Shown: positions 1 through 64,000 of the stretch, in pieces
Layout: each line of letters starts with the position of its first letter
How positions within the stretch are numbered: the stretch's first letter is position 1
Source: Diplonema japonicum
Taxonomy: Eukaryota > Protista > Euglenozoa: Diplonemea
DNA: 64,000 nucleotides
NCBI GenBank assembly: GCA_964019335.1
Contig: OZ025721.1
Location: forward strand, 124,001-188,000
Reading direction: 5' to 3'
Translations under genes and position numbers: made by a program
Notes under the pieces: generated by a model
The model's input: the letters and a program-made list of their open reading frames with translations, nothing else
Told to the model about the DNA's origin: nothing
Database searches by the model: none

Positions 1-3000
1 TCACCCGCGGCCTGAGAAGGATGAAGACGCGCAGCGCGGCCGGGGAAGACGGAATCTTCTCGGAGATGCTCCTACACCTGAACTCGGACTCCCTCGGTGT
101 CCTCCTTCTACTCCTCAATCGCTCCTGGCTGATGGGTGTCGTCCCCGGTGCCTGGAAGAAGGGAGTGATCGTCCCGGTACCGAAACCTGGAAAAGATGCG
201 ACTCTCTTGGCTTCCTACCGGCCGATCTGCCTGACCAGCTGCCTCTGCAAGCTGCTGGAGAGGATGATCGAGGAGAGGCTCACGTTTCTTCTTGACGCGG
301 ACGGGACGGGAGTCGAGGGACTCCACGACAGCCAGGCTGGTTTCAGACGCGGCCGCTCCACGGAGGAGCAGGTGGCAACCCTCACTGAGTGCATGTCGAG
401 GAACAAAGACGATCGACGTCTCTCGGCCGCTCTGCTGTTCGACTTCTCTTCTGCCTTCGACCTGGTGCCCCATGGTGCCCTGCTGGACAAGATGCGAGGG
501 AAGGGTCTCCCCGAACCCTTCGTGGAGTGGACGCGGTCCTTTCTATGCGGCCGTACTGCTGCGGTCACGATTGGACGGTCGAGGGGGTCGACGACGAAGG
601 TGCGACGGGGTGTCCCCCAGGGCTCTGTCTTGGGTCCCATCCTGTACACCATCTACGTCGACGAACTCGCCAGGAGACTGGAGGGACTGGCGGATGTCTC
701 GGTGCTCTACGCCGACGACGTGGCGGTTGTGATCTCCTCTGGACAAGGGGACGTGGCTGGGCTGGAGCGGAAGGCGCAGGCAGTGGTGGATGCGGTTGAG
801 GACTGGTGCAGGGAGCGTGACATGCTGCTGAGCACGTCCAAGACGCAGGCAGTCTGCGTCCCCCCCCAGAAACGTCTCGGGGTCTACTTCACTTCGTCAC
901 GAGTCCCCCTTCAGCCAGGTGCCTTCCAGAACCCACTCTTCGGCCTGGGGGTGAACGCCGATGGCACGATCTCCGGGGACCAGGAGCTGGCGGGCCTTCA
1001 GGTTGTGGAGGCGGGTGGTGTGCGGATCCGCTGCGTGCGGGACATGCATGCAGCCGTGCGACGGCCCGACGTGGATTACGTTGCGGCCCGTCCCCTGCCT
1101 CTATCTGAACACGCGAGGTACCTTGGGGTTACGGTGGACTCTGGGCTCACGTTCGGTGAACACGCACAGGACATCCTACGGCGGGCCAGCAAAAGGCTGA
1201 GGGTGCTGAAGCTCTTGTCCGGCACGTCCTGGGGCAGCAAGAGGGACACTCTGCGGTCTCTCTACGTTACGTACATCCTCCCGCTGCTGCGCTACTGCAT
1301 GGGGGTCTACTACAGCAGGCTCGATGATGTCGGGAGGAAGGACCTGGCTGGGCTTCACCAGGAGGCGGCGGTGCTGATCACGGGCTGCTGGAGTGGCTCC
1401 GGAGGGTACAAGCTCCTAGCTGAGGCAGGACTGCTTCCCCTCGAAAGAATGGCGGAGGGTGCTGCGGCGACGATGACGGCGAAGGCCTTCTGCTGGCAGT
1501 CTTCCCCGGTTCACAGGGAGACGGTCAAGCTGAAGCAGGCGAACAGGCTGGGGTGTGGGTGGCTGCGCTCTGGCTACCAAGCACTGCGTCGATGCGGGTT
1601 GGAACCAAAGGTGCACTTCGAGTACCTGTCGGCTACGCCCCTGGCGGCCCCGTGGCAGACAGGCATGGTCGACTTCAGGACTGACCTCCCCGGCGGGGTC
1701 ACGCGATCGTCGCCAGACGCGGACAGGCGGAAGGCGGCCGAGGCTGCTCTTGCGGCTCTCCCCCCGGGCATCCATGCCTACACGGATGGCTCGGTTGTAC
1801 AGGTCGGACAGAAGGCGAAAGGTGGCTCTGGGGTTTATCTGCAGCTGCCTCCCCCCCTGACCCCTGTGTCTGTGTGCCATGGCGTCAACGACTTCTGTTC
1901 ATCCTTTCGGGCAGAGGGCATGGCTGTGAAAACGGCACTGGATATGGTGGCCACCCTCCGAAAAACACACCCTTCGCTGGCGAAGTCCCCGCTGTCGATC
2001 TGCACCGACTCCCTCTCCCTCGTCGAGCAGCTGCGAGCTGGCCCAACGCGACAGAGGGAGAAGCTCGACCACCAGACGTGGAGCCGGCTGGTGTCCGCGG
2101 CGCGCACGCAGGGGACACCGGTGGTCCTCCAGTTTGTGCCCTCCCACTGTGGGGTGGACGGGAACGAGAAGGCTGACGCTCTGGCCGGGGAGGGAACGAA
2201 GCGGAAGCAGGACAGGCCCTCCCTTGACTACCGATCAGTGAGGGCCCTGGTGCGACGGTGGGTGGTGCGGAGGTCCGCGGAGCTCATAACATCCCTCGCC
2301 CACAACTACGCGGTGGCGACCGAGCTTCGGTCTGCGCACTTCCCCCTTGGCTTCCCCAGACAAGCTGAAACGGTCATCTCGCGGCTGCGGATTGGTCACT
2401 CGGCTCTCTTCTTCGGCTTCCTGCAGACTGCTGGCCCGAACAGGAAGCACAAGGGTGTGCTCCGGTGCCCAGCCTGCCACGCAGCACCGATGTCCAGGGA
2501 GCATGTTGTCGGTGGGTGCCCTGTGATCGGGAGGGGGGCGATCGACACTCCTGCTGGTACTCCCTCCCTAGCGTTCTCCCTGTCGAGACGCGTGACCCAG
2601 ATCTACGACCTCATTGTTGAGTCTGGCCTGCTCGCCTGGTCACGCTCCGGACTGTTCACCTCGCCATCATCCCTGGCGTCTACAGACGTCACTGCACCTT
2701 CAAACGTGCCACCCCCTCCTCCGGTCTCTCTTGACGCCGGTCCCGCGGCCCCCGTGCTGCGCTAAGGGATCGCCCGCGTGTGTGTAAAGTGAAATGTTGT
2801 GTTTTCCACTTTCCTTTCCCTTCCTTTCCCTTCCTTCACCTTCCTCTCACTGTTTCCCATTTCCCCTTTTTTTTTTATTTTCACACTCACCAATGATTCG
2901 CTCAATAGGAGCAATACCTCCCTGGGGGGCTTTCCGCCGGAGGTTCCAGCCAAAGAAGGACATCCAGCTGGAAGGTAGGCCCCCGTTTTTCTCTCACTTG

Positions 3001-3216
3001 ACTGAGGGAATAATGTAATTCAGCCCTCTTCGGCTGTCCCAAAGCAGAGCACGGGTTGGTGGGGGACCAGGGCTCCTCCTGCTTGCAGAAGCCTGGTCCA
3101 TTGCCCTCCCTATTTCCCCATGGTTTCCCTTCACCTTTTTTTCCCCTTTTCTCAGGTGTTGCTCTCCATGGCGGCCCTGCATTGGTATTTTGAAAAAAAA
3201 AAAAAAAAAAAAAAAA
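1..3216 (+). mobile_element. Non-LTR retrotransposon family A, copy 1 (Ingi/I-group-like), 5' part outside window; poly(A) tail ends 7 nt before tRNA-His
   Basis: RT/RNase H ORF, 3' UTR and A-tail 3193-3216; nearly identical to 10578-13785. Confidence 0.95.
21..2765 (+). CDS. Family A ORF2, C-terminal part: reverse transcriptase + RNase H + CCHC knuckle
   Basis: YRPICLTS, QAGFR, GVPQGSVLGP, YADD, YLGV; RNase H YTDGS...AE...TDS...VPSHCGVDGNEKAD; CPAC...H...C. Frame continues upstream of window. Confidence 0.95.
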   Translation: MKTRSAAGEDGIFSEMLLHLNSDSLGVLLLLLNRSWLMGVVPGAWKKGVIVPVPKPGKDATLLASYRPICLTSCLCKLLERMIEERLTFLLDADGTGVEGLHDSQAGFRRGRSTEEQVATLTECMSRNKDDRRLSAALLFDFSSAFDLVPHGALLDKMRGKGLPEPFVEWTRSFLCGRTAAVTIGRSRGSTTKVRRGVPQGSVLGPILYTIYVDELARRLEGLADVSVLYADDVAVVISSGQGDVAGLERKAQAVVDAVEDWCRERDMLLSTSKTQAVCVPPQKRLGVYFTSSRVPLQPGAFQNPLFGLGVNADGTISGDQELAGLQVVEAGGVRIRCVRDMHAAVRRPDVDYVAARPLPLSEHARYLGVTVDSGLTFGEHAQDILRRASKRLRVLKLLSGTSWGSKRDTLRSLYVTYILPLLRYCMGVYYSRLDDVGRKDLAGLHQEAAVLITGCWSGSGGYKLLAEAGLLPLERMAEGAAATMTAKAFCWQSSPVHRETVKLKQANRLGCGWLRSGYQALRRCGLEPKVHFEYLSATPLAAPWQTGMVDFRTDLPGGVTRSSPDADRRKAAEAALAALPPGIHAYTDGSVVQVGQKAKGGSGVYLQLPPPLTPVSVCHGVNDFCSSFRAEGMAVKTALDMVATLRKTHPSLAKSPLSICTDSLSLVEQLRAGPTRQREKLDHQTWSRLVSAARTQGTPVVLQFVPSHCGVDGNEKADALAGEGTKRKQDRPSLDYRSVRALVRRWVVRRSAELITSLAHNYAVATELRSAHFPLGFPRQAETVISRLRIGHSALFFGFLQTAGPNRKHKGVLRCPACHAAPMSREHVVGGCPVIGRGAIDTPAGTPSLAFSLSRRVTQIYDLIVESGLLAWSRSGLFTSPSSLASTDVTAPSNVPPPPPVSLDAGPAAPVLR

Positions 3217-3223
3217 TTCCGAA

Positions 3224-3295
3224 GCGGTTTTCGTATAGTGGTTAGTACACTTCGTTGTGGCCGAAGAAACCCGAGTTCGATTCTCGGAAGCCGCT
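3224..3295 (+). tRNA. tRNA-His (GTG)
   Basis: Acceptor GCGGTTT/AAGCCGC, anticodon arm CTTCG-TTGTGGC-CGAAG, T-loop GTTCGATTC, T-run terminator follows. Confidence 0.93.
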
Positions 3296-3376
3296 TATTT
3301 TTTTTCTTCCAGAGAGATCATGTTAATCGGTAGTGTGAGTGAGTGTGTGAAAGGAAGTTATTCGGCCGCACAAAAT

Positions 3377-3923
3377 CTCGTCCGGCATCATCCGGCGTCT
3401 GGCCTTCTCTTACCAGTATGCCCGTCCCCCCCCCTTTAAACTTTGTGCCCTGACATTGTAGTCAAAAACGGATGGCCCGGCCTACTCTGAAGTTGCCCTG
3501 ATGAGTCCTCTCATCTTCGCACGAACGAGTGTGGTACAGCCATCCCCTCCCCCTGCCAGCCGGAGTGCAGCGGGGAGAGCAAATACTTCCCGTATCATCC
3601 CCATGTGCACACGCACACTCGCTTCCCCTTTTGATTTTGAGAGATTTTACTCTCTCCCTTTCATGTTTCGCTCAATGGAGCAATCGGCTGGTGGGGTGCC
3701 GAGGGACGTTGAAGGTGGGCACAGTTGCGAACGCTGGGAGCCCCCGGGCCTGCCCACCTCCCGCCTCGGTACGTATGGATAGTTGTGGGAGGGTTTTCTT
3801 TAAACTTTTACAAAAAAATTGTCACCCCTCTTGTTCACTTGCAGGGTGCTCTTCAGGCCTCCTGCCCTGTCCCTCCCCCCCAGCCTTTAGCTTTGCACAA
3901 CAGTGGTACATTTATTATTATTA
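3377..3923 (+). mobile_element. 5'-truncated retroposon 3' end with (TTA)n tail
   Basis: 3388-3683 matches the family B 3' UTR (7305-7629) but the distal part differs; ACAAAAT at 3370-3376 and 5679-5685 brackets it together with the nested piggyBac. Confidence 0.7.
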
Positions 3924-3927
3924 TTAA

Positions 3928-5673
3928 CCATTAAAGGACGAAGCGCTAGATATCTAGCGATCAAAAAAATAAAATTTTTGTATAGGCATTTTAAGTACCA
4001 TAGACCCTTACCCTTGCACAGAATGACCTAGTTCCGCGATTTCTTTTCCATCGAAAATCACTTTTGGCCCCTAGATTAACCTCCAAAAACACCCTCGAAA
4101 CCAGTTTTTGGTGGCACGAAAGCTCATATGAGCAGTACTGATTCAGACGAGTTCGGGAGTGCCTAAGGGGACATTCTCACTGACGATGGGACCTGCCAGT
4201 AGTGACGAGAAGAGTGAAAATATGCCCTGTGAGAGCGATATTACGCAGGTTACGCGTAAGAAGTGACAGGGCACAGGGGGGCAGAAATCACCCTTTTCCC
4301 ACATGAGTGCATCAAGGATTTCCAAGCTGTTCATCTCAATGGGTTTGTGAAATCTCTTTGCACCGTTTGCAAGTACCACAACCCCGACTTTGACTTCACT
4401 GTAGACGATATCTATCAGTTTGTGGCCTTGTGGGTGCTCATGGACATCATCCGCAAGGCTGGCATAAAAGATTACTGGCCGACCATTTGTGCCCTCGCCA
4501 CACCTTTTTTTGGCAAGTGTATCGTGATCACTGCAGAAACACCAATGCTTATGATGCCAAAAAAGGACAACATGGCAACCAGAATGTCTCGGCGGCGGAG
4601 CTCTGCTTCGAGCTTCTTGTCCTGCAGCTCGAGCGCGACAATGAAAGCTCTTACAACGTTCTCCCATATCTCCTGCGGTGCCTTCAATGGCGTCTTGCTT
4701 GACATGAAGTGAACGTCGTGCTCAGTCTGAAAGCGCACCCCACGTGACTTGTCGATGCCACTATTCGTGTCCGCCTGGTGGATGGCTCGGCATCGGTAGC
4801 GTTCCCCTTGTACCCCGGCATCGATAACTTCTATACTGGCGTTACCCTTGTACAACAGATGTGGGAATCGGGTTTGTGGTGGAAACAATCCGAGGAAAGT
4901 CCAGTCAATGGTGGTAACAATCCGAAGAAAACCGCCAGAATGTACCTAATCTTGCCCCAGTGAAGAAGCAAGTAGGCCCAGGCAGGCCCAAAAACGGGTT
5001 CGCGATGAGCGACAACAGCTTTTCGACTGTTATGCGCCAGTCCGGAAACAACCGCCCAGCAAGCACCCGTTCTGAAATGGGGACCGAGGGGCCCAGGGAA
5101 GATGCCAGGCGCGACTTCACCAAAGGTCACTGGTCTAAAAAACTGGATGCAGCAAGACAATGCACATACCACATGCGTGTTTTGGGGGTCCGGGTGCAAA
5201 CTATCTTCATCTGCAAGGCTTGTAACGTGCATCTGTGCCCAGCTTGCTTTGCCGACTATCACGAACCAGTGGTTTACCCACCCCAATCTACCCCCTCTGG
5301 AGGTCCGGCCACACCGAAGGAACGCCTAAGGTACCAGCGTCTCCAAACACATACCCTTCTCCCCAGGTCGTCATCTGAGCCAAGTCCCAAAGCAAAACCC
5401 CCCCTAGCACTCCGAGGCCCAAGCGAAAAAAGTAAGGAAGTGTCTAACCTATGGGTGGGTTTTTACAATAAATTTCACTTCAATTCCTTATTCTATTCAC
5501 TTCCCAGGGCCTTTGAGGGGCGTCTGGGGGTGTTTTTTGTCCCTCCTGGGTGATGTATTTTCTTTTACACAAGCGTCGTTCTATGGTTGCATGCTCGAGG
5601 ATGTTTTAATTTTAGAAAATAAAAAAGTCGATGGTGACCTTTTTTTTGCCCAAAAACCCCCATCCTTTAATAG
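3928..5673 (+). mobile_element. Defective piggyBac-like DNA transposon
   Basis: TTAA at 3924-3927 and 5674-5677; imperfect TIR CCATTAAAGGACG/CATCCTTTAATAG; transposase fragments (IYQFVALWVLMDIIRKAGIKDYW..ATPFFGK, DNFYTG, C-terminal CKACNVHLCPACFADYH). Confidence 0.88.
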
Positions 5674-5755
5674 TTAAAACAAAATTGGAGAGATAATAAG
5701 AGCTCAGAAAAGCTCATATGCACAGAGAAGTTTATTGACGGTACGGAATTTCGTC

Positions 5756-7931
5756 GGCGAAGTATCTTGGGGTCACTGTAGACTCTGGGCTCACGTTTGA
5801 CGAGCATGCGGGGGATGTCCTGAAGCGCGCTGACAAGAGGCTGAGGGTTCTAAGGCTCCTGGCTCAGGGACAGCAGGGTGGAGGAGCTTGTTGGGCTCCA
5901 CCAGAGAGCGGCGGTGCTGATCTCGGGTTGTTGGCACGGCTCGGGCACGGCGAAGGTTGTTGCTGAGGCAGGTCTGCTACCCCTCCGACAGATGGCTGAG
6001 GGAGCTGCGGCAGTGTTGACGGCGAAGTCGTTCTGCTGGAGGACCTCCCCGGTTCACCGCGAGGTCCTTGAAGCGGATGACCGGTATGGGCAATGGGTGG
6101 CTGCGTGCGGGAATCCTTGCGCTACGACGCTGCGGACTGCAGGGATGGACGACGCAGGAAGGCTTTAGGAAGTACGACACCTTCGAGCTACTGACTGCCT
6201 CGCCCAAAGTAGCACCGTGGCACGCGATCCTAGTGGAGTTCAGAACTGCCCTTCCCGGCAGGGTTACGCGTTCGTCGCCGGACGTGGATAAGCGGAAGGC
6301 GGCCGTGGAGGCTCTGGCTGCCCTTCCACCGGGTATCCATGCCTATACGGATGGTTCTGTCGTACGGGACCGCCAGAGGTGGAGGGGCGGCGCCGGGGTC
6401 TTCTTGCAGCTCCCCCGCCCCCACGAACCCGTGTCCGAGAGCTTCGGCGTCAGCAATTTCTGCTCTTCCTTTCGGGCGGAGGGTCTGGCTGTCAAGGTGG
6501 CTCTGGACATGGTGGCCGCGCTCCGGAGCGAGCACCCCACGTTGGCAGACAGCCGGCTGTCGATCTGTACCGACTCGCTCTCTCTCCTTGATCAGCTGAG
6601 GGCAGGTCCTTCACGGCAGAGGGAGAGGCTCGACCACGAGACCTGGGAGCTGCTGGTGGCCGCGGCACGTGCGCAAGGTGCACCAGTCATTCTCCAGTTT
6701 GTGCCGTCCCACTGCGGGGTTCCTGGCAACGAGGCGGCAGACAGGCTGGCCGGGGAGGGCACGAAGCGCGAGCTGACTCGCCCCTCTCTCGACTACAGGT
6801 CGGTCAGGGCCCTGGTCCGTCGCCAGATTCAGCAGAGGTCTGCGGTCATTGTCGGGGAGGTGGCCCCGAGGTACGCGAGGGCCACGGGGCTCCGAGCGGC
6901 GTGCTTCCCCCAGTCCCTCCCCAGGCTAGCGGAGACGGTCATCTCGCGGCTGAGGGTAGGGCACTCCGCTCTCTTCTTCGGCTTCCTGCAGGCGGCTGGA
7001 CCGAACAGGAAGAAGGCTGAGCTCAGCTGTCCAGCGTGTGGAGCACAGATGTCCAGGGAGCACGTTGTTGGGGGGTGCGCTGTGGTTGGACGGGGTTCGC
7101 TCGACGCTCCCCCGCAGGTACCGCTGCCCCTTCGCTCATCCCGCCCCCGCCGGCTGTCTCCCTTGACGCCGGCCCTGCGGCCCCCGTGTTGCGCTGAAGT
7201 GAGTAGGGTGAGATCAACTTTTCAATACTTTTAGTGTTTACGTTCCCTTCCCTTCTCTTCCACTTCCTCTCATCCTTTTCTTACCTTACTTACGTTATCA
7301 TCATCATCCGGCGTCTGGCCTTCTCTTACCAGTATGCCCGTCCCCCTTTAAACTTTAAAAATTTAAAATTAACATCCTCTTGTTGTCGTGTGTTTTGACA
7401 TTGTAGTCAAAAACGGATGGCCCGGCCTACTCTGAAGTTGCCCTGATGAGTCCTCTCATCTTCGCACGAACGAGTGTGGTACGGCCATCCCCTCCCCCCG
7501 CCAGCCGGAGTGCAGCGGGGAGAGCAAATGCTTCCCCTATCATCCCCATGCGCACACGCACACTCGCTTCCCCTTTTGATTTTGAGAGATTTTACTCTCA
7601 CCCTTTCATGTTTCGCTCAATGGAGCAATTCCTCTCGAGGGGGCGACCGGGGCCAGTTCCGGTCACCAGAGGTCCCAGTTGAGAAAAACTACGAACTGGA
7701 GTCAAGGTCCCCGTCCGAGTCACGTAGGTCTACGCGGCTTGGAATTGAAGTAATTCAGCCCTCTTCGGCTGTTCCAAACGGTGCACGGGTTGGCGGAGTC
7801 CACAGCTCCATCTGATTGCAGAAGAACTGGTCTTCGCCCTCCCTGTAATATTTCCATGCTTCCCTTCACCTTTCCCCTTCCCAGGTGTTGCTCCCCCATG
7901 GTGGCACCTATTGGTATTTTGAAAAAAAAAA
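5756..7931 (+). pseudogene. 5'-truncated, internally deleted copy of retrotransposon family B
   Basis: Near-identical to reverse complement of 20759-23149 with deletions near 5861, 6071 and 7114; A-tail 7922-7931; preceded by GGAATTTCGTC 5745-5755. Confidence 0.92.
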
Positions 7932-7937
7932 GGAATT

Positions 7938-7955
7938 ATTATTATTATTATTATT
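7938..7955 (+). mobile_element. Tail-only (ATT)6 insertion, probably abortive family C event
   Basis: Flanked by direct repeat AAAAGGAATT (7928-7937, 7956-7965); same tail type and target as family C. Confidence 0.65.
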
Positions 7956-7976
7956 AAAAGGAATTTCGTCTCCATC

Positions 7977-9053
7977 GTGGCGGAAGGGAGGGCGGATGCC
8001 TTTCGGATTGCGGGGACGCTGGGTGGGTTGTCTCTCGGGGTGGCGCACCGTAAGGGATGGACTGTGCGGTGCCTACCGGAGACGGAACAGCGGCTCCGGG
8101 AAACCCTCGCAAAACTGCGTACGAAGCGCAAGTTTTTGCTCACCGGGGCCCCGCCGTCCATCACCAGGGCGGCCTTCGACGAAGTGATGGACCACATCGG
8201 TTGGAAACCATCCTCCGTCCTGCGACGCACGCAGACGATGTTCCAGGGCACGAGGCAACTCGTGTTCTTCATCGTCGTCGACAGCCCGCCCCCGAAGTCC
8301 AGGACGTGGCTCCTTGGGGGGCGCCTTGTCTGTCTCCGTGATGCGGACGACCACCCGACCGTCAAGCCGCCCCCTCTCATCAACAGGACGACACCTGCAT
8401 CTGCACCTGCGCTTGCAACGTCCTCGACCCCGGCACCCACATCTTCTCATGTACCTGCACCTGCGCCTACTACACCTGTACCTGACCCGGCACCTGTATC
8501 GGCGTCGACACCCTCGGAGACTGGCCCTGCGGTGAAAGCAACTGGGCTTCCTCCCACCAGCCCGTGGGCGTCCATACCGAGCTCGGTGGCTCCCCCCCAG
8601 CTCGACACTGTGACGTCCCCTACACCGCCCCGCAACGTGTCTGCGGGAAACAAGGAGGGAGTCCCTTCCGGGTCGCCTGAGGTCGCCGCTCTCACTGAGC
8701 TCGTCGCCACGCTGAAGGAGTCGATCGTCGGGCTGCAGAGGACGATCGACTCTCAGCAGGAGATGATCTCCGATCTGCGGACGACGCTCCGCCTCCTCCT
8801 GCCGCAGGCGGCCACGCTGACGACGGGAACGGCAGTGCCGCGGGACCCTACACCGGGGGCGACGACGACACACGACAGTGTCTGGAAAGGGAAGGGGAAG
8901 GGGAAGAAGGGGGCTCCTCCTCTCGCTACGACCTCTGAGGCTGCGGTGACGAACCTGGGTACGAGGGGGCGGGCCAGGTCGTTCGCGGAGACCAAAGATC
9001 TCTTCACCAATGGGGTCAAGGGGCGCTCTGCCTCCATGGGTCCATCCAATTGA
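7977..9053 (+). CDS. Family A ORF1 (gag-like), N-terminally truncated
   Basis: Homologous to C-terminal half of 25793-27943; Pro/Thr-rich linker, coiled coil, KGKGK basic patch. Confidence 0.8.
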   Translation: MAEGRADAFRIAGTLGGLSLGVAHRKGWTVRCLPETEQRLRETLAKLRTKRKFLLTGAPPSITRAAFDEVMDHIGWKPSSVLRRTQTMFQGTRQLVFFIVVDSPPPKSRTWLLGGRLVCLRDADDHPTVKPPPLINRTTPASAPALATSSTPAPTSSHVPAPAPTTPVPDPAPVSASTPSETGPAVKATGLPPTSPWASIPSSVAPPQLDTVTSPTPPRNVSAGNKEGVPSGSPEVAALTELVATLKESIVGLQRTIDSQQEMISDLRTTLRLLLPQAATLTTGTAVPRDPTPGATTTHDSVWKGKGKGKKGAPPLATTSEAAVTNLGTRGRARSFAETKDLFTNGVKGRSASMGPSN

Positions 9054-9194
9054 AGGGGCCCCGCAGAACAGGGGGAGCAGCAGATCTACGACCATGCTCC
9101 CTCTCCTAGTCTCCCTCGCATCCTCCCCAGGAGACTCCTACCTCTCTGTTTCTTCACCGACTTTTCTGCACTGATCCCCACCCTACTCGGGAGG

Positions 9195-12100
9195 ATGTCC
9201 GTCAGGGACCTGCTGGGGCTGCTTGGGCTGGTCGAAACAAACCCTGGCCCACCCAAGAAGCTGCCGCCCCCGTCGCCTAAGGGTCTCAAGGTTGTCTCGT
9301 GGAACTGCAACGGCCTCGTTGCGAAATGGACCGTCGTATCTCGCCATGCTGACTTCTTGTCGCTGGACATCATCATGATACAGGAGACGCACCTGAGGGA
9401 AGGGCACGACACGCCACACCTGCCTGGGTACAGGTCATACAGGAGGGATCGGTTGACACCGGTGACTGACGGCACTGCGACGAGGGGTGGTGGTATTGTC
9501 ACGTATGTCCGCGACGATCTTGCCTGGAGGAGGTTCCGCACGTACTCCCGGCTGGGGACTGTGTCACTGAGAGACTGGATGTGAGGATCTCCTGCGAGAA
9601 GCGTGAGCCGATCACTCTCTCCAACGTTTACCTTACACCGGTAAGCGCGAGCAGAGGCACGAGGGACCCTGAGTACCTGCGGCCTGGCAGCCTTCCCATG
9701 GGGAAGAACACAGTCATAGCGGGTGACTTCAATGCTCACCACAGCTCCTGGGACGCCACGGTGACGACGCCGAACGAGAGGGGGAACGTGGTCAGGGACT
9801 GGCTGGACACCCACGGGTACACCGTCTACAACGACCGCAACGAACCGACGAGGGACTCGTCACGACACGTTCTGGACCTGGTTGTGGGGCGCTGCGCGAA
9901 GCTTGAGCCGAAGACGCTGGGCACGTGGGGCTCCGATCATAGTCCCGTATCCTTTCACCTGCCTCTTGAGGACGTCTACCGTTCGGAGCGCCCCTTCCCC
10001 ACCTGGAATTTCAAAAAAGCCAGATGGGATGACTACACTGCTGCTGTTGCCCGCCTGCTTGCTGGTGTTGACACGGCGGCTCCGATTGACTCTGTCACGA
10101 AGGGGTTTACACAAGCCCTTTTGACTGCGGCGAACGACCACATTCCCCTCTGTGGGATGCGACGTGGCCCGACCCCCTGGTGGACTGCTGAGCTCGAGGA
10201 CGCCTTCGAAGAGCGGAACACCCTGCGCGAACTCCTGCTTCAAGAGGCGGACGTGGTGGAGGAGTACAGGGCGAAGGTGAAGGAAGTCAACCGACTCCTT
10301 GACGAGACGAAGCGTGAGGCATGGGGAAGGATGGCGGCCGACCTCAGCCGGAGCAAGGACCTCGGGGCTGCGTTCAGAGCGGTGAAGAAGCTGGACGGCA
10401 GGCACCGAAAGACACACCTTCCTGTACTCGAGGGAAGATTTGTGTCGGACAAGGCGAAGGCCGACCGGCTGGGGGCGCACTTCGCTAAGCTCTACGGCAG
10501 GCGTGGTGACGGGAACTCGAAGGACGCCGCTCCTTCTGCAAGCAGACTCGGGTGTCAAGCGTTCACCGTGGACGACCTCACCCGCGGCCTGAGAAGGATG
10601 AAGACGCGCAGCGCGGCCGGGGAAGACGGAATCTTCTCGGAGATGCTCCTACACCTGAACACGGACTCCCTCGGTGTCCTCCTTCTACTCCTCAATCGCT
10701 CCTGGCTGATGGGTGTCGTCCCCGGTGCCTGGAAGAAGGGAGTGATCGTCCCGGTACCGAAACCTGGAAAAGATGCGACTCTCTTGGCTTCCTACCGGCC
10801 GATCTGCCTGACCAGCTGCCTCTGCAAGCTGCTGGAGAGGATGATCGAGGAGAGGCTCACGTTTCTTCTTGACGCGGACGGGACGGGAGTCGAGGGACTC
10901 CACGACAGCCAGGCTGGTTTCAGACGCGGCCGCTCCACGGAGGAGCAGGTGGCAACCCTCACTGAGTGCATGTCGAGGAACAAAGACGATCGACGTCTCT
11001 CGGCCGCTCTGCTGTTCGACTTCTCTTCTGCCTTCGACCTGGTGCCCCATGGTGCCCTGCTGGACAAGATGCGAGGGAAGGGTCTCCCCGAACCCTTCGT
11101 GGAGTGGACGCGGTCCTTTCTATGCGGCCGTACTGCTGCGGTCACGATTGGACGGTCGAGGGGGTCGACAACGAAGGTGCGACGGGGTGTCCCCCAGGGC
11201 TCTGTCTTGGGTCCCATCCTGTACACCATCTACGTCGACGAACTCGCCAGGAGACTGGAGGGACTGGCGGACGTCTCGGTGCTCTACGCCGACGACGTGG
11301 CGGTTGTGATCTCCTCTGGACAAGGGGACGTGGCTGGGCTGGAGCGGAAGGCGCAGGCGGTGGTGGATGCGGTTGAGGACTGGTGCAGGGAGCGTGACAT
11401 GCTGCTGAGCACGTCCAAGACGCAGGCAGTCTGCGTCCCCCCCCAGAAACGTCTCGGGGTCTACTTCACTTCGTCACGAGTCCCCCTTCAGCCAGGTGCC
11501 TTCCAGAACCCACTCTTCGGCCTGGGGGTGAACGCCGATGGCACGATCTCCGGGGACCAGGAGCTGGCGGGCCTTCAGGTTGTGGAGGCGGGTGGTGTGC
11601 GGATCCGCTGCGTGCGGGACATGCATGCAGCCGTGCGACGGCCCGACGTGGATTACGTTGCGGCCCGTCCCCTGCCTCTATCTGAACACGCGAGGTACCT
11701 TGGGGTTACGGTGGACTCTGGGCTCACGTTCGGTGAACACGCACAGGACATCCTACGGCGGGCCAGCAAAAGGCTGAGGGTGCTGAAGCTCTTGTCCGGC
11801 ACGTCCTGGGGCAGCAAGAGGGACACTCTGCGGTCTCTCTACGTTACGTACATCCTCCCGCTGCTGCGCTACTGCATGGGGGTCTACTACAGCAGGCTCG
11901 ATGATGTCGGGAGGAAGGACCTGGCTGGGCTTCACCAGGAGGCGGCGGTGCTGATCACGGGCTGCTGGAGTGGCTCCGGAGGGTACAAGCTCCTAGCTGA
12001 GGCAGGACTGCTTCCCCTCGAAAGAATGGCGGAGGGTGCTGCGGCGACGATGACGGCGAAGGCCTTCTGCTGGCAGTCTTCCCCGGTTCACAGGGAGACG

Positions 12101-13342
12101 GTCAAGCTGAAGCAGGCGAACAGGCTGGGGTGTGGGTGGCTGCGCTCTGGCTACCAAGCACTGCGTCGATGCGGGTTGGAACCAAAGGTGCACTTCGAGT
12201 ACCTGTCGGCTACGCCCCTGGCGGCCCCGTGGCAGACAGGCATGGTCGACTTCAGGACTGACCTCCCCGGCGGGGTCACGCGATCGTCGCCAGACGCGGA
12301 CAGGCGGAAGGCGGCCGAGGCTGCTCTTGCGGCTCTCCCCCCGGGCATCCATGCCTACACGGATGGCTCGGTTGTACAGGTCGGACAGAAGGCGAAAGGT
12401 GGCTCTGGGGTTTATCTGCAGCTGCCTCCCCCCCTGACCCCTGTGTCTGTGTGCCATGGCGTCAACGACTTCTGTTCATCTTTTCGGGCAGAGGGCATGG
12501 CTGTGAAAACGGCGCTGGATATGGTGGCTACCCTCCGAAAAACACACCCTTCGCTGGCGAAGTCCCCGCTGTCGATCTGCACCGACTCCCTCTCCCTCGT
12601 CGAGCAGCTGCGAGCTGGCCCAACGCGACAGAGGGAGAAGCTCGACCACCAGACGTGGAGCCGGCTGGTGTCCGCGGCGCGCACGCAGGGGACACCGGTG
12701 GTCCTCCAGTTTGTGCCCTCCCACTGTGGGGTGGACGGGAACGAGAAGGCTGACGCTCTGGCCGGGGAGGGAACGAAGCGGAAGCAGGACAGGCCCTCCC
12801 TTGACTACCGATCAGTGAGGGCCCTGGTGCGACGGTGGGTGGTGCGGAGGTCCGCGGAGCTCATAACATCCCTCGCCCACAACTACGCGGTGGCGACCGA
12901 GCTTCGGTCTGCGCACTTCCCCCTTGGCTTCCCCAGACAAGCTGAAACGGTCATCTCGCGGCTGCGGATTGGTCACTCGGCTCTCTTCTTCGGCTTCCTG
13001 CAGACTGCTGGCCCGAACAGGAAGCACAAGGGTGTGCTCCGGTGCCCAGCCTGCCACGCAGCACCGATGTCCAGGGAGCATGTTGTCGGTGGGTGCCCTG
13101 TGATCGGGAGGGGGGCGATCGACACTCCTGCTGGTACTCCCTCCCTAGCGTTCTCCCTGTCGAGACGCGTGACCCAGATCTACGACCTCATTGTTGAGTC
13201 TGGCCTGCTCGCCTGGTCACGCTCCGGACTGTTCACCTCGCCATCATCCCTGGCGTCTACAGACGTCACTGCACCTTCAAACGTGCCGCCCCCTCCTCCG
13301 GTCTCTCTTGACGCCGGTCCCGCGGCCCCCGTGCTGCGCTAA
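9195..13342 (+). CDS. Family A ORF2: 2A-like peptide, AP endonuclease, RT, RNase H, CCHC; 1-nt frameshift near 9525
   Basis: SWNCNG, IQETH, GDFNAHH, GSDH (APE); YADD; ORFs 9195-9584 and 9581-13342 rejoin by comparison with family B (ASEEAPFVLP). Confidence 0.9.
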
Positions 13343-13854
13343 GGGATCGCCCGCGTGTGTGTAAAGTGAAATGTTGTGTTTTCCACTTTCCTTTCCCTTC
13401 CTTTCCCTTCCTTCACCTTCCTCTCACTGTTTCCCATTTCCCCTTTTTTTTATTTTCACACTCACCAATGATTCGCTCAATAGGAGCAATACCTCCCTGG
13501 GGGGCTTTCCGCCGGAGGTTCCAGCCAAAGAAGGACATCCAGCTGGAAGGTAGGCCCCCGTTTTTCTCTCACTTGACTGAGGGAATAAGGTAATTCAGCC
13601 CTCTTCGGCTGTCCCAAAGCAGAGCACGGGTTGGTGGGGGACCAGGGCTCCTCCTGCTTGCAGAAGCCTGGTCCATTGCCCTCCCTATTTCCCCATGGTT
13701 TCCCTTCACCTTTTTTTTCCCTTTTCTCAGGTGTTGCTCTCCATGGCGGCCCTGCATTGGTATTTTGAAAAAAAAAAAAAAAAAAGGAATTTAAAAAAAA
13801 GGTGGGGGGTCTGATACACTATCACATAATAAATTTTAATAAAAATTTATAAAA

Positions 13855-15237
13855 ATGGATCAGCAGACCAGCGCGGACGCCTCCACGAGGCCCCCACTGG
13901 ACAGCCTGCAGATGCAGGTGGACGAAGACGCCGCGGCGATGCCAGAGTTAAATCTGGTATTCGAAGAAGAAGAAGAGAAGAAGAAGGAGAAAAAGGACGA
14001 GGTGCGGAAGGGCAACTGGATCATCGGTCCGCTGCCGAAGGGAGTGGAGGAGAAGGGCGCAGCTGCGATTCTCGCAGCAACGGTCTCAGAGCAGACCGAG
14101 AAGGTCGTCATCCTGACGACGGAAGGCGCGTCCTTCCTCCTCTACACCGCACGCACCCCCCCCCACCACACCTGCATCAAGGTGAACGGCGCCACGGCAG
14201 AAGTCCTGCCGGCGATAAAGGTGGCCGACCCCCTGGAGTCCAGGGCTGCAGGAGGGAAGAAGTGGTCGAGGAAGGGGGAAGAAAAAAAAAAAAGAACAAA
14301 AGTCCACCAAGACAGGTACAGCCCAGAAGAATTTCTGGAATTCTACGGCCGGTCGGTAGGGTGGCAGCTCTACTGCAAGGCAGTAGAAGAGTGGAGGAAG
14401 AGGACCGCCACACCCCAAAAAAACACACAGGAGCCCCCCCAACAACAGCAACAACAGGCAACAATCTCGCCAGATATGGTAGCCCAGATGCAGAATCTGC
14501 ATCAAGAAGTTGCGGCGCAGAGGGCCGAACTCTCGGCGCAGAGACAGGAGATCACCGCGCAGAGAGAGGAACTGCAGAGACAGAGGACGTCTCTGGCAGA
14601 AGCACAGTCCAGTTACCCGGCCCTGCAGAAACAGGTCAGTGCGCAAGGGGAGGCGGTGCTGAAGCAGGGGGAAGGACTGGCAGCCGTCCAGACCAGCATC
14701 CAACCCCTGCAGAAACAGGTAAGTGTGCAGGGGGAGGAGCTGCGGAAGCAGGGAGAGGGTCTGGCAGAGATCAGGACCAGCCTCCCGGCTCTGATGGAGC
14801 AGCTGAGGAGTCAACAGGAGGCTCTGGAGAAAGGGGTGCGTGCCATGATGGCCAAGCAGGAGGAGCGGGACGCGAGGGACACCGCCAGAAGAACGGCCCT
14901 AAAGGCCAAAAAGGCCCAAACCACCGCCACACCCACAGCCCCGACACCGTCCAAATTCATCGGACCGGAGCTGGAACCGAACACCCCACAGCAACACCAG
15001 CCATCCTCGGGCTCGGAAACGGAGTTGGAAGACACTCCCGCCGGAGCAAAACCAGGAAGGCGCAGGGGCCAGGAATGGGCCTCTGCAAAGGTGTCGCTGA
15101 AGGCAGCGCCCTACGCACCAGGGGGCTCGAAGGGTTCGAAGGGGACAACCTCCTCCTCCACCTCGACATCGCCGACACCGAGCACACCGGACACAGCGAA
15201 GAAGTCCGGGAAAGGCGGAAAATCAAAGAAGAGGTGA
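13855..15237 (+). CDS. Family C ORF1, coiled-coil protein
   Basis: 460 aa; Q/E-rich heptads with 28-aa repeat (LQKQVSAQGE../LQKQVSVQGE..); basic C-terminus. Confidence 0.8.
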   Translation: MDQQTSADASTRPPLDSLQMQVDEDAAAMPELNLVFEEEEEKKKEKKDEVRKGNWIIGPLPKGVEEKGAAAILAATVSEQTEKVVILTTEGASFLLYTARTPPHHTCIKVNGATAEVLPAIKVADPLESRAAGGKKWSRKGEEKKKRTKVHQDRYSPEEFLEFYGRSVGWQLYCKAVEEWRKRTATPQKNTQEPPQQQQQQATISPDMVAQMQNLHQEVAAQRAELSAQRQEITAQREELQRQRTSLAEAQSSYPALQKQVSAQGEAVLKQGEGLAAVQTSIQPLQKQVSVQGEELRKQGEGLAEIRTSLPALMEQLRSQQEALEKGVRAMMAKQEERDARDTARRTALKAKKAQTTATPTAPTPSKFIGPELEPNTPQQHQPSSGSETELEDTPAGAKPGRRRGQEWASAKVSLKAAPYAPGGSKGSKGTTSSSTSTSPTPSTPDTAKKSGKGGKSKKR

Positions 15238-15740
15238 AAAAGGTGATAAGTTTTTTCCATTTTACCATAATAGATAAGAAAGAAAAAAAAAAGAAAAAAG
15301 AAAGTGTTTCCCTATTAAGCCCCCAACCCCCCAATTCGTCTACAAAAAAAAAAATAATAAAAAAAAAAAAAAAAAAAAAAAACCATAAAAAAAAAAACAA
15401 AAACAAAAAAAAAAACATAAAGAAAATAAAAGAACAAGAGAAAAAAAAAAAAACAACAAAAAAAAAATATAAAAATAAAAAAAAAATAATACACGACGAC
15501 GACGACGACGACGACAACGGGTCACAGCAATGTCATCTCTCTGCGCGAAGGAAGCTCGTACGACTTGGCTACAACTCGCGGCTAAATCCTGGCCGGCCCC
15601 GCACGTATAGGGGTGTCCAAACGGGACAAGGCGTTAGTGGTGGCGACGTAAGGTCTGTTAGGGCCGGCCCCCCCCAAGTCGTACAACCCTATCTTCGAAG
15701 ACCTGAAGGTAGGGGTGACCACAAAGGCAGAGTGACATAC

Positions 15741-18700
15741 ATGCTGAAACGACCCTCGACCACACCGAGAAAGATGCGCAAAGGTTGCGGACCACATGAT
15801 ATGGACATCTTGGCGTGCGGTGACGTCGAGCAGAACCCGGGGCCAGCCGCGAAAGACGGATGGCTGAAGATAGTCTCGCTGAACGTGAGGTCCCTCAGAG
15901 CTAGGAAGGCCGAAATCGAGAAGGCTATCGAAGAAACAGCGCCGGACATCCTGTGTCTCCAAGAGACACACCTAACATCAGACGATGCGATCCACGGCTG
16001 GTTCGAAGGGTACAGAGCTTTCCGAAGAGACAGGACGCGACCGAGAAGGAGGAATTTCCCCATAAAAGGGGGCGGCTTACTGACTCTCGTGAAAGAAGGC
16101 ATCAACGCTAGCGGTGTCGAAAGGAAGGAGAAGAAAAATGACGTGACGGAAAGACTGGACGTCAAAATATACCCGCCAGGTCAAAAGGAGATCCTCCTGG
16201 TGAACATCTACCTTCCACCAACATCGCCGTCAGATCCGAGCGATGACAGACCGAGCATCGACACCTACTTCAACCCGAACACACTCCCGACAGGGGACAG
16301 AACCTTAATCATGGGGGATTTCAACGCCCACCACCCTCTGTGGGACGGGAGAAGAAAGAAAGAGGACCTCATAGGTGACAAAGTCGCAAAGTGGATGATC
16401 GAGAAAGGGATGCGACCCTGGAATGACAAAGCCACACCGACACTATTGAACACAAGAGGTTCCTTATCATCACCGGACCTGGTGATAAGCGGGCCAGACA
16501 TGGACTCTAGATCCTGGACAACCCTCGATTCATGGGGGTCTGACCACATACCCATGTCCATCCGGATAAGAACGAAATACGAAACCGGACCAACCATTAA
16601 GAAATTCAGCTTCAAAAAAGCTGACTGGGAGGGGTACAGAAATCATCTGGAGTACACCCTGAGGCACCTGCAGAGAACAGGAGACCCGGTCAGGCTAAAC
16701 AAGCAGTTCACTGAAGCAGTCAAGGAGGCCGCCAGGCTCTTCATCCCAAGAGGGGGAGCGAGAGGCGGGAAAGCGTGGTGGACTGAAGAGCTGACGCAAC
16801 TGGTTGGAAGAAGAAACGCTCTGAAGAAGGAGATTATGTCGGACATCGGCATCCCATCGATAGAACAATGCGAGAGGCTTGGTGAAATCAGCAGGCAAGT
16901 GCAGAAACAGATCGATGAAGGGAAGAAAAGAGCGTGGGCCGACTACATGAAGGAGCTGTCTCAGAAAAAGGACTTGGGACACGCTTTCAGGACGATAAAA
17001 ACGCTCGATGGCAGGAAGGACAAAGATCCAGTAGCACCACTAATGGCAGGCGGCAAGCTACACACATCGGCGAAGCAAAAAGCAGACGTCCTTGTGGAGC
17101 ACTACGCAAAGGCTTTTGCACCCCACCTTAACAAGGACACAAAGAAGATGCTGGACGGTGAAAACAGGAAGTCCAAAGTGATCAAGGACTTGAGGGACAG
17201 GGTCACTTGCCCAGGGATAAGCATGGAGGAACTGAAGCACGCGCTGAGGCAGTTGAAGAAGGGGAAATCCCCGGGCCCAGACGGTGTCTACAACGAGATG
17301 CTGAAACACCTGGGGGGGACGGCCATGGACACATTACTCCATCTGTTCAATATGTCATGGGAGAAGGGAGTGGTACCATCAGACTGGAGGTTCACGCACA
17401 TAATCCCACTTTACAAAGGAAAGGGCAAGTCAAGAAGTGATCCGGCATCGTACAGACCGATATCGCTAACCTCCAACATTTCAAAGACAATGGAGAGGAT
17501 AGTAAAGATAAGGGTCGACTACCACCAAGACGTGGGAGATGTGAAGAGGGTGCACAAAATGCAGTCAGGTTTCAGGAAAGGGCGCTCCACAGAAGAGAAC
17601 GTCCTGCAAGTGACCACGAAACTGAACCGCATCAGAGACGATGAGTTCTGCGGCGGACTTTTGCTCTTCGACCTGAAAGGAGCCTTCGACACAGTGTGGC
17701 ACAAGGGTCTAAATGCGAAAATGAGGAGTAATGGCTACCCGCAAAGAATTACGGACTGGGTGGCCGCTTTCCTAGACCAGAGGATCGCTGCCGTCAAGGT
17801 GAGTGGCGAAACAGGGAAGCACGAACACATAACGGGTGGGGTTCCACAGGGAACCATCCTTGCCCCAACCCTCTTCTCGATCTACATGGACGACCTCTCA
17901 GAGACGTTCGAAAAGGAGGTCATTGATGCCGTGATGTACGCAGACGACATTGCGGTGGTGCTGCACGAAAAAGACCTGGACAGCTTGAATGGAAAACTGA
18001 TGAAGATCCTGAGGGTTGTGGAGAGCTGGTGCTCGAGAAACTCGATGGTGATCTCCAAGGGAAAGACAGAGTTCCTTCCCGTTGCTGGCATCTCCTATCC
18101 GCAGAGAACACTGAAGGGGAAGATCAGAGCAACTTTCAAGACCGGCGAAGAACTCGAGGTGGTCGAAAAAACAAAGCTGCTCGGAGTCACCTTCGAGGAG
18201 GACATGCTTTTCTCCGAACACTCCAGAGACGTCTTGGAAAGAGGTGAAAGCAGGGTCAGGCTGCTGAGCTGCCTTGCGGGAACGAGATGGGGTTGCAAGA
18301 AGGTGGTGTTGAGGGCTCTATACCTCACATATGTGCAACCAGTCTTCAGATACTGCTTGGGCGTGTACGGGTCATTTCTCCCGAGCGGGAGGAACACGCC
18401 CCACGAAGGCATCAAGAAGCTTCAATACAGGGCAGCGGTGAAGATCACAGGCTGCATCGCGTCATCAGAGACATTCGCGACACTGAACGAAGCGGGGCTG
18501 TGGACCCTGGATGCGCTGATCGAACACGACAGCCTGTTGCTCTACGAGTCACTGATGAGAAAAGTGGACACCGCCGCATACCAGGCGACTCAGCCTCTGG
18601 AGGATCTGACCAGGTACGAGAAGCTCCTACCAAGGAGGACTTGGTCTGACAAACAGAGAGAGGCATCGAAAGCCTACAAACTCCCAGAGAGGACGGGCAC

Positions 18701-19724
18701 ACCTCACTCGGGCGCCGTCTTCATGAGGAGACTCGCGGTTGCACCCTGGCAAAGATTCGAGGGGCAACTCGTGCTCTCCCCCTTCCTAGACACGCAGGTG
18801 AAAAGGACGGACCCAAAAGAGGTCAGGAAAGAGGCAACAACGAACACCCTGAACAGGTTATGCGAGAAACACGGCCGGGCATTCTGCATGGTGTTCACAG
18901 ACGGGTCCGTAAAGGATGGGAAAAACGGAGGCTCGGCCGCCATCCTGCTGCACAACGGGTCCGATGCTGCCTACGGGATCAGCGGTGGACTGTATTCGAC
19001 ATCCTACAAATGCGAACTCAGGGCCCTGAGGCTAGGGATCCGACTGGCGACAAGACTCTCAGAGAGGAAGCTTGCAAGCCAAGGGATGGTTCTGATATGC
19101 ACAGATTCGCAGTCGGTGATACGGAAGATGTGCCAGGGACACATGTCGGCAGCCTCCAAAGATGACTTCGAACTCTGGCAGGAGGTCGCGAGCTTGACAG
19201 GCAGAGGCCACAAGCTAATCGTTCAATACGTCCCGAGTCACTGCGGGTACAAGTGGAACGAGAAGGCGGACCAGAAGGCAAAAGAGGCGAGCGAAAGACT
19301 GGCCCACACCCGTGAGACAGACATTGAGGTGGTTAAAACTCTGGTGAGGAAGCATGTCATCAGAAGCCACCTCCGCCTATGGAAGGATACTGGCGTCACA
19401 AAGACGTACAGGGAGCAGTTTGCCGGAAGTTACGAGAAGTTCGAGGAGCTGGACAGAAAGAAAGAAGTGGCGATCATGAGGCTGAGGGTGGGGAAGAGCC
19501 CACTCACTTGCGGATACCTACTCATACCCCCAGTCGAGGAGGTCCCGTGCCATCTATGTTCGCAACCCCAGACTCTAAGCCACCTCCTACGGGAATGCCA
19601 AGACGGAAAGAGGATCGACCAAAGGAGTCAGATCTTCGGTAGCTCCCTTCCTTCCCTCAAAGTCCTCCTGTCCACCGACGCCTGTAAGACCGCCCAGCTC
19701 TTGGAGCGGCAGGGAACATTGTGA
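15741..19724 (+). CDS. Family C ORF2: 2A peptide, APE, RT, RNase H, CCHC (start uncertain; frame open from 14262)
   Basis: ILACGDVEQNPGP, SLNVRS, LQETH, GDFNAHH, GSDH, GVPQG, YADD, FTDGS, VPSHCG..NEKAD, CHLC..H...C. Confidence 0.92.
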   Translation: MLKRPSTTPRKMRKGCGPHDMDILACGDVEQNPGPAAKDGWLKIVSLNVRSLRARKAEIEKAIEETAPDILCLQETHLTSDDAIHGWFEGYRAFRRDRTRPRRRNFPIKGGGLLTLVKEGINASGVERKEKKNDVTERLDVKIYPPGQKEILLVNIYLPPTSPSDPSDDRPSIDTYFNPNTLPTGDRTLIMGDFNAHHPLWDGRRKKEDLIGDKVAKWMIEKGMRPWNDKATPTLLNTRGSLSSPDLVISGPDMDSRSWTTLDSWGSDHIPMSIRIRTKYETGPTIKKFSFKKADWEGYRNHLEYTLRHLQRTGDPVRLNKQFTEAVKEAARLFIPRGGARGGKAWWTEELTQLVGRRNALKKEIMSDIGIPSIEQCERLGEISRQVQKQIDEGKKRAWADYMKELSQKKDLGHAFRTIKTLDGRKDKDPVAPLMAGGKLHTSAKQKADVLVEHYAKAFAPHLNKDTKKMLDGENRKSKVIKDLRDRVTCPGISMEELKHALRQLKKGKSPGPDGVYNEMLKHLGGTAMDTLLHLFNMSWEKGVVPSDWRFTHIIPLYKGKGKSRSDPASYRPISLTSNISKTMERIVKIRVDYHQDVGDVKRVHKMQSGFRKGRSTEENVLQVTTKLNRIRDDEFCGGLLLFDLKGAFDTVWHKGLNAKMRSNGYPQRITDWVAAFLDQRIAAVKVSGETGKHEHITGGVPQGTILAPTLFSIYMDDLSETFEKEVIDAVMYADDIAVVLHEKDLDSLNGKLMKILRVVESWCSRNSMVISKGKTEFLPVAGISYPQRTLKGKIRATFKTGEELEVVEKTKLLGVTFEEDMLFSEHSRDVLERGESRVRLLSCLAGTRWGCKKVVLRALYLTYVQPVFRYCLGVYGSFLPSGRNTPHEGIKKLQYRAAVKITGCIASSETFATLNEAGLWTLDALIEHDSLLLYESLMRKVDTAAYQATQPLEDLTRYEKLLPRRTWSDKQREASKAYKLPERTGTPHSGAVFMRRLAVAPWQRFEGQLVLSPFLDTQVKRTDPKEVRKEATTNTLNRLCEKHGRAFCMVFTDGSVKDGKNGGSAAILLHNGSDAAYGISGGLYSTSYKCELRALRLGIRLATRLSERKLASQGMVLICTDSQSVIRKMCQGHMSAASKDDFELWQEVASLTGRGHKLIVQYVPSHCGYKWNEKADQKAKEASERLAHTRETDIEVVKTLVRKHVIRSHLRLWKDTGVTKTYREQFAGSYEKFEELDRKKEVAIMRLRVGKSPLTCGYLLIPPVEEVPCHLCSQPQTLSHLLRECQDGKRIDQRSQIFGSSLPSLKVLLSTDACKTAQLLERQGTL

Positions 19725-20048
19725 AAAAACTTATAAATTATAATATGTTATACTCTCCAAACATTGAGGTCTGAAGTTGTTAAACGACTTCAGACAGCAA
19801 TTGTTTCTAACTCAATCTCTCGACTCTGGCTTCACTCCTATCCTTTCTTTTCACCTCCCTCCCCAGTGTCTTCCCTTATTTTCCATTACCAGGCCCCTGT
19901 CCCCCGCCCCCAGTGTTATTCAAATTTTTCACTCACCTTTCATATAGAAAGAAAAAAGAAAAAAAAAAAAAGAAAAAAAAGAAGGACAGATGATTCAAGC
20001 TTCGGTGTACACAATCGAGCTTGATTTGAATTCCTTTATTTTGAGAAA

Positions 20049-20109
<61 letters not shown>

Positions 20110-20560
20110 GAAGAACGAAACTTAATTGAATTGAATTTATTGGCTCCCGAAAGCCCAACAAGTCCAGCAGACGGTGGAGTTTCACAGTCAGCTGGTTAAT
20201 TTTTCACAATTGAAACTCCTCCAAAGTTCTTAAAATCTGGGAGGTCGTCTCTTGTTACTAGAGGCGGCTAATGCCTCGAGACCCAGGTGCTGCCTGGTGG
20301 GTGGGATCGGTTTTATTTTATTATGAAAAGAGCGTGGTGAGGGGGTCCAAGTAATTTACAACAGGGAGCAGCGGACCAGGACCCCTCGACCAATGGCTCA
20401 GTAACAGAGACTGCTTTTCACGAATCACTTTCAAACACCTCTCTTGGTTTGAAGTGATGTCCCTTTCCCTTTCCCTTGAATGGTTTTCTCTACTCCCCTT
20501 CGATCCTCCCGCCTGGTAGTGGAATATTTATTATTTATTATTATTAAAAGGAATTTCGTC

Positions 20561-20632
20561 TCCTCGGTAGTATAGAGGTCAGTATATCCGCCTGTCACGC
20601 GGATGACCCGGGTTCAATTCCCGGCCGGGGAA
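20561..20632 (+). tRNA. tRNA-Asp (GTC)
   Basis: TCCTCGG/CCGGGGA acceptor, TCCGC-CTGTCAC-GCGGA anticodon arm, GGTTCAATTCC, T5 terminator. Confidence 0.95.
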
Positions 20633-20675
20633 TTTTTGCTTCTTCATTGGTAGTGGGCACACAATGTGTGAAAAA

Positions 20676-20747
20676 TTCCCCGGCCGGGAATTGAACCCGG
20701 GTCATCCGCGTGACGGGCGGATATACTGACCTCTATACTACCGAGGA
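20676..20747 (-). tRNA. tRNA-Asp (GTC), convergent copy with U33C change
   Basis: Reverse complement of 20561-20632 except anticodon loop CCGTCAC. Confidence 0.9.
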
Positions 20748-21484
20748 GACGAAATTCCTTTTTTTTTTTTTTTCAAAATACCAATAGGTGCCACCATGGG
20801 GGAGCAACACCTGGGAAGGGGAAAGGTGAAGGGAAGCATGGAAATATTACAGGGAGGGCGAAGACCAGTTCTTCTGCAATCAGATGGAGCTGTGGACTCC
20901 GCCAACCCGTGCACCTGTTTGGAACAGCCGAAGAGGGCTGAATTACTTTAATTCCAAGCCGCGTAGACCTACGTGACTCGGACGGGGACCTTGACCCCAG
21001 TTCGTCGTTTTTCTCGACTGGGACCTCTGGTGACCGGAACTGGCCCCGGTCGCCCCCTCGAGAGGGATTTGCTCCATTGAGCGAAACATGAAAGGGTGAG
21101 AGTAAAATCTCTCAAAATCAAAAGGGGAAGCGAGTGTGCGTGTGCGCATGGGGATGATAGGGGAAGCATTTGCTCTCCCCGCTGCACTCCGGCTGGCGGG
21201 GGGAGGGGATGGCCGTACCACACTCGTTCGTGCGAAGATGAGAGGACTCATCTGGGCAACTTCAGAGTAGGCCGAGCCATCCGTTTTTGACTACAATGTC
21301 AGGGCACACGATAACAAGAGGATGTTAATTTTAAAAATTTAAAGTTTAAAGGGGGACGGGCATACTGGTAAGAGAAAGGCCAGACGCCGGATGATGATAA
21401 AGAAAAGGATGAGAGGGAGTGGAAGAGAGGGGAAGGGAACGTAAGCACTAAAAGAATTGAAATGTTGATCTCACCCTACTCACT

Positions 21485-24400
21485 TCAGCGCAACACGGGG
21501 GCCGCAGGGCCGGCGTCAAGGGAGACAGCCGGCGGGATGAACGAAGGGGCAGCGGTACCTGCCGTTGCCGCAGACGGCGACGTGAAGACCCCGGATCTGG
21601 CCCAGTCAAGCAAGCCAGAGTCGGCGATGAGGGTGAATACCTGCGTCACGCGTTTTGACAGGCACTCCACCAGCGAGGGGCGTCCATTGGGAGCGTCGAG
21701 CGAACCCCGTCCAACCACAGCGCACCCCCCAACAACGTGCTCCCTGGACATCCGAGCTCCACACGCTGGACAGCTGAGCTCAGCCTTCTTCCTGTTCGGT
21801 CCAGCCGCCTGCAGGAAGCCGAAGAAGAGAGCGGAGTGCCCTACCCTCAGCCGCGAGATGACCGTCTCCGCTAGCCTGGGGAGGGACTGGGGGAAGCACG
21901 CCGCTCGGAGCCCCGTGGCCCTCGCGTACCTCGGGGCCACCTCCCCGACAATGACCGCAGACCTCTGCTGAATCTGGCGACGGACCAGGGCCCTGACCGA
22001 CCTGTAGTCGAGAGAGGGGCGAGTCAGCTCGCGCTTCGTGCCCTCCCCGGCCAGCCTGTCTGCCGCCTCGTTGCCAGGAACCCCGCAGTGGGACGGCACA
22101 AACTGGAGAATGACTGGTGCACCTTGTGCACGTGCCGCGGCCACCAGCAGTTCCCAGGTCTCGTGGTCGAGCCTCTCCCTCTGCCGCGAAGGACCTGCCC
22201 TCAGCTGATCAAGGAGAGAGAGCGAGTCGGTACAGATCGACAGCCGGCTGTCTGCCAACGTGGGGTGCTCGCTCCGGAGCGCGGCCACCATGTCCAGAGC
22301 CACCTTGACAGCCAGACCCTCCGCCCGAAAGGAAGAGCAGAAATTGCTGACGCCGAAGCTCTCGGACACGGGTTCGTGGGGGCGGGGGAGCTGCAAGTAG
22401 ACCCCGGCGCCGCCCCTCCACCTCTGGCGGTCCCGTACGACAGAACCATCCGTATAGGCATGGATACCCGGTGGAAGGGCAGCCAGAGCCTCCACGGCCG
22501 CCTTCCGCTTATCCACGTCCGGCGACGAACGCGTGACCCTGCCGGGAAGGGCAGTTCTGAACTCCACCAGGAACGCGTGCCACGGTGCTACTTTGGGCGA
22601 GGCAGTCAGTAGCTCGAAGGTGTCGTACTTCCTGAAGCCTTCCTGCGTCGTCCACCCCTGCAGTCCGCAGCGTCGTAGCGCAAGGATACCCGCACGCAGC
22701 CACCCATTGCCCATACCGGTCATCCGCTTCTGCTCAAGGACCTCGCGGTGAACCGGGGAGGTCCTCCAGCAGAACGACTTCGCCGTCAACACTGCCGCAG
22801 CTCCCTCAGCCATCTGTCGGAGGGGTAGCAGACCTGCCTCAGCAACAACCTTCGCCGTGCCCGAGCCGTGCCAACAACCCGAGATCAGCACCGCCGCTCT
22901 CTGGTGGAGCCCAACAAGCTCCTCCACCCTGCTGTCCCTGAGCCTGGCAAAGTAAACACCCATGCAGTACCGGAGTAGCGGGAGAACGTACGTGAGGTAC
23001 AGTGAACGGAGCGTGGCCTTCTTGCACCCCCAGGTCGTGCCCGACAGGAGCCTTAGAACCCTCAGCCTCTTGTCAGCGCGCCTCAGGACATCCCCCGCAT
23101 GCTCGTCAAACGTGAGCCCAGAGTCTACAGTGACCCCAAGATACTTCGCCGACCCACACAGAGGCAAGGGGCGAGCCGCCATGTAACCAATGTCGGACCT
23201 CCGGATGGCGGCGGGAATGTCGAAGGACCGTTTGCCACCCGCCTCCACGACCCGAAAGCCAGACAGCTCACGGACGCCAGACAAGGTCCCACAGACCCCA
23301 ACCCCAAGATTAAGGACAGGGTCCTGGAAGGCCCCCGGGCAAAGCGGGACACGCGACGAAGAGAAGTAGACATTAAGCCGCTTCTGATAGGGAACGCACA
23401 CTGCCTGCGACTTGCTGGAGCTCAGCAGCATGCCCCGTCTCCCACACCAGCCCTCAACCGCGTCCATCACAGCCTGGGCCCCTCGCTCAAGACCAGCCAG
23501 GTCGCCCTGCCCGGCTGAGACCACCACCGCAACATCGTCGGCATAAAGAACCGACAGGTCCGCCATCCCAACCAGCAACCTGGCTAGCTCGTCGACGTAG
23601 ATGGTGTAAAGGACGGGTCCCAGCACAGACCCTTGGGGCACCCCTCTCCTCACCTTCGTCGTCGACCCTCGCGAACGACCCACCGTGACCGCCGCCGTAC
23701 GACCGCAGAGGAAGGAGCGCGTCCATTCGACGAAGGGCTCAGGGATCCCCTTCCTCCGCATCATGCCCAGGAGAGCTTCGTGCTGAACCAGGTCAAACGC
23801 AGATGAGAAGTCAAACAGCAGGGCAGCCGACAGACGACGACTGTCTTTGTTCCTCGACAGACACCCGGTCAGGGACGCCACCTGCTCCTCCGTGGAGCGG
23901 CCCCTCCTGAAGCCAGCCTGGCTATCGTGGAGACCCTCAACGCCCGACGCGCTAGAGTCTAGGAGAAAGGTAAGCCTCTCCTCTATCATCCTCTCAAGCA
24001 GCTTACAAAGACAGCTAGTGAGACATATGGGACGGTACGATGCAAGCAACGTGGCGTCCTTCCCTGCCTTCGCCACTGGAACAATCACCCCCTTCTTCCA
24101 GGCACCCGGCACGATCCCCGCCTGCCATGAGCGATTGAGGAGCAGAAGTAGAACCCCGAGCGAGGGTTGGTCGAGGTGGAGAAGCATCTCCGCGAAGATG
24201 CCATCATCACCCGCTGCACTGCGTGTCTTCATCCTTCCCAGACCGCGGGTGAGATCATACACCGTAAAGGCGTGGCACCCAAGCACGTTCGTCGAAGGAG
24301 CTACGTCCACCGCGTCCCCATCACCACCCTGGCCGTAGAGCTTGCCGAAGTGAGCCCCCAGGCGGTCGGCTTTCGCCTTGTCCGTCACGAACCTCCCCTC

Positions 24401-25651
24401 GAGAATGGGAAGGTGCGGTCTGCGGTGTCTGCCGTCCAGCTTCTTCACCGCCCTAAACGCAGACCCGAGGTCCTTGCTCCGACTGAGGTCAGCCGCCATC
24501 TCACCCCAGGCCGCGCGCTTCGACTCGGTCATGAGTTGGTTTACCTCCTTGACCTTCGCCTTGTAGACCGCCGCCACGCTGTCGTCCTCAGTCTCAGCCG
24601 ACTTGAGGAAGCGATCCCGCAGGGCGTTCCGTTCTTCGAAGGCGTCTTCGAGTTCGGCCGTCCACCAGGGGGTCGGGCCTCGTCGCACTCCGCAAAGCGG
24701 AATGTGGTCGTCAGCTGCATGCAGAAGAGCCTCTGTAACCTCTTTCGTGAAGGAGTCAATGTGGGCCTTCGTGTCGATCTTGGTCAGAAGGGCAGCGGCG
24801 GCCGCGGTGAAGTCGTCCCACCTGGCCTTTTTGAAGTTCCAGGTAGGGCAGGGTCGCTCCGAGCAGTAGGCGTCCTCAAGCGGCAGGCGGAAGGAAACCG
24901 GGCTGTGATCAGAGCCCCACGTCCCCAACGTCCTCGGCTCCAGTTCCGCACAACGTCCCACCACCAGGTCCAGAACGCGTGGCGGTGAGTCCCGCGTCGG
25001 CTCGTCACGGTTGTTGTAGACGGTGTAGCCGTGGGTGTCAAGCCAGTCCCTGACCACGTTCCCCCTTTCGTTGGGCGTTGTCACCTTGGCATCCCAAGAG
25101 CTGTGGTGTGCGTTGAAGTCGCCAGCAACGATCGTGTTCTTCCCCACAGGTAGGCTGCCCGGCCGTAGGTACTCGGGGTCCCTTGTTCCTCTGCTTATAC
25201 TCACAGGCGTGAGGTACACGTTGGAGAGGGTGACCGGGACGCGCTTCACACAGGAGATCCTCACGTCTAATCGCTCAGTGACACTGTCACCTTCAGGGAG
25301 TACGAAAGGAGCTTCCTCCGAGGCAAGGCAGTCACGGACATACGTGATGACACCACCGCCTCTCGTCGCAGAGCCGTCCGTCACCGGTGTTGTGCGGTCC
25401 CTCCTGTAGGACGTGTATCCAGGCAGGTATGGTGTCTCATGCCCCTCCCTAAGGTGTGTCTCCTGGATCATAATGATATCCAGCGTCAGTAGGACAGCGT
25501 GGTAGGACACGGTTGACCACTTGGCGGCAAGACCGTTGCAGTTCCAGGACAGGACCCTGAGTCCCTTCGGCTTCGGGGGTGGGAGCTTCTTAGGTGGACC
25601 GGGGTTCGTCTCAACCAGCCCAAGCAGCCCCAGCAGGTCCCTGGCCGACAT
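21485..25651 (-). CDS. Family B ORF2: 2A-like peptide, APE, RT, RNase H, CCHC
   Basis: Uninterrupted ORF with LVETNPGP, SWNCNG, GDFNAHH, YADD, YTDGS; paralogous to family A ORF2. Confidence 0.95.
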   Translation of the reverse strand: MSARDLLGLLGLVETNPGPPKKLPPPKPKGLRVLSWNCNGLAAKWSTVSYHAVLLTLDIIMIQETHLREGHETPYLPGYTSYRRDRTTPVTDGSATRGGGVITYVRDCLASEEAPFVLPEGDSVTERLDVRISCVKRVPVTLSNVYLTPVSISRGTRDPEYLRPGSLPVGKNTIVAGDFNAHHSSWDAKVTTPNERGNVVRDWLDTHGYTVYNNRDEPTRDSPPRVLDLVVGRCAELEPRTLGTWGSDHSPVSFRLPLEDAYCSERPCPTWNFKKARWDDFTAAAAALLTKIDTKAHIDSFTKEVTEALLHAADDHIPLCGVRRGPTPWWTAELEDAFEERNALRDRFLKSAETEDDSVAAVYKAKVKEVNQLMTESKRAAWGEMAADLSRSKDLGSAFRAVKKLDGRHRRPHLPILEGRFVTDKAKADRLGAHFGKLYGQGGDGDAVDVAPSTNVLGCHAFTVYDLTRGLGRMKTRSAAGDDGIFAEMLLHLDQPSLGVLLLLLNRSWQAGIVPGAWKKGVIVPVAKAGKDATLLASYRPICLTSCLCKLLERMIEERLTFLLDSSASGVEGLHDSQAGFRRGRSTEEQVASLTGCLSRNKDSRRLSAALLFDFSSAFDLVQHEALLGMMRRKGIPEPFVEWTRSFLCGRTAAVTVGRSRGSTTKVRRGVPQGSVLGPVLYTIYVDELARLLVGMADLSVLYADDVAVVVSAGQGDLAGLERGAQAVMDAVEGWCGRRGMLLSSSKSQAVCVPYQKRLNVYFSSSRVPLCPGAFQDPVLNLGVGVCGTLSGVRELSGFRVVEAGGKRSFDIPAAIRRSDIGYMAARPLPLCGSAKYLGVTVDSGLTFDEHAGDVLRRADKRLRVLRLLSGTTWGCKKATLRSLYLTYVLPLLRYCMGVYFARLRDSRVEELVGLHQRAAVLISGCWHGSGTAKVVAEAGLLPLRQMAEGAAAVLTAKSFCWRTSPVHREVLEQKRMTGMGNGWLRAGILALRRCGLQGWTTQEGFRKYDTFELLTASPKVAPWHAFLVEFRTALPGRVTRSSPDVDKRKAAVEALAALPPGIHAYTDGSVVRDRQRWRGGAGVYLQLPRPHEPVSESFGVSNFCSSFRAEGLAVKVALDMVAALRSEHPTLADSRLSICTDSLSLLDQLRAGPSRQRERLDHETWELLVAAARAQGAPVILQFVPSHCGVPGNEAADRLAGEGTKRELTRPSLDYRSVRALVRRQIQQRSAVIVGEVAPRYARATGLRAACFPQSLPRLAETVISRLRVGHSALFFGFLQAAGPNRKKAELSCPACGARMSREHVVGGCAVVGRGSLDAPNGRPSLVECLSKRVTQVFTLIADSGLLDWARSGVFTSPSAATAGTAAPSFIPPAVSLDAGPAAPVLR

Positions 25652-25792
25652 CCGTTCAAGTAAGGAAGGGATCAAGGAAGGGAGGACGTCGTACAAGTGA
25701 TGTGGAAGGTGTCTCCTCGGCTGTATGCGCGGGAGACCAGGAGAGGGGGCGTGGTCGTCGATCTGACGCCCCCCCTGCTCAGCGGGACCCCT

Positions 25793-27943
25793 TCAATTGG
25801 CAGGGGCGGGGGCCGGGCCCACAGAGGCTGCCCGTCCACGGCCGGCCCCGTTGGGGGAAGCAGAGTCGCCAGCCAGCGACTGGGCGCGTCCCCTTCCGCC
25901 CCCTTGCTCCGTCGATGTCGGGTAGGGGCCTGGCGTGCTTACGCCCTGCGCCTGGTGCCCCTTCGTCCCTGCCTTGGACCCAGCCTTGCCGCCCTTGCCC
26001 TTCCCAGCCACTGCCGTCCGCCCAGCTCCGTCTGCAGATGACGCCGGCGCGCCAAGTGACGCTGCCATCTTCTCCTGGAGGTCGCGGACCGTCGCCTGCA
26101 GACCGTCGATGGTCGCCTGCATCGACTGGATCAGCGCGAGGAGCGCCGGGACCTCAGGTTCCGGTGCGGGATTCTTCTTCTGGGAGTCACGGGGAGGTGT
26201 CGTGGTCGGGGAAGCCGCAGAGGAGACCGGAGTCACAGTGCCAAGTGGCGGAGGGGCAACCGAGCTCGGTGGAGATGACCACGGATTGGTGCTCGGCAGC
26301 CCTGCGGACTGCACCGTGGGGCCAGGGGCCGGCGTCGGCGTCTGGGCCGTGGTTGCCGCAACCGGCGTCCGAGCCGCGGGTGGAGCCTTCTTGTTGGTGC
26401 GGGGCGGGAGCGTGACGCTCGGGTGGTCCTCCGCGTCGTGCAGTCGAACGAGACGGGAGCCGAAGAGCCATGTCCTGGCCTTGGGGGGCGGGGCGTCGGC
26501 GACGATGAAGAACACGAGTTGCCTCGTGCCCTGGAACGACGTGTCAGAGCGTCGGATGATGGACGACGGCTTCCAACCGATGTGGTCCATCATCCCGTCG
26601 AAGGCTGCCCTGGTAACAGACAGCGGGGCTCCGGTGAGCAGGTACCGTCGCTTTGTCCTCTGCTTGGCGAGGGCCTCCCTCAGACGCTGCTCCGTCTCCG
26701 GCAGGCACCTCACGGTCCAACCCTTGCGATGGGCCACCCCCAGGGACAACCCGCCCAGTGCCTTCGCCAGCTGGAAGGCCTCCGCCCTCCCCTCCGCTAC
26801 GATGGGCACGTAGGTGTACCCCCCGCGCCGCTCGGTCGTCCTGACCATGCAGCCGTCGCCCGAGGCCCGGAGTACCGCATGGACGGATGCCGCTGGGAGC
26901 CGCAGGCCCACCTCGTGGCTCCAGTGACGCGCCCGCGGCTCGTTCCCGTCGATCTTCTTCGGGCGGAAGATCGCCTGCTCCTCCACCGCCACGCCCTGGG
27001 TCGCGACGAGGTCCCGAACCCTGGCCTTCGCCGCGTTCACGCTGTCAGCTTTCACGCTGACGTACACTACCTCAGAGCCGCCGTCAAAAGAAGCGAGTGG
27101 GGTGTAGGAGGGGGGGTTCGACCCGACCGAGAAGGTGTGCACGGCCTTGTGCACGGCACGCTGGCCGGCGAGTACGATGACGGTGCATGGGGTGGTCGAA
27201 CCGGCAACCTCCGTCAAGAGGACGAAGGTCAGGGAGGCCGTGGGCCTCGCAGTGCGAATCGCGTCCACCTGCTGGAGGTCGTCGAGAGCGACGACGGCGC
27301 GGGGCACCTCCTCAGGGGGAGCAGTGTTGGTGTAGATGGGGGCGTCCCACGTGTCGGGGACCAGATCCCAGCGAGGCTCAGGGGCCGGTGCGGGAGCGGG
27401 GGCCGTGTTCTTCTCGTCGGTGTCAGAGTCCGACATGGGGAGGGCGGTGTCGCAGGCAGCGGCAGTAAGGACGGCAGTAGACCACACGGCAGCAGTAGGG
27501 GCTGGAGCCGGAGGAGGAGCAGTGGTGTCAGCAGTAGAGGCTGGAGCAGGCGCAGGAGCAGTGGTGTCGGCAGCAGCAGTCCTCATCCTCGCCCTCCTGA
27601 CCTCTGGCGTGTCGACCGTGAACGAGGTGACAACGCCCGGCGACTCGCTAATTAGGACGACAGAGTCGTCGGAGCCCGAAGCAGCGGCGGCGGCGGCGGC
27701 GGTGGCAGCGTCAGCAGCTGCTGCCTTCTGTCTGGCCCTTCTGGCCGCCTTCTTCCCTTGCCCGGGGGAGGGTGTCACCACCGGCGTGACCCCCTCTGCG
27801 CGCTTCCTCTCCACCTCCTCGCGCGTGCGCTTCGCCCTGGCGGCGGCGTTGTCCTTTACCCGCTCCCCGCGGGCTTTCTCCAGGATTTCCTCAGTCCTGG
27901 ACTTGTGGTGCGGGGGCCTCTTCTTCTTGCTGGAGGTCGGCAT
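25793..27943 (-). CDS. Family B ORF1 (gag-like)
   Basis: ATG at 27943 (MPTSSKKKR) inside the TSD; basic N-terminus, Ala/Pro linkers, C-terminal coiled coil. Confidence 0.85.
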   Translation of the reverse strand: MPTSSKKKRPPHHKSRTEEILEKARGERVKDNAAARAKRTREEVERKRAEGVTPVVTPSPGQGKKAARRARQKAAAADAATAAAAAAASGSDDSVVLISESPGVVTSFTVDTPEVRRARMRTAAADTTAPAPAPASTADTTAPPPAPAPTAAVWSTAVLTAAACDTALPMSDSDTDEKNTAPAPAPAPEPRWDLVPDTWDAPIYTNTAPPEEVPRAVVALDDLQQVDAIRTARPTASLTFVLLTEVAGSTTPCTVIVLAGQRAVHKAVHTFSVGSNPPSYTPLASFDGGSEVVYVSVKADSVNAAKARVRDLVATQGVAVEEQAIFRPKKIDGNEPRARHWSHEVGLRLPAASVHAVLRASGDGCMVRTTERRGGYTYVPIVAEGRAEAFQLAKALGGLSLGVAHRKGWTVRCLPETEQRLREALAKQRTKRRYLLTGAPLSVTRAAFDGMMDHIGWKPSSIIRRSDTSFQGTRQLVFFIVADAPPPKARTWLFGSRLVRLHDAEDHPSVTLPPRTNKKAPPAARTPVAATTAQTPTPAPGPTVQSAGLPSTNPWSSPPSSVAPPPLGTVTPVSSAASPTTTPPRDSQKKNPAPEPEVPALLALIQSMQATIDGLQATVRDLQEKMAASLGAPASSADGAGRTAVAGKGKGGKAGSKAGTKGHQAQGVSTPGPYPTSTEQGGGRGRAQSLAGDSASPNGAGRGRAASVGPAPAPAN

Positions 27944-28047
27944 GTTTCTTTTCTTTTCTTTTCTTTCCTTGACGAAATTCCGTACCGTCAATAAACTTCT
28001 CTGTGCATATGAGCTTTTCTGAGCTCTTATTATCTCTCCAATTTTGT

Positions 28048-28532
28048 TTGTTTGTTTCAGTTTTATTTTTTGTTTACGAAAAATAAAAACTCAACAAAGG
28101 CCTCCCCTCTAGGGAGGAATAGCAACAGAAAAGACCTGGCAGCAGAACAGGAGACATTGGGTGAGGTTTTTTGGGGGGGAATGACTCTACTCTACTCATT
28201 TAAGTTGCCCATTTCGAGGGCCCCGGTCGTCGACGTCGTCGTCAAGCAACCAGCGCGATGGAGCGGCAGGGCCAACTCGTGAGAGGAAGGAAGGGGTTGG
28301 GAGAGGGATAGTTGAAGTAGAGGGCCGGTCGGGACCCGGATCAGCACGAACGCCCCCCCGGCTCCGCTCCACTCGAGAGATGCCTTCGCTCAGAACGAGT
28401 CCTTCTTTGGCTGGAACCTCCGGCGGAAAGCCCCCCAGGGAGGTATTGCTCCTATTGAGCGAATCATTGGTGAGTGTGAAAAAGGGGAAATGGAAAACAG
28501 TGAGAGGAAGAGGGGAAGGAAGGGAAAGGGAG
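28048..28532 (-). mobile_element. 5'-truncated retroposon 3' end
   Basis: 28402-28531 matches family A 3' UTR (about 2811-2960), distal part differs; flanked by ATTTTGT (28041-28047, 28533-28539). Confidence 0.72.
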
Positions 28533-28636
28533 ATTTTGTGCGGTCGAATAACTTTTATGCGTGTGAGAATGCCATAAGTCTGACATTTTAATGTTTATAT
28601 TCATACCGGCACCGATGGCTTCTTACAAATACTGTG

Positions 28637-28887
28637 GTGGACGGTGGAAAAAAGTTATGGGTTACCGTGGGCGGTGGAAAAAATTACTGACATGGTTTAG
28701 TTGGAAATAAAAATAGGTTACCGTGGAAAGTGGAAAAGTTATACAAAAAACCATTTGAGTGGAAAAAAAAATTATGGTTATCGTGGAGGGTAGAAAAAAA
28801 GTTGTGGGTTACCGTAAATAGTGGTGAAATGCTGCTTACAGACTTGGGTGGAAAAAAGTTATTTGGTTACCGTGTACGTTGTTTTTC
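28637..28887. repeat. Solo end of the TIR element at 55780-56601
   Basis: Aligns to 56344-56601; GGTTACCGTGG and GTGGAAAAAA subterminal repeats. Confidence 0.85.
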
Positions 28888-28900
28888 TTTTTATTATTAA

Positions 28901-28937
28901 CAGGCGTCCTGTCACATACCGCAGGTACCCTTAAATG

Positions 28938-28941
<4 letters not shown>
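28901..28941 (+). repeat. 41-bp conserved motif followed by poly(T), copy 1
   Basis: CAGGCGTCCTGYCACATACCGCAGGTACCCTTAAATGTCTC, also at 40189 and 61129. Confidence 0.9.
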
Positions 28942-28968
<27 letters not shown>

Positions 28969-29024
28969 TTATCAATTCCAGTGTTGCAACGTACAGTTCA
29001 CAAATCCCCCTTTACAGAATCGTT

Positions 29025-29888
29025 ATGGGATGCGTTAGTTCCACAACGGTTGTCAAGGAGCAGAAAACGAAGAAGAAGACACGGGCAAGGAAGGTTTCAT
29101 CGACGCGTACAATAAAAACATCTTACCTGCACGAGAAAAAGAACAAGCCGCCGCCCTCACCGCACATGGAATCGAACATAGACAACGCGCTGCTGATGAT
29201 GCTGGGGAAAACGGTCGTGACGGACGTGGAAGAAGAGCTTTCGCCGGCACCTGCACCTGCGAGGAGACGAAGAGCAACAATTGTCGATCCGGCCACAACG
29301 ATTGACATACCAGTGGCTCGACAGAAAGTGGAACCCCTTGCTGTGATGGAGCTTAGCGACAGTAGCCACGGGACCTCAGTGAGTTCGAACTTTGACAAAA
29401 CCAGTGTAACAGCGGATCTTTCAACATTGAACTCCTTCACAGACAACGGGACTATCTTCGCACCGTCGGACTTTTGTGAGGATTTACCAGAGCTACATTA
29501 TACAAACCTGCCTCAGCCCCAGAGCCAGGTCCCGTCCCCGACTAGCAGTCGTTTATTTCGTAAAAGGCTGAGCACCAGCAACAAGACCTACGACACCACT
29601 TGGCTTGACAAGCTCATTGGGGAAACCAACAATTGCGGACATGAACTCATTTCTGTTTGGCTCGAGGGTAGGTTCTTCCGTGCACCGTCTTGCACGATAC
29701 TAACGGACTCCATGCCCTTCACCAGCGACAACTTGCTCCTCCACGAGGAACTCGTCCAGAAAAAGAAGCCTGCCCGTCCGGTATTTTCACAACTGAGCCT
29801 TACCCACAGTGTGGGGAGCATCCGAACTACAAGCAGTATTGGCAGCCCGATGTCACGCAGCCTCAACAAAAAGAAGAGAGCCTTTTGA
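29025..29888 (+). CDS. Hypothetical protein with N-terminal dual acylation signal
   Basis: MGCVSS start (Gly2/Cys3); 287-aa ORF between T-tracts. Confidence 0.7.
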   Translation: MGCVSSTTVVKEQKTKKKTRARKVSSTRTIKTSYLHEKKNKPPPSPHMESNIDNALLMMLGKTVVTDVEEELSPAPAPARRRRATIVDPATTIDIPVARQKVEPLAVMELSDSSHGTSVSSNFDKTSVTADLSTLNSFTDNGTIFAPSDFCEDLPELHYTNLPQPQSQVPSPTSSRLFRKRLSTSNKTYDTTWLDKLIGETNNCGHELISVWLEGRFFRAPSCTILTDSMPFTSDNLLLHEELVQKKKPARPVFSQLSLTHSVGSIRTTSSIGSPMSRSLNKKKRAF

Positions 29889-29911
29889 TTCCTTCACTTT
29901 TTTTTTTTTTT

Positions 29912-30058
29912 TTGTTACAAATATTTATCTTTCAAAAAAAAAAAAAAATGATTTTATAACTATATGCAACTTTGTGTCGAGCAAAAAACTTTCGCAGCTT
30001 TTTTAAAAATCTTTTTTTTTGCTCGTGCGAACATCAAAGACATATAGTCATAAAGAAT
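29912..30058. repeat. About 140-bp palindromic dispersed repeat (MITE-like), copy 1
   Basis: Matches 55636-55769; internal IR CGAGCAAAAAA/TTTTTTGCTCG. Confidence 0.8.
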
Positions 30059-30307
30059 TATTTTTTTTTTCTTCCTGTTCTTCTTCTTCGTCTCCTTTTG
30101 AACGAATCAGTTTCTGGGTAGGGTTGCAAACAAATGGGGGCGATCAGTCACCTCAAGAACAATGCATGCAAATGAATGAAATACAAAAGAAAATAAATAA
30201 AAAACATTCCCATTTACATGGGTGGTCTTTCATTGAACAGTGAAACTCATTTCCCATTGCTTCCTTTTCCTTTACGTCCACTACAAGATACCTCCCAGAG
30301 GGTGAAG

Positions 30308-31705
30308 ATGCCGCCATGGAAGTTTGGTGACATTGGAGCTATGCTTGTGCACAGATCGAAGCTGTCGGAAGTGAAGCGAGCTCTGCAGGACGCAGCACCG
30401 TGCAGCAGAAAACTGGGAAAACGCTCAGGCGTGAAAGGATGGTACAACAAGAATGCAGCCACATGGCTGGAAAAGGAAGGAAGCGAGTTCTTCTACATCG
30501 GAGTGAGTTCCTCCGGTGCAGCTGCACTGCAACAAGTCGAAGGCCACACCATCCCGGACAACATCAAAACAATCCTTCCCTTGGTGGAATGGAAACCGGG
30601 GCACCGACGCGAAGCAGAACCAGCCTGTCCGAACCCTGTCAGAAAAGATTCGAAATTCACGTTTTCCGATCTATTCTGTGGGATCGGAGGTTTTCGAATC
30701 GGTGGGGAAGAGGTGGGGGGGTCTTGCGTCTACTCTGTCGAGAGCGAAAGAATGAGCCGAGCTGTGTACAACAAAAACTTCGGACAGCTCCCCGAAGGGC
30801 GGGATATCACCCAGGTCCACACCCTCCCAGAGCATGACATCCTTACTGCAGGGTTTCCCTGCGGTCCGTTCACACTAGCAGCAGGACAGAATCGGCAAGG
30901 TTTTGACGACCCAAGGGGCTTGCTCTATCTCCAGATCACCCGGCTCTTAGAAACCTCCCGACCAAAAGCCTTTCTCCTTGAAAACGTTCCGGGTGTCCAG
31001 CAAGAGTCGGTCTTGATTTGTAAAAGCCTAGAGGACGCGGGGTACACTACGAAAATGTTTCTCCGCCACGCGACAGGGATGCTGCCGCAGGCACGGCGGC
31101 GAGCGCTGTTCATCGGATTCCGACAAGATTTGAAACTGGGCTCGTACAACCCCCCTGAGATACCAGACTTCAACAGAACTGCTAGACACGCTCTCGAACA
31201 GCGGGAAGACTTCAGTGAATACATTTTAACCGACAACGTGTTGAGGAAAATCCTGGAAGCCAACTCCGCACGGGTCAGAGGAGGGAACCGCATGGTCGAT
31301 TTGACCAAAAAGATTCACACACTGCAGGCTTCCTACCGCTCAAACCCGATCCAGTACAGTCAGTTCGTTCAGGAAAAGGACTACACACGATATCTAACTG
31401 AAAGAGAGTGCGCACGTGCCCAAGGCTTCCCCGACACTTTTTCCCTCTGTCCTTCGAGACCCTACTACCACATAGGCAACGCACTGCCACCACCATTGTC
31501 GGCTCTGATGCTGCACCACATTGCGGCGCATCTAAACGGGGTTGAAGGGGATGAGAAATGGTTGCCCGGGTGGGGTGCCTCTGCGAGGCTAGCGTTGCGA
31601 AGCGACGCCGTCCCGGACGAAACGAAAGAAAACACGGTGGTACTTCCTGATGGAAGAGAAATGACGATGAGGGAGCTGAGCGAGGTCAAAGTCGACCATT
31701 TTTGA
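30308..31705 (+). CDS. C5-cytosine DNA methyltransferase, bacterial-like
   Basis: Motifs I DLFCGIGG, IV GFPC, VI ENV, VIII QARRR, IX RECARAQGFP, X GNA. Confidence 0.92.
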   Translation: MPPWKFGDIGAMLVHRSKLSEVKRALQDAAPCSRKLGKRSGVKGWYNKNAATWLEKEGSEFFYIGVSSSGAAALQQVEGHTIPDNIKTILPLVEWKPGHRREAEPACPNPVRKDSKFTFSDLFCGIGGFRIGGEEVGGSCVYSVESERMSRAVYNKNFGQLPEGRDITQVHTLPEHDILTAGFPCGPFTLAAGQNRQGFDDPRGLLYLQITRLLETSRPKAFLLENVPGVQQESVLICKSLEDAGYTTKMFLRHATGMLPQARRRALFIGFRQDLKLGSYNPPEIPDFNRTARHALEQREDFSEYILTDNVLRKILEANSARVRGGNRMVDLTKKIHTLQASYRSNPIQYSQFVQEKDYTRYLTERECARAQGFPDTFSLCPSRPYYHIGNALPPPLSALMLHHIAAHLNGVEGDEKWLPGWGASARLALRSDAVPDETKENTVVLPDGREMTMRELSEVKVDHF

Positions 31706-31796
31706 ATGGTCATTCTTTTTTTTTCTCTTTTCTTCAATTTTCTCCTAAGTCCCGGAAAAGTAAAACAAAAAAAAAAAAAAAAAAAAAAAAAAGGAA

Positions 31797-33686
31797 ATGG
31801 CATACACTCTGTGGTGCGGCTACTTCACCCCAGGAGGGGTCGCAAGGACAGCTAGCAGCGGGCACCTTGAAAACCTGTCGTTTTGTAAGGATCTGTGGAG
31901 GGTCATCGTGAAGGCTGAATCGAGCAGCGGCGGGGAGGAGTCAAAGCGTGCTGTCTTGCTTGCAGAGCGGGTTGCCGAAAAGAAACTAACTGTCCTTGAC
32001 GCTCTGATACAATATGTGGATGTGTCGCTGCTGCATGAGGTCTACAAGGAGAAGGTCTTCCGGTACGCTTTGGTCGGGTTTCAAAAAAAGAATTTGATGC
32101 AGACTGTTTCGAACGCAAGGTGGCCTGCCATGCGACGGGATGCAACGTTCACGGTTTCGAGGGTCCAGCGGTGCCCTGTTGTGTGCTCACCTCAGTACCC
32201 TCGGAACGCTTCGGGCCATCACAAACATTCCGCTCCACGTCTTATCTACGAAGTCCCACGCCCTGAACACGCCTACCCCGACCCGGGCATGTTCAAAACC
32301 ATCTCCAACATCTTTGAGAAGTTTCTCGACATGACATCAACACCTTGTGGCACAGATCTTGAATTGGGGAAGCAGCCTGTCTTCTCTCTGTGCAAATACC
32401 TTGAACGGCTGTACCTCTACACGGGGTTCGACTCCTACTCCAGGATCATCGTGGCGATGATTTATCTGGAACGCCTGCTCGGATCCGACACGGAGAAGGT
32501 TTTCACGAAAACTAAGAGGCCCAGACCAGCACCCGCCACGACCGACAAACCGACCACAACAAAAACACCGCCGAAAGGCGTCGAAGAAGAACTACGCGGG
32601 ATGTTACAAAAAATCCACACTGGCACCGACAAGAACGACATCGAACCCGAAGGATGGGAAAAGTCAAAGTTGCGGGAAGAGTACGAAAGGCTGGCTCGGA
32701 AAGAATGTCCGAAGAATTTAAAAGCCGGTAAGCTGTACAAATACTACACACGGGCGTACTGGGAAGGGACGAACTACAAGGCAGTCTTCACCGATGACAC
32801 GGCGTTCGATGCGGAGGCAGGGCTGGTTCGGTACTGCCCACCAAAGCAAAATCGAACCGTGGTCTTTACAAGACAAACGGCGCACAAAGTCATCGCAGGG
32901 TTGGTGTGCATCGCAACAAAGCAGCACGACGATGCTGTTCGAAGGACCTCTCACCTGGCCGCCATATGCGGCTTCACGAAACAGGAGCTTATCAGAATCG
33001 AGCACCGGTTTCTTTCCCTGCTCTCTTTCGAGCTTTGGATCGATCCCGTGTTCTACACCTCTTACGAGATGAGCGTCAGGGTCGCCCATCGTGAATACTC
33101 TGAAACCGTTTTAAAACCCGCATTCCTCCGGGAGTGGAACCTGGTCGCCGTGAGGGACCGATACTCAAGAAGAGCTGCCGAAACATACTTAACCATATCC
33201 GATTTCATCGATTTCGGGAAAACACTGGAATCGATTGATCTTGACACGGTTGAGGAGGAGGAGTACGGTGAGGGAGAGGAGGAGATCGTCAGGCTGGTGA
33301 AGAGAAAGCTTGGTCCTGGGTTTATCGAAGGATGCGGGTTCATGACCATTGAAGAGTTAAAGGCTGATGTTGTTCGCACGAGTACCGCTCTGCAAAAAGA
33401 TCTCCACGCCTTCTGGGAAAAGACATGGCGCTCCTACACAGCCTCCAAGAAAGGCGTGGTGCCCCAGGAACACATCCAGGAATTCCGTTCCTTTGTTGCA
33501 CGTGCTGTCACCGACCAGATCTCTCCCCTGCATTATGCTGAATGTCTTTCTGTCGAGTCCCGCCGGGATATCACCCCCCTTCTCGGTTCTCGTTTGTCTT
33601 CCTTCATCTTTCCCCACCCGCCTACACTCCGGAACGTTGCGCAACCTGTTCTCGTTAATTATAAACACACTGATCACTACGGGTAG
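31797..33686 (+). CDS. PHO80/CYC2-type cyclin with large insertion
   Basis: YLERL..IVAMIYLERL ... HKVIAGLVCIATKQHDD..ICGFTKQELIRIEHRFLSLLSFEL. Confidence 0.75.
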   Translation: MAYTLWCGYFTPGGVARTASSGHLENLSFCKDLWRVIVKAESSSGGEESKRAVLLAERVAEKKLTVLDALIQYVDVSLLHEVYKEKVFRYALVGFQKKNLMQTVSNARWPAMRRDATFTVSRVQRCPVVCSPQYPRNASGHHKHSAPRLIYEVPRPEHAYPDPGMFKTISNIFEKFLDMTSTPCGTDLELGKQPVFSLCKYLERLYLYTGFDSYSRIIVAMIYLERLLGSDTEKVFTKTKRPRPAPATTDKPTTTKTPPKGVEEELRGMLQKIHTGTDKNDIEPEGWEKSKLREEYERLARKECPKNLKAGKLYKYYTRAYWEGTNYKAVFTDDTAFDAEAGLVRYCPPKQNRTVVFTRQTAHKVIAGLVCIATKQHDDAVRRTSHLAAICGFTKQELIRIEHRFLSLLSFELWIDPVFYTSYEMSVRVAHREYSETVLKPAFLREWNLVAVRDRYSRRAAETYLTISDFIDFGKTLESIDLDTVEEEEYGEGEEEIVRLVKRKLGPGFIEGCGFMTIEELKADVVRTSTALQKDLHAFWEKTWRSYTASKKGVVPQEHIQEFRSFVARAVTDQISPLHYAECLSVESRRDITPLLGSRLSSFIFPHPPTLRNVAQPVLVNYKHTDHYG

Positions 33687-33703
33687 ATTTTTATTTTTTT
33701 TTT

Positions 33704-33937
33704 TTTTATTTCACCCTTCGTCATTTTTTCTTCACTCACTAGGGGCCTATAATTTAACGCCGCTCACTAGTTAAATTATGAGATTTAGAGTTAAATAATG
33801 GCGCTTCAGAGTGAAATAAAATGTACTCAACCCCCTTGAAATTTTTTTTTGGGGTATTTTAACTACTTTTAGCCATCTGAGGACATTCCAGCCCTTAAAA
33901 GTGGGAATAAGTGCTTTACTTCACACGGCGAAATAGC
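33704..33937 (-). repeat. Diverged inverted partial copy of the Crypton end module
   Basis: Reverse complement of about 34200-34526. Confidence 0.85.
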
Positions 33938-33953
33938 CAGGAAGAAAAAAAAA

Positions 33954-34520
33954 TAACTATTTATTGCCAACAAATAATGAGTCATTATTTAACTCGAGTT
34001 CCCGAATTTTTTGCACTCGGGCCCGCAGGGCCCGAGTGCAAAAAAACGGGTAACGAGTGTTAAATAATGGCTCATTTGGCGGCAAGTAAGTCGTTTTATT
34101 TCACTCTTCGTCATTTGAGTCACTCACTCTTCACTGCTTTCACTGCTGTTTTTTTTCACGCAGGTCAGCTTTTTGGGGATTTTCCTAAGGTAATACAGGG
34201 TAGCTATTTCGCCGTGGCATTTAAAGGGGAAGTAAGGCACTTATTCCCACTTTTAAGGGCTGGAATGGCCTCAGATGGCCAAAAATAGTCAAAATACCCC
34301 CACCCCAAAAAAATTTTTCAAGGGGTTGGGTGCATTTTTTTCCACGACAAGACCCATTTTTTCACTCTGAAGGGCCATTATTTAACTGCAAAATCTCATT
34401 ATTTAACTAGTTAAATAATGGCGATTTCGCGTTAAATAATGGCCGTTTCGCGTTAAATAATGGCCATTTCGCGTTAAATAATGAGGCCCCTAGTGAGTGA
34501 AGAAAATGACGAAGAGTGAA

Positions 34521-34554
<34 letters not shown>

Positions 34555-35531
34555 ACCTAACAACACTGCACATCGCATCGCGATCATGCCAAAGGTTAAA
34601 AAGTGTTTAAACTGGGAAGAAAAGCCCCCCGGGAAGTCGGCTGAGGCTTACAAAACAGCATGGGACAACTTCTGGTCCAAGCATACGAAGCCGAAAGAAG
34701 CTGATGTCATCTCCTACCTAAAGCAGAAACTTGCTGATGGGCACAGCTATGGCCGTGTGGACGCTGTATAGCCAAATCCGGGCTGTCCTCGTTGCAATTT
34801 ATGGGGCTGATGAACAGGAGTGGAAAGAGCTCAAACTCTTTTTGAAGAGGTCGGGATCCTCCACAACCCGGGTTATCAAAAAAGCTGAAGTGTTCACCAT
34901 GGAGGACCTCTCTACCCTGCTCACCCTCGAATGCCCTGCGCATATGAAAGCCAACGTTTTCACTGTGAACAGAGCAATGTTTGTTTGTGGGTATTACGGA
35001 GGGTTGAGGGGAGAAGAGCTGTACGAGTTAGAATACTGCAAGGTGTCGCAAGACGAGTACGGCTTCTGGTTCTGTTTTCAGCGCAAAAAACAACGTGGGC
35101 CTCCGGAGCTTTCGACTTTCTTGGTGCCAAAGGGACGGGCAGCCGATGTTTTCAACATCTACTTTTCTTCTATTGACGACAAGAAACCGTTCCTTTGGAG
35201 GGCAGCCCATACACAGAACGGGTCGAACGGGTTTGTTGCGTCCAGGATAGGTATCAACACCGTAAGAAATGTCACCAAAGTAGTGGCCAGCCTGCTAGGC
35301 AAGAGCTGCCCGTCGAGGTACACTTCGCATTCGATGACTGAATCGCAGCAACTGAACTTTCCTGGAAATCCTGCCTTGGTTTCCAACACCCCCAACAGTG
35401 CCCAAACCATCTATTTCTCTAATATCAGCGACAATGTTATAATTAATATCAACAGTAACCAAATCCCTGCCTCCCCCCCCAAAAAAAACAAGCTGACGTG
35501 TGAGGAAAAATTTGTTGGCAATAAATAACTA
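33954..35531 (+). mobile_element. Crypton-like tyrosine-recombinase DNA transposon, defective
   Basis: Terminal direct TAACTA (33954-33959, 35526-35531) with perfect 15-bp IR inside; recombinase remnant. Confidence 0.82.
34586..35528 (+). pseudogene. Tyrosine recombinase, frameshifted and lacking the C-terminal catalytic box
   Basis: AYKTAWDNF N-terminus, GGLRGEEL box I, K(K)Q, IGINTV, YTSHS then no R..H/W..Y; frame change near 34740-34770. Confidence 0.8.
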
Positions 35532-35770
35532 TTTTTTTTTTTTCTTATAGATGGGAACAACCCTTCTCCCCCTCTTCTTTTTTTTTTTTTTTTTTTTTTT
35601 CTTGTGTGCAAAAGAAGGAGGGGAAAAAAAAAAGTAAATTAACAAAGGGGAAACGGGAAAAAAGAAGGGGAAAAAATAGATCTGGTTTTCCTCTTTTTTT
35701 TTTTTTTTTTTTTCTCTCTTTCCTTTTCTTCTCTCATCCCATCGTCATAGCTGTCTGGCTATGTCTTCAT

Positions 35771-35819
<49 letters not shown>

Positions 35820-35879
35820 CCTCTCCCCATTGCAATTACACTACTTCCTCGCTTACTTATATTTCCCTAACTCGTTGTT

Positions 35880-36117
35880 ATTATTCTGCAAGCCGTGCCA
35901 CGCCAATACATGCGCTGGAATGGGTATTGGAAGGTCACTTCCACGTTCCCCTTCGCTGGGTAGTCTGATCCGGTGCCATCTCCTCATTTCATCCTCGCTT
36001 TTGGCTTCTTGCGGTCCCTTTTGCATGTACCTGATGAGCGACTGCGAGTCTGTGAGGTACAACATTCTCAAGGTCTTCCTTCTGTGGGCGTTTGCCTTCA
36101 TCAATTCGACTCCCAAG
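35880..36117 (-). pseudogene. Degenerate RNase H fragment of another Ingi-like element
   Basis: LYLTDSQSLIRYMQKGP..W..IPAHV resembles ICTDSQSVIRKMCQG..VPSH of family C. Confidence 0.65.
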
Positions 36118-36144
36118 TTTTTTTTTTTTTTTTTTTTTTTTTTT

Positions 36145-36278
36145 GGTGGTGGGGATAACATGAAAATATAAGAAAAACATCAGATGTGTTGTTCGCTGTT
36201 GACCTCCTCGTCGGTCATCACCGGTAGCGCCCGAGTGGAAGAACGTAACGCAGATGCTCAGGGTGACGAACAGGCAGC
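36145..36278 (+). ncRNA. HDV-like self-cleaving ribozyme
   Basis: P1 GGTGGTG/CATCACC, P3 ACC/GGT, L3 TCCTCGTC, P1.1 CC/GG, P4 CGCCC-GAGT/GCTC-A-GGGTG, J4/2 ACGAA, P2 GCTGTTG/CAGGCAGC. Confidence 0.82.
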
Positions 36279-36470
36279 AAACTGCACGAGCGCAGAATCT
36301 TGGTTACCCGGGACGCCCCGGCTAGGGTTGAGCACACCGCACGCATTAAGGACACGACGCGGAACGCAGAAGAAGCTACTGCTCGGCCGAGGAGCGCCCC
36401 CTGTAATCAAGTAGGTAGTTCGTGCTTCATTGCACGCTTAACGCCACCTAGTGTTGCAATCAAAGCCCCA
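36145..36470 (+). mobile_element. Short interspersed element headed by an HDV-like ribozyme, copy 1
   Basis: About 325-bp unit repeated at 41761 and 42115; flanked by T-tracts. Confidence 0.85.
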
Positions 36471-36559
36471 TTTTTTTTTTTTTTTTCTTTTACTCCGGGG
36501 AGGTGCGATATTTCAAAAAAAAAAAAAAAAAAATAATAATAATAATAATAATAATAATA

Positions 36560-37792
36560 CCGGATTTGTACTTATATTGTTATGTGAAAAGTCCCAAATT
36601 GGGCAAAAAATTCGAAAAAGGTACATAATATTTACAGAACACTATTAAGACAGAACATAAAATTTACAAAAATAAAAAAAAAATCCCAGAAAATATCCCT
36701 AAAAATTAAAAATCCCAAGACAAAAACAAAATACCCCCCAGCCGGACGGGCAGACCCTCCCGCGGGTGCTCGTGTCATGCTCACCAGAGCATTCCGTCCT
36801 GGTCTCTCCTTTCTAACCTGCTTGAGGGTTGCGCTGCAGTTGGGGCAGGGCACGTTGTTCGTTCACTGGCTTGGGGTCACCTGGCTTGGTGCCGCTGCTT
36901 GGCTTGGGGCCGAGGCTTCTTGGTCAGGCATCTCTTCTTCTTCTTCTTCTGCTTCTTCGTCAGAAGAAGGCGCATGACGACTGACAGTCCCAATGGCTCC
37001 AATGGATCAATCTCTATCGTCAACTCCTGCATCTGCATCCAACACTTTTTTTTTTTTTTTTTAAATTCCACTTCCTTTTCGACTTGCTAAGGCCGCACCC
37101 ACTAGGTGGGTTGGAAGTGCCCCTAGACGCTCACACTTCTCGAACCAGCCCGACCTCGCGGGGGCGGGGGTGCAGGACGTCCTCAGTGGGCGGGGGCACG
37201 GATGCAGACCTGGGTGGGAGATCGTTAAAAAGGTAAGCGAACCCTGCCCGGATTGTGATTTCTGTTAGCTTGCGGTAAGCCTCGACACTCTAGGCAAGAA
37301 TAAAAGGACGCATAATCTTTGTCCTTTTGTCAACCTCTAGCATTGCTGATTTTGCAATCTGTGAAGGTGTCGGGGCAGCAGGGGAGGCCACGGGGCGGCA
37401 ACAGAAGCAACGGGACCGGCAACAGAAGCACCAGGCGCGGCAACAGGACTAACGGGAACAGAAGCCGGACCAACAGCAGTAAGAAGGGCTTCTCTTCTGT
37501 GTCCTTTCCGCTATTTCTTTATCTGGGCCTTCAGGGCGTCCGCGTACCTTGTTTTGAAAATGGAAACCAAAAAGTAGATCTTGTATACCACAAACGTGGC
37601 TTTGATTTTAATGGGGCCTGTCCTGGGGGGGGGGGGGGGGGGGATCAAGCCAAAAATAATAAAAATAGTTTTTTGTATTGTTCTGTAAAAAGTCCCAAGT
37701 TGGGTCCAAAACCCGAAAAAGGTACATAATTTATACAGTACACTAAATCCCCAGACCATTATTAAAACTGAACAATATAAATACAAACCCGG
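36560..37792. mobile_element. Non-autonomous TIR element inserted in a (TAA)n tract
   Basis: 22-bp TIR CCGG(A/G)TTTGTA(C/T)TTATATTGTT, TA on both flanks; about 70-bp subterminal direct repeat. Confidence 0.75.
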
Positions 37793-37904
37793 TAATAATA
37801 ATAATAATAAAAGCAGGAAGGCAAGAAATTTAGATGAAAAGAGCGTAAAGGAGAGCAAAAGAAGAAGAAAAAAAAAAGGAAAAAAAAAAAAAAAAAAAAA
37901 GAGG

Positions 37905-38315
37905 ATGCCGACTCCGGGACGGCCTGCGCACCTAATTGCAGAGCCTGTACGGCCTCCAATGCCGAGGGATAGAAGGGAGACGGGACGAGAGGTCGTCGAT
38001 GTGTTCAGAAAGCTGATGGAAGAAGTGATGCAAGCGGTGGGGGAGAAAAGCCAACAACAGGTTAAAAGGGCTGAATTCGTGGAACTAGTGATCGACGAGT
38101 GCGAGAAGAGGATGGCGGTTCCTGCAACACCCGGCAGCGAAGGAGAATACACAATACAAACAGAAAAGACACCGGTGGCCGCGGACCAGTACTGCATGCA
38201 GATCGATTTCGCCTCACCTTCAGGCATCCCAGAAGGGCAGCGAAGGATGATACGATCGCGAAAAGTGATGCTCGAGTTCGAAGAATGTATCGACTCTGAA
38301 GACGAGAACATGTAA
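37905..38315 (+). CDS. Hypothetical protein
   Basis: 136-aa ORF, ATG after an A-tract as in neighbouring genes; no motif recognised. Confidence 0.5.
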   Translation: MPTPGRPAHLIAEPVRPPMPRDRRETGREVVDVFRKLMEEVMQAVGEKSQQQVKRAEFVELVIDECEKRMAVPATPGSEGEYTIQTEKTPVAADQYCMQIDFASPSGIPEGQRRMIRSRKVMLEFEECIDSEDENM

Positions 38316-38389
38316 TAGATTAGATTCATACTTCTCTCCCCTCCCCTGCCTCCCCCATCTTTTCAATTCACAGAGACAAAAAAAAAAAA

Positions 38390-38938
38390 TAACTATTTAT
38401 TGCCAACAAATAATGAGTCATTATTTAACTCGAGTTCCCGAATTTTTTGCACGAGGGCCCGCAGGGCCCTCGTGCAAAAAAACGGGTAACGAGAGTTAAA
38501 TAATGGCTCATTTGGCGGCAAGTAAGTCGTTTTATTTCACTCTTCGTCATTTGAGTCACTCACTCTTCACTGCTTTCACTGCTGTTTTTTTTCACGCGGG
38601 TCAGCCTTTTTGGGGATTTTCCTAAGGTAATATGGGGTTGCTATTTCGCCGTGGCATTTAAAGGGGAAGTAAGGCACTTATTCCCACTTTTAAGGGCTGG
38701 AATGGCCTCAGATGGCCAAAAATAGTCAAAATACGCCCACCCCAAAAAAGTTTTTCAAGGGGTTGGGTGCATTTTTTTCCACGGCGAGACTCATTTTTCC
38801 ACTCTAAAGGGCCATTATTTAACTGCAAAATCTCATTATTTAACTAGTTAAATAATGGCGATTTCGCGTTAAATAATGGCCATTTCGCGTTAAATAATGA
38901 GGCCCCTAGTGAGTGAAGAAAATGACGAAGAGTGAAAT

Positions 38939-38942
<4 letters not shown>
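38390..38942 (+). mobile_element. Solo Crypton end module (non-autonomous)
   Basis: Direct copy of 33954-34526 starting at TAACTA. Confidence 0.85.
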
Positions 38943-38965
<23 letters not shown>

Positions 38966-38969
<4 letters not shown>

Positions 38970-40090
38970 ACTGGCGACCACCTCCATTGACATCCTCACC
39001 CCCTGCTCGTTCAACGGCTGCAACATACACACCGCTTAGTGTGCAGAAAAACCCCCCATTTAATCCCCCGTCGCTTCTGGAAGCAACGGTGGAGAAACCG
39101 TCACGGTTGGGCAGGGTGCAGGTGGACCCCGTGGAAACCTTTACAAAACCAGGAAAATCCACGGGCAAGAAACACGACAAAATCGGCGAAGAAGACGAAA
39201 AGATCGGGGAAGTGGTGGGGATGCTGTACGCGGCTGTGAACGGGATACAACGACGGGGGAACGGGAAGGAGGAGATACAAGAGCTGATGTTGAGAATAAA
39301 CGACGTGGTCGACATACTAAAGGGAAAGCCCGTGAAGACCACTCTTAACAAACCAGAGACTAAAGAAGCTGTGACGCAAGCCGGGATGGGATATAACCGC
39401 CCAACAACAACAACAACAAAAACCGCGCCCTCATCGCCAGCAGGAACGCCTCCACGAAGGGCGAAGATTAACCACAAACACCCTATACTGATCACAGCAG
39501 GCTGTTCAGCGTGCAAAACAAGAATGACAAAGCCTCGATGGGAAGAGTACCCCACACGATTGAAACGCGAGATCATCTGGGCGCAGACCGACCTCGACTC
39601 AATAGCTCACGAGAAAAAAGATTACATTTCAAGCATTGTGACGGAAAACTGCTCGCACTGCAAGGAGAAAAAACTGGCTGAAACCGTATTCGATCCGGTG
39701 CCCGAGTCAAAACGGCCTTTGGCAACTGAGGTCCCAGAGACGATAGATGTCCCTGTAAATCTTCTTCAAGCAAGCAGGTCAAACGATATCCCAACCACCG
39801 TTACAGTCCTTCACGGATTTGACGACAAGGACAAGGAGGGCAACCCTACCTTAGAACAGCTGAAGCAACGGCCGGTCTGGTCCGACTCGTCACAGTGGTC
39901 GTCATGCGGGGTGACATCGTGCGACGTAAAGTTCACTATGCTTCAACGCAAGCACCACTGCAGGCTGTGCGGGTACGTCTTTTGCGATGCACACAGCAGG
40001 TACCGGCACACCATCGAGCCACTGGGGTACCGCAGGCCGCAAAGAGTCTGCGGAGAGTGCAATACAAAACTTGTTACTGGTTCGAATTAA
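38966..40090 (+). CDS. FYVE zinc-finger protein
   Basis: WSDS..C...C..F...RKHHCRLCGYVFCDAHS...RVCGEC. Confidence 0.9.
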
Positions 40091-40097
40091 TACACGC

Positions 40098-40141
<44 letters not shown>

Positions 40142-40188
40142 ATTCTCTTATTATTCAAGTGCAAATATGGTTAAGCTTGTATTTTTTA

Positions 40189-40226
40189 CAGGCGTCCTGC
40201 CACATACCGCAGGTACCCTTAAATGT

Positions 40227-40229
<3 letters not shown>
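40189..40229 (+). repeat. 41-bp motif + poly(T), copy 2
   Basis: Identical to 61129-61169. Confidence 0.9.
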
Positions 40230-40262
<33 letters not shown>

Positions 40263-40334
40263 TTTAAAGTTCCCGCTTCGGAGTTTCTGTGAGCGAGAGA
40301 AAAAAAAAAAAAAAAAAAAAAGAGGGAAGGGAAA

Positions 40335-41669
40335 ATGGCTGTCTTACACGATGACTCTGAACCAATGGTGACGCCTCCTGCCGAGGACGGAACAGATTAT
40401 GACGGAACGGAGTTCAAGGAAGGAAAGGTGTCCTTCTGGGACCCCACGAAAGGATACGGTTTTGTAAGAGTGATGACCGACAAAAAAGAAGGCGCGAAAA
40501 GAATAAGCATAGAGGTCTACGTCCACAAATCGGTCTTGAAGGGGAGAAAACTAAACGAAGGCGAGCGGGTCAAAGTAACATGGAACGACGAACAACACCG
40601 AAGCGGAAGAGTCGTCGCATCGGCAATCGAAGGCTTCGGAGTTCAAGAACAAGCTTCAAAAACAGGATGGGTCAGCGCATGGGACTGCTCAAAAGGGTAC
40701 GGCTTCATCAGATCTGAACAAGGCAGCGACATATTCGTCCACGTGAAGGATATTGGTGAGAACTACATGCTAAAAATCGGTGCGAAGGTATATTACGACA
40801 CCATCGACAAAGGACACGAACGAGGCCTAGACGCTGTTCACATAACAGGCCCCGCTGTGGTCCTGAAGACAGACTCTCTTCGTTGTTTCTTCTACGACAT
40901 TGGAATCGAAATGGACGACGATTTGTACAGAACTCTGAAAACAGAAAACATCGCCACAACAGACGATCTCTTGCGGTGTACCCACAGGGACCTCATGGAC
41001 TTGGGTTTTGGCAATGATGCCGCAATTCGAATATTGGACACATCGCATCAGCTCCGAAACTTCCCTCCACCCAAACCCGAACCGAGACGTACAAACGATT
41101 TAAAAGACGGTGAGATTCGATGCAGGGTTGTTACATACAAACCAACTCAAGGTTGGGGCATGGTTTCTACGAGAGATTTGAAAAAGATTTACGTCCCCCG
41201 CGAAGCATTGAAAGGCGGTTCCCTCACACACGGCGAAATGGTCATCGTGAAGCCCAAAGAATCCGAAACCGAACACGTCTCTGGAAGACCCACCGCAGAA
41301 ACTGTTCGTGGATATGGATACGTTCCTATTGGTAAGCTTACAGGCGATGTTTCAAAATGGAACCCGGTCGGGTTGTACGGATTCATAAAGGAACACCACA
41401 CCGAGGAGGAATCCTTTGTGTCCTTTGTCGCGACCCCAGAGCTCGCTCTGCGTATTGGTACCGCTGTAACCTACGATCGTGTGGATAAGGGTGGTGCGAA
41501 AACTACTGCAGAAAATATAGGCGGGGAAGGTCTTTGCCTTGCTTCCGACTTGACAAACGAAACACTCGGAGGGGCGTATGGTGACTTCTTCCGCAACACA
41601 CAGCTGAACAGATGGGGGGGAATGCCCTTCGTGGAGGGCAGAGGCGGGGGGAAAGGAAGGCCCTACTAA
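40335..41669 (+). CDS. Protein with four cold-shock domains and a central SAM-like segment
   Basis: KGYGFV..VYVH, KGYGFI..IFVH, QGWGMV..IYV, LYGFI..SFV; DLLRCTHRDLMDLGF. Confidence 0.88.
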   Translation: MAVLHDDSEPMVTPPAEDGTDYDGTEFKEGKVSFWDPTKGYGFVRVMTDKKEGAKRISIEVYVHKSVLKGRKLNEGERVKVTWNDEQHRSGRVVASAIEGFGVQEQASKTGWVSAWDCSKGYGFIRSEQGSDIFVHVKDIGENYMLKIGAKVYYDTIDKGHERGLDAVHITGPAVVLKTDSLRCFFYDIGIEMDDDLYRTLKTENIATTDDLLRCTHRDLMDLGFGNDAAIRILDTSHQLRNFPPPKPEPRRTNDLKDGEIRCRVVTYKPTQGWGMVSTRDLKKIYVPREALKGGSLTHGEMVIVKPKESETEHVSGRPTAETVRGYGYVPIGKLTGDVSKWNPVGLYGFIKEHHTEEESFVSFVATPELALRIGTAVTYDRVDKGGAKTTAENIGGEGLCLASDLTNETLGGAYGDFFRNTQLNRWGGMPFVEGRGGGKGRPY

Positions 41670-41760
41670 AGGAGGGGGGGAAGAAATTTTAATTCTTTGA
41701 AAGTGTTTCTTTAAGTGAACCTTTTTTTTTTTTTTCTTTGTGGGGTTTTTTCTTTTTTAG

Positions 41761-42079
41761 GGTGGTGGGGATAACATGGAAATATAAGAAGTACATCAGA
41801 TGTGTTGTTCGCTGTTGACCTCCACGTCGGTCATCACCGGTAGCGCCCGAGTGGAATAACGTAACGCAGATGCTCAGGGTGACGAACAGGCAGCAAACTG
41901 CACGAGCGCAGAATCTTGGTTACCCGGGACCCCGGCTAGGGTTGAGCACACCGCACGCATTAGGGCACGACGCGGAACGCAGAAGAAGCTACTGCTCGGC
42001 CGAGGAGCGCCCCCTGTAATCAAGCTCATCATGCTTCATTGCACGCTTAACGCCACCTAGTGTTGCAATCAAAGCCCCA
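41761..42079 (+). mobile_element. HDV-ribozyme-headed short element, copy 2 (ribozyme 41761-41894)
   Basis: All helices retained; L3 variant TCCACGTC. Confidence 0.85.
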
Positions 42080-42114
42080 TTTTTTTTTTTTTTGTGGGGT
42101 TTCTTCTTTTTTAG

Positions 42115-42380
42115 GGTGGTGGGGATAACATGGAAATATAAGAAGTACATCAGATGTGTTGTTCGCTGTTGACCTCCACGTCGGTCATCACCAGTAGCGC
42201 CCGAGTGGGAGAACGTAACGCAGATGCTCAGGGTGACGAACAGGCAGCAAACTGCACGAGCGCAGAATCTTGGTTACCCGGGACGCCCCGGCTAGGGTTG
42301 AGCACACCGCACGCATTAAGGACACGACGCGGAACGCAGAAGAAGCTGAGCGCCCCCTCCTAGTGTTGCAATCAAAGCCC
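42115..42380 (+). mobile_element. HDV-ribozyme-headed short element, copy 3 (tandem, 3' deletions)
   Basis: 354-bp period from copy 2; P1.1 GG changed to AG. Confidence 0.8.
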
Positions 42381-42586
42381 TATTTTTTCTTTTTTCTTTT
42401 TTCTTTTTAATTCTACTTTTTTTTTTTTTTTTTTAACGTCTCTTTTTTTTTTTTTTTTTCCTCTCCTTTAAAAAAAGAAAAAGTGTCTACACCTCCCCCT
42501 TTTTTGTTTCCATTGTCTCAATTGCACAAAACGTGGTTTCGCTCTTCTTCATAATATCCACAAAGGAGGGGGGGAGGGGGGGGGAG

Positions 42587-43067
42587 ATGAATGAACATGA
42601 CAAGGAAATAGAAGGCAAGGATGCGGGGCTGTCAAAGCAAAAAGCAAAAGCCCGTATGAAAGAGACTCCCAAGCTGCATGTTGGGGACAGGGTAGTGGCC
42701 TTGCGAAGGATCGATTTCGAGAATGCGGAAGATGTCCTGAAAGGGGACAAGGGAGAGATCACAAAAATAGCAGGCGACGGCACCGTAGAGGTCATAATGC
42801 TCACCGGCACCGTCCTGGACGCGTACCTGGGGAGAGACATGTGCCTCGACGTTGAGGACGATCGCAGAATTCCGCGTAAGGATGATGACATTGATCTGAA
42901 CGAATTTTGGTCGAACCTTGAGACGAAGGGCAACCCAGCTACCCCGTACACAAGCTTCCCCCACAGAACAGAAGACGAAATGCTCAGCAGGTCCGCAGAG
43001 CTGTATGAGCTCTTGTCATCTCGGAGATCGTGCAGGTCCTTTTCTTCTGAGAAGGTATGGACGAAGG

Positions 43068-43099
<32 letters not shown>

Positions 43100-43286
43100 A
43101 GTTCCCAATCGATGTTCTTAAAAACTGCATCAAAGCAGCAGGAACGGCTCCGAGCGGTGCGAATCTACAGCCGTGGACATTTGTGATTGTTCAGGTTTGG
43201 GAAGAAGAATAATAAAAAAAAAAGCTAAAAAGTTTCTTCCCCCTAGTTTCGCACGGGTGGGTCCCATTGTTATTTGCAAAAAAAAA

Positions 43287-43318
<32 letters not shown>

Positions 43319-43817
43319 AAAAAAAAAAAACAAACAAACAACACAGGACCGGGATGTCCGCAAGAGCCTGCGAGAACTGGTTGAAAAGCACGAGGAAGAA
43401 AACTATAAGCATAGGCTCAAGGAGGTCTGGCGCAACGACATCAAGGCAGTGGACCCGCAAGCCTCGCAGATGCAGGGGCGGCCATGGCAGAAGCCTTATA
43501 TTGAGCAGTCGGCATACGTAGTTTGTGTCTTCAAGCAGGTCTACAGAATCGCAGAAGGGGGTGGCCGGTTGCCTGTTTACTACCCGGAGCAAAGCGTGGG
43601 GATAAGCATCGGCCTCTTCCTCTCTGCCTGCCACAATGCCGGGTTGGCAGCTCTCGCCTCATACCCCATGGGTGCTGAGCCTGAAATCCGCGATCTTTTA
43701 GAAAGACCTCCAAACGAAAAATTGTGCCTGTTGGTCCCTGTCGGCCTCCCTGCCGTGGGGTGCACCATCCTCGACAACCCTAGGAAACCTATCGAGAAGA
43801 TATCGGTTGTGATTTAA
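42587..43817 (+). CDS. Iodotyrosine deiodinase-like flavoprotein (nitroreductase fold); exons 42587-43054, 43102-43194, 43347-43817
   Basis: RRSCRSFS, AGTAPSGANLQPWTFV, EEENY, KPYI, YYPEQSVGI, NAGL, RPPNEK..PVG; GT-AG phase-0 introns restore the frame. Confidence 0.85.
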
Positions 43818-43960
43818 CTTTTCTTTTCTTCTTTTTTTTTTTTTTTTTCCTTTAAAAATGTGTTGTTTGCAGTTGACCCCGACAAACTGCAGGGAGGTCG
43901 AGGTGCGCCCCTTGTGGCGCCACCAACACTGGCTTCCTTTATCTCTTATATTCATATCTA

Positions 43961-43992
<32 letters not shown>

Positions 43993-44061
43993 TGTTGTAT
44001 TGCCTATCTTCCCCCTCCCCCCCTTTTTTTTCTCGAGTGTATGATTTTTTTTTTTTTATTA

Positions 44062-44638
44062 TTTTATTTAATTCCGAGCAGCTCTCTCAAAGAATTTAGG
44101 CCGGAAGATATAAATAAAGTATCTGATTTTTTTTCCTCATGTTTTTAAGCCAAACGTTGCTGATTTTGCTGGGCGTGAAAATCAGTACTTTATTTCACGC
44201 CCACAGTCATTTCTAGCAAAATGGGAAGAAAACCGAAGGCGACCGGGAAGCGAGCCAAGGGCATCAGCCTCGAGTGACTGTGATGGAAGACACGCTTCCA
44301 ACGGCAAGCAAAATAGCCTACAAGAAGGAGTGGGAGAGGTTTTGCACCTACCACTCGATCAAACCCACGCCCCTTCAGCCCTGCCCCCTTCGACACAGCC
44401 CACTTTCTTCAGCAGTGCACAGAATCACGTTTGACATAAACGTCAACATCATTTCGCCGAATTGATCATACCAAACCCAGTACCGTGTTCAGTAAAGACT
44501 CGCGCATTGCGCCGCTACAAGCAGGCAGCAGCGAAGCCACACTTAGCACCTAAATTCTTTTCGAGAGCAGCTCATCATTAAATAAAATGCAGTATTGAAT
44601 AAAATCAGGCTATCTGATTTTCATTTAATAAATAGCTA
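44062..44638 (+). mobile_element. Internally deleted Crypton-like element, second family
   Basis: Imperfect 39-bp IR (44062-44100, 44549-44587), terminal hairpin, AATAAA-TAGCTA-Tn end; AYKKEWERF recombinase N-terminal remnant. Confidence 0.6.
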
Positions 44639-46352
44639 TTTTTTTTTATTTTTTTTTTTCCTGTATAAAACAATAGTTACGTTCATTGTCAGTGCTGGAA
44701 GAAACTTTTTTTGCTCAGTTGATTTTTTTTTTTAAATATATATAAACATAATTTTGAAACCCCCCCCCCCCCCCCCTTGTTTTCTTTTCCTCTTCTCCTC
44801 GAGCCAAACCGCCCCCTACCTAGCACGACTCCAAGCAATGTTTCTCGCCCAGATGCCGTCCGTTATGGCGACAAACAGCCACCGCAGGCACCAGACAGCA
44901 ACCGCAGAACGGTGACCGATTGGGGTGAATTTCTTCCCGAACAATGAGCACTCCCATGCACACTGAAATTTTATAGTTTTCCTCCTGTACTAATATTGGT
45001 CCCCCCCCCCCCCCCCCCCCTGCCTATTGCTGTCTGTAGTCAACTATCTAGCCTGCTACTGTCCCCCCTCTCTTGTTTCTTCTTTCACAGAAGTGAAGGA
45101 GCTCCTGAAAGGAATTTAAAAGGGCTGCTCCTTTGGAGAGATTGAAAAGGGGTTTCACTCAAAAAAAAAAAAAAAATAGTTGGCAAGGTTATTGACACCC
45201 CATGGTGGCTAGGCAATGTTTTTTTTTTTTCTTCTTTCTTTCTTTTTTTTTTCCCGATGCAGCACAGGAAAAAAAGGGGGGGGGGAGAAAAATGTGTAAA
45301 AAAAAAGGAAGGGAAGTGTTGAGAAGGGGGGAAAGGCAAAAAAAAAGTGTGTAAAATGATGTTTCTTGTTTCTTGGGGGGGGGGGGGTACCTGCTTTTGA
45401 TTGATCTATCAGAAGAAGGAGAAAAAAAAAAGAAAAAAAGAAAAAGGACTGCAGGAGGGGTTTTTGTTTTCTTTCTTTTTTGTTCAAACCGGCGTCCGTG
45501 GGAGAGAGAAAAAAAAAAAGCTGTCAGCTCCTCTATTTTTTATTGACCTTTTTTTTTCTTCTTTTTTTTTTCTTCTTCTTAACTGTTAATCTCACGATAG
45601 ACACGCTGCTCCCTCTATTCTTTTCTCTGAGGTAACCCATTAATATTTATCTCAGAGTTTACACTAGGAATTTGGAGCGAGAGAGCCTTCTTTTTTTTTT
45701 TTTTTTTTTTCTTAGCAGAGCAAATCACCATTCCGTACCCCTCCTCTCCCACAGCACCCCCTTTATATTTCTTTTCTTTCTAAACAGACTGGACTACATA
45801 ACTATACAAAAAAAAAAAAAAAAAGAAAGGGGGGAGGGGAGGACAATTGACTTAATACCCAAGAAAGAAAATGCCGAAATTCTAAAATTTTCGACTTTTT
45901 TTTCCTTGGGGTGGGAAGTGAATTTCAGCACTTTTTTTTGTGGGTACTATGTAAATTATCCCTACATTTTTTTTTTTTTCTTTTGCACGAATTTTGAAAA
46001 AAAAAAAAGAAAAAAGGTTCTTCCCCCCCCTCCTCCTCATCCCCCCCCCTTTTTTTTCCCTCTTGCGAAAAACAGAACCAAGAATAAATAACAACCTCTC
46101 AATTAAAAAGAAAAACAAGGGAGGGAAGGGGAGGGGGGGAGGGTGCGTGGTACATATAATAATAATAAAAAAACTTGCTGAGCCCATCGGGAAGGAACAA
46201 CAGGACAGTGTTCCCCCCCCCCCCCCCTTTTTGTTGTTCAAAAAAATTCCTATCGCCTTCCTTTCCCCCTCTTTTTTTTTTCCCTCGACATTTTCATTTT
46301 GGGGGGAAAAAAAAAATAAATAAAAGGACCAAAAGACCAAAAAAAAAAAAAA

Positions 46353-47480
46353 ATGGAACTCCATGAACACTTACAAGACATCATTACACCAGACAGCAAC
46401 GAAGCAGAAGGGTTTTGCGAGAAGGGTGTGCTGTTTAGCAATCAAGGCGAGTATGAAGCGGCATTGAAAAATTTTGACCTGGGTGTGAGGGCTGCAAGAG
46501 GAAACCCAGTCCTTCGCGTAAACCGGGCAGGGACGTATCTAAGCCTGGGAAAGTTTGAAGAAGCCGTTCAGGAAGCAGAATTGGGTTGCCAGCTTGCGCC
46601 AACCTGGTACAAAGCTTTCTTAATCAAAGGAAAAGCTCACATCCGCCTTAAACAGCATTCTCAGGCAGTTCTCTCTTTGAGCAAAGCGGCATCATTATGC
46701 CCTGATGACGATTCCATCCAGCACCTCCTCAGTCAAGCCAAAATGGTAACGCATAACAAGATTGGCTCCGTGTCCGTGTCACCTAGAGTGGTATCTCCTG
46801 CATACGTTTACAGGGAAAATATCAGTCCTGATGTTTCAAGTTTAGGTCTTCACGAGAAATATCGGATCATACTTCCACCGCAATCTGACAATAAACAATC
46901 TGTCAAAGAGGTTGCAATGAAATTCGTTCTGTTGGTGCTGTTCATGGGTCTTGGGTTGGTAAGCGATGTTGTCGTTTTAAGTAAATCATGGGTTGGTGCG
47001 TCAATGGGTGTGTTGACGTTGGCCTGTCGGGGAAAGAAATGGGGCCGAACAGGGGTTTTGATGTTTCTTGGTTATGGTGGGTTCCTTGCCTTGAGAAAAA
47101 AAGCCGCTGCGAAAATCATCCATTCTGCTGTGAGATTCCTCCTCTTGAGGAAAGCCGCTGAAGACGGAAACTTGCACTACAGCATCGTCCTTCCCATCCA
47201 CACCATCGGCTGTGTTGTTTCTGCCTTTCAGAAAGATCTCTTCGCAACCTCTGTTCTCTTCTTTTCTCTGGTCTATCTATGTACTACCCTGCCCACCCGT
47301 CTTCCTCTTCTTAGCCCTCTTAAGCTGTCTCTTCGGGACTGGGTGTGGCTCCTCTTCATCTCCGTCTTGCTTGCTGCTTTATACAGCAGGTATACCACTC
47401 AGGACTTCCAAGTTTGCTCTTGTCAGATGGTTCCCGACTTTAAAAGAAAACACCCAAGTTGGTGGGTGTTGGTTAGTTAG
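46353..47480 (+). CDS. TPR protein with C-terminal transmembrane segments
   Basis: Three TPR-like repeats (KGVLFSNQGEYEAA, NRAGTYLSLGKFEEA, KAFLIKGKAH); hydrophobic C-terminal half. Confidence 0.82.
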   Translation: MELHEHLQDIITPDSNEAEGFCEKGVLFSNQGEYEAALKNFDLGVRAARGNPVLRVNRAGTYLSLGKFEEAVQEAELGCQLAPTWYKAFLIKGKAHIRLKQHSQAVLSLSKAASLCPDDDSIQHLLSQAKMVTHNKIGSVSVSPRVVSPAYVYRENISPDVSSLGLHEKYRIILPPQSDNKQSVKEVAMKFVLLVLFMGLGLVSDVVVLSKSWVGASMGVLTLACRGKKWGRTGVLMFLGYGGFLALRKKAAAKIIHSAVRFLLLRKAAEDGNLHYSIVLPIHTIGCVVSAFQKDLFATSVLFFSLVYLCTTLPTRLPLLSPLKLSLRDWVWLLFISVLLAALYSRYTTQDFQVCSCQMVPDFKRKHPSWWVLVS

Positions 47481-47633
47481 AGCAAGGGATGGAGTGGGTT
47501 GTTTTTCTTTTTCTTTTTCTCGCGTTCTTTTTTTTAAAGTCGAGAGTACTGCTCGTGCGCACAAACATATGAATGCGCCAAACTAGTTTTCTTTTTTTTT
47601 TTCCCCCTTTTTTTCTTTTTCTTTGTATCTTTT

Positions 47634-47666
<33 letters not shown>

Positions 47667-47796
47667 AAGTTCTGGTCGCATCTTTTCTTTTCTGTTGCGA
47701 CCCTTTTCCCCCCCCTTTTTTTTTTGTATTCCATATGTTGTTGAAAAAAGTGAAACAAGAAAAAGAAAAAAAAAAAACGTTTTCTTTTTTGATTAA

Positions 47797-48040
47797 TTAT
47801 TGAGCTTGCATTTCTGTACCTTTGGGGGTCCACCTCGTCAGCTGAAGGGGGTCGGGGGTGCGTAACTCGTATCATGTGGGACTGGAAGGGAACAGGGTGC
47901 TGCTCATAGCCCCCGTCACTCAGTCGCCAGCTGTGTTGTCCGGTCGCCCTGATTCTGAAGGGATTCTTCTCTTATTTACTACCAGCTTTACGTATGACAT
48001 CGTCCGTAGTCTAACACCAAAGCATTTCCCAAATCAGGTT
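47797..48040 (-). repeat. Probable retroposon 3' end with (AAT)n tail
   Basis: GAGCTTGCATTTC.GTACCT.TGGGGG..CCACCTCGTC shared with 51850-51888; distal boundary uncertain. Confidence 0.5.
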
Positions 48041-48078
48041 TCTTACAACAACAAAAAAGAGAGAAAAAAAAAATAATA

Positions 48079-50439
48079 ATGTCGCGCGCACTCTTGTGCG
48101 TGCTGTCTCTCGGGACGGCAGCTGCTCTTCATACATGTCCCCTCAACTTCGTGGGGGACGTGAAGCAGTTCGTGGTGGAGCAGGAGAACGGGAAGAACCG
48201 CAGGACGGTCCCTGCTGTGGAGAGGGCGATGACAGCGAAGGAGTTCTACGACTTCAACTCTTGGAGCAGCCACACCGGGTTTGAGAAGGCTGGTGTCTCG
48301 AACATGTTCCTGTACAGGGATCTGAACCACCCCGACCACCTGTCCTTCTTCTGGACCAGCGGGATCGACCACCCCCACGGCAACCAGCCCACCGCTTCTG
48401 TCGACGGTCTCATCAGCGGCATCCCCGATGGGGTCACCATTGCTGAAATGGACGACAGGTCTGCTGAGTTTGACTGGACCACCAGCAGCACAATGGGTGT
48501 CATCGACCACAAGCAGATCGCCTCTGGAACCAGGAACATCGGTTGCCGTTGGAGGTTCGCCGAGAACACCGACGGCGGTGCCATCGAAGGGCTTCCCGCG
48601 AACCTGAACTGGGAGATGAAGATGACCACGAAGTTCCACTTCGGGATCGACACCTGGTCCTTCCACTTCGGCGACGGGTCCACCGCACAGGACATGGACC
48701 CCTCCGAGCCTGTGTACCTTCGCCCTGTGGTGACGACTGTGGACACCGGTGTTGCCCCCTACCCCGGGACGGCAGGGAAGGAGACCTTCTGCACCCTTGT
48801 GAAGTCGGACAACGATGGGGAGCAGCTGACCTACACCTTCAGTTGGGGCGACGATACCCCCGACACCGTTGTGACGAAGACGGAAGGAAACCTTGCCTGT
48901 GCCGAGCACGACTTCTGCGGTCCCGTGTCGGCGACCTGTGGTGGGACGGCACCCCGCAAGGTGCGTGTGTTTGCGAAGGGGTCCGGTTGCAGCGCCGTCC
49001 ACAAGATCCTTGCGGATGAGGAGATCGGGACCTGCCCGCCGCTCAACTTCGTGGGGGACGTGAAGCAGTTCGTGGTGGAGCAGGAGAACGGGAAGAACCG
49101 CAGGACGGTCCCTGCTGTGGAGGGGACGATGACAGCGAAGGAGTTCTACGACTTCAACTCTTGGAGCAGCCACACCGGGTTTGAGAAGGCTGGTGTCTCG
49201 AACATGTTCCTGTACAGGGACCTCACGAACCCCGACCACCTGTCCTTCTTCTGGATCCACGGTATCGACCACCCCGAGGGGAACCAGCCTGAGTCCGACG
49301 TCGACGCCCTCATCACCGGGATCCCGAGTGGTGTCACCATTGCGCAGAGCGACGACAGGACGGCCGAGTGGGACTGGACCAGCAGCAACAAGCTCGGGGA
49401 CATCACCCACAACGGCGGGAACATCGGCGGGCACTGGTGGTTCAACCAGAACACAGACGGCGGTGCTCTTGACGGCTTCCCCACGAACCTGAACTGGGAG
49501 ATGAAGATCCAAGCGAACTTCATCAGGGGGATCGACACCTGGTCCTTCCACTTCGGCGACGGGTCCCTGCAGCAGGACATGAACATGAGCGAGCCTGTGT
49601 ACCTTCGCCCTGTGGTGACCTCTGTGGATCTTGGTGTGGCCCCTTACCCTCAGGTGGCTGGTGCCGAGACCTTCTGCACCCTCGTGGAGTCCATCACACA
49701 GGAGCAGCTGACCTACACCTTCAAGTGGGGCGACGAGACCCCCGACACCGTTGTGACTGGACCTGCTGGCCATGTTACCTGTGCCTCGCACGACTTCTGC
49801 GGTCCCGTGTCGGCGACCTGTGGTGGGACTGCACCCCGCAAGGTGCGTGTGTTCGCGAAGAAGACGGGCTGCATGGAGATGGACAGGATCCTTGCTGACG
49901 AGAAGGTGCGCGATGTGACCTGCGGCTACCACGAGGGTGTGAAGGTGAGCATTGAGGGAGCCACCGTTGCGGGCAATGATGTGAACGGTAAGAAGAAGTT
50001 CAGCAACAGCGAGGCGGTGCTGACGAAGATCCCTAAGAACATGAGGGGGATGCAGGTACACACCCCTGCTGCCATTCCCAAGGACACGACCATCACCCTC
50101 AGCTGCTGCGGGACTGAGGTCTGCGAGTTCATCCTGTCGCACTACCACTGCCCTCCGTGCTCGGGGAAGGTGAACGGTGGCTTCCCCGCGCTGCTCCCAC
50201 GATTGTCTGGGTTCGAGTCGGCCCCCTGCGCCCCCAAGTGGGGGTTGGCAGAGCAGAAGATGGTGTCGTACAGGGTTCAGGTGGATGCGGGGGCCTCTCT
50301 GGTCCTTCCCGAGACCACCGTGGAGGCCACGTCCTTCGTCATCTTCAGCAAGGTTGGTAAGCTGGCGGACGCGTGGTGCCAGAAACCTAAGAAGTTTGGG
50401 TGTGACGGTCCTTGTCCTCCTTCTAAGTGCACGTGTTAG
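48079..50439 (+). CDS. Secreted protein with two about 300-aa tandem repeats (each ending in a PKD-like module) and a Cys-rich C-terminal domain
   Basis: Signal peptide; 900-nt repeat period; YTF(S/K)WGD; strong GC3 bias. Confidence 0.85.
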   Translation: MSRALLCVLSLGTAAALHTCPLNFVGDVKQFVVEQENGKNRRTVPAVERAMTAKEFYDFNSWSSHTGFEKAGVSNMFLYRDLNHPDHLSFFWTSGIDHPHGNQPTASVDGLISGIPDGVTIAEMDDRSAEFDWTTSSTMGVIDHKQIASGTRNIGCRWRFAENTDGGAIEGLPANLNWEMKMTTKFHFGIDTWSFHFGDGSTAQDMDPSEPVYLRPVVTTVDTGVAPYPGTAGKETFCTLVKSDNDGEQLTYTFSWGDDTPDTVVTKTEGNLACAEHDFCGPVSATCGGTAPRKVRVFAKGSGCSAVHKILADEEIGTCPPLNFVGDVKQFVVEQENGKNRRTVPAVEGTMTAKEFYDFNSWSSHTGFEKAGVSNMFLYRDLTNPDHLSFFWIHGIDHPEGNQPESDVDALITGIPSGVTIAQSDDRTAEWDWTSSNKLGDITHNGGNIGGHWWFNQNTDGGALDGFPTNLNWEMKIQANFIRGIDTWSFHFGDGSLQQDMNMSEPVYLRPVVTSVDLGVAPYPQVAGAETFCTLVESITQEQLTYTFKWGDETPDTVVTGPAGHVTCASHDFCGPVSATCGGTAPRKVRVFAKKTGCMEMDRILADEKVRDVTCGYHEGVKVSIEGATVAGNDVNGKKKFSNSEAVLTKIPKNMRGMQVHTPAAIPKDTTITLSCCGTEVCEFILSHYHCPPCSGKVNGGFPALLPRLSGFESAPCAPKWGLAEQKMVSYRVQVDAGASLVLPETTVEATSFVIFSKVGKLADAWCQKPKKFGCDGPCPPSKCTC

Positions 50440-50862
50440 GGCAGGAAAGAGAAAAAATAACCCCCCCCTCTTGTTTTCCTTTTATTTCTTTTTGTCCCTC
50501 CCCCCTTTTTTATTGTTGCTCTCTCTGTTTTTTTTTTTTTTTATTATTGTTGCTCTCTCTCGCAAGAAAGCGAAGAAGGTCTCTGGCCCACTATCAAATG
50601 CAACGTGTGTGAAGGCAGCATCTGAAGGGGTTAAGTAGAGATCAGGAACATTGGTGACAGACAAACAAGAAATAGGAGAAAAAAAAAAAAAGAAATAATA
50701 ATACTGTAAATTCTCTTTTAACCTTATCGAGAATGAAAAAAAAAAAAGAGTCTGCTTATTGTTTGTGCAAAGCCGTTTGCACCTTCAGTAGGTAAACGGG
50801 CAAGCTGCCTCTACTCTTTTTTGCAATAACAATTCTTTTCAAAGTTTGTTTTCTTGTTCCGG

Positions 50863-50905
<43 letters not shown>

Positions 50906-51189
50906 AAAAAAAAAAAAAGAAGAACAATTCGACTCCCAAACTCGTGCTTTCGGAGGTTGATTTAAGGACAAATCAATCAAAAAAAGAAAAAAACTGATCT
51001 TTTAGATTGCTAGGTGGCGCTAAGAGAATCACGGGAACCTTTCGAATTACAGGAACCTTCCTCTCTTTCTTCTTCCCTCCTTCTCGTTTCATTTTCTTTC
51101 ACTTTTTACATGCTGAACTAGGGCGTCAAAAACTCTGGGAATGAAATGAGGACCCTCCCCCAATCCCCCAAAGATATATATGAGAATTA

Positions 51190-51228
<39 letters not shown>

Positions 51229-51341
51229 ATATTTAGGGGTAGATAGGGTTCGTTCCAAAAACAGGAACCTCCTTTATCTCGTCTTTATATATTTATTCTC
51301 TCCATTTGTTTTTCCCCCCGGGATCAAAGAACACACGTGGT

Positions 51342-51382
<41 letters not shown>

Positions 51383-51840
51383 GAGTTTAAAACAGCTATA
51401 CTTTGATAATTGTCGTTGCTGCAAAGAATTTTTAATCGTGCGTTCCAACTTCTTTTTCCGCTAAGATCTTTTTTTAAAAAGAAATTTAAAAGAAATGAAA
51501 GTTGTTGCACAAAACATATCTAGTGGCTACAAAGCAGAGTGAACAGTTTGTTTTCTCCATTTTCATCCCTATCTTTCTAAATATTTTTCTCTTTTTTTTT
51601 TTTTTTTTGAAAAACAAATCTTTATTTTATCAAAAAAAAAAAAGAAGAAAAAAAAAAAAACACACACACACAGAGGCGGACCGTTGCTAACCACTTCGTT
51701 CCTATCATAGTGAATTTTATTTTTATTTTGTCTACCCTGGCAAGTGTGGTGCTTTTAAACCCCCCTGGTCCATCGGTGAACATGAAATGATTTTAATTGT
51801 TTCCCTATTTCCATCCTCTTCCCTCTTTTGTTTCGATTTT

Positions 51841-52020
51841 ATTATTATTGAGCTTGCATTTCAGTACCTGTGGGGGGTCCACCTCGTCGGTGCTGCTCAT
51901 ATCCTTGCCGTTATTGGTTCCTCTACAATAGTGGTCTTCAGACCGATTAGTGTCCAGTGCAGTTTCTTGTAAGTGCCCTCAGTCCAGCTTCCTAGCGCTT
52001 TTACTGTCATATTTTTAACC
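51841..52020 (-). repeat. Probable retroposon 3' end with (AAT)n tail, second copy
   Basis: Shares its terminus with 47802-47839; upstream frame has KALGSW. Confidence 0.5.
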
Positions 52021-52093
52021 AATGTTGGATTTAGGAAGGGGGGAAGAGGAAAAAGAAGAAGAAAAAAAAAGGAAAAAAAAAAAAAAAAAAAAA

Positions 52094-53782
52094 ATGACAG
52101 CACAACCCGCAGGGGATGGAATCCTTGTCTTTGCCCGCATGAGGCCTCCATTTCCAGGCGAGGTAACAGAAGGAGATGGCATGAGAGAAATCCGGTTGGT
52201 AGGCAACGGTAAGGGCGTGCACATAAAAGACCGTTTTGTAGATGAAAGAGAGGTGACGTTCCACAAGGTGTTCAGCTCGGAAGACGGCCAGGAAGATGTG
52301 TTTTGGCACACCGGCGAACCTGTAGTCCAGGCTGCACTGAATGGGAAAAACGGGACCTTTCTGGTATACGGGCAGACAGGAACCGGGAAAACATACACAG
52401 CATTCAACCAACAACCCGGAAAAGAGGGTATCATGCACCGTTCCATCCACCTTTTATTCTCCGAAATCCAGAAATCGAGCCAAGACTTTGAATACAAGGT
52501 CACAATGCAGTATTTCCAGCTCTACAACGACGCGATCCAGGACCTCCTGGCAGTTCAAGAAGGTCGGTCGCAAGGAATCACCATCAAGGAGTCAACCGAA
52601 AAGGGTGTGCATGTGTCCGGATTGGAAACCCGTATCGTGGGTTCACCTTCGGAAGTGTTGCAGCTTTTCGAAGAAGGTTCGGAGAGAAGGGTCATCCGAC
52701 TGACGAACATGAACGCAAAATCAAGCAGATCCCACGCACTGTTTGTGTTGATGGTACAAAAAACATGCAGGAGAACCCATTCAGTAATGTCCGGCAAGCT
52801 CAGCATTGTGGACCTTGCTGGATCAGAACGGATCAAGCGAACCAAAGCTCAAGGCATGCAGCGCCACGAAGCACAAGCCATCAATCTTTCCTTGACATGT
52901 TTAGGCAATGTCATCCATGCTCTCGCAGATCGAGACAGACACGTCCCTTACAGAAATTCAAGGCTGACAAGGCTGCTTCAAGACTCTTTGGGAGAGTACG
53001 GCAGGGCTGTGATTCTTGTCACACTGTCGCCAACACTGATAGATATCACGGAAACCATGTCTTCGGTTCAGTTTGGGCAGAGAGCATTGAAGATCAAGCA
53101 ACAGATGAAGTCCCAGCGGGTTGCGGTGAACCACCACCAGATGTGCAAGGACCTGCAGGCACAAGTCCTAGAACAGAAGGTTCTCGAGCAAGAATACCTT
53201 CAAAAAATCTCGCGTTTGACAGACGAAAACTTGCAGTTGAAACACACCATCGAGGACGACGAGGCGCTCATCGACGATATTGAGGAACACATCAAAACCT
53301 GCACGAAAAAGATCAATCACCTCCGAGGGAAGCTGAAGGAGAAGGGCGACAGCGAAGGCGAAGGTCGCATGTCCATGGAAGAGAAAACTGCATTGGAGCT
53401 TGTGCATGCTGCGGAGGTGCAGAAAATCCGAAGCGAGGCAGAAAAGGCAGAAAGACGATGGAAGGAAGAAAAAGAGGCTCTTGTAAACGAGAACCGACGG
53501 CTTGGTGCAGAGTTGTCCGCCTCCAGCACCGAGATGGACACCACCACGGGCGAGCTCATCACAGCCCGCTCAGACATCGAGATTCTTCACCAGGAACTTG
53601 CGTACCTTCGTTCTTCTCCCTCTCCTTCGCCTACCTCTTCGCCTTACTCACACGTTTTTGAATCCGTGCGCAACTCCATCCCTCCTTCTCCTGCTCCCGC
53701 CGCCCCCTCGCCCTGCGCCCCGCCCTGTGGCATGGGGATCGCCCCGAAACGCTGGCCTTTAAAAGAAGTCACAAATCACTAG
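52094..53782 (+). CDS. Kinesin motor protein
   Basis: GQTGTGKT P-loop, SSRSH, DLAGSE, HVPYRNSRLTRLLQDSLG; coiled-coil tail. Confidence 0.96.
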   Translation: MTAQPAGDGILVFARMRPPFPGEVTEGDGMREIRLVGNGKGVHIKDRFVDEREVTFHKVFSSEDGQEDVFWHTGEPVVQAALNGKNGTFLVYGQTGTGKTYTAFNQQPGKEGIMHRSIHLLFSEIQKSSQDFEYKVTMQYFQLYNDAIQDLLAVQEGRSQGITIKESTEKGVHVSGLETRIVGSPSEVLQLFEEGSERRVIRLTNMNAKSSRSHALFVLMVQKTCRRTHSVMSGKLSIVDLAGSERIKRTKAQGMQRHEAQAINLSLTCLGNVIHALADRDRHVPYRNSRLTRLLQDSLGEYGRAVILVTLSPTLIDITETMSSVQFGQRALKIKQQMKSQRVAVNHHQMCKDLQAQVLEQKVLEQEYLQKISRLTDENLQLKHTIEDDEALIDDIEEHIKTCTKKINHLRGKLKEKGDSEGEGRMSMEEKTALELVHAAEVQKIRSEAEKAERRWKEEKEALVNENRRLGAELSASSTEMDTTTGELITARSDIEILHQELAYLRSSPSPSPTSSPYSHVFESVRNSIPPSPAPAAPSPCAPPCGMGIAPKRWPLKEVTNH

Positions 53783-53952
53783 GGTCGAAAGAAAAGAAAA
53801 GAAAATAGATTCTTTAGATTTCCTTTTCCTTCCCTGTATAGATCTTTCCCCTTTATTATTTTCCCTTCTTAGATTAATAGGAATACAGGCTTCTTTAGCT
53901 CTTCCTTTCTTCTTCTTTTTTGTTTCTATTTTCGTCCCAACGCGATTGCAAG

Positions 53953-54025
53953 TCCCCCTTGGCGCAGTCGGTAGCGCGTCAGGCTGTTAACCTGCAGGTC
54001 GTTGGTTCGAACCCAACAGGGGGAG
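53953..54025 (+). tRNA. tRNA-Asn (GTT)
   Basis: TCCCCCT/AGGGGGA acceptor, CAGG-CTGTTAA-CCTG, GGTTCGAACC, T-run terminator. Confidence 0.95.
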
Positions 54026-54274
54026 TTTTTTTAGATCAGACTGTCCCTCCCATGGATACTAGTGTGTTGAACAGTAGGGTTCCTGGTTCTCCGCTCCATT
54101 TACTCCTTTGTGTGTGACACTTGGTTTGCTCGTGTCAATTACGAGTGAAAACTGTTGTCCGCACTCGCCAATAACTCTACAAAGCACTACCGTGGCCGAA
54201 CGAACAGGGCTTCCTTTTTTTTCCCCCTTTGCCAGCACAACAAAGTGACACAAGCCAAGAAGAAAAAAAAAAAA

Positions 54275-55112
54275 ATGGCATTCCTTAAGAAAATGTTTGG
54301 AGGCGGAAGTTCAGCAGCTCCTCCTCCGCCAAGACCCACTGCGACACCGCAAGAGACGCCTTCGGAGGTACGTTATCCCCCCCTAAAAAAAATTAAATAT
54401 CGCCCCCCTTTTTTTTGAAAAACAACACACCACACAGAGGATGGCGAATACAATCGACACAATTGAACGAAAGGAGAAAGTGCTGGAGAAACGGATTGCG
54501 GAACAGGTATGGAATAATTTTAATAATAATAACAATAAAAAATACCCAGACTGCGAAAGCAAAGGAATATCTCGCAAAGAAGAATCAGCGAGGGGCGATG
54601 ACCTGTGTGAAAATGAAGAAGCAGTACGAGGGCCAGCTCGAGCAGCTGCAGAACCAGAAGCTCAACCTGGAGACGCTGAAGGTACAGACGGAAGGGAGCG
54701 CCATCCAGAATGACATCATCAACGTGCAACGGGAAATGGTTCGGCAGATGAACCGCGAAGCACCCAGGATAGAAGAGGTGGAGCAGATTCAGGATGATAT
54801 GACAGATGCCTTGGACAACCAGAGGGATGTTGCCGAGGCACTGGCACAGCCCATAGCTGGGGGTGTCGACGACGATGATGTGATGGACGAGCTCATGGCC
54901 CTCGAGCAGGAACAAGAGGATGAGAAATTCATGAGCAAGGTCAATGATATCGATGTCACCGTTCCCACAGGCCCTGTGGCTGATGGTAAAATATCCAAGC
55001 CTGTGGTTGCTGAGGCTGAGGTGTGGGAAAAAAAAAAAAAAAAAAAAAAAATCCCCAGGCTGATGACGACGAAGATGTTCTTGCAGGGCTTACCGCTGAA
55101 CTGAATGCGTAG
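54275..55112 (+). CDS. SNF7: ESCRT-III Snf7/Vps32 protein, copy 1; exons 54275-54367, 54438-54506, 54550-55020, 55059-55112
   Basis: LEKRIAEQ..AKEY..KNQRGAMTCVKMKKQYE, DDDDVMDELMALEQE; three GT-AG introns. Confidence 0.88.
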
Positions 55113-55635
55113 GAGAATAAGAAAAAATTTTAAAAAAAAAAGAGAAAAAAAGAGAAAACAGAAAAAGAAAAAAAAAGTGCCTGACAAGGGAAACGAATAG
55201 GAAACACAGGTGTGTGTTTTTTTTTTTTTTTTTTTTTTTTTTAAGTACAGCGCGGCCGGTGAGCGCAAAAACGCATACCTTAAAAGAATAGTTTTTTTTT
55301 TTGATTTGGTACTGTGGCAGTATTTTTAATTTTTTTTCCGTTTCTTTTTATCCCTTTTTTTTTTACCGCTTTCCCAATTAGCCAATGGTGATATTTATCT
55401 TTGTTCCCCCCCCCCCCCCCTCTTCTTTTTTCCGTTTCTGGATTTCGTTCATTTTTTTACTTACTTTTGAGCTGCTGCAGTTTGTTTTTTAAACCCCCCC
55501 TCCTTCTTCTTTCCCGGGTCAAAGTTCTTGCTTCATTACTATGCTTTTTTTTCTTTCTTACTTTTTTTTTTCTCTCTTTTATTTCTTTTTTTTTTATTCT
55601 CAATATTTCCTAGTTTTCGCAGTATTTTTTTTTTC

Positions 55636-55769
55636 TTGTTACAAATATTTATCTTTCAAAAGATGATTTTATAACTACATGCAACTTGTGCCGAGCAAAA
55701 AACTTTTGCAGCTTTTTAAAAAACCTTTTTTGCTCGTGCGAACAACAAAGACAAATAGTCATAAAGAAT
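55636..55769. repeat. About 140-bp palindromic dispersed repeat, copy 2
   Basis: Matches 29912-30058. Confidence 0.8.
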
Positions 55770-55779
55770 GTTTTTTTGG

Positions 55780-56601
55780 GAAAAACAACGTACACGGTAA
55801 CCAAATAACTTTTTTCCACCGTCGCCTTAAACCTCCAACTTTTTTTCCATTTTTTACTGTAACCACCAACAATTTCCCTTATGCAACCACTAACTTTTTT
55901 TTCCACCGTCCACGGTAACCTCCGACATTTTTATGCCATGATGTCATAGCAAAAGAAAAGGAAAAGAGACCTTTTAAGAGAAATAGGTGACTACCCTGAA
56001 GGTCTGGGACTACAACCGGGACAGCACTTCGAGGAGTGATTGTGGTAATAAAGGTTCTTACAAGTTGCTGTATTTATTTTCCCCTTCTCTCTCACTTCGC
56101 TTCCTCTTTGCTGGCCTATCTGTGACTTCGTGACAACAGGGGGCTTGAGGTCATCCTTGGCATATCCTTCACAGGCAGGGGGGCGAGGGGTGGAGAAGTA
56201 CATCAGACGCCAGATACCTCGGCTTTGGCTTTAAATCGTCTTTGGAAATCGCCCTTGCCAACTTCCAGGAGAAATTCTTGGTGTCTTTTTTCGAGCCCTG
56301 GTTGTGCCTACACGTTTTTCCCAAATGCACACACACCTCCACCGTGGACGTTGGAAAAAAAGTTTTGGGTTACCGTGGACGGTGGAAAAAAGTTTTTTAC
56401 TTACATGGTTTAGTGGAAATAAAAAATAGGTTACCGTGGAGAGTGGAAAATTTTTACAAAAAACCATTTGAGTGGAAAAAAAGTTGTAGGTTACCGTGGA
56501 GAGTGGGAAAAAAGTTGTGGGTTACCGTAAACAGTGGTGGAAATTCTGCTTACAGACTTGGGTGGAAAAAAGTTATTTGGTTACCGTGTACGTTGTTTTT
56601 C
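55780..56601. mobile_element. Non-autonomous TIR DNA element, superfamily unassigned
   Basis: Perfect about 41-bp IR GAAAAACAACGTACACGGTAACCAAATAACTTTTTTCCACC; repeated subterminal motifs. Confidence 0.82.
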
Positions 56602-56789
56602 TCATTTTTTTTTCCCCCTTTAGAAGAAAATGACGCCAATTGTTTTGACGTTTGTACCTACGTTTTTGTGTTCGTACCTTTTCGTGGCCTCGTCTATTAT
56701 GACTATAATCCCCACTATCAGCATATGAGTATTGAGGATCAGCGTTCCTGGTTCTCCCTTTTGCTTGGTATCAGTTATGAGCGAACACT

Positions 56790-56814
56790 GTTGGTTCGAA
56801 CCTAACAGGAGGAG
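56790..56814 (+). pseudogene. 3' remnant of tRNA-Asn in the duplicated segment
   Basis: GTTGGTTCGAACCTAACAGGAGGAG + T-run, versus 54001-54025. Confidence 0.75.
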
Positions 56815-57115
56815 TTTTTTTTTTTTTTTTTTTTTAGAACAGGCTAATATGCCCACTGTCAGCGCTACCAAGGTGTTCATTAATAATGTTGCTGGTTCTC
56901 CACTTGTCTTTGTCTGACCCCGTTTGCTGACCTGAAACAAAAAATTGTGGTCACTTGGTTGCTCGGATCAGTTACGAGTGAACACTGTTGTCCGCACTCG
57001 CCAAGATCTCTGCAAAGCACTACCGTGGCCGAACGAACAGGGCTTCCTCTCTCCCCCCCCCCCCACCTTTGCTAGCACAACAAAGTGACACAAGCCAAAA
57101 AAAAAAAAAAAAAAA

Positions 57116-57948
57116 ATGGCATTCCTTAAGAAAATGTTTGGAGGTGGAAGTTCAGCAGCTCCTCCTCCGCCAAGACCCACTGCGACACCGCAAGAGACGC
57201 CTTCGGAGGTACGTTATCCCCCCCTAAAAAAAATTAAATATCGCCCCCCTTTTTTTTGAAAAACAACACCACACAGAGGATGGCGAATACAATCGACACA
57301 ATTGAACGAAAGGAGAAAGTGCTGGAGAAACGGATTGCGGAACAGGTATGGAATAATTTTAATAATAATAACAATAAAAAATACCCAGACTGCGAAAGCA
57401 AAGGAATATCTCGCAAAGAAGAATCAGCGAGGGGCGATGACCTGTGTGAAAATGAAGAAGCAGTACGAGGGCCAGCTCGAGCAGCTGCAGAACCAGAAGC
57501 TCAACCTGGAGACGCTGAAGGTACAGACGGAAGGGAGCGCCATCCAGAATGACATCATCAACGTGCAACGGGAAATGGTTCGGCAGATGAACCGCGAAGC
57601 ACCCAGGATAGAAGAGGTGGAGCAGATTCAGGATGATATGACAGATGCCTTGGACAACCAGAGGGATGTTGCCGAGGCACTGGCACAGCCCATAGCTGGG
57701 GGTGTCGACGACGATGATGTGATGGACGAGCTCATGGCCCTCGAGCAGGAACAAGAGGATGAGAAATTCATGAGCAAGGTCAATGATATCGATGTCACCG
57801 TTCCCACAGGCCCTGTGGCTGATGGTAAAATATCCAAGCCTGTGGTTGCTGAGGCTGAGGTGTGGGAAAAAAAAAAAAAAAAAAAAAAAATCCCCAGGCT
57901 GATGAGGAAGATGTTCTTGCAGGGCTTACCGCTGAACTGAATGCGTAG
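57116..57948 (+). CDS. SNF7: Snf7/Vps32 protein, copy 2 (tandem duplicate)
   Basis: Near-identical exons and introns to copy 1; last exon one codon shorter. Confidence 0.88.
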
Positions 57949-58113
57949 GAGAATGAGAAGATACAAAAAAAGAAGAAAAAAAAATTGGGAAAGAAAAAAA
58001 AAAAGAAGAAAAAAGAGTGCCTGTCGATGGAAGGTACGGTAAGCATGGTGATGCTTTTTTTTTTTTTTTTTTTGTTTTGTTTTGATTTGGTACTGAGGCG
58101 GTATTATTATTAT

Positions 58114-59374
58114 CCCCTAAAGGCTCGGAGCCTATCTACGGTACCCCCCATTTTCGTTGTTGCTTTAAATACTCAAAAAAAGGGCTTTCATCCCCCAAGG
58201 GCAAGGTAGACATGAAGAACACCTCGCGTGAGTCCATCCACCGGATGAGGTGACCCTGCTGCATCATCCACTGCCCCTCCCTGAGCTGCAGCTGCTGCGG
58301 CGCCTTTGTCATCCTCCCTGGCGAGTTCCTTTTCGGGCTGCGGAAGGAAGCCGGAATGCTCCGGCAGTTCCTCCTGCAGGTCGAGCAGGAGTGCGTCTTG
58401 TTTTCGTATAGCTTCTGATGGAGCCCCAGGGAACAGAAGAAGTTGTCGAAGGCGATACTACGGTGGGTTCCCAGCCAGGGGTCGACAGCACACATGACTA
58501 GGTCCTGTGTTGTGGACTTCTTGCTGCAAATGTTGAAATTCGCCAGGTAACCGTTTGATGAGTCGCATGTTGATGCCCACCGAATTGTTTTTTCGTGGTG
58601 CCATGACTTTCATTGTTGTCCGCCCAAAGTCAAAGGGGATAACACTGTCGTCAACAGACAACCACTTGCCAGGGGTCCGCACAGTCCTACACCGGTTGAC
58701 AATGATGTCAAGAAACCTGCGCATGAGTGCAGTTTGTCTTCAGAGTCCTTACTGACGTTTTCTATGTTGTCAAACTCTGTTTCTGCCCATAGCTTTAAAC
58801 GCCGGGATCGCTAAATTAGGATTCGTTGTCCAGTAGCTCTTGATGTTCGGTGCCGAGCGTAACCCAAGCCAAACTTTGAACTCTGGGACGGAAAGGTTCA
58901 GATCCCGATGCTCTTTTGCATCGCAGCGTCCGTTTGTAGAAGAAACTATGAGCCCAACTACCGCGTGTACGAAAAAGACTAAAAACACCTTCCTCATTGG
59001 CCGCTTCACCCAGAGGTGTCTTCAGCCCCACCTTTTCACGGAAACGGTGCGTTTCGGGCCTTTTGGAGTACTTTTCCCACCCAAGCATCGTTTCCGGCCC
59101 CTCTTCGACCGCCTCGTCGTCTTCTTCTTCTATCTGACCAGTCGGGGAGACTCGCGCTTTCGCTGCTATTTTGACTGTCTGATTCTATTTTAAGCCAATC
59201 CTGCCGGTTTCAATTAAAACATAAGTTTTAACGCAAAATATAGTTTCAAGACAAAATAAACCGCGCAACAATGTCATATTTTGAAGTCCAAGGGCCGTGT
59301 TCAAAAAAAAAAGTACTTAGCGAAAAAGCAAATTTTGAAATAAGGACAAAAATGTCCGCGCGGGCCTTTAGGGG
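58114..59374 (-). mobile_element. Defective piggyBac-like transposon with TTAT target
   Basis: TIR CCCCTAAAGGC(T/C)CG; transposase fragments PGKWLSVDDSVIPF, FKVWLG..IKSYWTT, FDNFFCS; absent from the paralogous flank near 55320. Confidence 0.88.
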
Positions 59375-60058
59375 TTATTATTATTATTTATTTATTTATT
59401 TTTTGAGTACCGCTTTTCTAATTAGCCGATGGTAATACTATCTTTGGTCTTTTTTCTTTCTTTTTTTCCCCCCTTTTTTTTTTTGGTTCGGTTCTAACCT
59501 CTGATGAAAAAAAAAACCTCCCATATTTTTTTGTCTCTTATACCCCCCTCCCCACCGACTCTCCTTGCCTGGTGGGGTTTTGTTCTTTCAATTTTTTTTT
59601 TCTTCTTTGTTCACTCTCTCCCCCTTTTCTTTTCTTTCTTCACTCGTTCCACCCTCGTTTTATTTATTATAGCTCCTTTTTTTATTTTTTATTTTTTATT
59701 TTTTTTTTTTTTTGCGACCCAACGATCCAGGCTATCTCCGAGTTGCTCCCCTCGATAAGGGACCGAGTGGAGAGCATGTGCAGGGGGTATTCATGTCCAG
59801 TTGCAAGGCAACAAAAAGAAAAAAAAGAAAGAAAAGATGCAAGTCATGTGGTGACAGTTCGACAGGATCTCGGGAGTGCGCCTGAACGTAATATTTGCCG
59901 CAAGTGGCAACTCCAGCAGTCTAAATCTTCAGAAACCACAGTGCTGAAGCTTAAAGAGAAAGTAAAGTCTCTGGGTCGGGTTTTGAAGGGAAAAAAAAAA
60001 AAAAAAAAAGGAACTTCTCTGCAATATAAAAAAAAGGAAAAATAAAAAATAAATAAAA

Positions 60059-61060
60059 ATGGTTGCCTCGAAAAGGCTGTATGACATCCTTGGGGTTGCA
60101 CCTGATGCTGACGAGAACGCAATTAAGCGTGCTTACAAAAAGGCAGCGCTGAAGTGGCACCCCGACAGGAATACGGAGAACAAGGAGAAAGCCGAGGAAA
60201 AGTTCAAAGAGGTGGCCGAGGCCTATGACGTTCTGAGCAACAAGGAAAAACGAAGGGTTTACGACCAAGTTGGCGAGAGCTACAAGGACATGGGGAATGG
60301 CGGCGGCGGTGGCGGCGGCGGCCGCGGCGGCATGCCGGGAGGATTCACCTCCTCCTCCTTCCAAGGCGACCCCAACGAAATCTTCAAACAATTCTTCGGA
60401 GCTCAGTTCAACCCAGCCAGCTCATCTTTTGACGACGATGACCCATTTGCGTCCATGTTCGGCGGCATGGGCGGACGCGGTGGCGGTGGAATGCAATTCA
60501 TGAGCGGGGGTATGCCAGGAATGGGCATGGGAGGTATGCCTGGAATGGGTGGTGGGATGCCCTTTGGCGGTGGGATGCAGGCCAAACGAAAAGGCCCTCC
60601 TAAAGAATTCCCTTTGGAATGCACCTTGGAAGACCTGTACACCGGTTGCGTGAAAAAACGAAAACTTACGAGAAAACGGGTTCGAAACGGTAAACCCGTC
60701 GACGATTCTAAAGTGGTCGAGATTACCGTGCAACCTGGATGGAAGAATGGGACAAAGGTCACCTTCCCGGGTGAGTCTGATGAGGTACCGGGTCAAACCC
60801 CTGGGGACATCATCTTTGTTCTAAAGGAGGCCAAACATCCTACCTTTACCAGAGATGGCGCTGATTTAGTGTACCAACCTTCTCTTCCAGCTCAGTCGGG
60901 TCCTGTAACTGTTCCTGTTCTTAATGGTGGGTCCGTGACCATTAGGATCGCTTCCGGCACTGCTTCAACTTCTATTCCCGAGAAAGGGATGCCTGTCCGA
61001 AAGGGTGGGAAGCAAGTTGGACACGGTGACATTGTTGTGAAGCCGAAGTGGGGGAAATAG
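60059..61060 (+). CDS. DnaJ/Hsp40 class B (Sis1-like)
   Basis: J domain with HPD, G/F and G/M regions, CTLEDLYTG, PGWKNGTKVTF. Confidence 0.96.
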   Translation: MVASKRLYDILGVAPDADENAIKRAYKKAALKWHPDRNTENKEKAEEKFKEVAEAYDVLSNKEKRRVYDQVGESYKDMGNGGGGGGGGRGGMPGGFTSSSFQGDPNEIFKQFFGAQFNPASSSFDDDDPFASMFGGMGGRGGGGMQFMSGGMPGMGMGGMPGMGGGMPFGGGMQAKRKGPPKEFPLECTLEDLYTGCVKKRKLTRKRVRNGKPVDDSKVVEITVQPGWKNGTKVTFPGESDEVPGQTPGDIIFVLKEAKHPTFTRDGADLVYQPSLPAQSGPVTVPVLNGGSVTIRIASGTASTSIPEKGMPVRKGGKQVGHGDIVVKPKWGK

Positions 61061-61128
61061 GTGATAATGGTGGAATTTTTTTTTTTTTTTTTTTTTTTTT
61101 TTGTTTTGGTTCTACCTCGTTTTTTTTT

Positions 61129-61166
61129 CAGGCGTCCTGCCACATACCGCAGGTACCCTTAAATGT

Positions 61167-61169
<3 letters not shown>
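61129..61169 (+). repeat. 41-bp motif + poly(T), copy 3
   Basis: Identical to 40189-40229. Confidence 0.9.
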
Positions 61170-61216
<47 letters not shown>

Positions 61217-61605
61217 AGATTTTGACACGTTACTTTAAAAAAAAAAGAAAAAATGGATTCAAAAAGAGGTGCTTCTATTAACCTCTTCTCCCCATTACAC
61301 CCTCTCCCTTACTTCGGGGAAAAAAAAACGACAAAAAAAAATACAATTTGCGTCCACCACTCTTTCTCTCGCTCGCTTTGTTTTTTGAAAACTGTTTTAA
61401 AAAAAAAAAATGAAAAAAAAAAGGAAACGGAGGGGGAGATCTTGAGAATTAGAGTTGTATAAAGCGGCTTTCATTCTCTTATTGCTACAAGAAAAGGAAA
61501 TGCAAACGACAAAGCACCCAGGTTTTTTTTTTTTTTTTTTTTTCTTTTTTTCTTTTTTCTTTTTTTCCCCCCTTCCTTCGCAGTTTTTTAAAAAAAAAAC
61601 CCCCT

Positions 61606-61645
<40 letters not shown>

Positions 61646-62260
61646 GGGGCAACAAGACTTTTGGGCCTCCAGGCCTCCAAGTCCAAGGTGGTGCGATGCG
61701 ACACCTGAGTTGCTTTCCTCATGAAAATCTTTTTAAAACGTCGGGCCAGCAACGCTGCCACACCGCTGGGTTGAGGTGTGCTGCCCGTAAAGGACGTCGT
61801 TGGCTTACTGGTGTCAGTAACTACCCATGGTGCCGCACCACAAACGGCGCAGTGGGAGAAACGCTGTGCGCCCCCTTTTTTCCCCCATGTCTCTCACTTC
61901 CTCTTCTTACAAGCCCCCGTTTCACCGTTTTAAGAGGAGCCACCATGGAGCCCGCACAGCTCATATGCAAAATGGTGGCACGTGCGCGCATTCGAGACCA
62001 ACAGGGTTTTTAGCCGACCGGAGCCAAGGGATCAGGCACTGCGATCGAACTGGTTACTTGGCGTGGCTGGGTAAAACTTTTTGCACTTTCAGCACGGTTT
62101 AAAAAAAAAAAAAAAAAAGTTTCACCCCCATTGTTTTTCTTTTTTTCTTTTTTTTCCCCCCCCTCTCCCTCCTTCTATCCCGTTTTATTTGTAAACGACA
62201 ATTCTGCCCCCTCCCCCCTCCAAAAAAAAAAAGGAGAAAAAAAAAAAGAAAAAAAAAAAG

Positions 62261-63253
62261 ATGGCAGCCGTCCCAGCAGTCAAGGATTATTCCAAAATGA
62301 AGATCGCGCAAGACATGACGGCGCTGGTAGGGAACACCCCTCTGGTGTTCTTGAACAACCTCACGAAAGACTGCCACGCGAAGGTTGCGGTGAAGCTCGA
62401 GATGCAGAACCCCTTGAGCTCAGTGAAGGACAGGATCGCACTCGGGATGTTCAACCATTTAGAAAGAAACGGGAAGATCCAAGCAGGCGACTGCATTGTA
62501 GAGTCGACAAGCGGCAACACAGGCATCGGCCTGGCGTGGATCGCAGCGGTTAAAGGGTACAAGGCAAAATTTGTCATGCCGGCTTCAATGTCGTTGGAGA
62601 GAAGGGTGTTGCTGAAAGCTCTTGGTGCGGAAGTGATCCTTTCCGACCCTGCCAAGGGTATGCCGGGAGCGAACGAGCTTGCTAAAAAAATTTCTTCGCA
62701 ACCGAACCACGTCTGGGCGCAACAATTCTCCAACGAGGCCAACCCCGCCTCTCACTTCTCCACCACTGGCCCGGAACTCTACCGTGACACTAATGGTCAG
62801 ATCGACACCTTTGTAGCAGGCGTTGGGACCGGCGGAACGATTTCAGGTACAGCACAGTTTTTCAAGGGAATCAACCATCCTTGTGAGATTGTTGCTGTCG
62901 AACCATCTAAATCAGCTGTTCTCTCAGGGGGTAAAAAGGGACCCCACGCCATTCAGGGAATCGGTGCTGGTTTCATCCCTGATGTGATGCAGCCTGCTCT
63001 CTGCGACAAGATTTTGCAGGTAACGGACGAAGAAGCCATCGAAACAGCGAAGAAGGTAGCCCAAAAAGAAGGCATCTTCTGCGGTATTTCGGCCGGCGCC
63101 AATATTTCCGCAGCGCTGCGCCTTGCGAAGGACCCCGCCAACGCTGGGAAGCTCATTGTGACAGTTGGATGCGATACCGGTGAGAGATATTTGTCCTCGG
63201 CTCTCTTCAAGACCGTGAACGAAGAAGCGAAGAACCTCCCCATAACGAAGTGA
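62261..63253 (+). CDS. cysK: Cysteine synthase A (O-acetylserine thiol-lyase)
   Basis: NPLSSVKDR (PLP lysine), TSGNTG, GVGTGGT, HAIQGIGAGF, GERYLS. Confidence 0.96.
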   Translation: MAAVPAVKDYSKMKIAQDMTALVGNTPLVFLNNLTKDCHAKVAVKLEMQNPLSSVKDRIALGMFNHLERNGKIQAGDCIVESTSGNTGIGLAWIAAVKGYKAKFVMPASMSLERRVLLKALGAEVILSDPAKGMPGANELAKKISSQPNHVWAQQFSNEANPASHFSTTGPELYRDTNGQIDTFVAGVGTGGTISGTAQFFKGINHPCEIVAVEPSKSAVLSGGKKGPHAIQGIGAGFIPDVMQPALCDKILQVTDEEAIETAKKVAQKEGIFCGISAGANISAALRLAKDPANAGKLIVTVGCDTGERYLSSALFKTVNEEAKNLPITK

Positions 63254-63273
63254 TGGGAGGGACGATAAATTTG

Positions 63274-63315
<42 letters not shown>

Positions 63316-63699
63316 AGAAAAAAAGAGGGCAGAGAGAAGGGGGGACGAAAAACGCGGTTTCTAATGTTTTTTCTTTGCCGTCTTCTTTTTCTGCACTTTC
63401 TTTTTCTTTTTAGCTCTCTTCTTCTTCCGCCGCCTGCCGGTGGGGTAGTTCCCATTTCGCAGCGAAAAAAAAAAATTTTTTTTTTACCTCCTCCTCCAGA
63501 AAGGGAACGAAATAAAGAAAAATTGAACACGAAAAAAGAAGGGGGAATAAAAAAGGGAGGGAGAGGGGGAGGGGAACTGATATGTGATTTTTTTTTTTTT
63601 TCTCTTTTCAAGAACCGTCGGGATGTGTCTGTACTCCCAGTGGTGTGAAATTAGGGAGAGAGAAAAAAAAAAGGGAAAAAAAAAAATCAGCTCCATTCT

Positions 63700-63739
<40 letters not shown>

Positions 63740-63763
63740 TGGGTAATTCACTTATTACCTTAG

Positions 63764-64000
63764 CCCCTAGGCCCGGAGCCTATCTACGGTGCCCCCCCAT
63801 TTTCGTTGTTGCTTTAAATACTCAAAAAAAGGGCAGCATGCAACCATAGGAAGGTGCAAGGAAAGGGTAAACGGTACTAAAATTTTCAATTCCAGGTGCC
63901 AGATTCAGATGAGAACACTTAACTATGTGTGTAAGAGGGGGATTAAAGGTGTACTTTTTATGTCCGATTTTGGGGGGTCTTGTCGTGGGGGGTCCGTGGA
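63764..64000 (-). mobile_element. End of another copy of the 58114 piggyBac family, extends beyond window
   Basis: 63764-63833 matches 58114-58184. Confidence 0.75.

Follow-up and report, generated by a model that had tools for sequence, protein, structure and literature searches.

Until now, dictyostelid amoebae have been the only organisms with documented position-specific targeting of tRNA genes by non-LTR retrotransposons (PMC5911963). For TRE5-A, targeting depends on TFIIIC and TFIIIB, and the ORF1 protein of this element binds TFIIIB (PMC5911963). NLTR-A of D. purpureum is an APE-RT-RNase H element located 2-6 bp upstream of tRNA genes, and NLTR-B of P. pallidum was described in Spaller et al. 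2016 (PMC5006619); both elements are covered by a 2018 review (PMC5911963).

The window analysed here is a stretch of 64,000 nucleotides from Diplonema japonicum (GCA_964019335.1, contig OZ025721.1, positions 124,001 to 188,000, forward strand). Within its first 28.5 kb, three non-LTR families, A, B and C, all of the APE-RT-RNase H type, are stacked tail-first upstream of a tRNA-His gene and a convergent pair of tRNA-Asp genes. An earlier note on this DNA supposed that Pol III-directed integration of APE-RT-RNase H elements had not been described, which is too strong in view of NLTR-A.

Organization of the tRNA-His and tRNA-Asp locus

The three tRNA genes were found by ARAGORN and Rfam where the earlier note had placed them, tRNA-His at 3223-3296 (+) and the tRNA-Asp pair at 20561-20632 (+) and 20676-20747 (-). 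As also proposed there, the locus without inserts consists of tRNA-His, about 160 bp, and the two convergent tRNA-Asp genes. The tRNA-Asp locus is an inverted duplication. All features are listed in Table 1.

Table 1. Elements, flanks and tRNA genes in the first 28.5 kb of the window
Feature	Position	Strand	Evidence
Family A, 3' part, cut by window start; poly(A) 3193-3216	1..3216	+	99.6% identical to 10578-13785; junction read directly
ORF 21-2765, continuing A ORF2	within 1..3216	+	open reading frame
7-nt spacer TTCCGAA and tRNA-His(GTG)	3217..3296	+	ARAGORN; Rfam tRNA 3224-3295
Two-part insert at about -77 from tRNA-Asp(+): B-like 3'UTR fragment 3386-3684; F-type retroposon end with (TTA)n tail 3914-3928	3381..3928	+	self-BLAST
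piggyBac-like DNA transposon remnant inside the (TTA)n tail, outside the guild	3925..5676	.	TTAA at both ends
Flank originally upstream of tRNA-Asp(+), with GGAATTTCGTC at its end, 5745-5755	5677..5755	+	100% identical to mirror flank 27971-28049
Family B, 5'-truncated; poly(A) 7922-7931	5756..7931	+	95-99% identical to minus-strand 20764-23153; RNase H domain
GGAATT + (ATT)6 + AAAA + GGAATTTCGTC: tail-only (TTA)n insertion, then regenerated target	7932..7970	+	sequence read
5'-truncated A copy of 5.8 kb: C-terminal portion of ORF1, 2A-like peptide, ORF2 with APE-RT-RNase H as far as 13342; poly(A) 13768-13785	7971..13785	+	domains, self-comparison
GGAATTT, with preceding A's the left copy of the C duplication AAAAGGAATTT	13786..13792	+	sequence read
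Full-length C element: ORF1 at 13855-15237; frame of ORF2 open as far as 19724, APE-RT-RNase H-CCHC; (TTA)n tail ends 20545	13793..20545	+	domains, ORFs, copy alignment
AAAAGGAATTTCGTC (-15..-1), then tRNA-Asp(GTC)	20546..20632	+	ARAGORN, Rfam, sequence read
tRNA-Asp(GTC) with its -11..-1 GGAATTTCGTC 20748-20758	20676..20758	-	ARAGORN, sequence read
Full-length B element of 7.2 kb with a (GAAAA)n leader at the 5' end; ORF1 27970-25796; ORF2 APE-RT-RNase H-CCHC to 21485; poly(A) 20774-20759	20759..27970	-	domains, junctions
GGAATTTCGTC 27981-27971 (left duplication of B) and original upstream flank of tRNA-Asp(-)	27971..28049	-	identical to 5677-5755
Insert at the mirror -77 point, including a 130-nt A-like 3'UTR piece 28399-28529	28050..28539	-	self-BLAST, sequence read

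Reading of the junctions bore out the duplications claimed for tRNA-Asp, namely GGAATTTCGTC (-11..-1) for A and B and AAAAGGAATTT (-15..-5), present on both sides, for the window copy of C, together with the different target at tRNA-His, where the poly(A) of A runs to 3216 and is followed by TTCCGAA and then the tRNA. GGAATTTCGTC at 5745-5755 is the left duplication of the truncated B, and the full-length B is flanked on both sides by the same sequence (20748-20758, its right duplication, and 27971-27981). The A copy at 7971-13785 sits between GGAATTTCGTC (7960-7970) and GGAATTT (13786-13792), and C is flanked by aaaaGGAATTT (13782-13792) on the left and AAAAGGAATTT (20546-20556) on the right. 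An A-rich run at 20046-20107 is internal to C and was read through by 30/30 sampled C copies.

Each tRNA-Asp gene has a second insertion point at a distance of about 77 nt upstream (3381-5676 and 28050-28539). The tails of the fragments located there do not adjoin a tRNA, and these fragments are outside the positional rule; elsewhere, the F-type tail is located 14-15 nt upstream of tRNA-Thr and tRNA-Ile (L130, L140). The piggyBac-like remnant carries inverted ends CCATTAAAGGA / TCCTTTAATAG and gives a weak match to zf-Tnp_2.

Domains, ORFs and relatives of the three families

The three families show simple-repeat tails (poly(A) for A and B, (TTA)n for C), 5'-truncated copies and target-site duplications, as in non-LTR retrotransposons. 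The long ORFs of A, B and C contain APE, RT and RNase H domains in this order (Pfam), preceded by a 2A peptide, which is 2A-like GLVETNPGP in A (NPGP 9240-9251) and B (NPGP 25606-25595) and canonical DVEQNPGP in the ORF2 frame of C (NPGP 15834-15845), and followed by a C-terminal CxxC-x7/8-H-x4-C (CCHC) motif. The ORFs of B and C are uninterrupted, and an in-frame UGA (25795-25793) directly follows ORF1 of the full-length B. No Pfam domain was found in the ORF1 proteins, and no similarity between those of B and C; thus a shared ORF1-TFIIIB contact, as in TRE5-A, is not evident.

Copies within the genome are 97-100% identical and therefore young, and ORF2 of C is 99% identical to an ORF from the Diplonema japonicum transcriptome. 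Intact ORFs, near-identical copies and transcripts of C are all present, and the elements are apparently active. Among named sequences, transcripts of Diplonema ambulator (37-44%) and elements from arthropods (about 30%) came closest, and no named Ingi, I, R1 or NLTR reference was among the matches obtained by word-indexed homology, exhaustive HMMER, cluster look-ups and the ESM Atlas. The LINEs obtained by a metagenome scan were all distant (for most matches, 22-31% identity), and the short contigs carrying them had no downstream tRNA. In Logan contigs from other runs, these element ends recur, as does at least one C/tRNA-Ser junction in identical form.

Genome-wide association with tRNA genes

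Outside the window, 39 A, 30 B and 20 C 3' ends were sampled from the 62.5-Mb genome. This genome is gene-dense, with long one-strand gene runs. A co-oriented tRNA starts 1-13 nt past the poly(A) in 20/39 A ends, at 5-13 nt in 9/30 B ends and at 13-15 nt, including tRNA-SeC, in 7/20 C ends. For all families together, 36 of the 89 ends directly adjoin a tRNA, while the remaining ends are followed, after a few nt, by the 5' end of another element. The pattern that the earlier note saw in the first 28.5 kb thus holds across the genome, the spacers of the tRNA-adjoining ends being 1-15 nt and the insertions co-oriented with the tRNA. With 153 occurrences of the A/B tail motif genome-wide (control, 0), the sample covers about 45% of copies. 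The target tRNAs span more than 30 anticodons.

Stacks were followed for nine A copies, and all evaluable copies (9/9) lead through co-oriented elements to a co-oriented tRNA; one example, at tRNA-Ala on C15, consists of at least eight elements in about 24 kb. By chance, a co-oriented tRNA start within 17 nt of a 3' end is expected at about 2e-4 per copy, assuming 1,600 tRNA genes (a rough first-look candidate count, taken as generous), against the 20/39 observed for A. When 40 tRNA genes were picked irrespective of repeats, 14 had a tail 1-19 nt upstream, representing seven tail types, and none of the 40 had a tail at 20-80 nt or in antisense orientation; unoccupied copies of the same tRNA genes also exist. 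Some flanks are exact duplicates (L012/L013, L030/L031, L045/L046, L051/L052).

Insertion registers and target-site duplications

Counted from tRNA +1, the A/B spacer behind the poly(A) is 12-13 nt in 14/28 adjacent copies and 1-11 nt in the others (mode, 12), that of C is 13-15 nt, and other (TTA)n-tailed types end 14-19 nt upstream. The spacers differ at every tRNA, and therefore the target is a position, not a sequence. The registers are family-specific, one for A/B and another for C, the first-nick position of A being spread over 1-13 nt, not fixed.

The A/B duplications run to -1, as seen for GGAATTTCGTC (twice in the window), GCAGGTCAGCT (L195), TCGTAAG (L191), TCCGTA (L008/L039) and GAAAACAA (L038/L015). 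Their length is 11 nt in 3/6 A/B cases and also in the one clean C case. L187 is compatible with the C register, with GTAG unduplicated and the left copy merging with the poly(A) of an A element. Long duplications extend into the gene itself, by 15 nt in tRNA-Lys (L009/L040) and by 46 nt in tRNA-Arg (L022/L023).

Mode of target selection

For the observed position, orientation, duplications, stacks and target range, we consider the best explanation, with a probability of about 0.75, to be that A, B and C, together with at least four further tail types, insert by target-primed reverse transcription at one tRNA-upstream position, and at least once upstream of a 5S gene, probably via the Pol III initiation complex. 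The element ribonucleoprotein would be brought to a Pol III-transcribed gene, probably by contact with TFIIIB, TFIIIC or the Pol III initiation complex rather than by DNA sequence. The APE endonuclease would then nick the tRNA-templating strand at a fixed distance upstream of tRNA +1, and the poly(A) or (UUA)n tail would be reverse-transcribed from this nick. The second strand would usually be cut at -1/+1 (A/B) or -5/-4 (C), and occasionally inside the tRNA gene. The duplication would restore the tRNA-adjoining sequence, the gene surviving and the site being regenerated, so that insertions could accumulate head-to-tail, the stacks reaching about 24 kb. We infer that an element protein reads a host factor in this process, and tethering might be to TBP, Brf1 or Pol III.

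A link to Pol III is plausible: one of 14 5S rRNA genes carries an element, a 365-nt A fragment ending 8 nt upstream. None of six U6 and none of six 7SL genes does. Pol III genes other than those for tRNAs are thus hardly used, and a minor share of the probability therefore stays with direct recognition of tRNA-gene DNA (at the A box or acceptor region), in which an element protein would recognize the conserved 5' part or the DNA structure and measure the distance upstream with no Pol III factors. The failure to hit U6 and 7SL agrees with such recognition, and for A/B the position of the second cut, at -1/+1 in all isotypes, suggests measurement from the 5' end of the gene. Against it, the A insertion at the 5S gene lies 8 nt upstream where no A box is present at that distance, the anticodon families used exceed 30 and include tRNA-SeC, and all experimentally studied tRNA-targeting retroelements use Pol III factors (PMC5911963).

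Random integration, with only tRNA-adjoining copies surviving at harmless sites, is very improbable: selection against genic insertions is expected in a gene-dense genome with long one-strand runs, but selection cannot yield a 1-19-nt window, strict co-orientation and family registers in copies that are 97-100% identical. That the tRNA moves together with the element (through 3' transduction or as a tRNA-like tail), or that element-plus-tRNA modules were segmentally duplicated, is the least credible of all, since, despite the exactly duplicated flanks and the inverted tRNA-Asp locus, the same tail adjoins more than 30 different tRNAs with differing spacers, the target-site duplications lie on either side of the element and do not include the tRNA, and the same tRNA genes also occur unoccupied. 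Diverse targets and clean duplications were the grounds for rejecting inclusion of the tRNA in the element, passive accumulation and an assembly artefact.

Implications

Under the preferred reading of Pol III-directed insertion, a wider proposal can be put forward tentatively, at somewhat less than even odds for the whole: a Pol III-directed retrotransposition system would have arisen in diplonemids independently of those in amoebozoans and yeast. One landing pad would serve several LINE lineages that differ in tail chemistry (two kinds) and have unrelated ORF1 proteins, each lineage reading the initiation complex in a register of its own (-12 for A/B, about -15 for C), and the natural AT-rich box at about -25 would be replaced by the AT-rich tails. 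The determinant may reside in ORF2. If this proposal is true, occupied tRNA genes run on element-supplied upstream sequence.

Several families in one niche with different registers form a natural comparative system for asking what part of the protein recognizes the Pol III complex and what determines the position of the nick. The transposable-element islands of this genome are explained as being seeded by tRNA genes, which bears on how LINEs are tolerated in a gene-dense genome with long co-directional gene runs. For annotation of diplonemid genomes, the rule locates both element ends and tRNA genes.

Comparison with known systems

The ingi/L1Tc elements, to which the earlier note likened the present families, share with A, B and C the euglenozoan host and the APE-RT-RNase H order, and L1Tc likewise carries 2A ahead of the endonuclease, although the 2A peptide is not exclusive to the Ingi clade. 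The C-terminus of ingi/L1Tc contains C2H2 zinc fingers, whereas that of the present elements is CCHC, and ORF1 is here a separate unit. The ingi/L1Tc elements are not known to be tRNA-targeted. Their 5' end carries the Pr77/HDV-like ribozyme (PMC3185411, PMC4035085); an Rfam E-value scan of 1-30000 detected no HDV-like ribozyme in the present elements, a scan that a divergent one could escape.

TRE5-A resembles the present elements in being a non-LTR retrotransposon with position-specific insertion upstream of tRNA genes, in hitting 5S genes too and in building clusters. It differs in belonging to the L1-like clade without RNase H and in its location about 48 bp upstream in the orientation opposite to the tRNA, while the elements here are co-oriented, 1-19 nt upstream, with ORF1 unrelated between families. 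With their RNase H and their co-oriented position at 1-19 nt, A, B and C depart from the TRE family proper, whose ORF2 has APE, RT and a zinc finger but no RNase H and whose TRE5 members lie about 48 bp upstream in opposite orientation. The independent origin can thus be stated safely with respect to TRE elements, because these are L1-like and without RNase H. In yeast Ty3 and Dictyostelium DGLT-A the gene also stays intact, but these are LTR retrotransposons using integrase, not target-primed reverse transcription.

Compared by description, NLTR-A is also a non-LTR element with APE, RT and RNase H upstream of tRNA genes (PMC5006619). It differs in its amoebozoan host and as a single family for which no guild or large stacks are reported, while the modal spacers here are 12 and 14-15 nt and some families are (TTA)n-tailed. 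Targeting of tRNA genes by non-LTR elements is therefore not new as such, but it is new for Euglenozoa, and the elements described here are a clear example, high in copy number and apparently active, from Discoba, a eukaryotic supergroup different from that of the dictyostelids.

Genome-wide position of element 3' ends relative to tRNA genes

The 3' ends of families A, B and C were sampled over the Diplonema japonicum assembly (62.5 Mb in 132 contigs, with the window at C74:124001-188000) by taking the best matches of each family, selected for similarity irrespective of location, and by reading their downstream flanks. A co-oriented tRNA gene was found downstream of 20 of 39 sampled ends of A, 9 of 30 of B and 7 of 20 of C, in support of the tRNA-adjacent insertion proposed in the earlier note. 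The tRNA started 1-13 nt past the poly(A) in the 19 measurable copies of A (median 7, with clusters near 5 and 12), while the spacer was 5-13 nt for B (mode 12) and 13-15 nt for C, tRNA-SeC being among the targets of the latter. Adjacency by chance is about 2e-4 per copy, even assuming 1,600 tRNA genes, a rough first-look candidate count. The A/B tail motif occurred 153 times in the genome and its reversed control 0 times, and the ends examined here make up about 45% of those of A/B. Since the spacers at occupied tRNA genes all differ and more than 30 anticodon families are hit, the target is a position, not a sequence.

A second sample consisted of 40 tRNA genes picked by covariance-model score alone. 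An element tail was located 1-19 nt upstream in 14 of these genes, co-oriented in all 14 cases (A, 5; B, 1; (TTA)n-type, 8, comprising C, a C-like type, F, G and one more type); among the 40 genes neither tails 20-80 nt upstream nor antisense tails were found. The 26 empty genes (loci L120-L158) showed an A+T content of 74% at -25 to -21 and 34-38% at -20 to -11, a pattern resembling a TATA-like box with a GC-rich block after it. Insertion replaces these AT-rich and GC-rich blocks (-25 to -11) with an A-rich or TTA-rich tail.

Organization of the window

The first 28.5 kb of the window consists of repeats, with a G+C content of 52-67% versus about 45% in the remaining part. Families A and B share about 75% DNA identity. 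The 79 nt preceding each tRNA-Asp gene are identical between both arms, indicating that the locus is an inverted duplicate, with a separate stack of elements gathered on each arm.

Features of the window (positions in the window; strand as called)
Feature	Position	Strand	Remark
tRNA-His	3223-3296	+	ARAGORN, Rfam agreeing
tRNA-Asp	20561-20632	+	ARAGORN, Rfam agreeing
tRNA-Asp	20676-20747	-	ARAGORN, Rfam agreeing
tRNA-Asn	53953-54025	+	ARAGORN
Family A	1-3216; 7971-13785
Family B	5756-7931		truncated
Family B	20759-27970	-	full-length
Family C	13793-20545
A-rich run in C	20046-20107		62 nt
In-frame UGA of B	25793-25795	-
Region of A	9051-9251		noted alongside UGA/2A-like arrangement of B
2A motif of C	15834-15845
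3'-terminal motif	13755-13767; 20515-20545; 3900-3928		A/B; C; F
Inserts at about -77	3381-3928; 28050-28539		one per tRNA-Asp arm
Spacer	5677-5744		68 nt, between -77 insert and -11 site
piggyBac-like remnant	3925-5676		TTAA at both ends
ORF in remnant	4960-5553		zf-Tnp_2, weak match
Convergent tRNA pair	20561-20747		Asp/Asp

Direct reading of the sequence bore out the junctions described in the earlier note. The tRNA-His gene is preceded by 7 nt, TTCCGAA, before which the poly(A) of A stops. The 11-mer GGAATTTCGTC is present on both flanks of the full-length B, the right copy being -11 to -1 of the minus-strand tRNA-Asp, and it also forms the left flank of the truncated B, which is followed by a tail-only (ATT)6 insertion and then by A, bounded by GGAATTTCGTC and GGAATTT. 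Family C is bounded by aaaaGGAATTT on the left and AAAAGGAATTT on the right, followed by CGTC and then the plus-strand tRNA-Asp. The A-rich run is internal to C and not its end: C terminates in (TTA)n, and 30 of 30 sampled copies continue past this run into the same 440-nt 3' UTR.

Each arm of the tRNA-Asp duplication bears an insert at a shared position some 77 nt upstream of its tRNA. This position could mark a second landing site, or else a Pol III element that escaped recognition; no tRNA was detectable in the spacer between this insert and the -11 site. The piggyBac-like DNA transposon remnant, with inverted ends CCATTAAAGGA and TCCTTTAATAG, occupies a TTAA supplied by a (TTA)n retroposon tail. 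Convergent, tail-to-tail tRNA pairs 35-50 nt apart, as in the window, are common in the sampled loci (L184, L104, L191, L195, L001, L035, L117 and L118); inverted duplicates account for several of them (Asp/Asp, Ala/Ala, Ser/Ser), and each gene of a pair carries its own outward-growing stack.

Insertion register and formation of stacks

Since the tails, whether poly(A) or (TTA)n, point toward the tRNA, target-primed reverse transcription starts from a first nick on the tRNA-templating strand. All A/B duplications with both junctions readable extend exactly to -1, including GGAATTTCGTC (twice in the window), GCAGGTCAGCT (locus L195), TCGTAAG (L191), TCCGTA (L008/L039) and GAAAACAA (L038/L015), and thus the second cut is at -1/+1 and the first most often at -12/-11. 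The duplication of C in the window covers -15 to -5, a register about 4 nt further upstream relative to A/B, and locus L187 is consistent with it, GTAG not being duplicated and the left copy running into the poly(A) of A. Clean measurements gave a stagger of 11 nt for the one C case and for 3 of 6 A/B cases, the remaining three measuring 6-8 nt. Long duplications were also detected, of 15 nt of tRNA-Lys (L009/L040) and 46 nt of tRNA-Arg (L022/L023), both insertions having an incomplete tRNA copy on their upstream side and the intact gene on their downstream side.

Copies not adjacent to a tRNA gene were separated by a few nucleotides from the 5' end of a further element downstream, which was either full-length or truncated. 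These few nucleotides were often those of the spacer at a tRNA several kb downstream, as for TCCGTA (tRNA-Asp, L008/L039), TCTTGCAG (tRNA-Cys, L028/L035) and GAAAACAA (tRNA-Arg, L038/L015). All 9 such copies of A traceable for at least 10 kb reach a co-oriented tRNA via co-oriented elements; one of these cases, on contig C15, is a stack of at least 8 elements over about 24 kb, terminating at tRNA-Ala. The target-site duplication would restore the landing site, so that later insertions pile up and repeated insertion yields stacks. Ahead of a tRNA-Asp on contig C51 (L181:7630-7900), a 217-nt A fragment is preceded by TACACGAAACGT, the spacer ahead of a tRNA-Met on contig C36 (L025), a possible trace of recombination between stacks or of template switching from one to another.

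Other Pol III genes

Among 14 dispersed 5S rRNA genes, one bears a 365-nt A fragment, its poly(A) ending 8 nt upstream; no element was found at the 6 U6 and 6 7SL genes examined. All six 7SL genes (L280-L285) share a conserved upstream region of about 100 nt, starting with a tRNA-like B box, GGCTCGAATCC, in which ARAGORN called no full tRNA. From the position and orientation of the insertions, the 5S insertion and the precedent set by all systems studied (PMC5911963), we infer that the elements are recruited by the Pol III initiation complex.

Coding capacity and activity

The long ORFs of A, B and C contain APE endonuclease, reverse transcriptase and RNase H domains and terminate with a CxxC-x7/8-H-x4-C motif. 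Family B has an ORF1 of 725 aa that stops at one in-frame UGA; past a stretch of about 62 residues come a 2A-like GLVETNPGP and APE-RT-RNase H, ORF1 and ORF2 being otherwise one frame. In C, the coiled-coil-like ORF1 (464 aa) overlaps a long frame containing the canonical 2A DVEQNPGP. These layouts suggest that readthrough or frameshift, plus 2A release, could supply the enzyme part. The ORF1 products of B and C are unrelated, and no Pfam domain was found in either. A short 3'-terminal motif, (A/G)TGG(T/A)A..ATTT, stands right before the tail in families with different tails, and could be a recognition site for reverse transcriptase.

Copies of the elements are 97-100% identical, and the reading frames are open in B and C. 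ORF2 of C matches a complete ORF of the D. japonicum transcriptome (EukProt) at 99% identity, indicating that C is transcribed; the next relatives are D. ambulator transcripts (37-44%). The best match of a host kinesin was to diplonemids. These matches identify the organism as D. japonicum or a very near relative.

Comparison with known systems

The earlier note called these elements Ingi-like. Their C-terminal finger is CCHC, in contrast to C2H2 for Ingi, and an Rfam scan of the elements detected no HDV-like ribozyme; both points argue mildly against strict Ingi membership, and the 2A peptide mildly for it. In the literature searched, including the D. papillatum genome (PMC10161547) and diplonemid draft genomes (PMC12621601), we found no report of tRNA-targeted non-LTR elements in diplonemids or any euglenozoan. 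Among diplonemids, Paradiplonema papillatum can be transformed (PMC12621601, citing Faktorova et al. 2020). Ty3 and DGLT-A share the insertion zone with A, B and C, but are integrase-based. Among non-LTR elements, TRE5 is L1-like, without RNase H, and inserts about 48 bp upstream of tRNA genes in the opposite orientation, TRE3 inserts downstream, NLTR-B about 50 bp upstream, and NLTR-A of D. purpureum, an APE-RT-RNase H element, 2-6 bp upstream (PMC5006619, PMC5911963). The suggestion that such a system had not been described was thus too strong, since with TRE5, TRE3, NLTR-A and NLTR-B already targeting tRNA genes, the kind of system is known.

Follow-up and report, generated by a model that had tools for sequence, protein, structure and literature searches.

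The window, a 64,000-nucleotide stretch of the Diplonema japonicum genome, contains two copies (A and B) of one non-LTR retrotransposon in which ORF1 and ORF2 lie in the same reading frame across a single UGA. This arrangement was described in an earlier sequence-only reading and is verified in both copies. Copy A lies on the forward strand and starts at position 7972, where homology to its subfamily begins. It is 5'-truncated and retains the 3' part of ORF1 (7972 to 9050, about the last 358 codons); ORF1 of intact A copies comprises 973 amino acids. The sole in-frame UGA at the end of ORF1 (9051 to 9053, AAT TGA AGG GGC) is followed by a linker of 47 sense codons (141 nt, 9054 to 9194), open in the ORF1/ORF2 frame only. 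The ATG at 9195, referred to as Met48, begins a non-canonical 2A-like peptide, MSVRDLLGLLGLVETNPG/P (9195 to 9251; the slash marks the proposed site of separation), directly 5' of the endonuclease domain. ORF2 follows from 9252 to 13342 and ends with TAA. Copy A is dead: besides the 5' truncation, its ORF2 is broken by the loss of 1 nt near 9525. Its junction is identical in layout to that of intact A copies elsewhere in the genome.

Copy B lies on the reverse strand with an ORF1 of 716 amino acids from the first Met (25796 to 27943), a UGA at 25795 to 25793 (AAT TGA AGG GGT) as its sole in-frame stop, and 47 sense linker codons (25792 to 25652) that align with those of copy A. The ATG at 25651 to 25649 starts the 2A-like peptide MSARDLLGLLGLVETNPG/P (25595 to 25651). 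The ORF2 of copy B is intact (21485 to 25594) and ends with TGA at 21487 to 21485; the frame downstream of the ORF1 stop is open for 1,435 codons. The linker peptides quoted in the earlier reading are correct for both copies.

Two subfamilies of an APE-type LINE

Both copies show the same order of Pfam domains in ORF2, with Exo_endo_phos (4e-13), Exo_endo_phos_2, and RVT_1 (9e-32), followed C-terminal of the reverse transcriptase (RT) by RNase_H (1e-8; residues 1111 to 1252 counted after the stop). A genome search yields more than 50 matches over many contigs, some beginning at internal positions as 5'-truncated copies. This domain order and the many dispersed and truncated copies identify the element as an APE-type LINE bearing RNase H. 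In the ORF1 protein of copy B, one segment resembles a coiled coil and the tail is rich in Gly, Arg, and Lys; a Pfam search of ORF1p shows no domain and a protein atlas search no usable match.

Copies A and B represent two subfamilies of this retrotransposon with recent activity. About 40 junction copies of both subfamilies are found in the 62.5-Mb genome (∼18 of A and 21 of B), all of which keep the UGA, and many have intact frames of 1,429 to 1,437 codons 3' of the stop. Dozens of identical or near-identical intact copies indicate that both subfamilies are active at present. Over ORF2, about half of the synonymous sites differ between A and B (pS, 0.54; dS, about 1). DNA homology between them starts exactly 5 nt 5' of the UGA and continues without a gap for 908 nt; the ∼145 ORF1 codons just 5' of this point contain many indels and are unalignable at the DNA level.

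The UGA and the linker downstream of it

The UGA and its flanks from −5 to +5 (CCAAU UGA AGGGG) are fixed in A and B, and the stop is TGA in every examined copy, next to an ORF1 tail that is unconserved further 5'. The codon functions as a normal stop in this genome. As the sequence-only reading had argued from a cysteine synthase-type gene, UGA is not globally recoded: it terminates this host PALP gene (62261 to 63253) as well as a host DNA methyltransferase gene (30218 to 31705). It also ends ORF2 in copy B, at the same place where copy A has UAA. Known leaky contexts include UGA-CUA(G), UAG-CAA-UUA, and UGA-CGG. The context AAU UGA AGG GG(C/U) is none of these, and to our knowledge UGA-AGG is absent from the known leaky contexts.

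Two hairpins follow the stop, and the stems proposed earlier (GGGAGCA/TGCTCCC in A, GGGGCGT/ACGCCCC in B, and GTCTCC/GGAGAC in both) are present and pair in every variant. Hairpin S1 consists of 10 bp with a 15-nt loop in copy A (9070 to 9104) and of 11 bp in copy B (25742 to 25776). It is 100% paired in all five variants, with two pairs changed from AU to GC on both sides and an existing GU intermediate. This covariation comprises two lineages only and is matched by 12 of 500 shuffles. S1 begins ∼16 nt 3' of the stop rather than at a distance of ∼8 nt. In hairpin S2 (9109 to 9135 in A; 25711 to 25737 in B), the stem GUCUCC/GGAGAC is invariant and the loop is variable. Folding energies, that of S1 included, are no better than those of shuffled sequence (z of +0.5 to −1.0), and an Rfam search of A, B, and the sister families shows no SECIS element and no ribozyme or internal ribosome entry site (IRES) match of note.

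The linker is in frame and open, which is weak evidence by itself, since a simulated 47-codon GC-rich stretch is open in about 0.44 of trials and a frame match has a chance of 1 in 3. The pattern of substitution is more informative. The linker contains neither indel nor stop between A and B, and the synonymous differences listed in the sequence-only reading (GGC/GGT, GCA/GCT, GAA/GAG, CAT/CAC, GCT/GCC, CCT/CCG, and ATC/ATA) are real in the alignment. There are 21 synonymous differences at 36 sites and 19 nonsynonymous differences at 105 sites, corresponding to a low dN/dS (0.33 uncorrected; 0.19 once distances are corrected). The excess of synonymous changes is significant in the ORF1/ORF2 frame only (binomial P = 5e-4); the other two frames contain stops and have ratios above 1. 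Simulation of this excess gives P values of 2e-4 to 6e-4 (2e-4 for the whole linker); for codons 1 to 27, P is 1e-3. Within codons 1 to 27, differences at codon positions 1, 2, and 3 number 2, 2, and 10, and in neither A nor B is there an in-frame AUG, or a conserved CUG or GUG, upstream of them. Codons 28 to 47 are nearly neutral and fast evolving, with 8 of 20 residues identical (P = 0.15). Purifying selection, as judged from these substitutions, is located in codons 1 to 27, adjoining the UGA. One conserved in-frame stop followed by apparent coding conservation is the pattern expected of programmed readthrough.

The transcriptome-derived EukProt protein P0001 is identical to the ORF2 product of A and begins at Met48, suggesting both transcription of the element and an in-frame stop in the RNA contig. 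Contigs of four public runs (kind unspecified) confirm the junction sequence; those of a related organism do not reach the junction. In none of the contigs of the four runs is the stop skipped, and the best-supported differences listed for these runs include no variant at 25793 to 25795.

The 2A-like peptide and the junctions of related families

Between Met48 and the endonuclease domain, both copies encode the 2A-like peptide RDLLGLLGLVETNPG/P. This peptide, a key element in interpreting the junction, is absent from the sequence-only reading. It is identical between A and B at 18 of 19 residues despite six synonymous differences (dN/dS, 0.05). The strong purifying selection deduced from this ratio shows only that the peptide matters. 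The C-terminal sequence L-V-E-T-N-P-G-P of both copies agrees with the (V/I)-E-x-N-P-G-P end of class A 2A peptides. The consensus (G/H)D(V/I)ExNPGP has Asp at position 12, or D, G, C, or N in the expanded core; here, this position is occupied by Leu. None of the substitutions of D12 in F2A or P2A retained activity (bioRxiv 10.64898/2026.09.24.754024). The Leu-rich hydrophobic segment 5' of the 2A core is present as RDLLGLLGL, the counterpart of FDLLKL in F2A (bioRxiv 10.64898/2026.09.24.754024). The peptide also holds the position of 2A in other LINEs (PMC3708506), and NPGP is found upstream of the APE domain in 46 of the 150 best APE relatives. The 11-mer AATTGAAGGGG occurs at three other loci, where it lies antisense inside the ORF2 of another family (D) and is thus a chance match.

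The nearest relatives are ORFs from diplonemid transcriptomes (Diplonema ambulator), with about 50% RT identity. A word-based protein search with the linker region matches only the ORF2 of this genome itself. A HMMER search finds APE relatives, none of them spanning the linker; the nearest, a D. ambulator ORF, begins 14 residues before HPGP. All that a metagenome scan for relatives recovered is an unrelated LINE, which has an ORF1 of the CCHC type and an AUG of its own.

The sister families of this genome seem to enter ORF2 in different ways. In family C, with 13 copies that are at least 99% alike, the ORF2 frame opens within the last 8 codons of ORF1 and is free of AUG for 327 codons, and a canonical GDIEANPGP is situated 137 codons into this frame. 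At locus L040 (family G), an in-frame UGA is followed by 224 codons without Met. Together, family C and L040 make entry from ORF1 into ORF2 without an AUG seem common among these elements. In families E, F, and H, the frame relation of ORF1 to ORF2 differs among copies, and Met residues are found 11 to 31 residues before NPGP. These three families also share a block conserved at the nucleotide level with GGCCGGCC repeats, in which an HDV-like ribozyme is suspected; Rfam is negative for it, and the fold could not be fitted by eye.

Translation of ORF2

The sequence-only reading proposed that ORF2 is made by UGA readthrough. The coding-type substitutions of codons 1 to 27, the fixed UGA and flanks, the covarying S1, and the lack of UGA reassignment sustain this proposal; a context outside the known leaky ones, the distance of S1 and its want of folding excess, the near-neutral codons 28 to 47, and the competing start at Met48 weigh against it. 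The best reading of the sequence data, which we hold to be probable by a little, is that readthrough of the UGA yields an ORF1p-linker-2A/ORF2p chain that is then split by StopGo. Here, most ribosomes would terminate at the ORF1 UGA and release ORF1p; in a minority, a near-cognate tRNA would be accepted at the UGA, as a programmed readthrough. The conserved context and the downstream hairpin may assist this step. Ribosomes past the stop would proceed through the 47-codon linker into the 2A-like peptide, where StopGo at VETNPG/P would free ORF1p with a 65-residue extension. The same ribosome would continue to synthesize ORF2p beginning at Pro. The predicted outcome is a low ratio of ORF2p to ORF1p from one mRNA, similar to that of retroviral Gag and Gag-Pol, with cotranslational separation in place of a protease.

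The most serious rival, possible but on balance unlikely, is separate initiation of ORF2 at Met48 by termination-reinitiation or other internal entry, as proposed for human L1. The 18-residue 2A-like leader would then separate as it does in L1Tc/Ingi elements, the UGA would be an ordinary stop, and the linker would be an RNA spacer with S1 and S2 as entry signals. This rival is kept alive by the AUG conserved 17 codons before NPGP in A and B, which in B is the first AUG 3' of the ORF1 stop. A 2A-like peptide at the extreme N terminus of ORF2p is a known arrangement (PMC3708506), ORF2 models of D. ambulator start at a Met 11 to 14 residues before (N/H)PGP, and initiation at such a Met suits both the variable frame relation in families E, F, and H and the near neutrality of codons 28 to 47. 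The restart of SART1 ORF2 is likewise stimulated by RNA structure beside the ORF1 stop, according to the account cited in PMC3708506. However, initiation at Met48 leaves unexplained the third-position, synonymous, single-frame changes of codons 1 to 27 and the constant length and frame of the 141 nt beside an indel-riddled ORF1 tail. Reinitiation past an ORF of 716 to 973 codons is held to be highly improbable (PMC3894237), an out-of-frame AUG at 9094 precedes Met48 in copy A, and family C lacks any AUG upstream of its 2A. In restarts of the SART1 or calicivirus type, the second start is near or overlaps the stop and the spacer is noncoding; here, Met48 is 141 nt away behind a coding-like spacer.

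Trans-splicing is the usual route to monocistronic mRNAs in Euglenozoa, and an ORF2-only mRNA could be produced by internal addition of the spliced leader, with codons 28 to 47 as the acceptor tract and Met48 as the first AUG. In both copies, pyrimidines make up 72% of the 60 nt 5' of Met48, compared to 48% in ORF2, despite poor sequence conservation, and copy A has an AG 1 nt before the AUG. This route is nevertheless improbable. In copy B, the tract runs up to the AUG without an AG; the first one is 3' of Met48, so that splicing there would remove the start. No genomic match joins the 3' end of the leader to the ORF2 start region, pyrimidine richness is also expected from a Leu/Pro/Ser/Phe-rich peptide before a 2A, and the coding signature of codons 1 to 27 would have no explanation.

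The in-frame coding signature requires only passage of the UGA by whatever route, which would also be given by A-to-I editing that converts it to UGG, by insertion of selenocysteine, or by a small intron. Diplonemid mitochondria show heavy RNA editing. Such removal or rereading of the UGA is still less probable than trans-splicing, given the negative Rfam search for SECIS or other elements, the contigs of the four runs with neither a stop-skipping joint nor a variant at the UGA among the best-supported differences listed, and a transcriptome ORF that begins at Met48 with no ORF1-ORF2 fusion. A fortuitous frame match and open linker, with ORF2p supplied from other copies or by other means, is just as improbable: the simulated frequencies stated above would allow it, but the single-frame synonymous excess (P of about 5e-4) and the same layout in two subfamilies that are diverged, active, and represented by dozens of nearly identical intact copies oppose it.

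The readthrough and StopGo reading can be extended to two serial recoding events on one LINE mRNA, in which UGA readthrough would meter entry into ORF2 and StopGo would free ORF2p. Sister families seem to use a +1 shift at A_AAA_AGG (family C) or an in-frame UGA without 2A (L040), and diplonemid LINEs would form a natural series of solutions. We consider this wider proposal evenly balanced between holding and failing. The translation mode of the second ORF of LINEs has been unclear for decades, and the sequence described here points to a defined, easily testable route. If this route is true, LINEs are able to use the stoichiometry trick of retroviral Gag and Gag-Pol, the element is a natural example of readthrough coupled to StopGo, and the sequence space of 2A extends to Leu where Asp-12 is canonical. 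If ORF2 begins at Met48 instead, the 2A is an ordinary N-terminal one of the L1Tc kind, and the conservation of the linker needs another explanation.

In murine leukemia virus (MuLV), Gag-Pol is made by UAG readthrough with a pseudoknot 8 nt downstream. The analogy with this system drawn in the sequence-only reading is incomplete: it extends to a single in-frame stop between structural and enzymatic ORFs, a downstream RNA structure, and a presumed low ratio of enzyme to structural protein. In contrast to the gammaretroviral case, the element is a non-LTR retrotransposon with UGA followed by AGG, a plain hairpin ∼16 nt downstream, and a 2A-like peptide with proposed StopGo instead of a protease.

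Among LINEs, 2A itself is known, and we found no account in the literature of a LINE in which a leaky in-frame stop precedes the 2A. Reviews of LINE ORF2 translation name reinitiation, IRES-like entry, and 2A, with readthrough absent (PMC3894237; PMC5009743). Human L1 with its unconventional termination-reinitiation and SART1 with its UAAUG coupling (cited in PMC3708506, PMC3894237, and PMC5009743) likewise have a bicistronic RNA in which ORF2 depends on the ORF1 stop, with structure near this stop in SART1. As far as these citing accounts describe them, the spacers there are noncoding or absent, in contrast to the 141-nt spacer with a coding signature that ends in a 2A-like peptide here. The single-ORF ORF1p-2A-ORF2p retrotransposons of the pseudoscorpion Cordylochernes scorpioides (PMC13405545) also carry a 2A-like sequence between the modules and use one translational path; no stop is reported between the modules there, whereas here the UGA would gate entry. 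L1Tc/Ingi and other 2A-bearing APE-type LINEs (Heras 2006; Odon et al. 2013, PMC3708506) share with the D. japonicum element an NPGP-type peptide just before the endonuclease, a euglenozoan host, and the APE-RT-RNase H order. Those elements are mostly single-ORF, with 2A read from the start of that ORF; the element described here has a long ORF1 joined in frame by a UGA and a constrained linker, and Leu where the canonical core has Asp.

The ORF1-ORF2 junction in two LINE subfamilies

The window contains two copies of one LINE lineage, which represent the subfamilies A (+ strand) and B (- strand). Copy B is intact, with an ORF1 (27943-25796, -) of 716 aa counted from the first Met, a single UGA ending this ORF (25795-25793, -), a linker of 47 sense codons, and a Met (Met48) at 25651 (-). 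The frame stays open until 1435 codons past the ORF1 stop, where ORF2 ends with UGA (21487-21485, -). Copy A has the same junction, with the UGA at 9051-9053 (+) and the Met at 9195, and is dead: homology to the A family is missing before 7972, and ORF2 is disrupted near 9525 by the loss of 1 nt. Downstream of the UGA, the Pfam domains follow the order AP-endonuclease, reverse transcriptase, and RNase H; a Pfam search of ORF1 gave no match. All coordinates, stop contexts, stems, and peptide strings given in the sequence-only reading were confirmed, as were its synonymous differences. The octamer right after the UGA is self-complementary in A (GGGGCCCC, 9055-9062) and self-pairs with the use of two G-U pairs in B (GGGGUCCC, 25791-25784).

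A scan of the assembly (62.5 Mb, 132 contigs) revealed at least 14 occurrences of the B junction at 100% identity and at least 19 A-type junctions, with open frames of 1429-1437 codons past the stop kept in many copies. TGA is present in all of ∼18 A and ∼21 B junctions in an alignment anchored elsewhere than on the stop. These identical and open copies with an invariable TGA show that both subfamilies are young and active and that the UGA is a property of active elements. The host is a diplonemid, and the closest matches to ORF2 among relatives come from the transcriptomes of Diplonema ambulator and Flectonema neradi.

The surroundings of the two copies show stacked LINEs. Two tRNA genes in inverted orientation (20561-20632, +, and 20676-20747, -) lie between stacked copies, and on one side families A, B, and F are represented by heaped LINE fragments. 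The truncated copy A is immediately preceded by a B copy's 3' portion (5858-7696). In the region of copy B's 5' end, a stretch (28027-27989, -) ends in ..CACAGAGAAGTTTATTG, resembling the 3' end of the euglenozoan spliced leader, and 79 nt at 28049-27971 are found again at 5677-5755.

Coding signature of the linker and the 2A-like peptide

For the comparison of substitutions between the subfamilies, A was represented by the intact copy L051 from elsewhere in the genome. ORF2 shows a pS of 0.54 (dS of about 1) and a dN/dS of 0.17. DNA homology between A and B sets in precisely 5 nt upstream of the UGA, from where it continues gap-free for 908 nt; the ∼145 ORF1 codons immediately upstream are unalignable at the DNA level, with 35% ungapped identity. 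The 47 linker codons contain 21 synonymous differences at 36 sites and 19 nonsynonymous differences at 105 sites, a synonymous excess in the ORF1/ORF2 frame with a P value of 5e-4. The dN/dS and indel check proposed for the linker thus returned a distance-corrected ratio of 0.19 (0.33 uncorrected), no gap, and no stop in frame, while the other two frames show ratios of >1 and stops in both copies. In simulations of 40 random substitutions with the observed transition share, amino acid changes as few as those observed, together with no stop, occurred in 2e-4 of the trials.

The signal behind the claimed conservation of the linker as protein comes from codons 1-27, which adjoin the UGA and have 2, 2, and 10 differences at codon positions 1, 2, and 3, respectively (P = 1e-3). 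Codons 28-47, with 8/20 identical residues (P = 0.15), evolve almost neutrally and consist of 72% pyrimidines in both copies. Upstream of codons 1-27, neither an in-frame AUG nor a conserved CUG or GUG is found in A and B. The passage of ribosomes across the UGA would be the simplest route to the translation of these codons in the ORF1/ORF2 frame.

Met48 opens a peptide absent from the earlier account of the junction, the 2A/StopGo-like M-S-(V/A)-R-D-L-L-G-L-L-G-L-V-E-T-N-P-G-P (9195-9251, +, in A; 25651-25595, -, in B), which directly precedes the endonuclease domain. 2A-like peptides, at which translation skips at Gly-Pro, occupy the same position in L1Tc, Ingi, CR1, L2, and Rex1 elements (PMC3708506), and NPGP is found upstream of the endonuclease domain in 46 of the 150 best endonuclease relatives from a library of 1.8 billion proteins. 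The motif of A and B is noncanonical, with Leu replacing the conserved Asp. Deep mutational scans of F2A and P2A show no tolerated substitution of this Asp, and activity is possible in natural 2A variants where G, C, or N takes its place (bioRxiv 10.64898/2026.09.24.754024). The peptides of A and B share 18/19 residues despite six synonymous differences (dN/dS of 0.05) and are therefore under strong selection, with skipping as a putative activity.

Routes to the translation of ORF2

UGA readthrough followed by StopGo is the best-supported mechanism and, on comparative sequence evidence, a somewhat probable one. Here, most ribosomes would stop at the UGA and yield ORF1p in bulk, the few passing it would add small amounts of an ORF1p extended by 65 residues, and StopGo would let ORF2p begin at Pro. 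In the main alternative, ORF2 would start at Met48 and carry a 2A leader of 18 residues, as L1Tc and Ingi do; this accounts for the neutrality of codons 28-47 and for the conservation of the AUG. This rather unlikely route leaves unexplained the coding signature of codons 1-27 and the conservation of linker length and frame beside a highly indel-prone ORF1 tail. Internal trans-splicing, attractive in a euglenozoan and fitting the pyrimidine tract, is improbable, as the sequence of B upstream of Met48 offers no AG acceptor and a junction of the leader's end with ORF2 is absent from all genomic copies.

UGA is a normal stop here, as had been proposed from host genes: TGA terminates a PALP enzyme, a DNA methyltransferase, and one ORF without a Pfam match (28935-29888). 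ORF2 ends with TGA in B and TAA in A, and no further in-frame TGA occurs across >2100 codons of B. The transcriptome-derived protein P0001 (EukProt; 1383 aa) is identical to ORF2 of A from Met48, a hint at transcription of the element. The RNA contig behind P0001 also seems to contain the in-frame stop, since an ORF caller would otherwise give a longer or 5'-partial ORF. Contigs of unspecified kind from four public runs, which are silent on translation, reproduce the junction. Editing, selenocysteine insertion, or a small intron, each of which would remove the UGA as a stop, is very improbable, as none of these contigs skips the stop and Rfam matched neither a SECIS element nor any other family. 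Pure chance is contradicted by the substitution statistics and is equally improbable.

Readthrough could involve RNA structure downstream of the UGA. A hairpin of 10-11 bp (S1) begins 16 nt past the UGA in both copies and is followed by a second hairpin (S2). The reported compatible variation of the stems extends to five distinct variants, each with 16/16 standard pairs; two S1 pairs are altered on both sides from AU to GC, with a GU intermediate in one A variant. The covariation score, drawn from two independent lineages only, was matched by 12/500 shuffles, and folding energies are not better than those of shuffled sequence (z of +0.5 to -1.0). Known stimulators of readthrough typically lie about 8 nt from the stop, and the S1 spacer is longer. 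For these reasons, the covarying hairpin is suggestive, not strong, as a candidate structure.

Sister families and known systems

Junction types vary among the other LINE families of this genome, whose endonucleases are 28-44% identical, and their comparison cuts both ways. In family C (13 copies ≥99% alike over the junction; L043:4040-4100, +, with the equivalent site on the minus strand of L031), ORF1 reads ..GUA AAA AGG AAG..UAC UAA and ORF2 lies in the +1 frame, which opens exactly at G-UAA-AAA-GG (UAA|AAA GGA). A_AAA_AGG is a Ty1-like candidate site for a +1 slip. For 327 codons the frame of ORF2 lacks an AUG, with a canonical GDIEANPGP 137 codons in; an AUG cannot be the start of ORF2 here. 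The L040 element contains an in-frame UGA (AUA UGA AAC, 3970-3972, +) between ORF1 (540 aa) and ORF2, no Met for 224 codons, into the endonuclease domain, and no 2A motif. Its family has only 2-3 copies, and the sister copy L041 is frame-shifted by a 208-nt deletion. Family C and L040 argue that recoding entry from ORF1 may be common here.

In family D, which lacks a 2A, the ORFs overlap in -1 and ORF2 has a Met of its own. Families E, F, and H have Lys-rich spacers of variable length, differing ORF1-ORF2 frame relations among copies, and Mets 11-31 residues upstream of a canonical GDVExNPGP. In family F (L034, L035, L036, L042, L050, and window 14262-19724), the spacer between ORF1 and 2A is also A-rich, and the frame relation is -1, 0, or +1 because its length varies; owing to the scarcity of T on the sense strand, more than one frame runs on without a stop over hundreds of codons. 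A block 35-80 codons before NPGP in the ORF2 frame of E/F/H (L033:4420-4560, L035, and L039) shows ∼95% nucleotide identity between E and F with unalignable flanks and contains two GGCCGGCC(CC) palindromic repeats ∼60 nt apart; a search for the suspected ribozyme or other RNA element gave no Rfam match. The nearest foreign ORF2 relatives, the D. ambulator ORFs P0164, P0279, and P0002, begin with MELTDCGDVHKNPGP, MDVLRCGDVHPNPGP, and MDVNRCGDVHRHPGP; their first Met precedes (N/H)PGP by just 11-14 residues, and the core has His for Glu. E/F/H and these ORFs agree with an independent start of ORF2 a short way before the 2A.

2A-like peptides at the N terminus of LINE ORF2p are established (PMC3708506), and a 2026 preprint describes a 2A between the ORF1p and ORF2p modules of a single ORF in a pseudoscorpion element (PMC13405545). 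The routes named in reviews on recoding and on how LINE ORF2 is translated are reinitiation, IRES-like entry, frameshifting, and bypassing; readthrough ahead of a 2A is not among them (PMC3894237; PMC5009743), and literature searches found no such case. The 2A in LINEs is thus known, and what is new is a candidate in-frame UGA readthrough ahead of it, proposed by sequence comparison alone.
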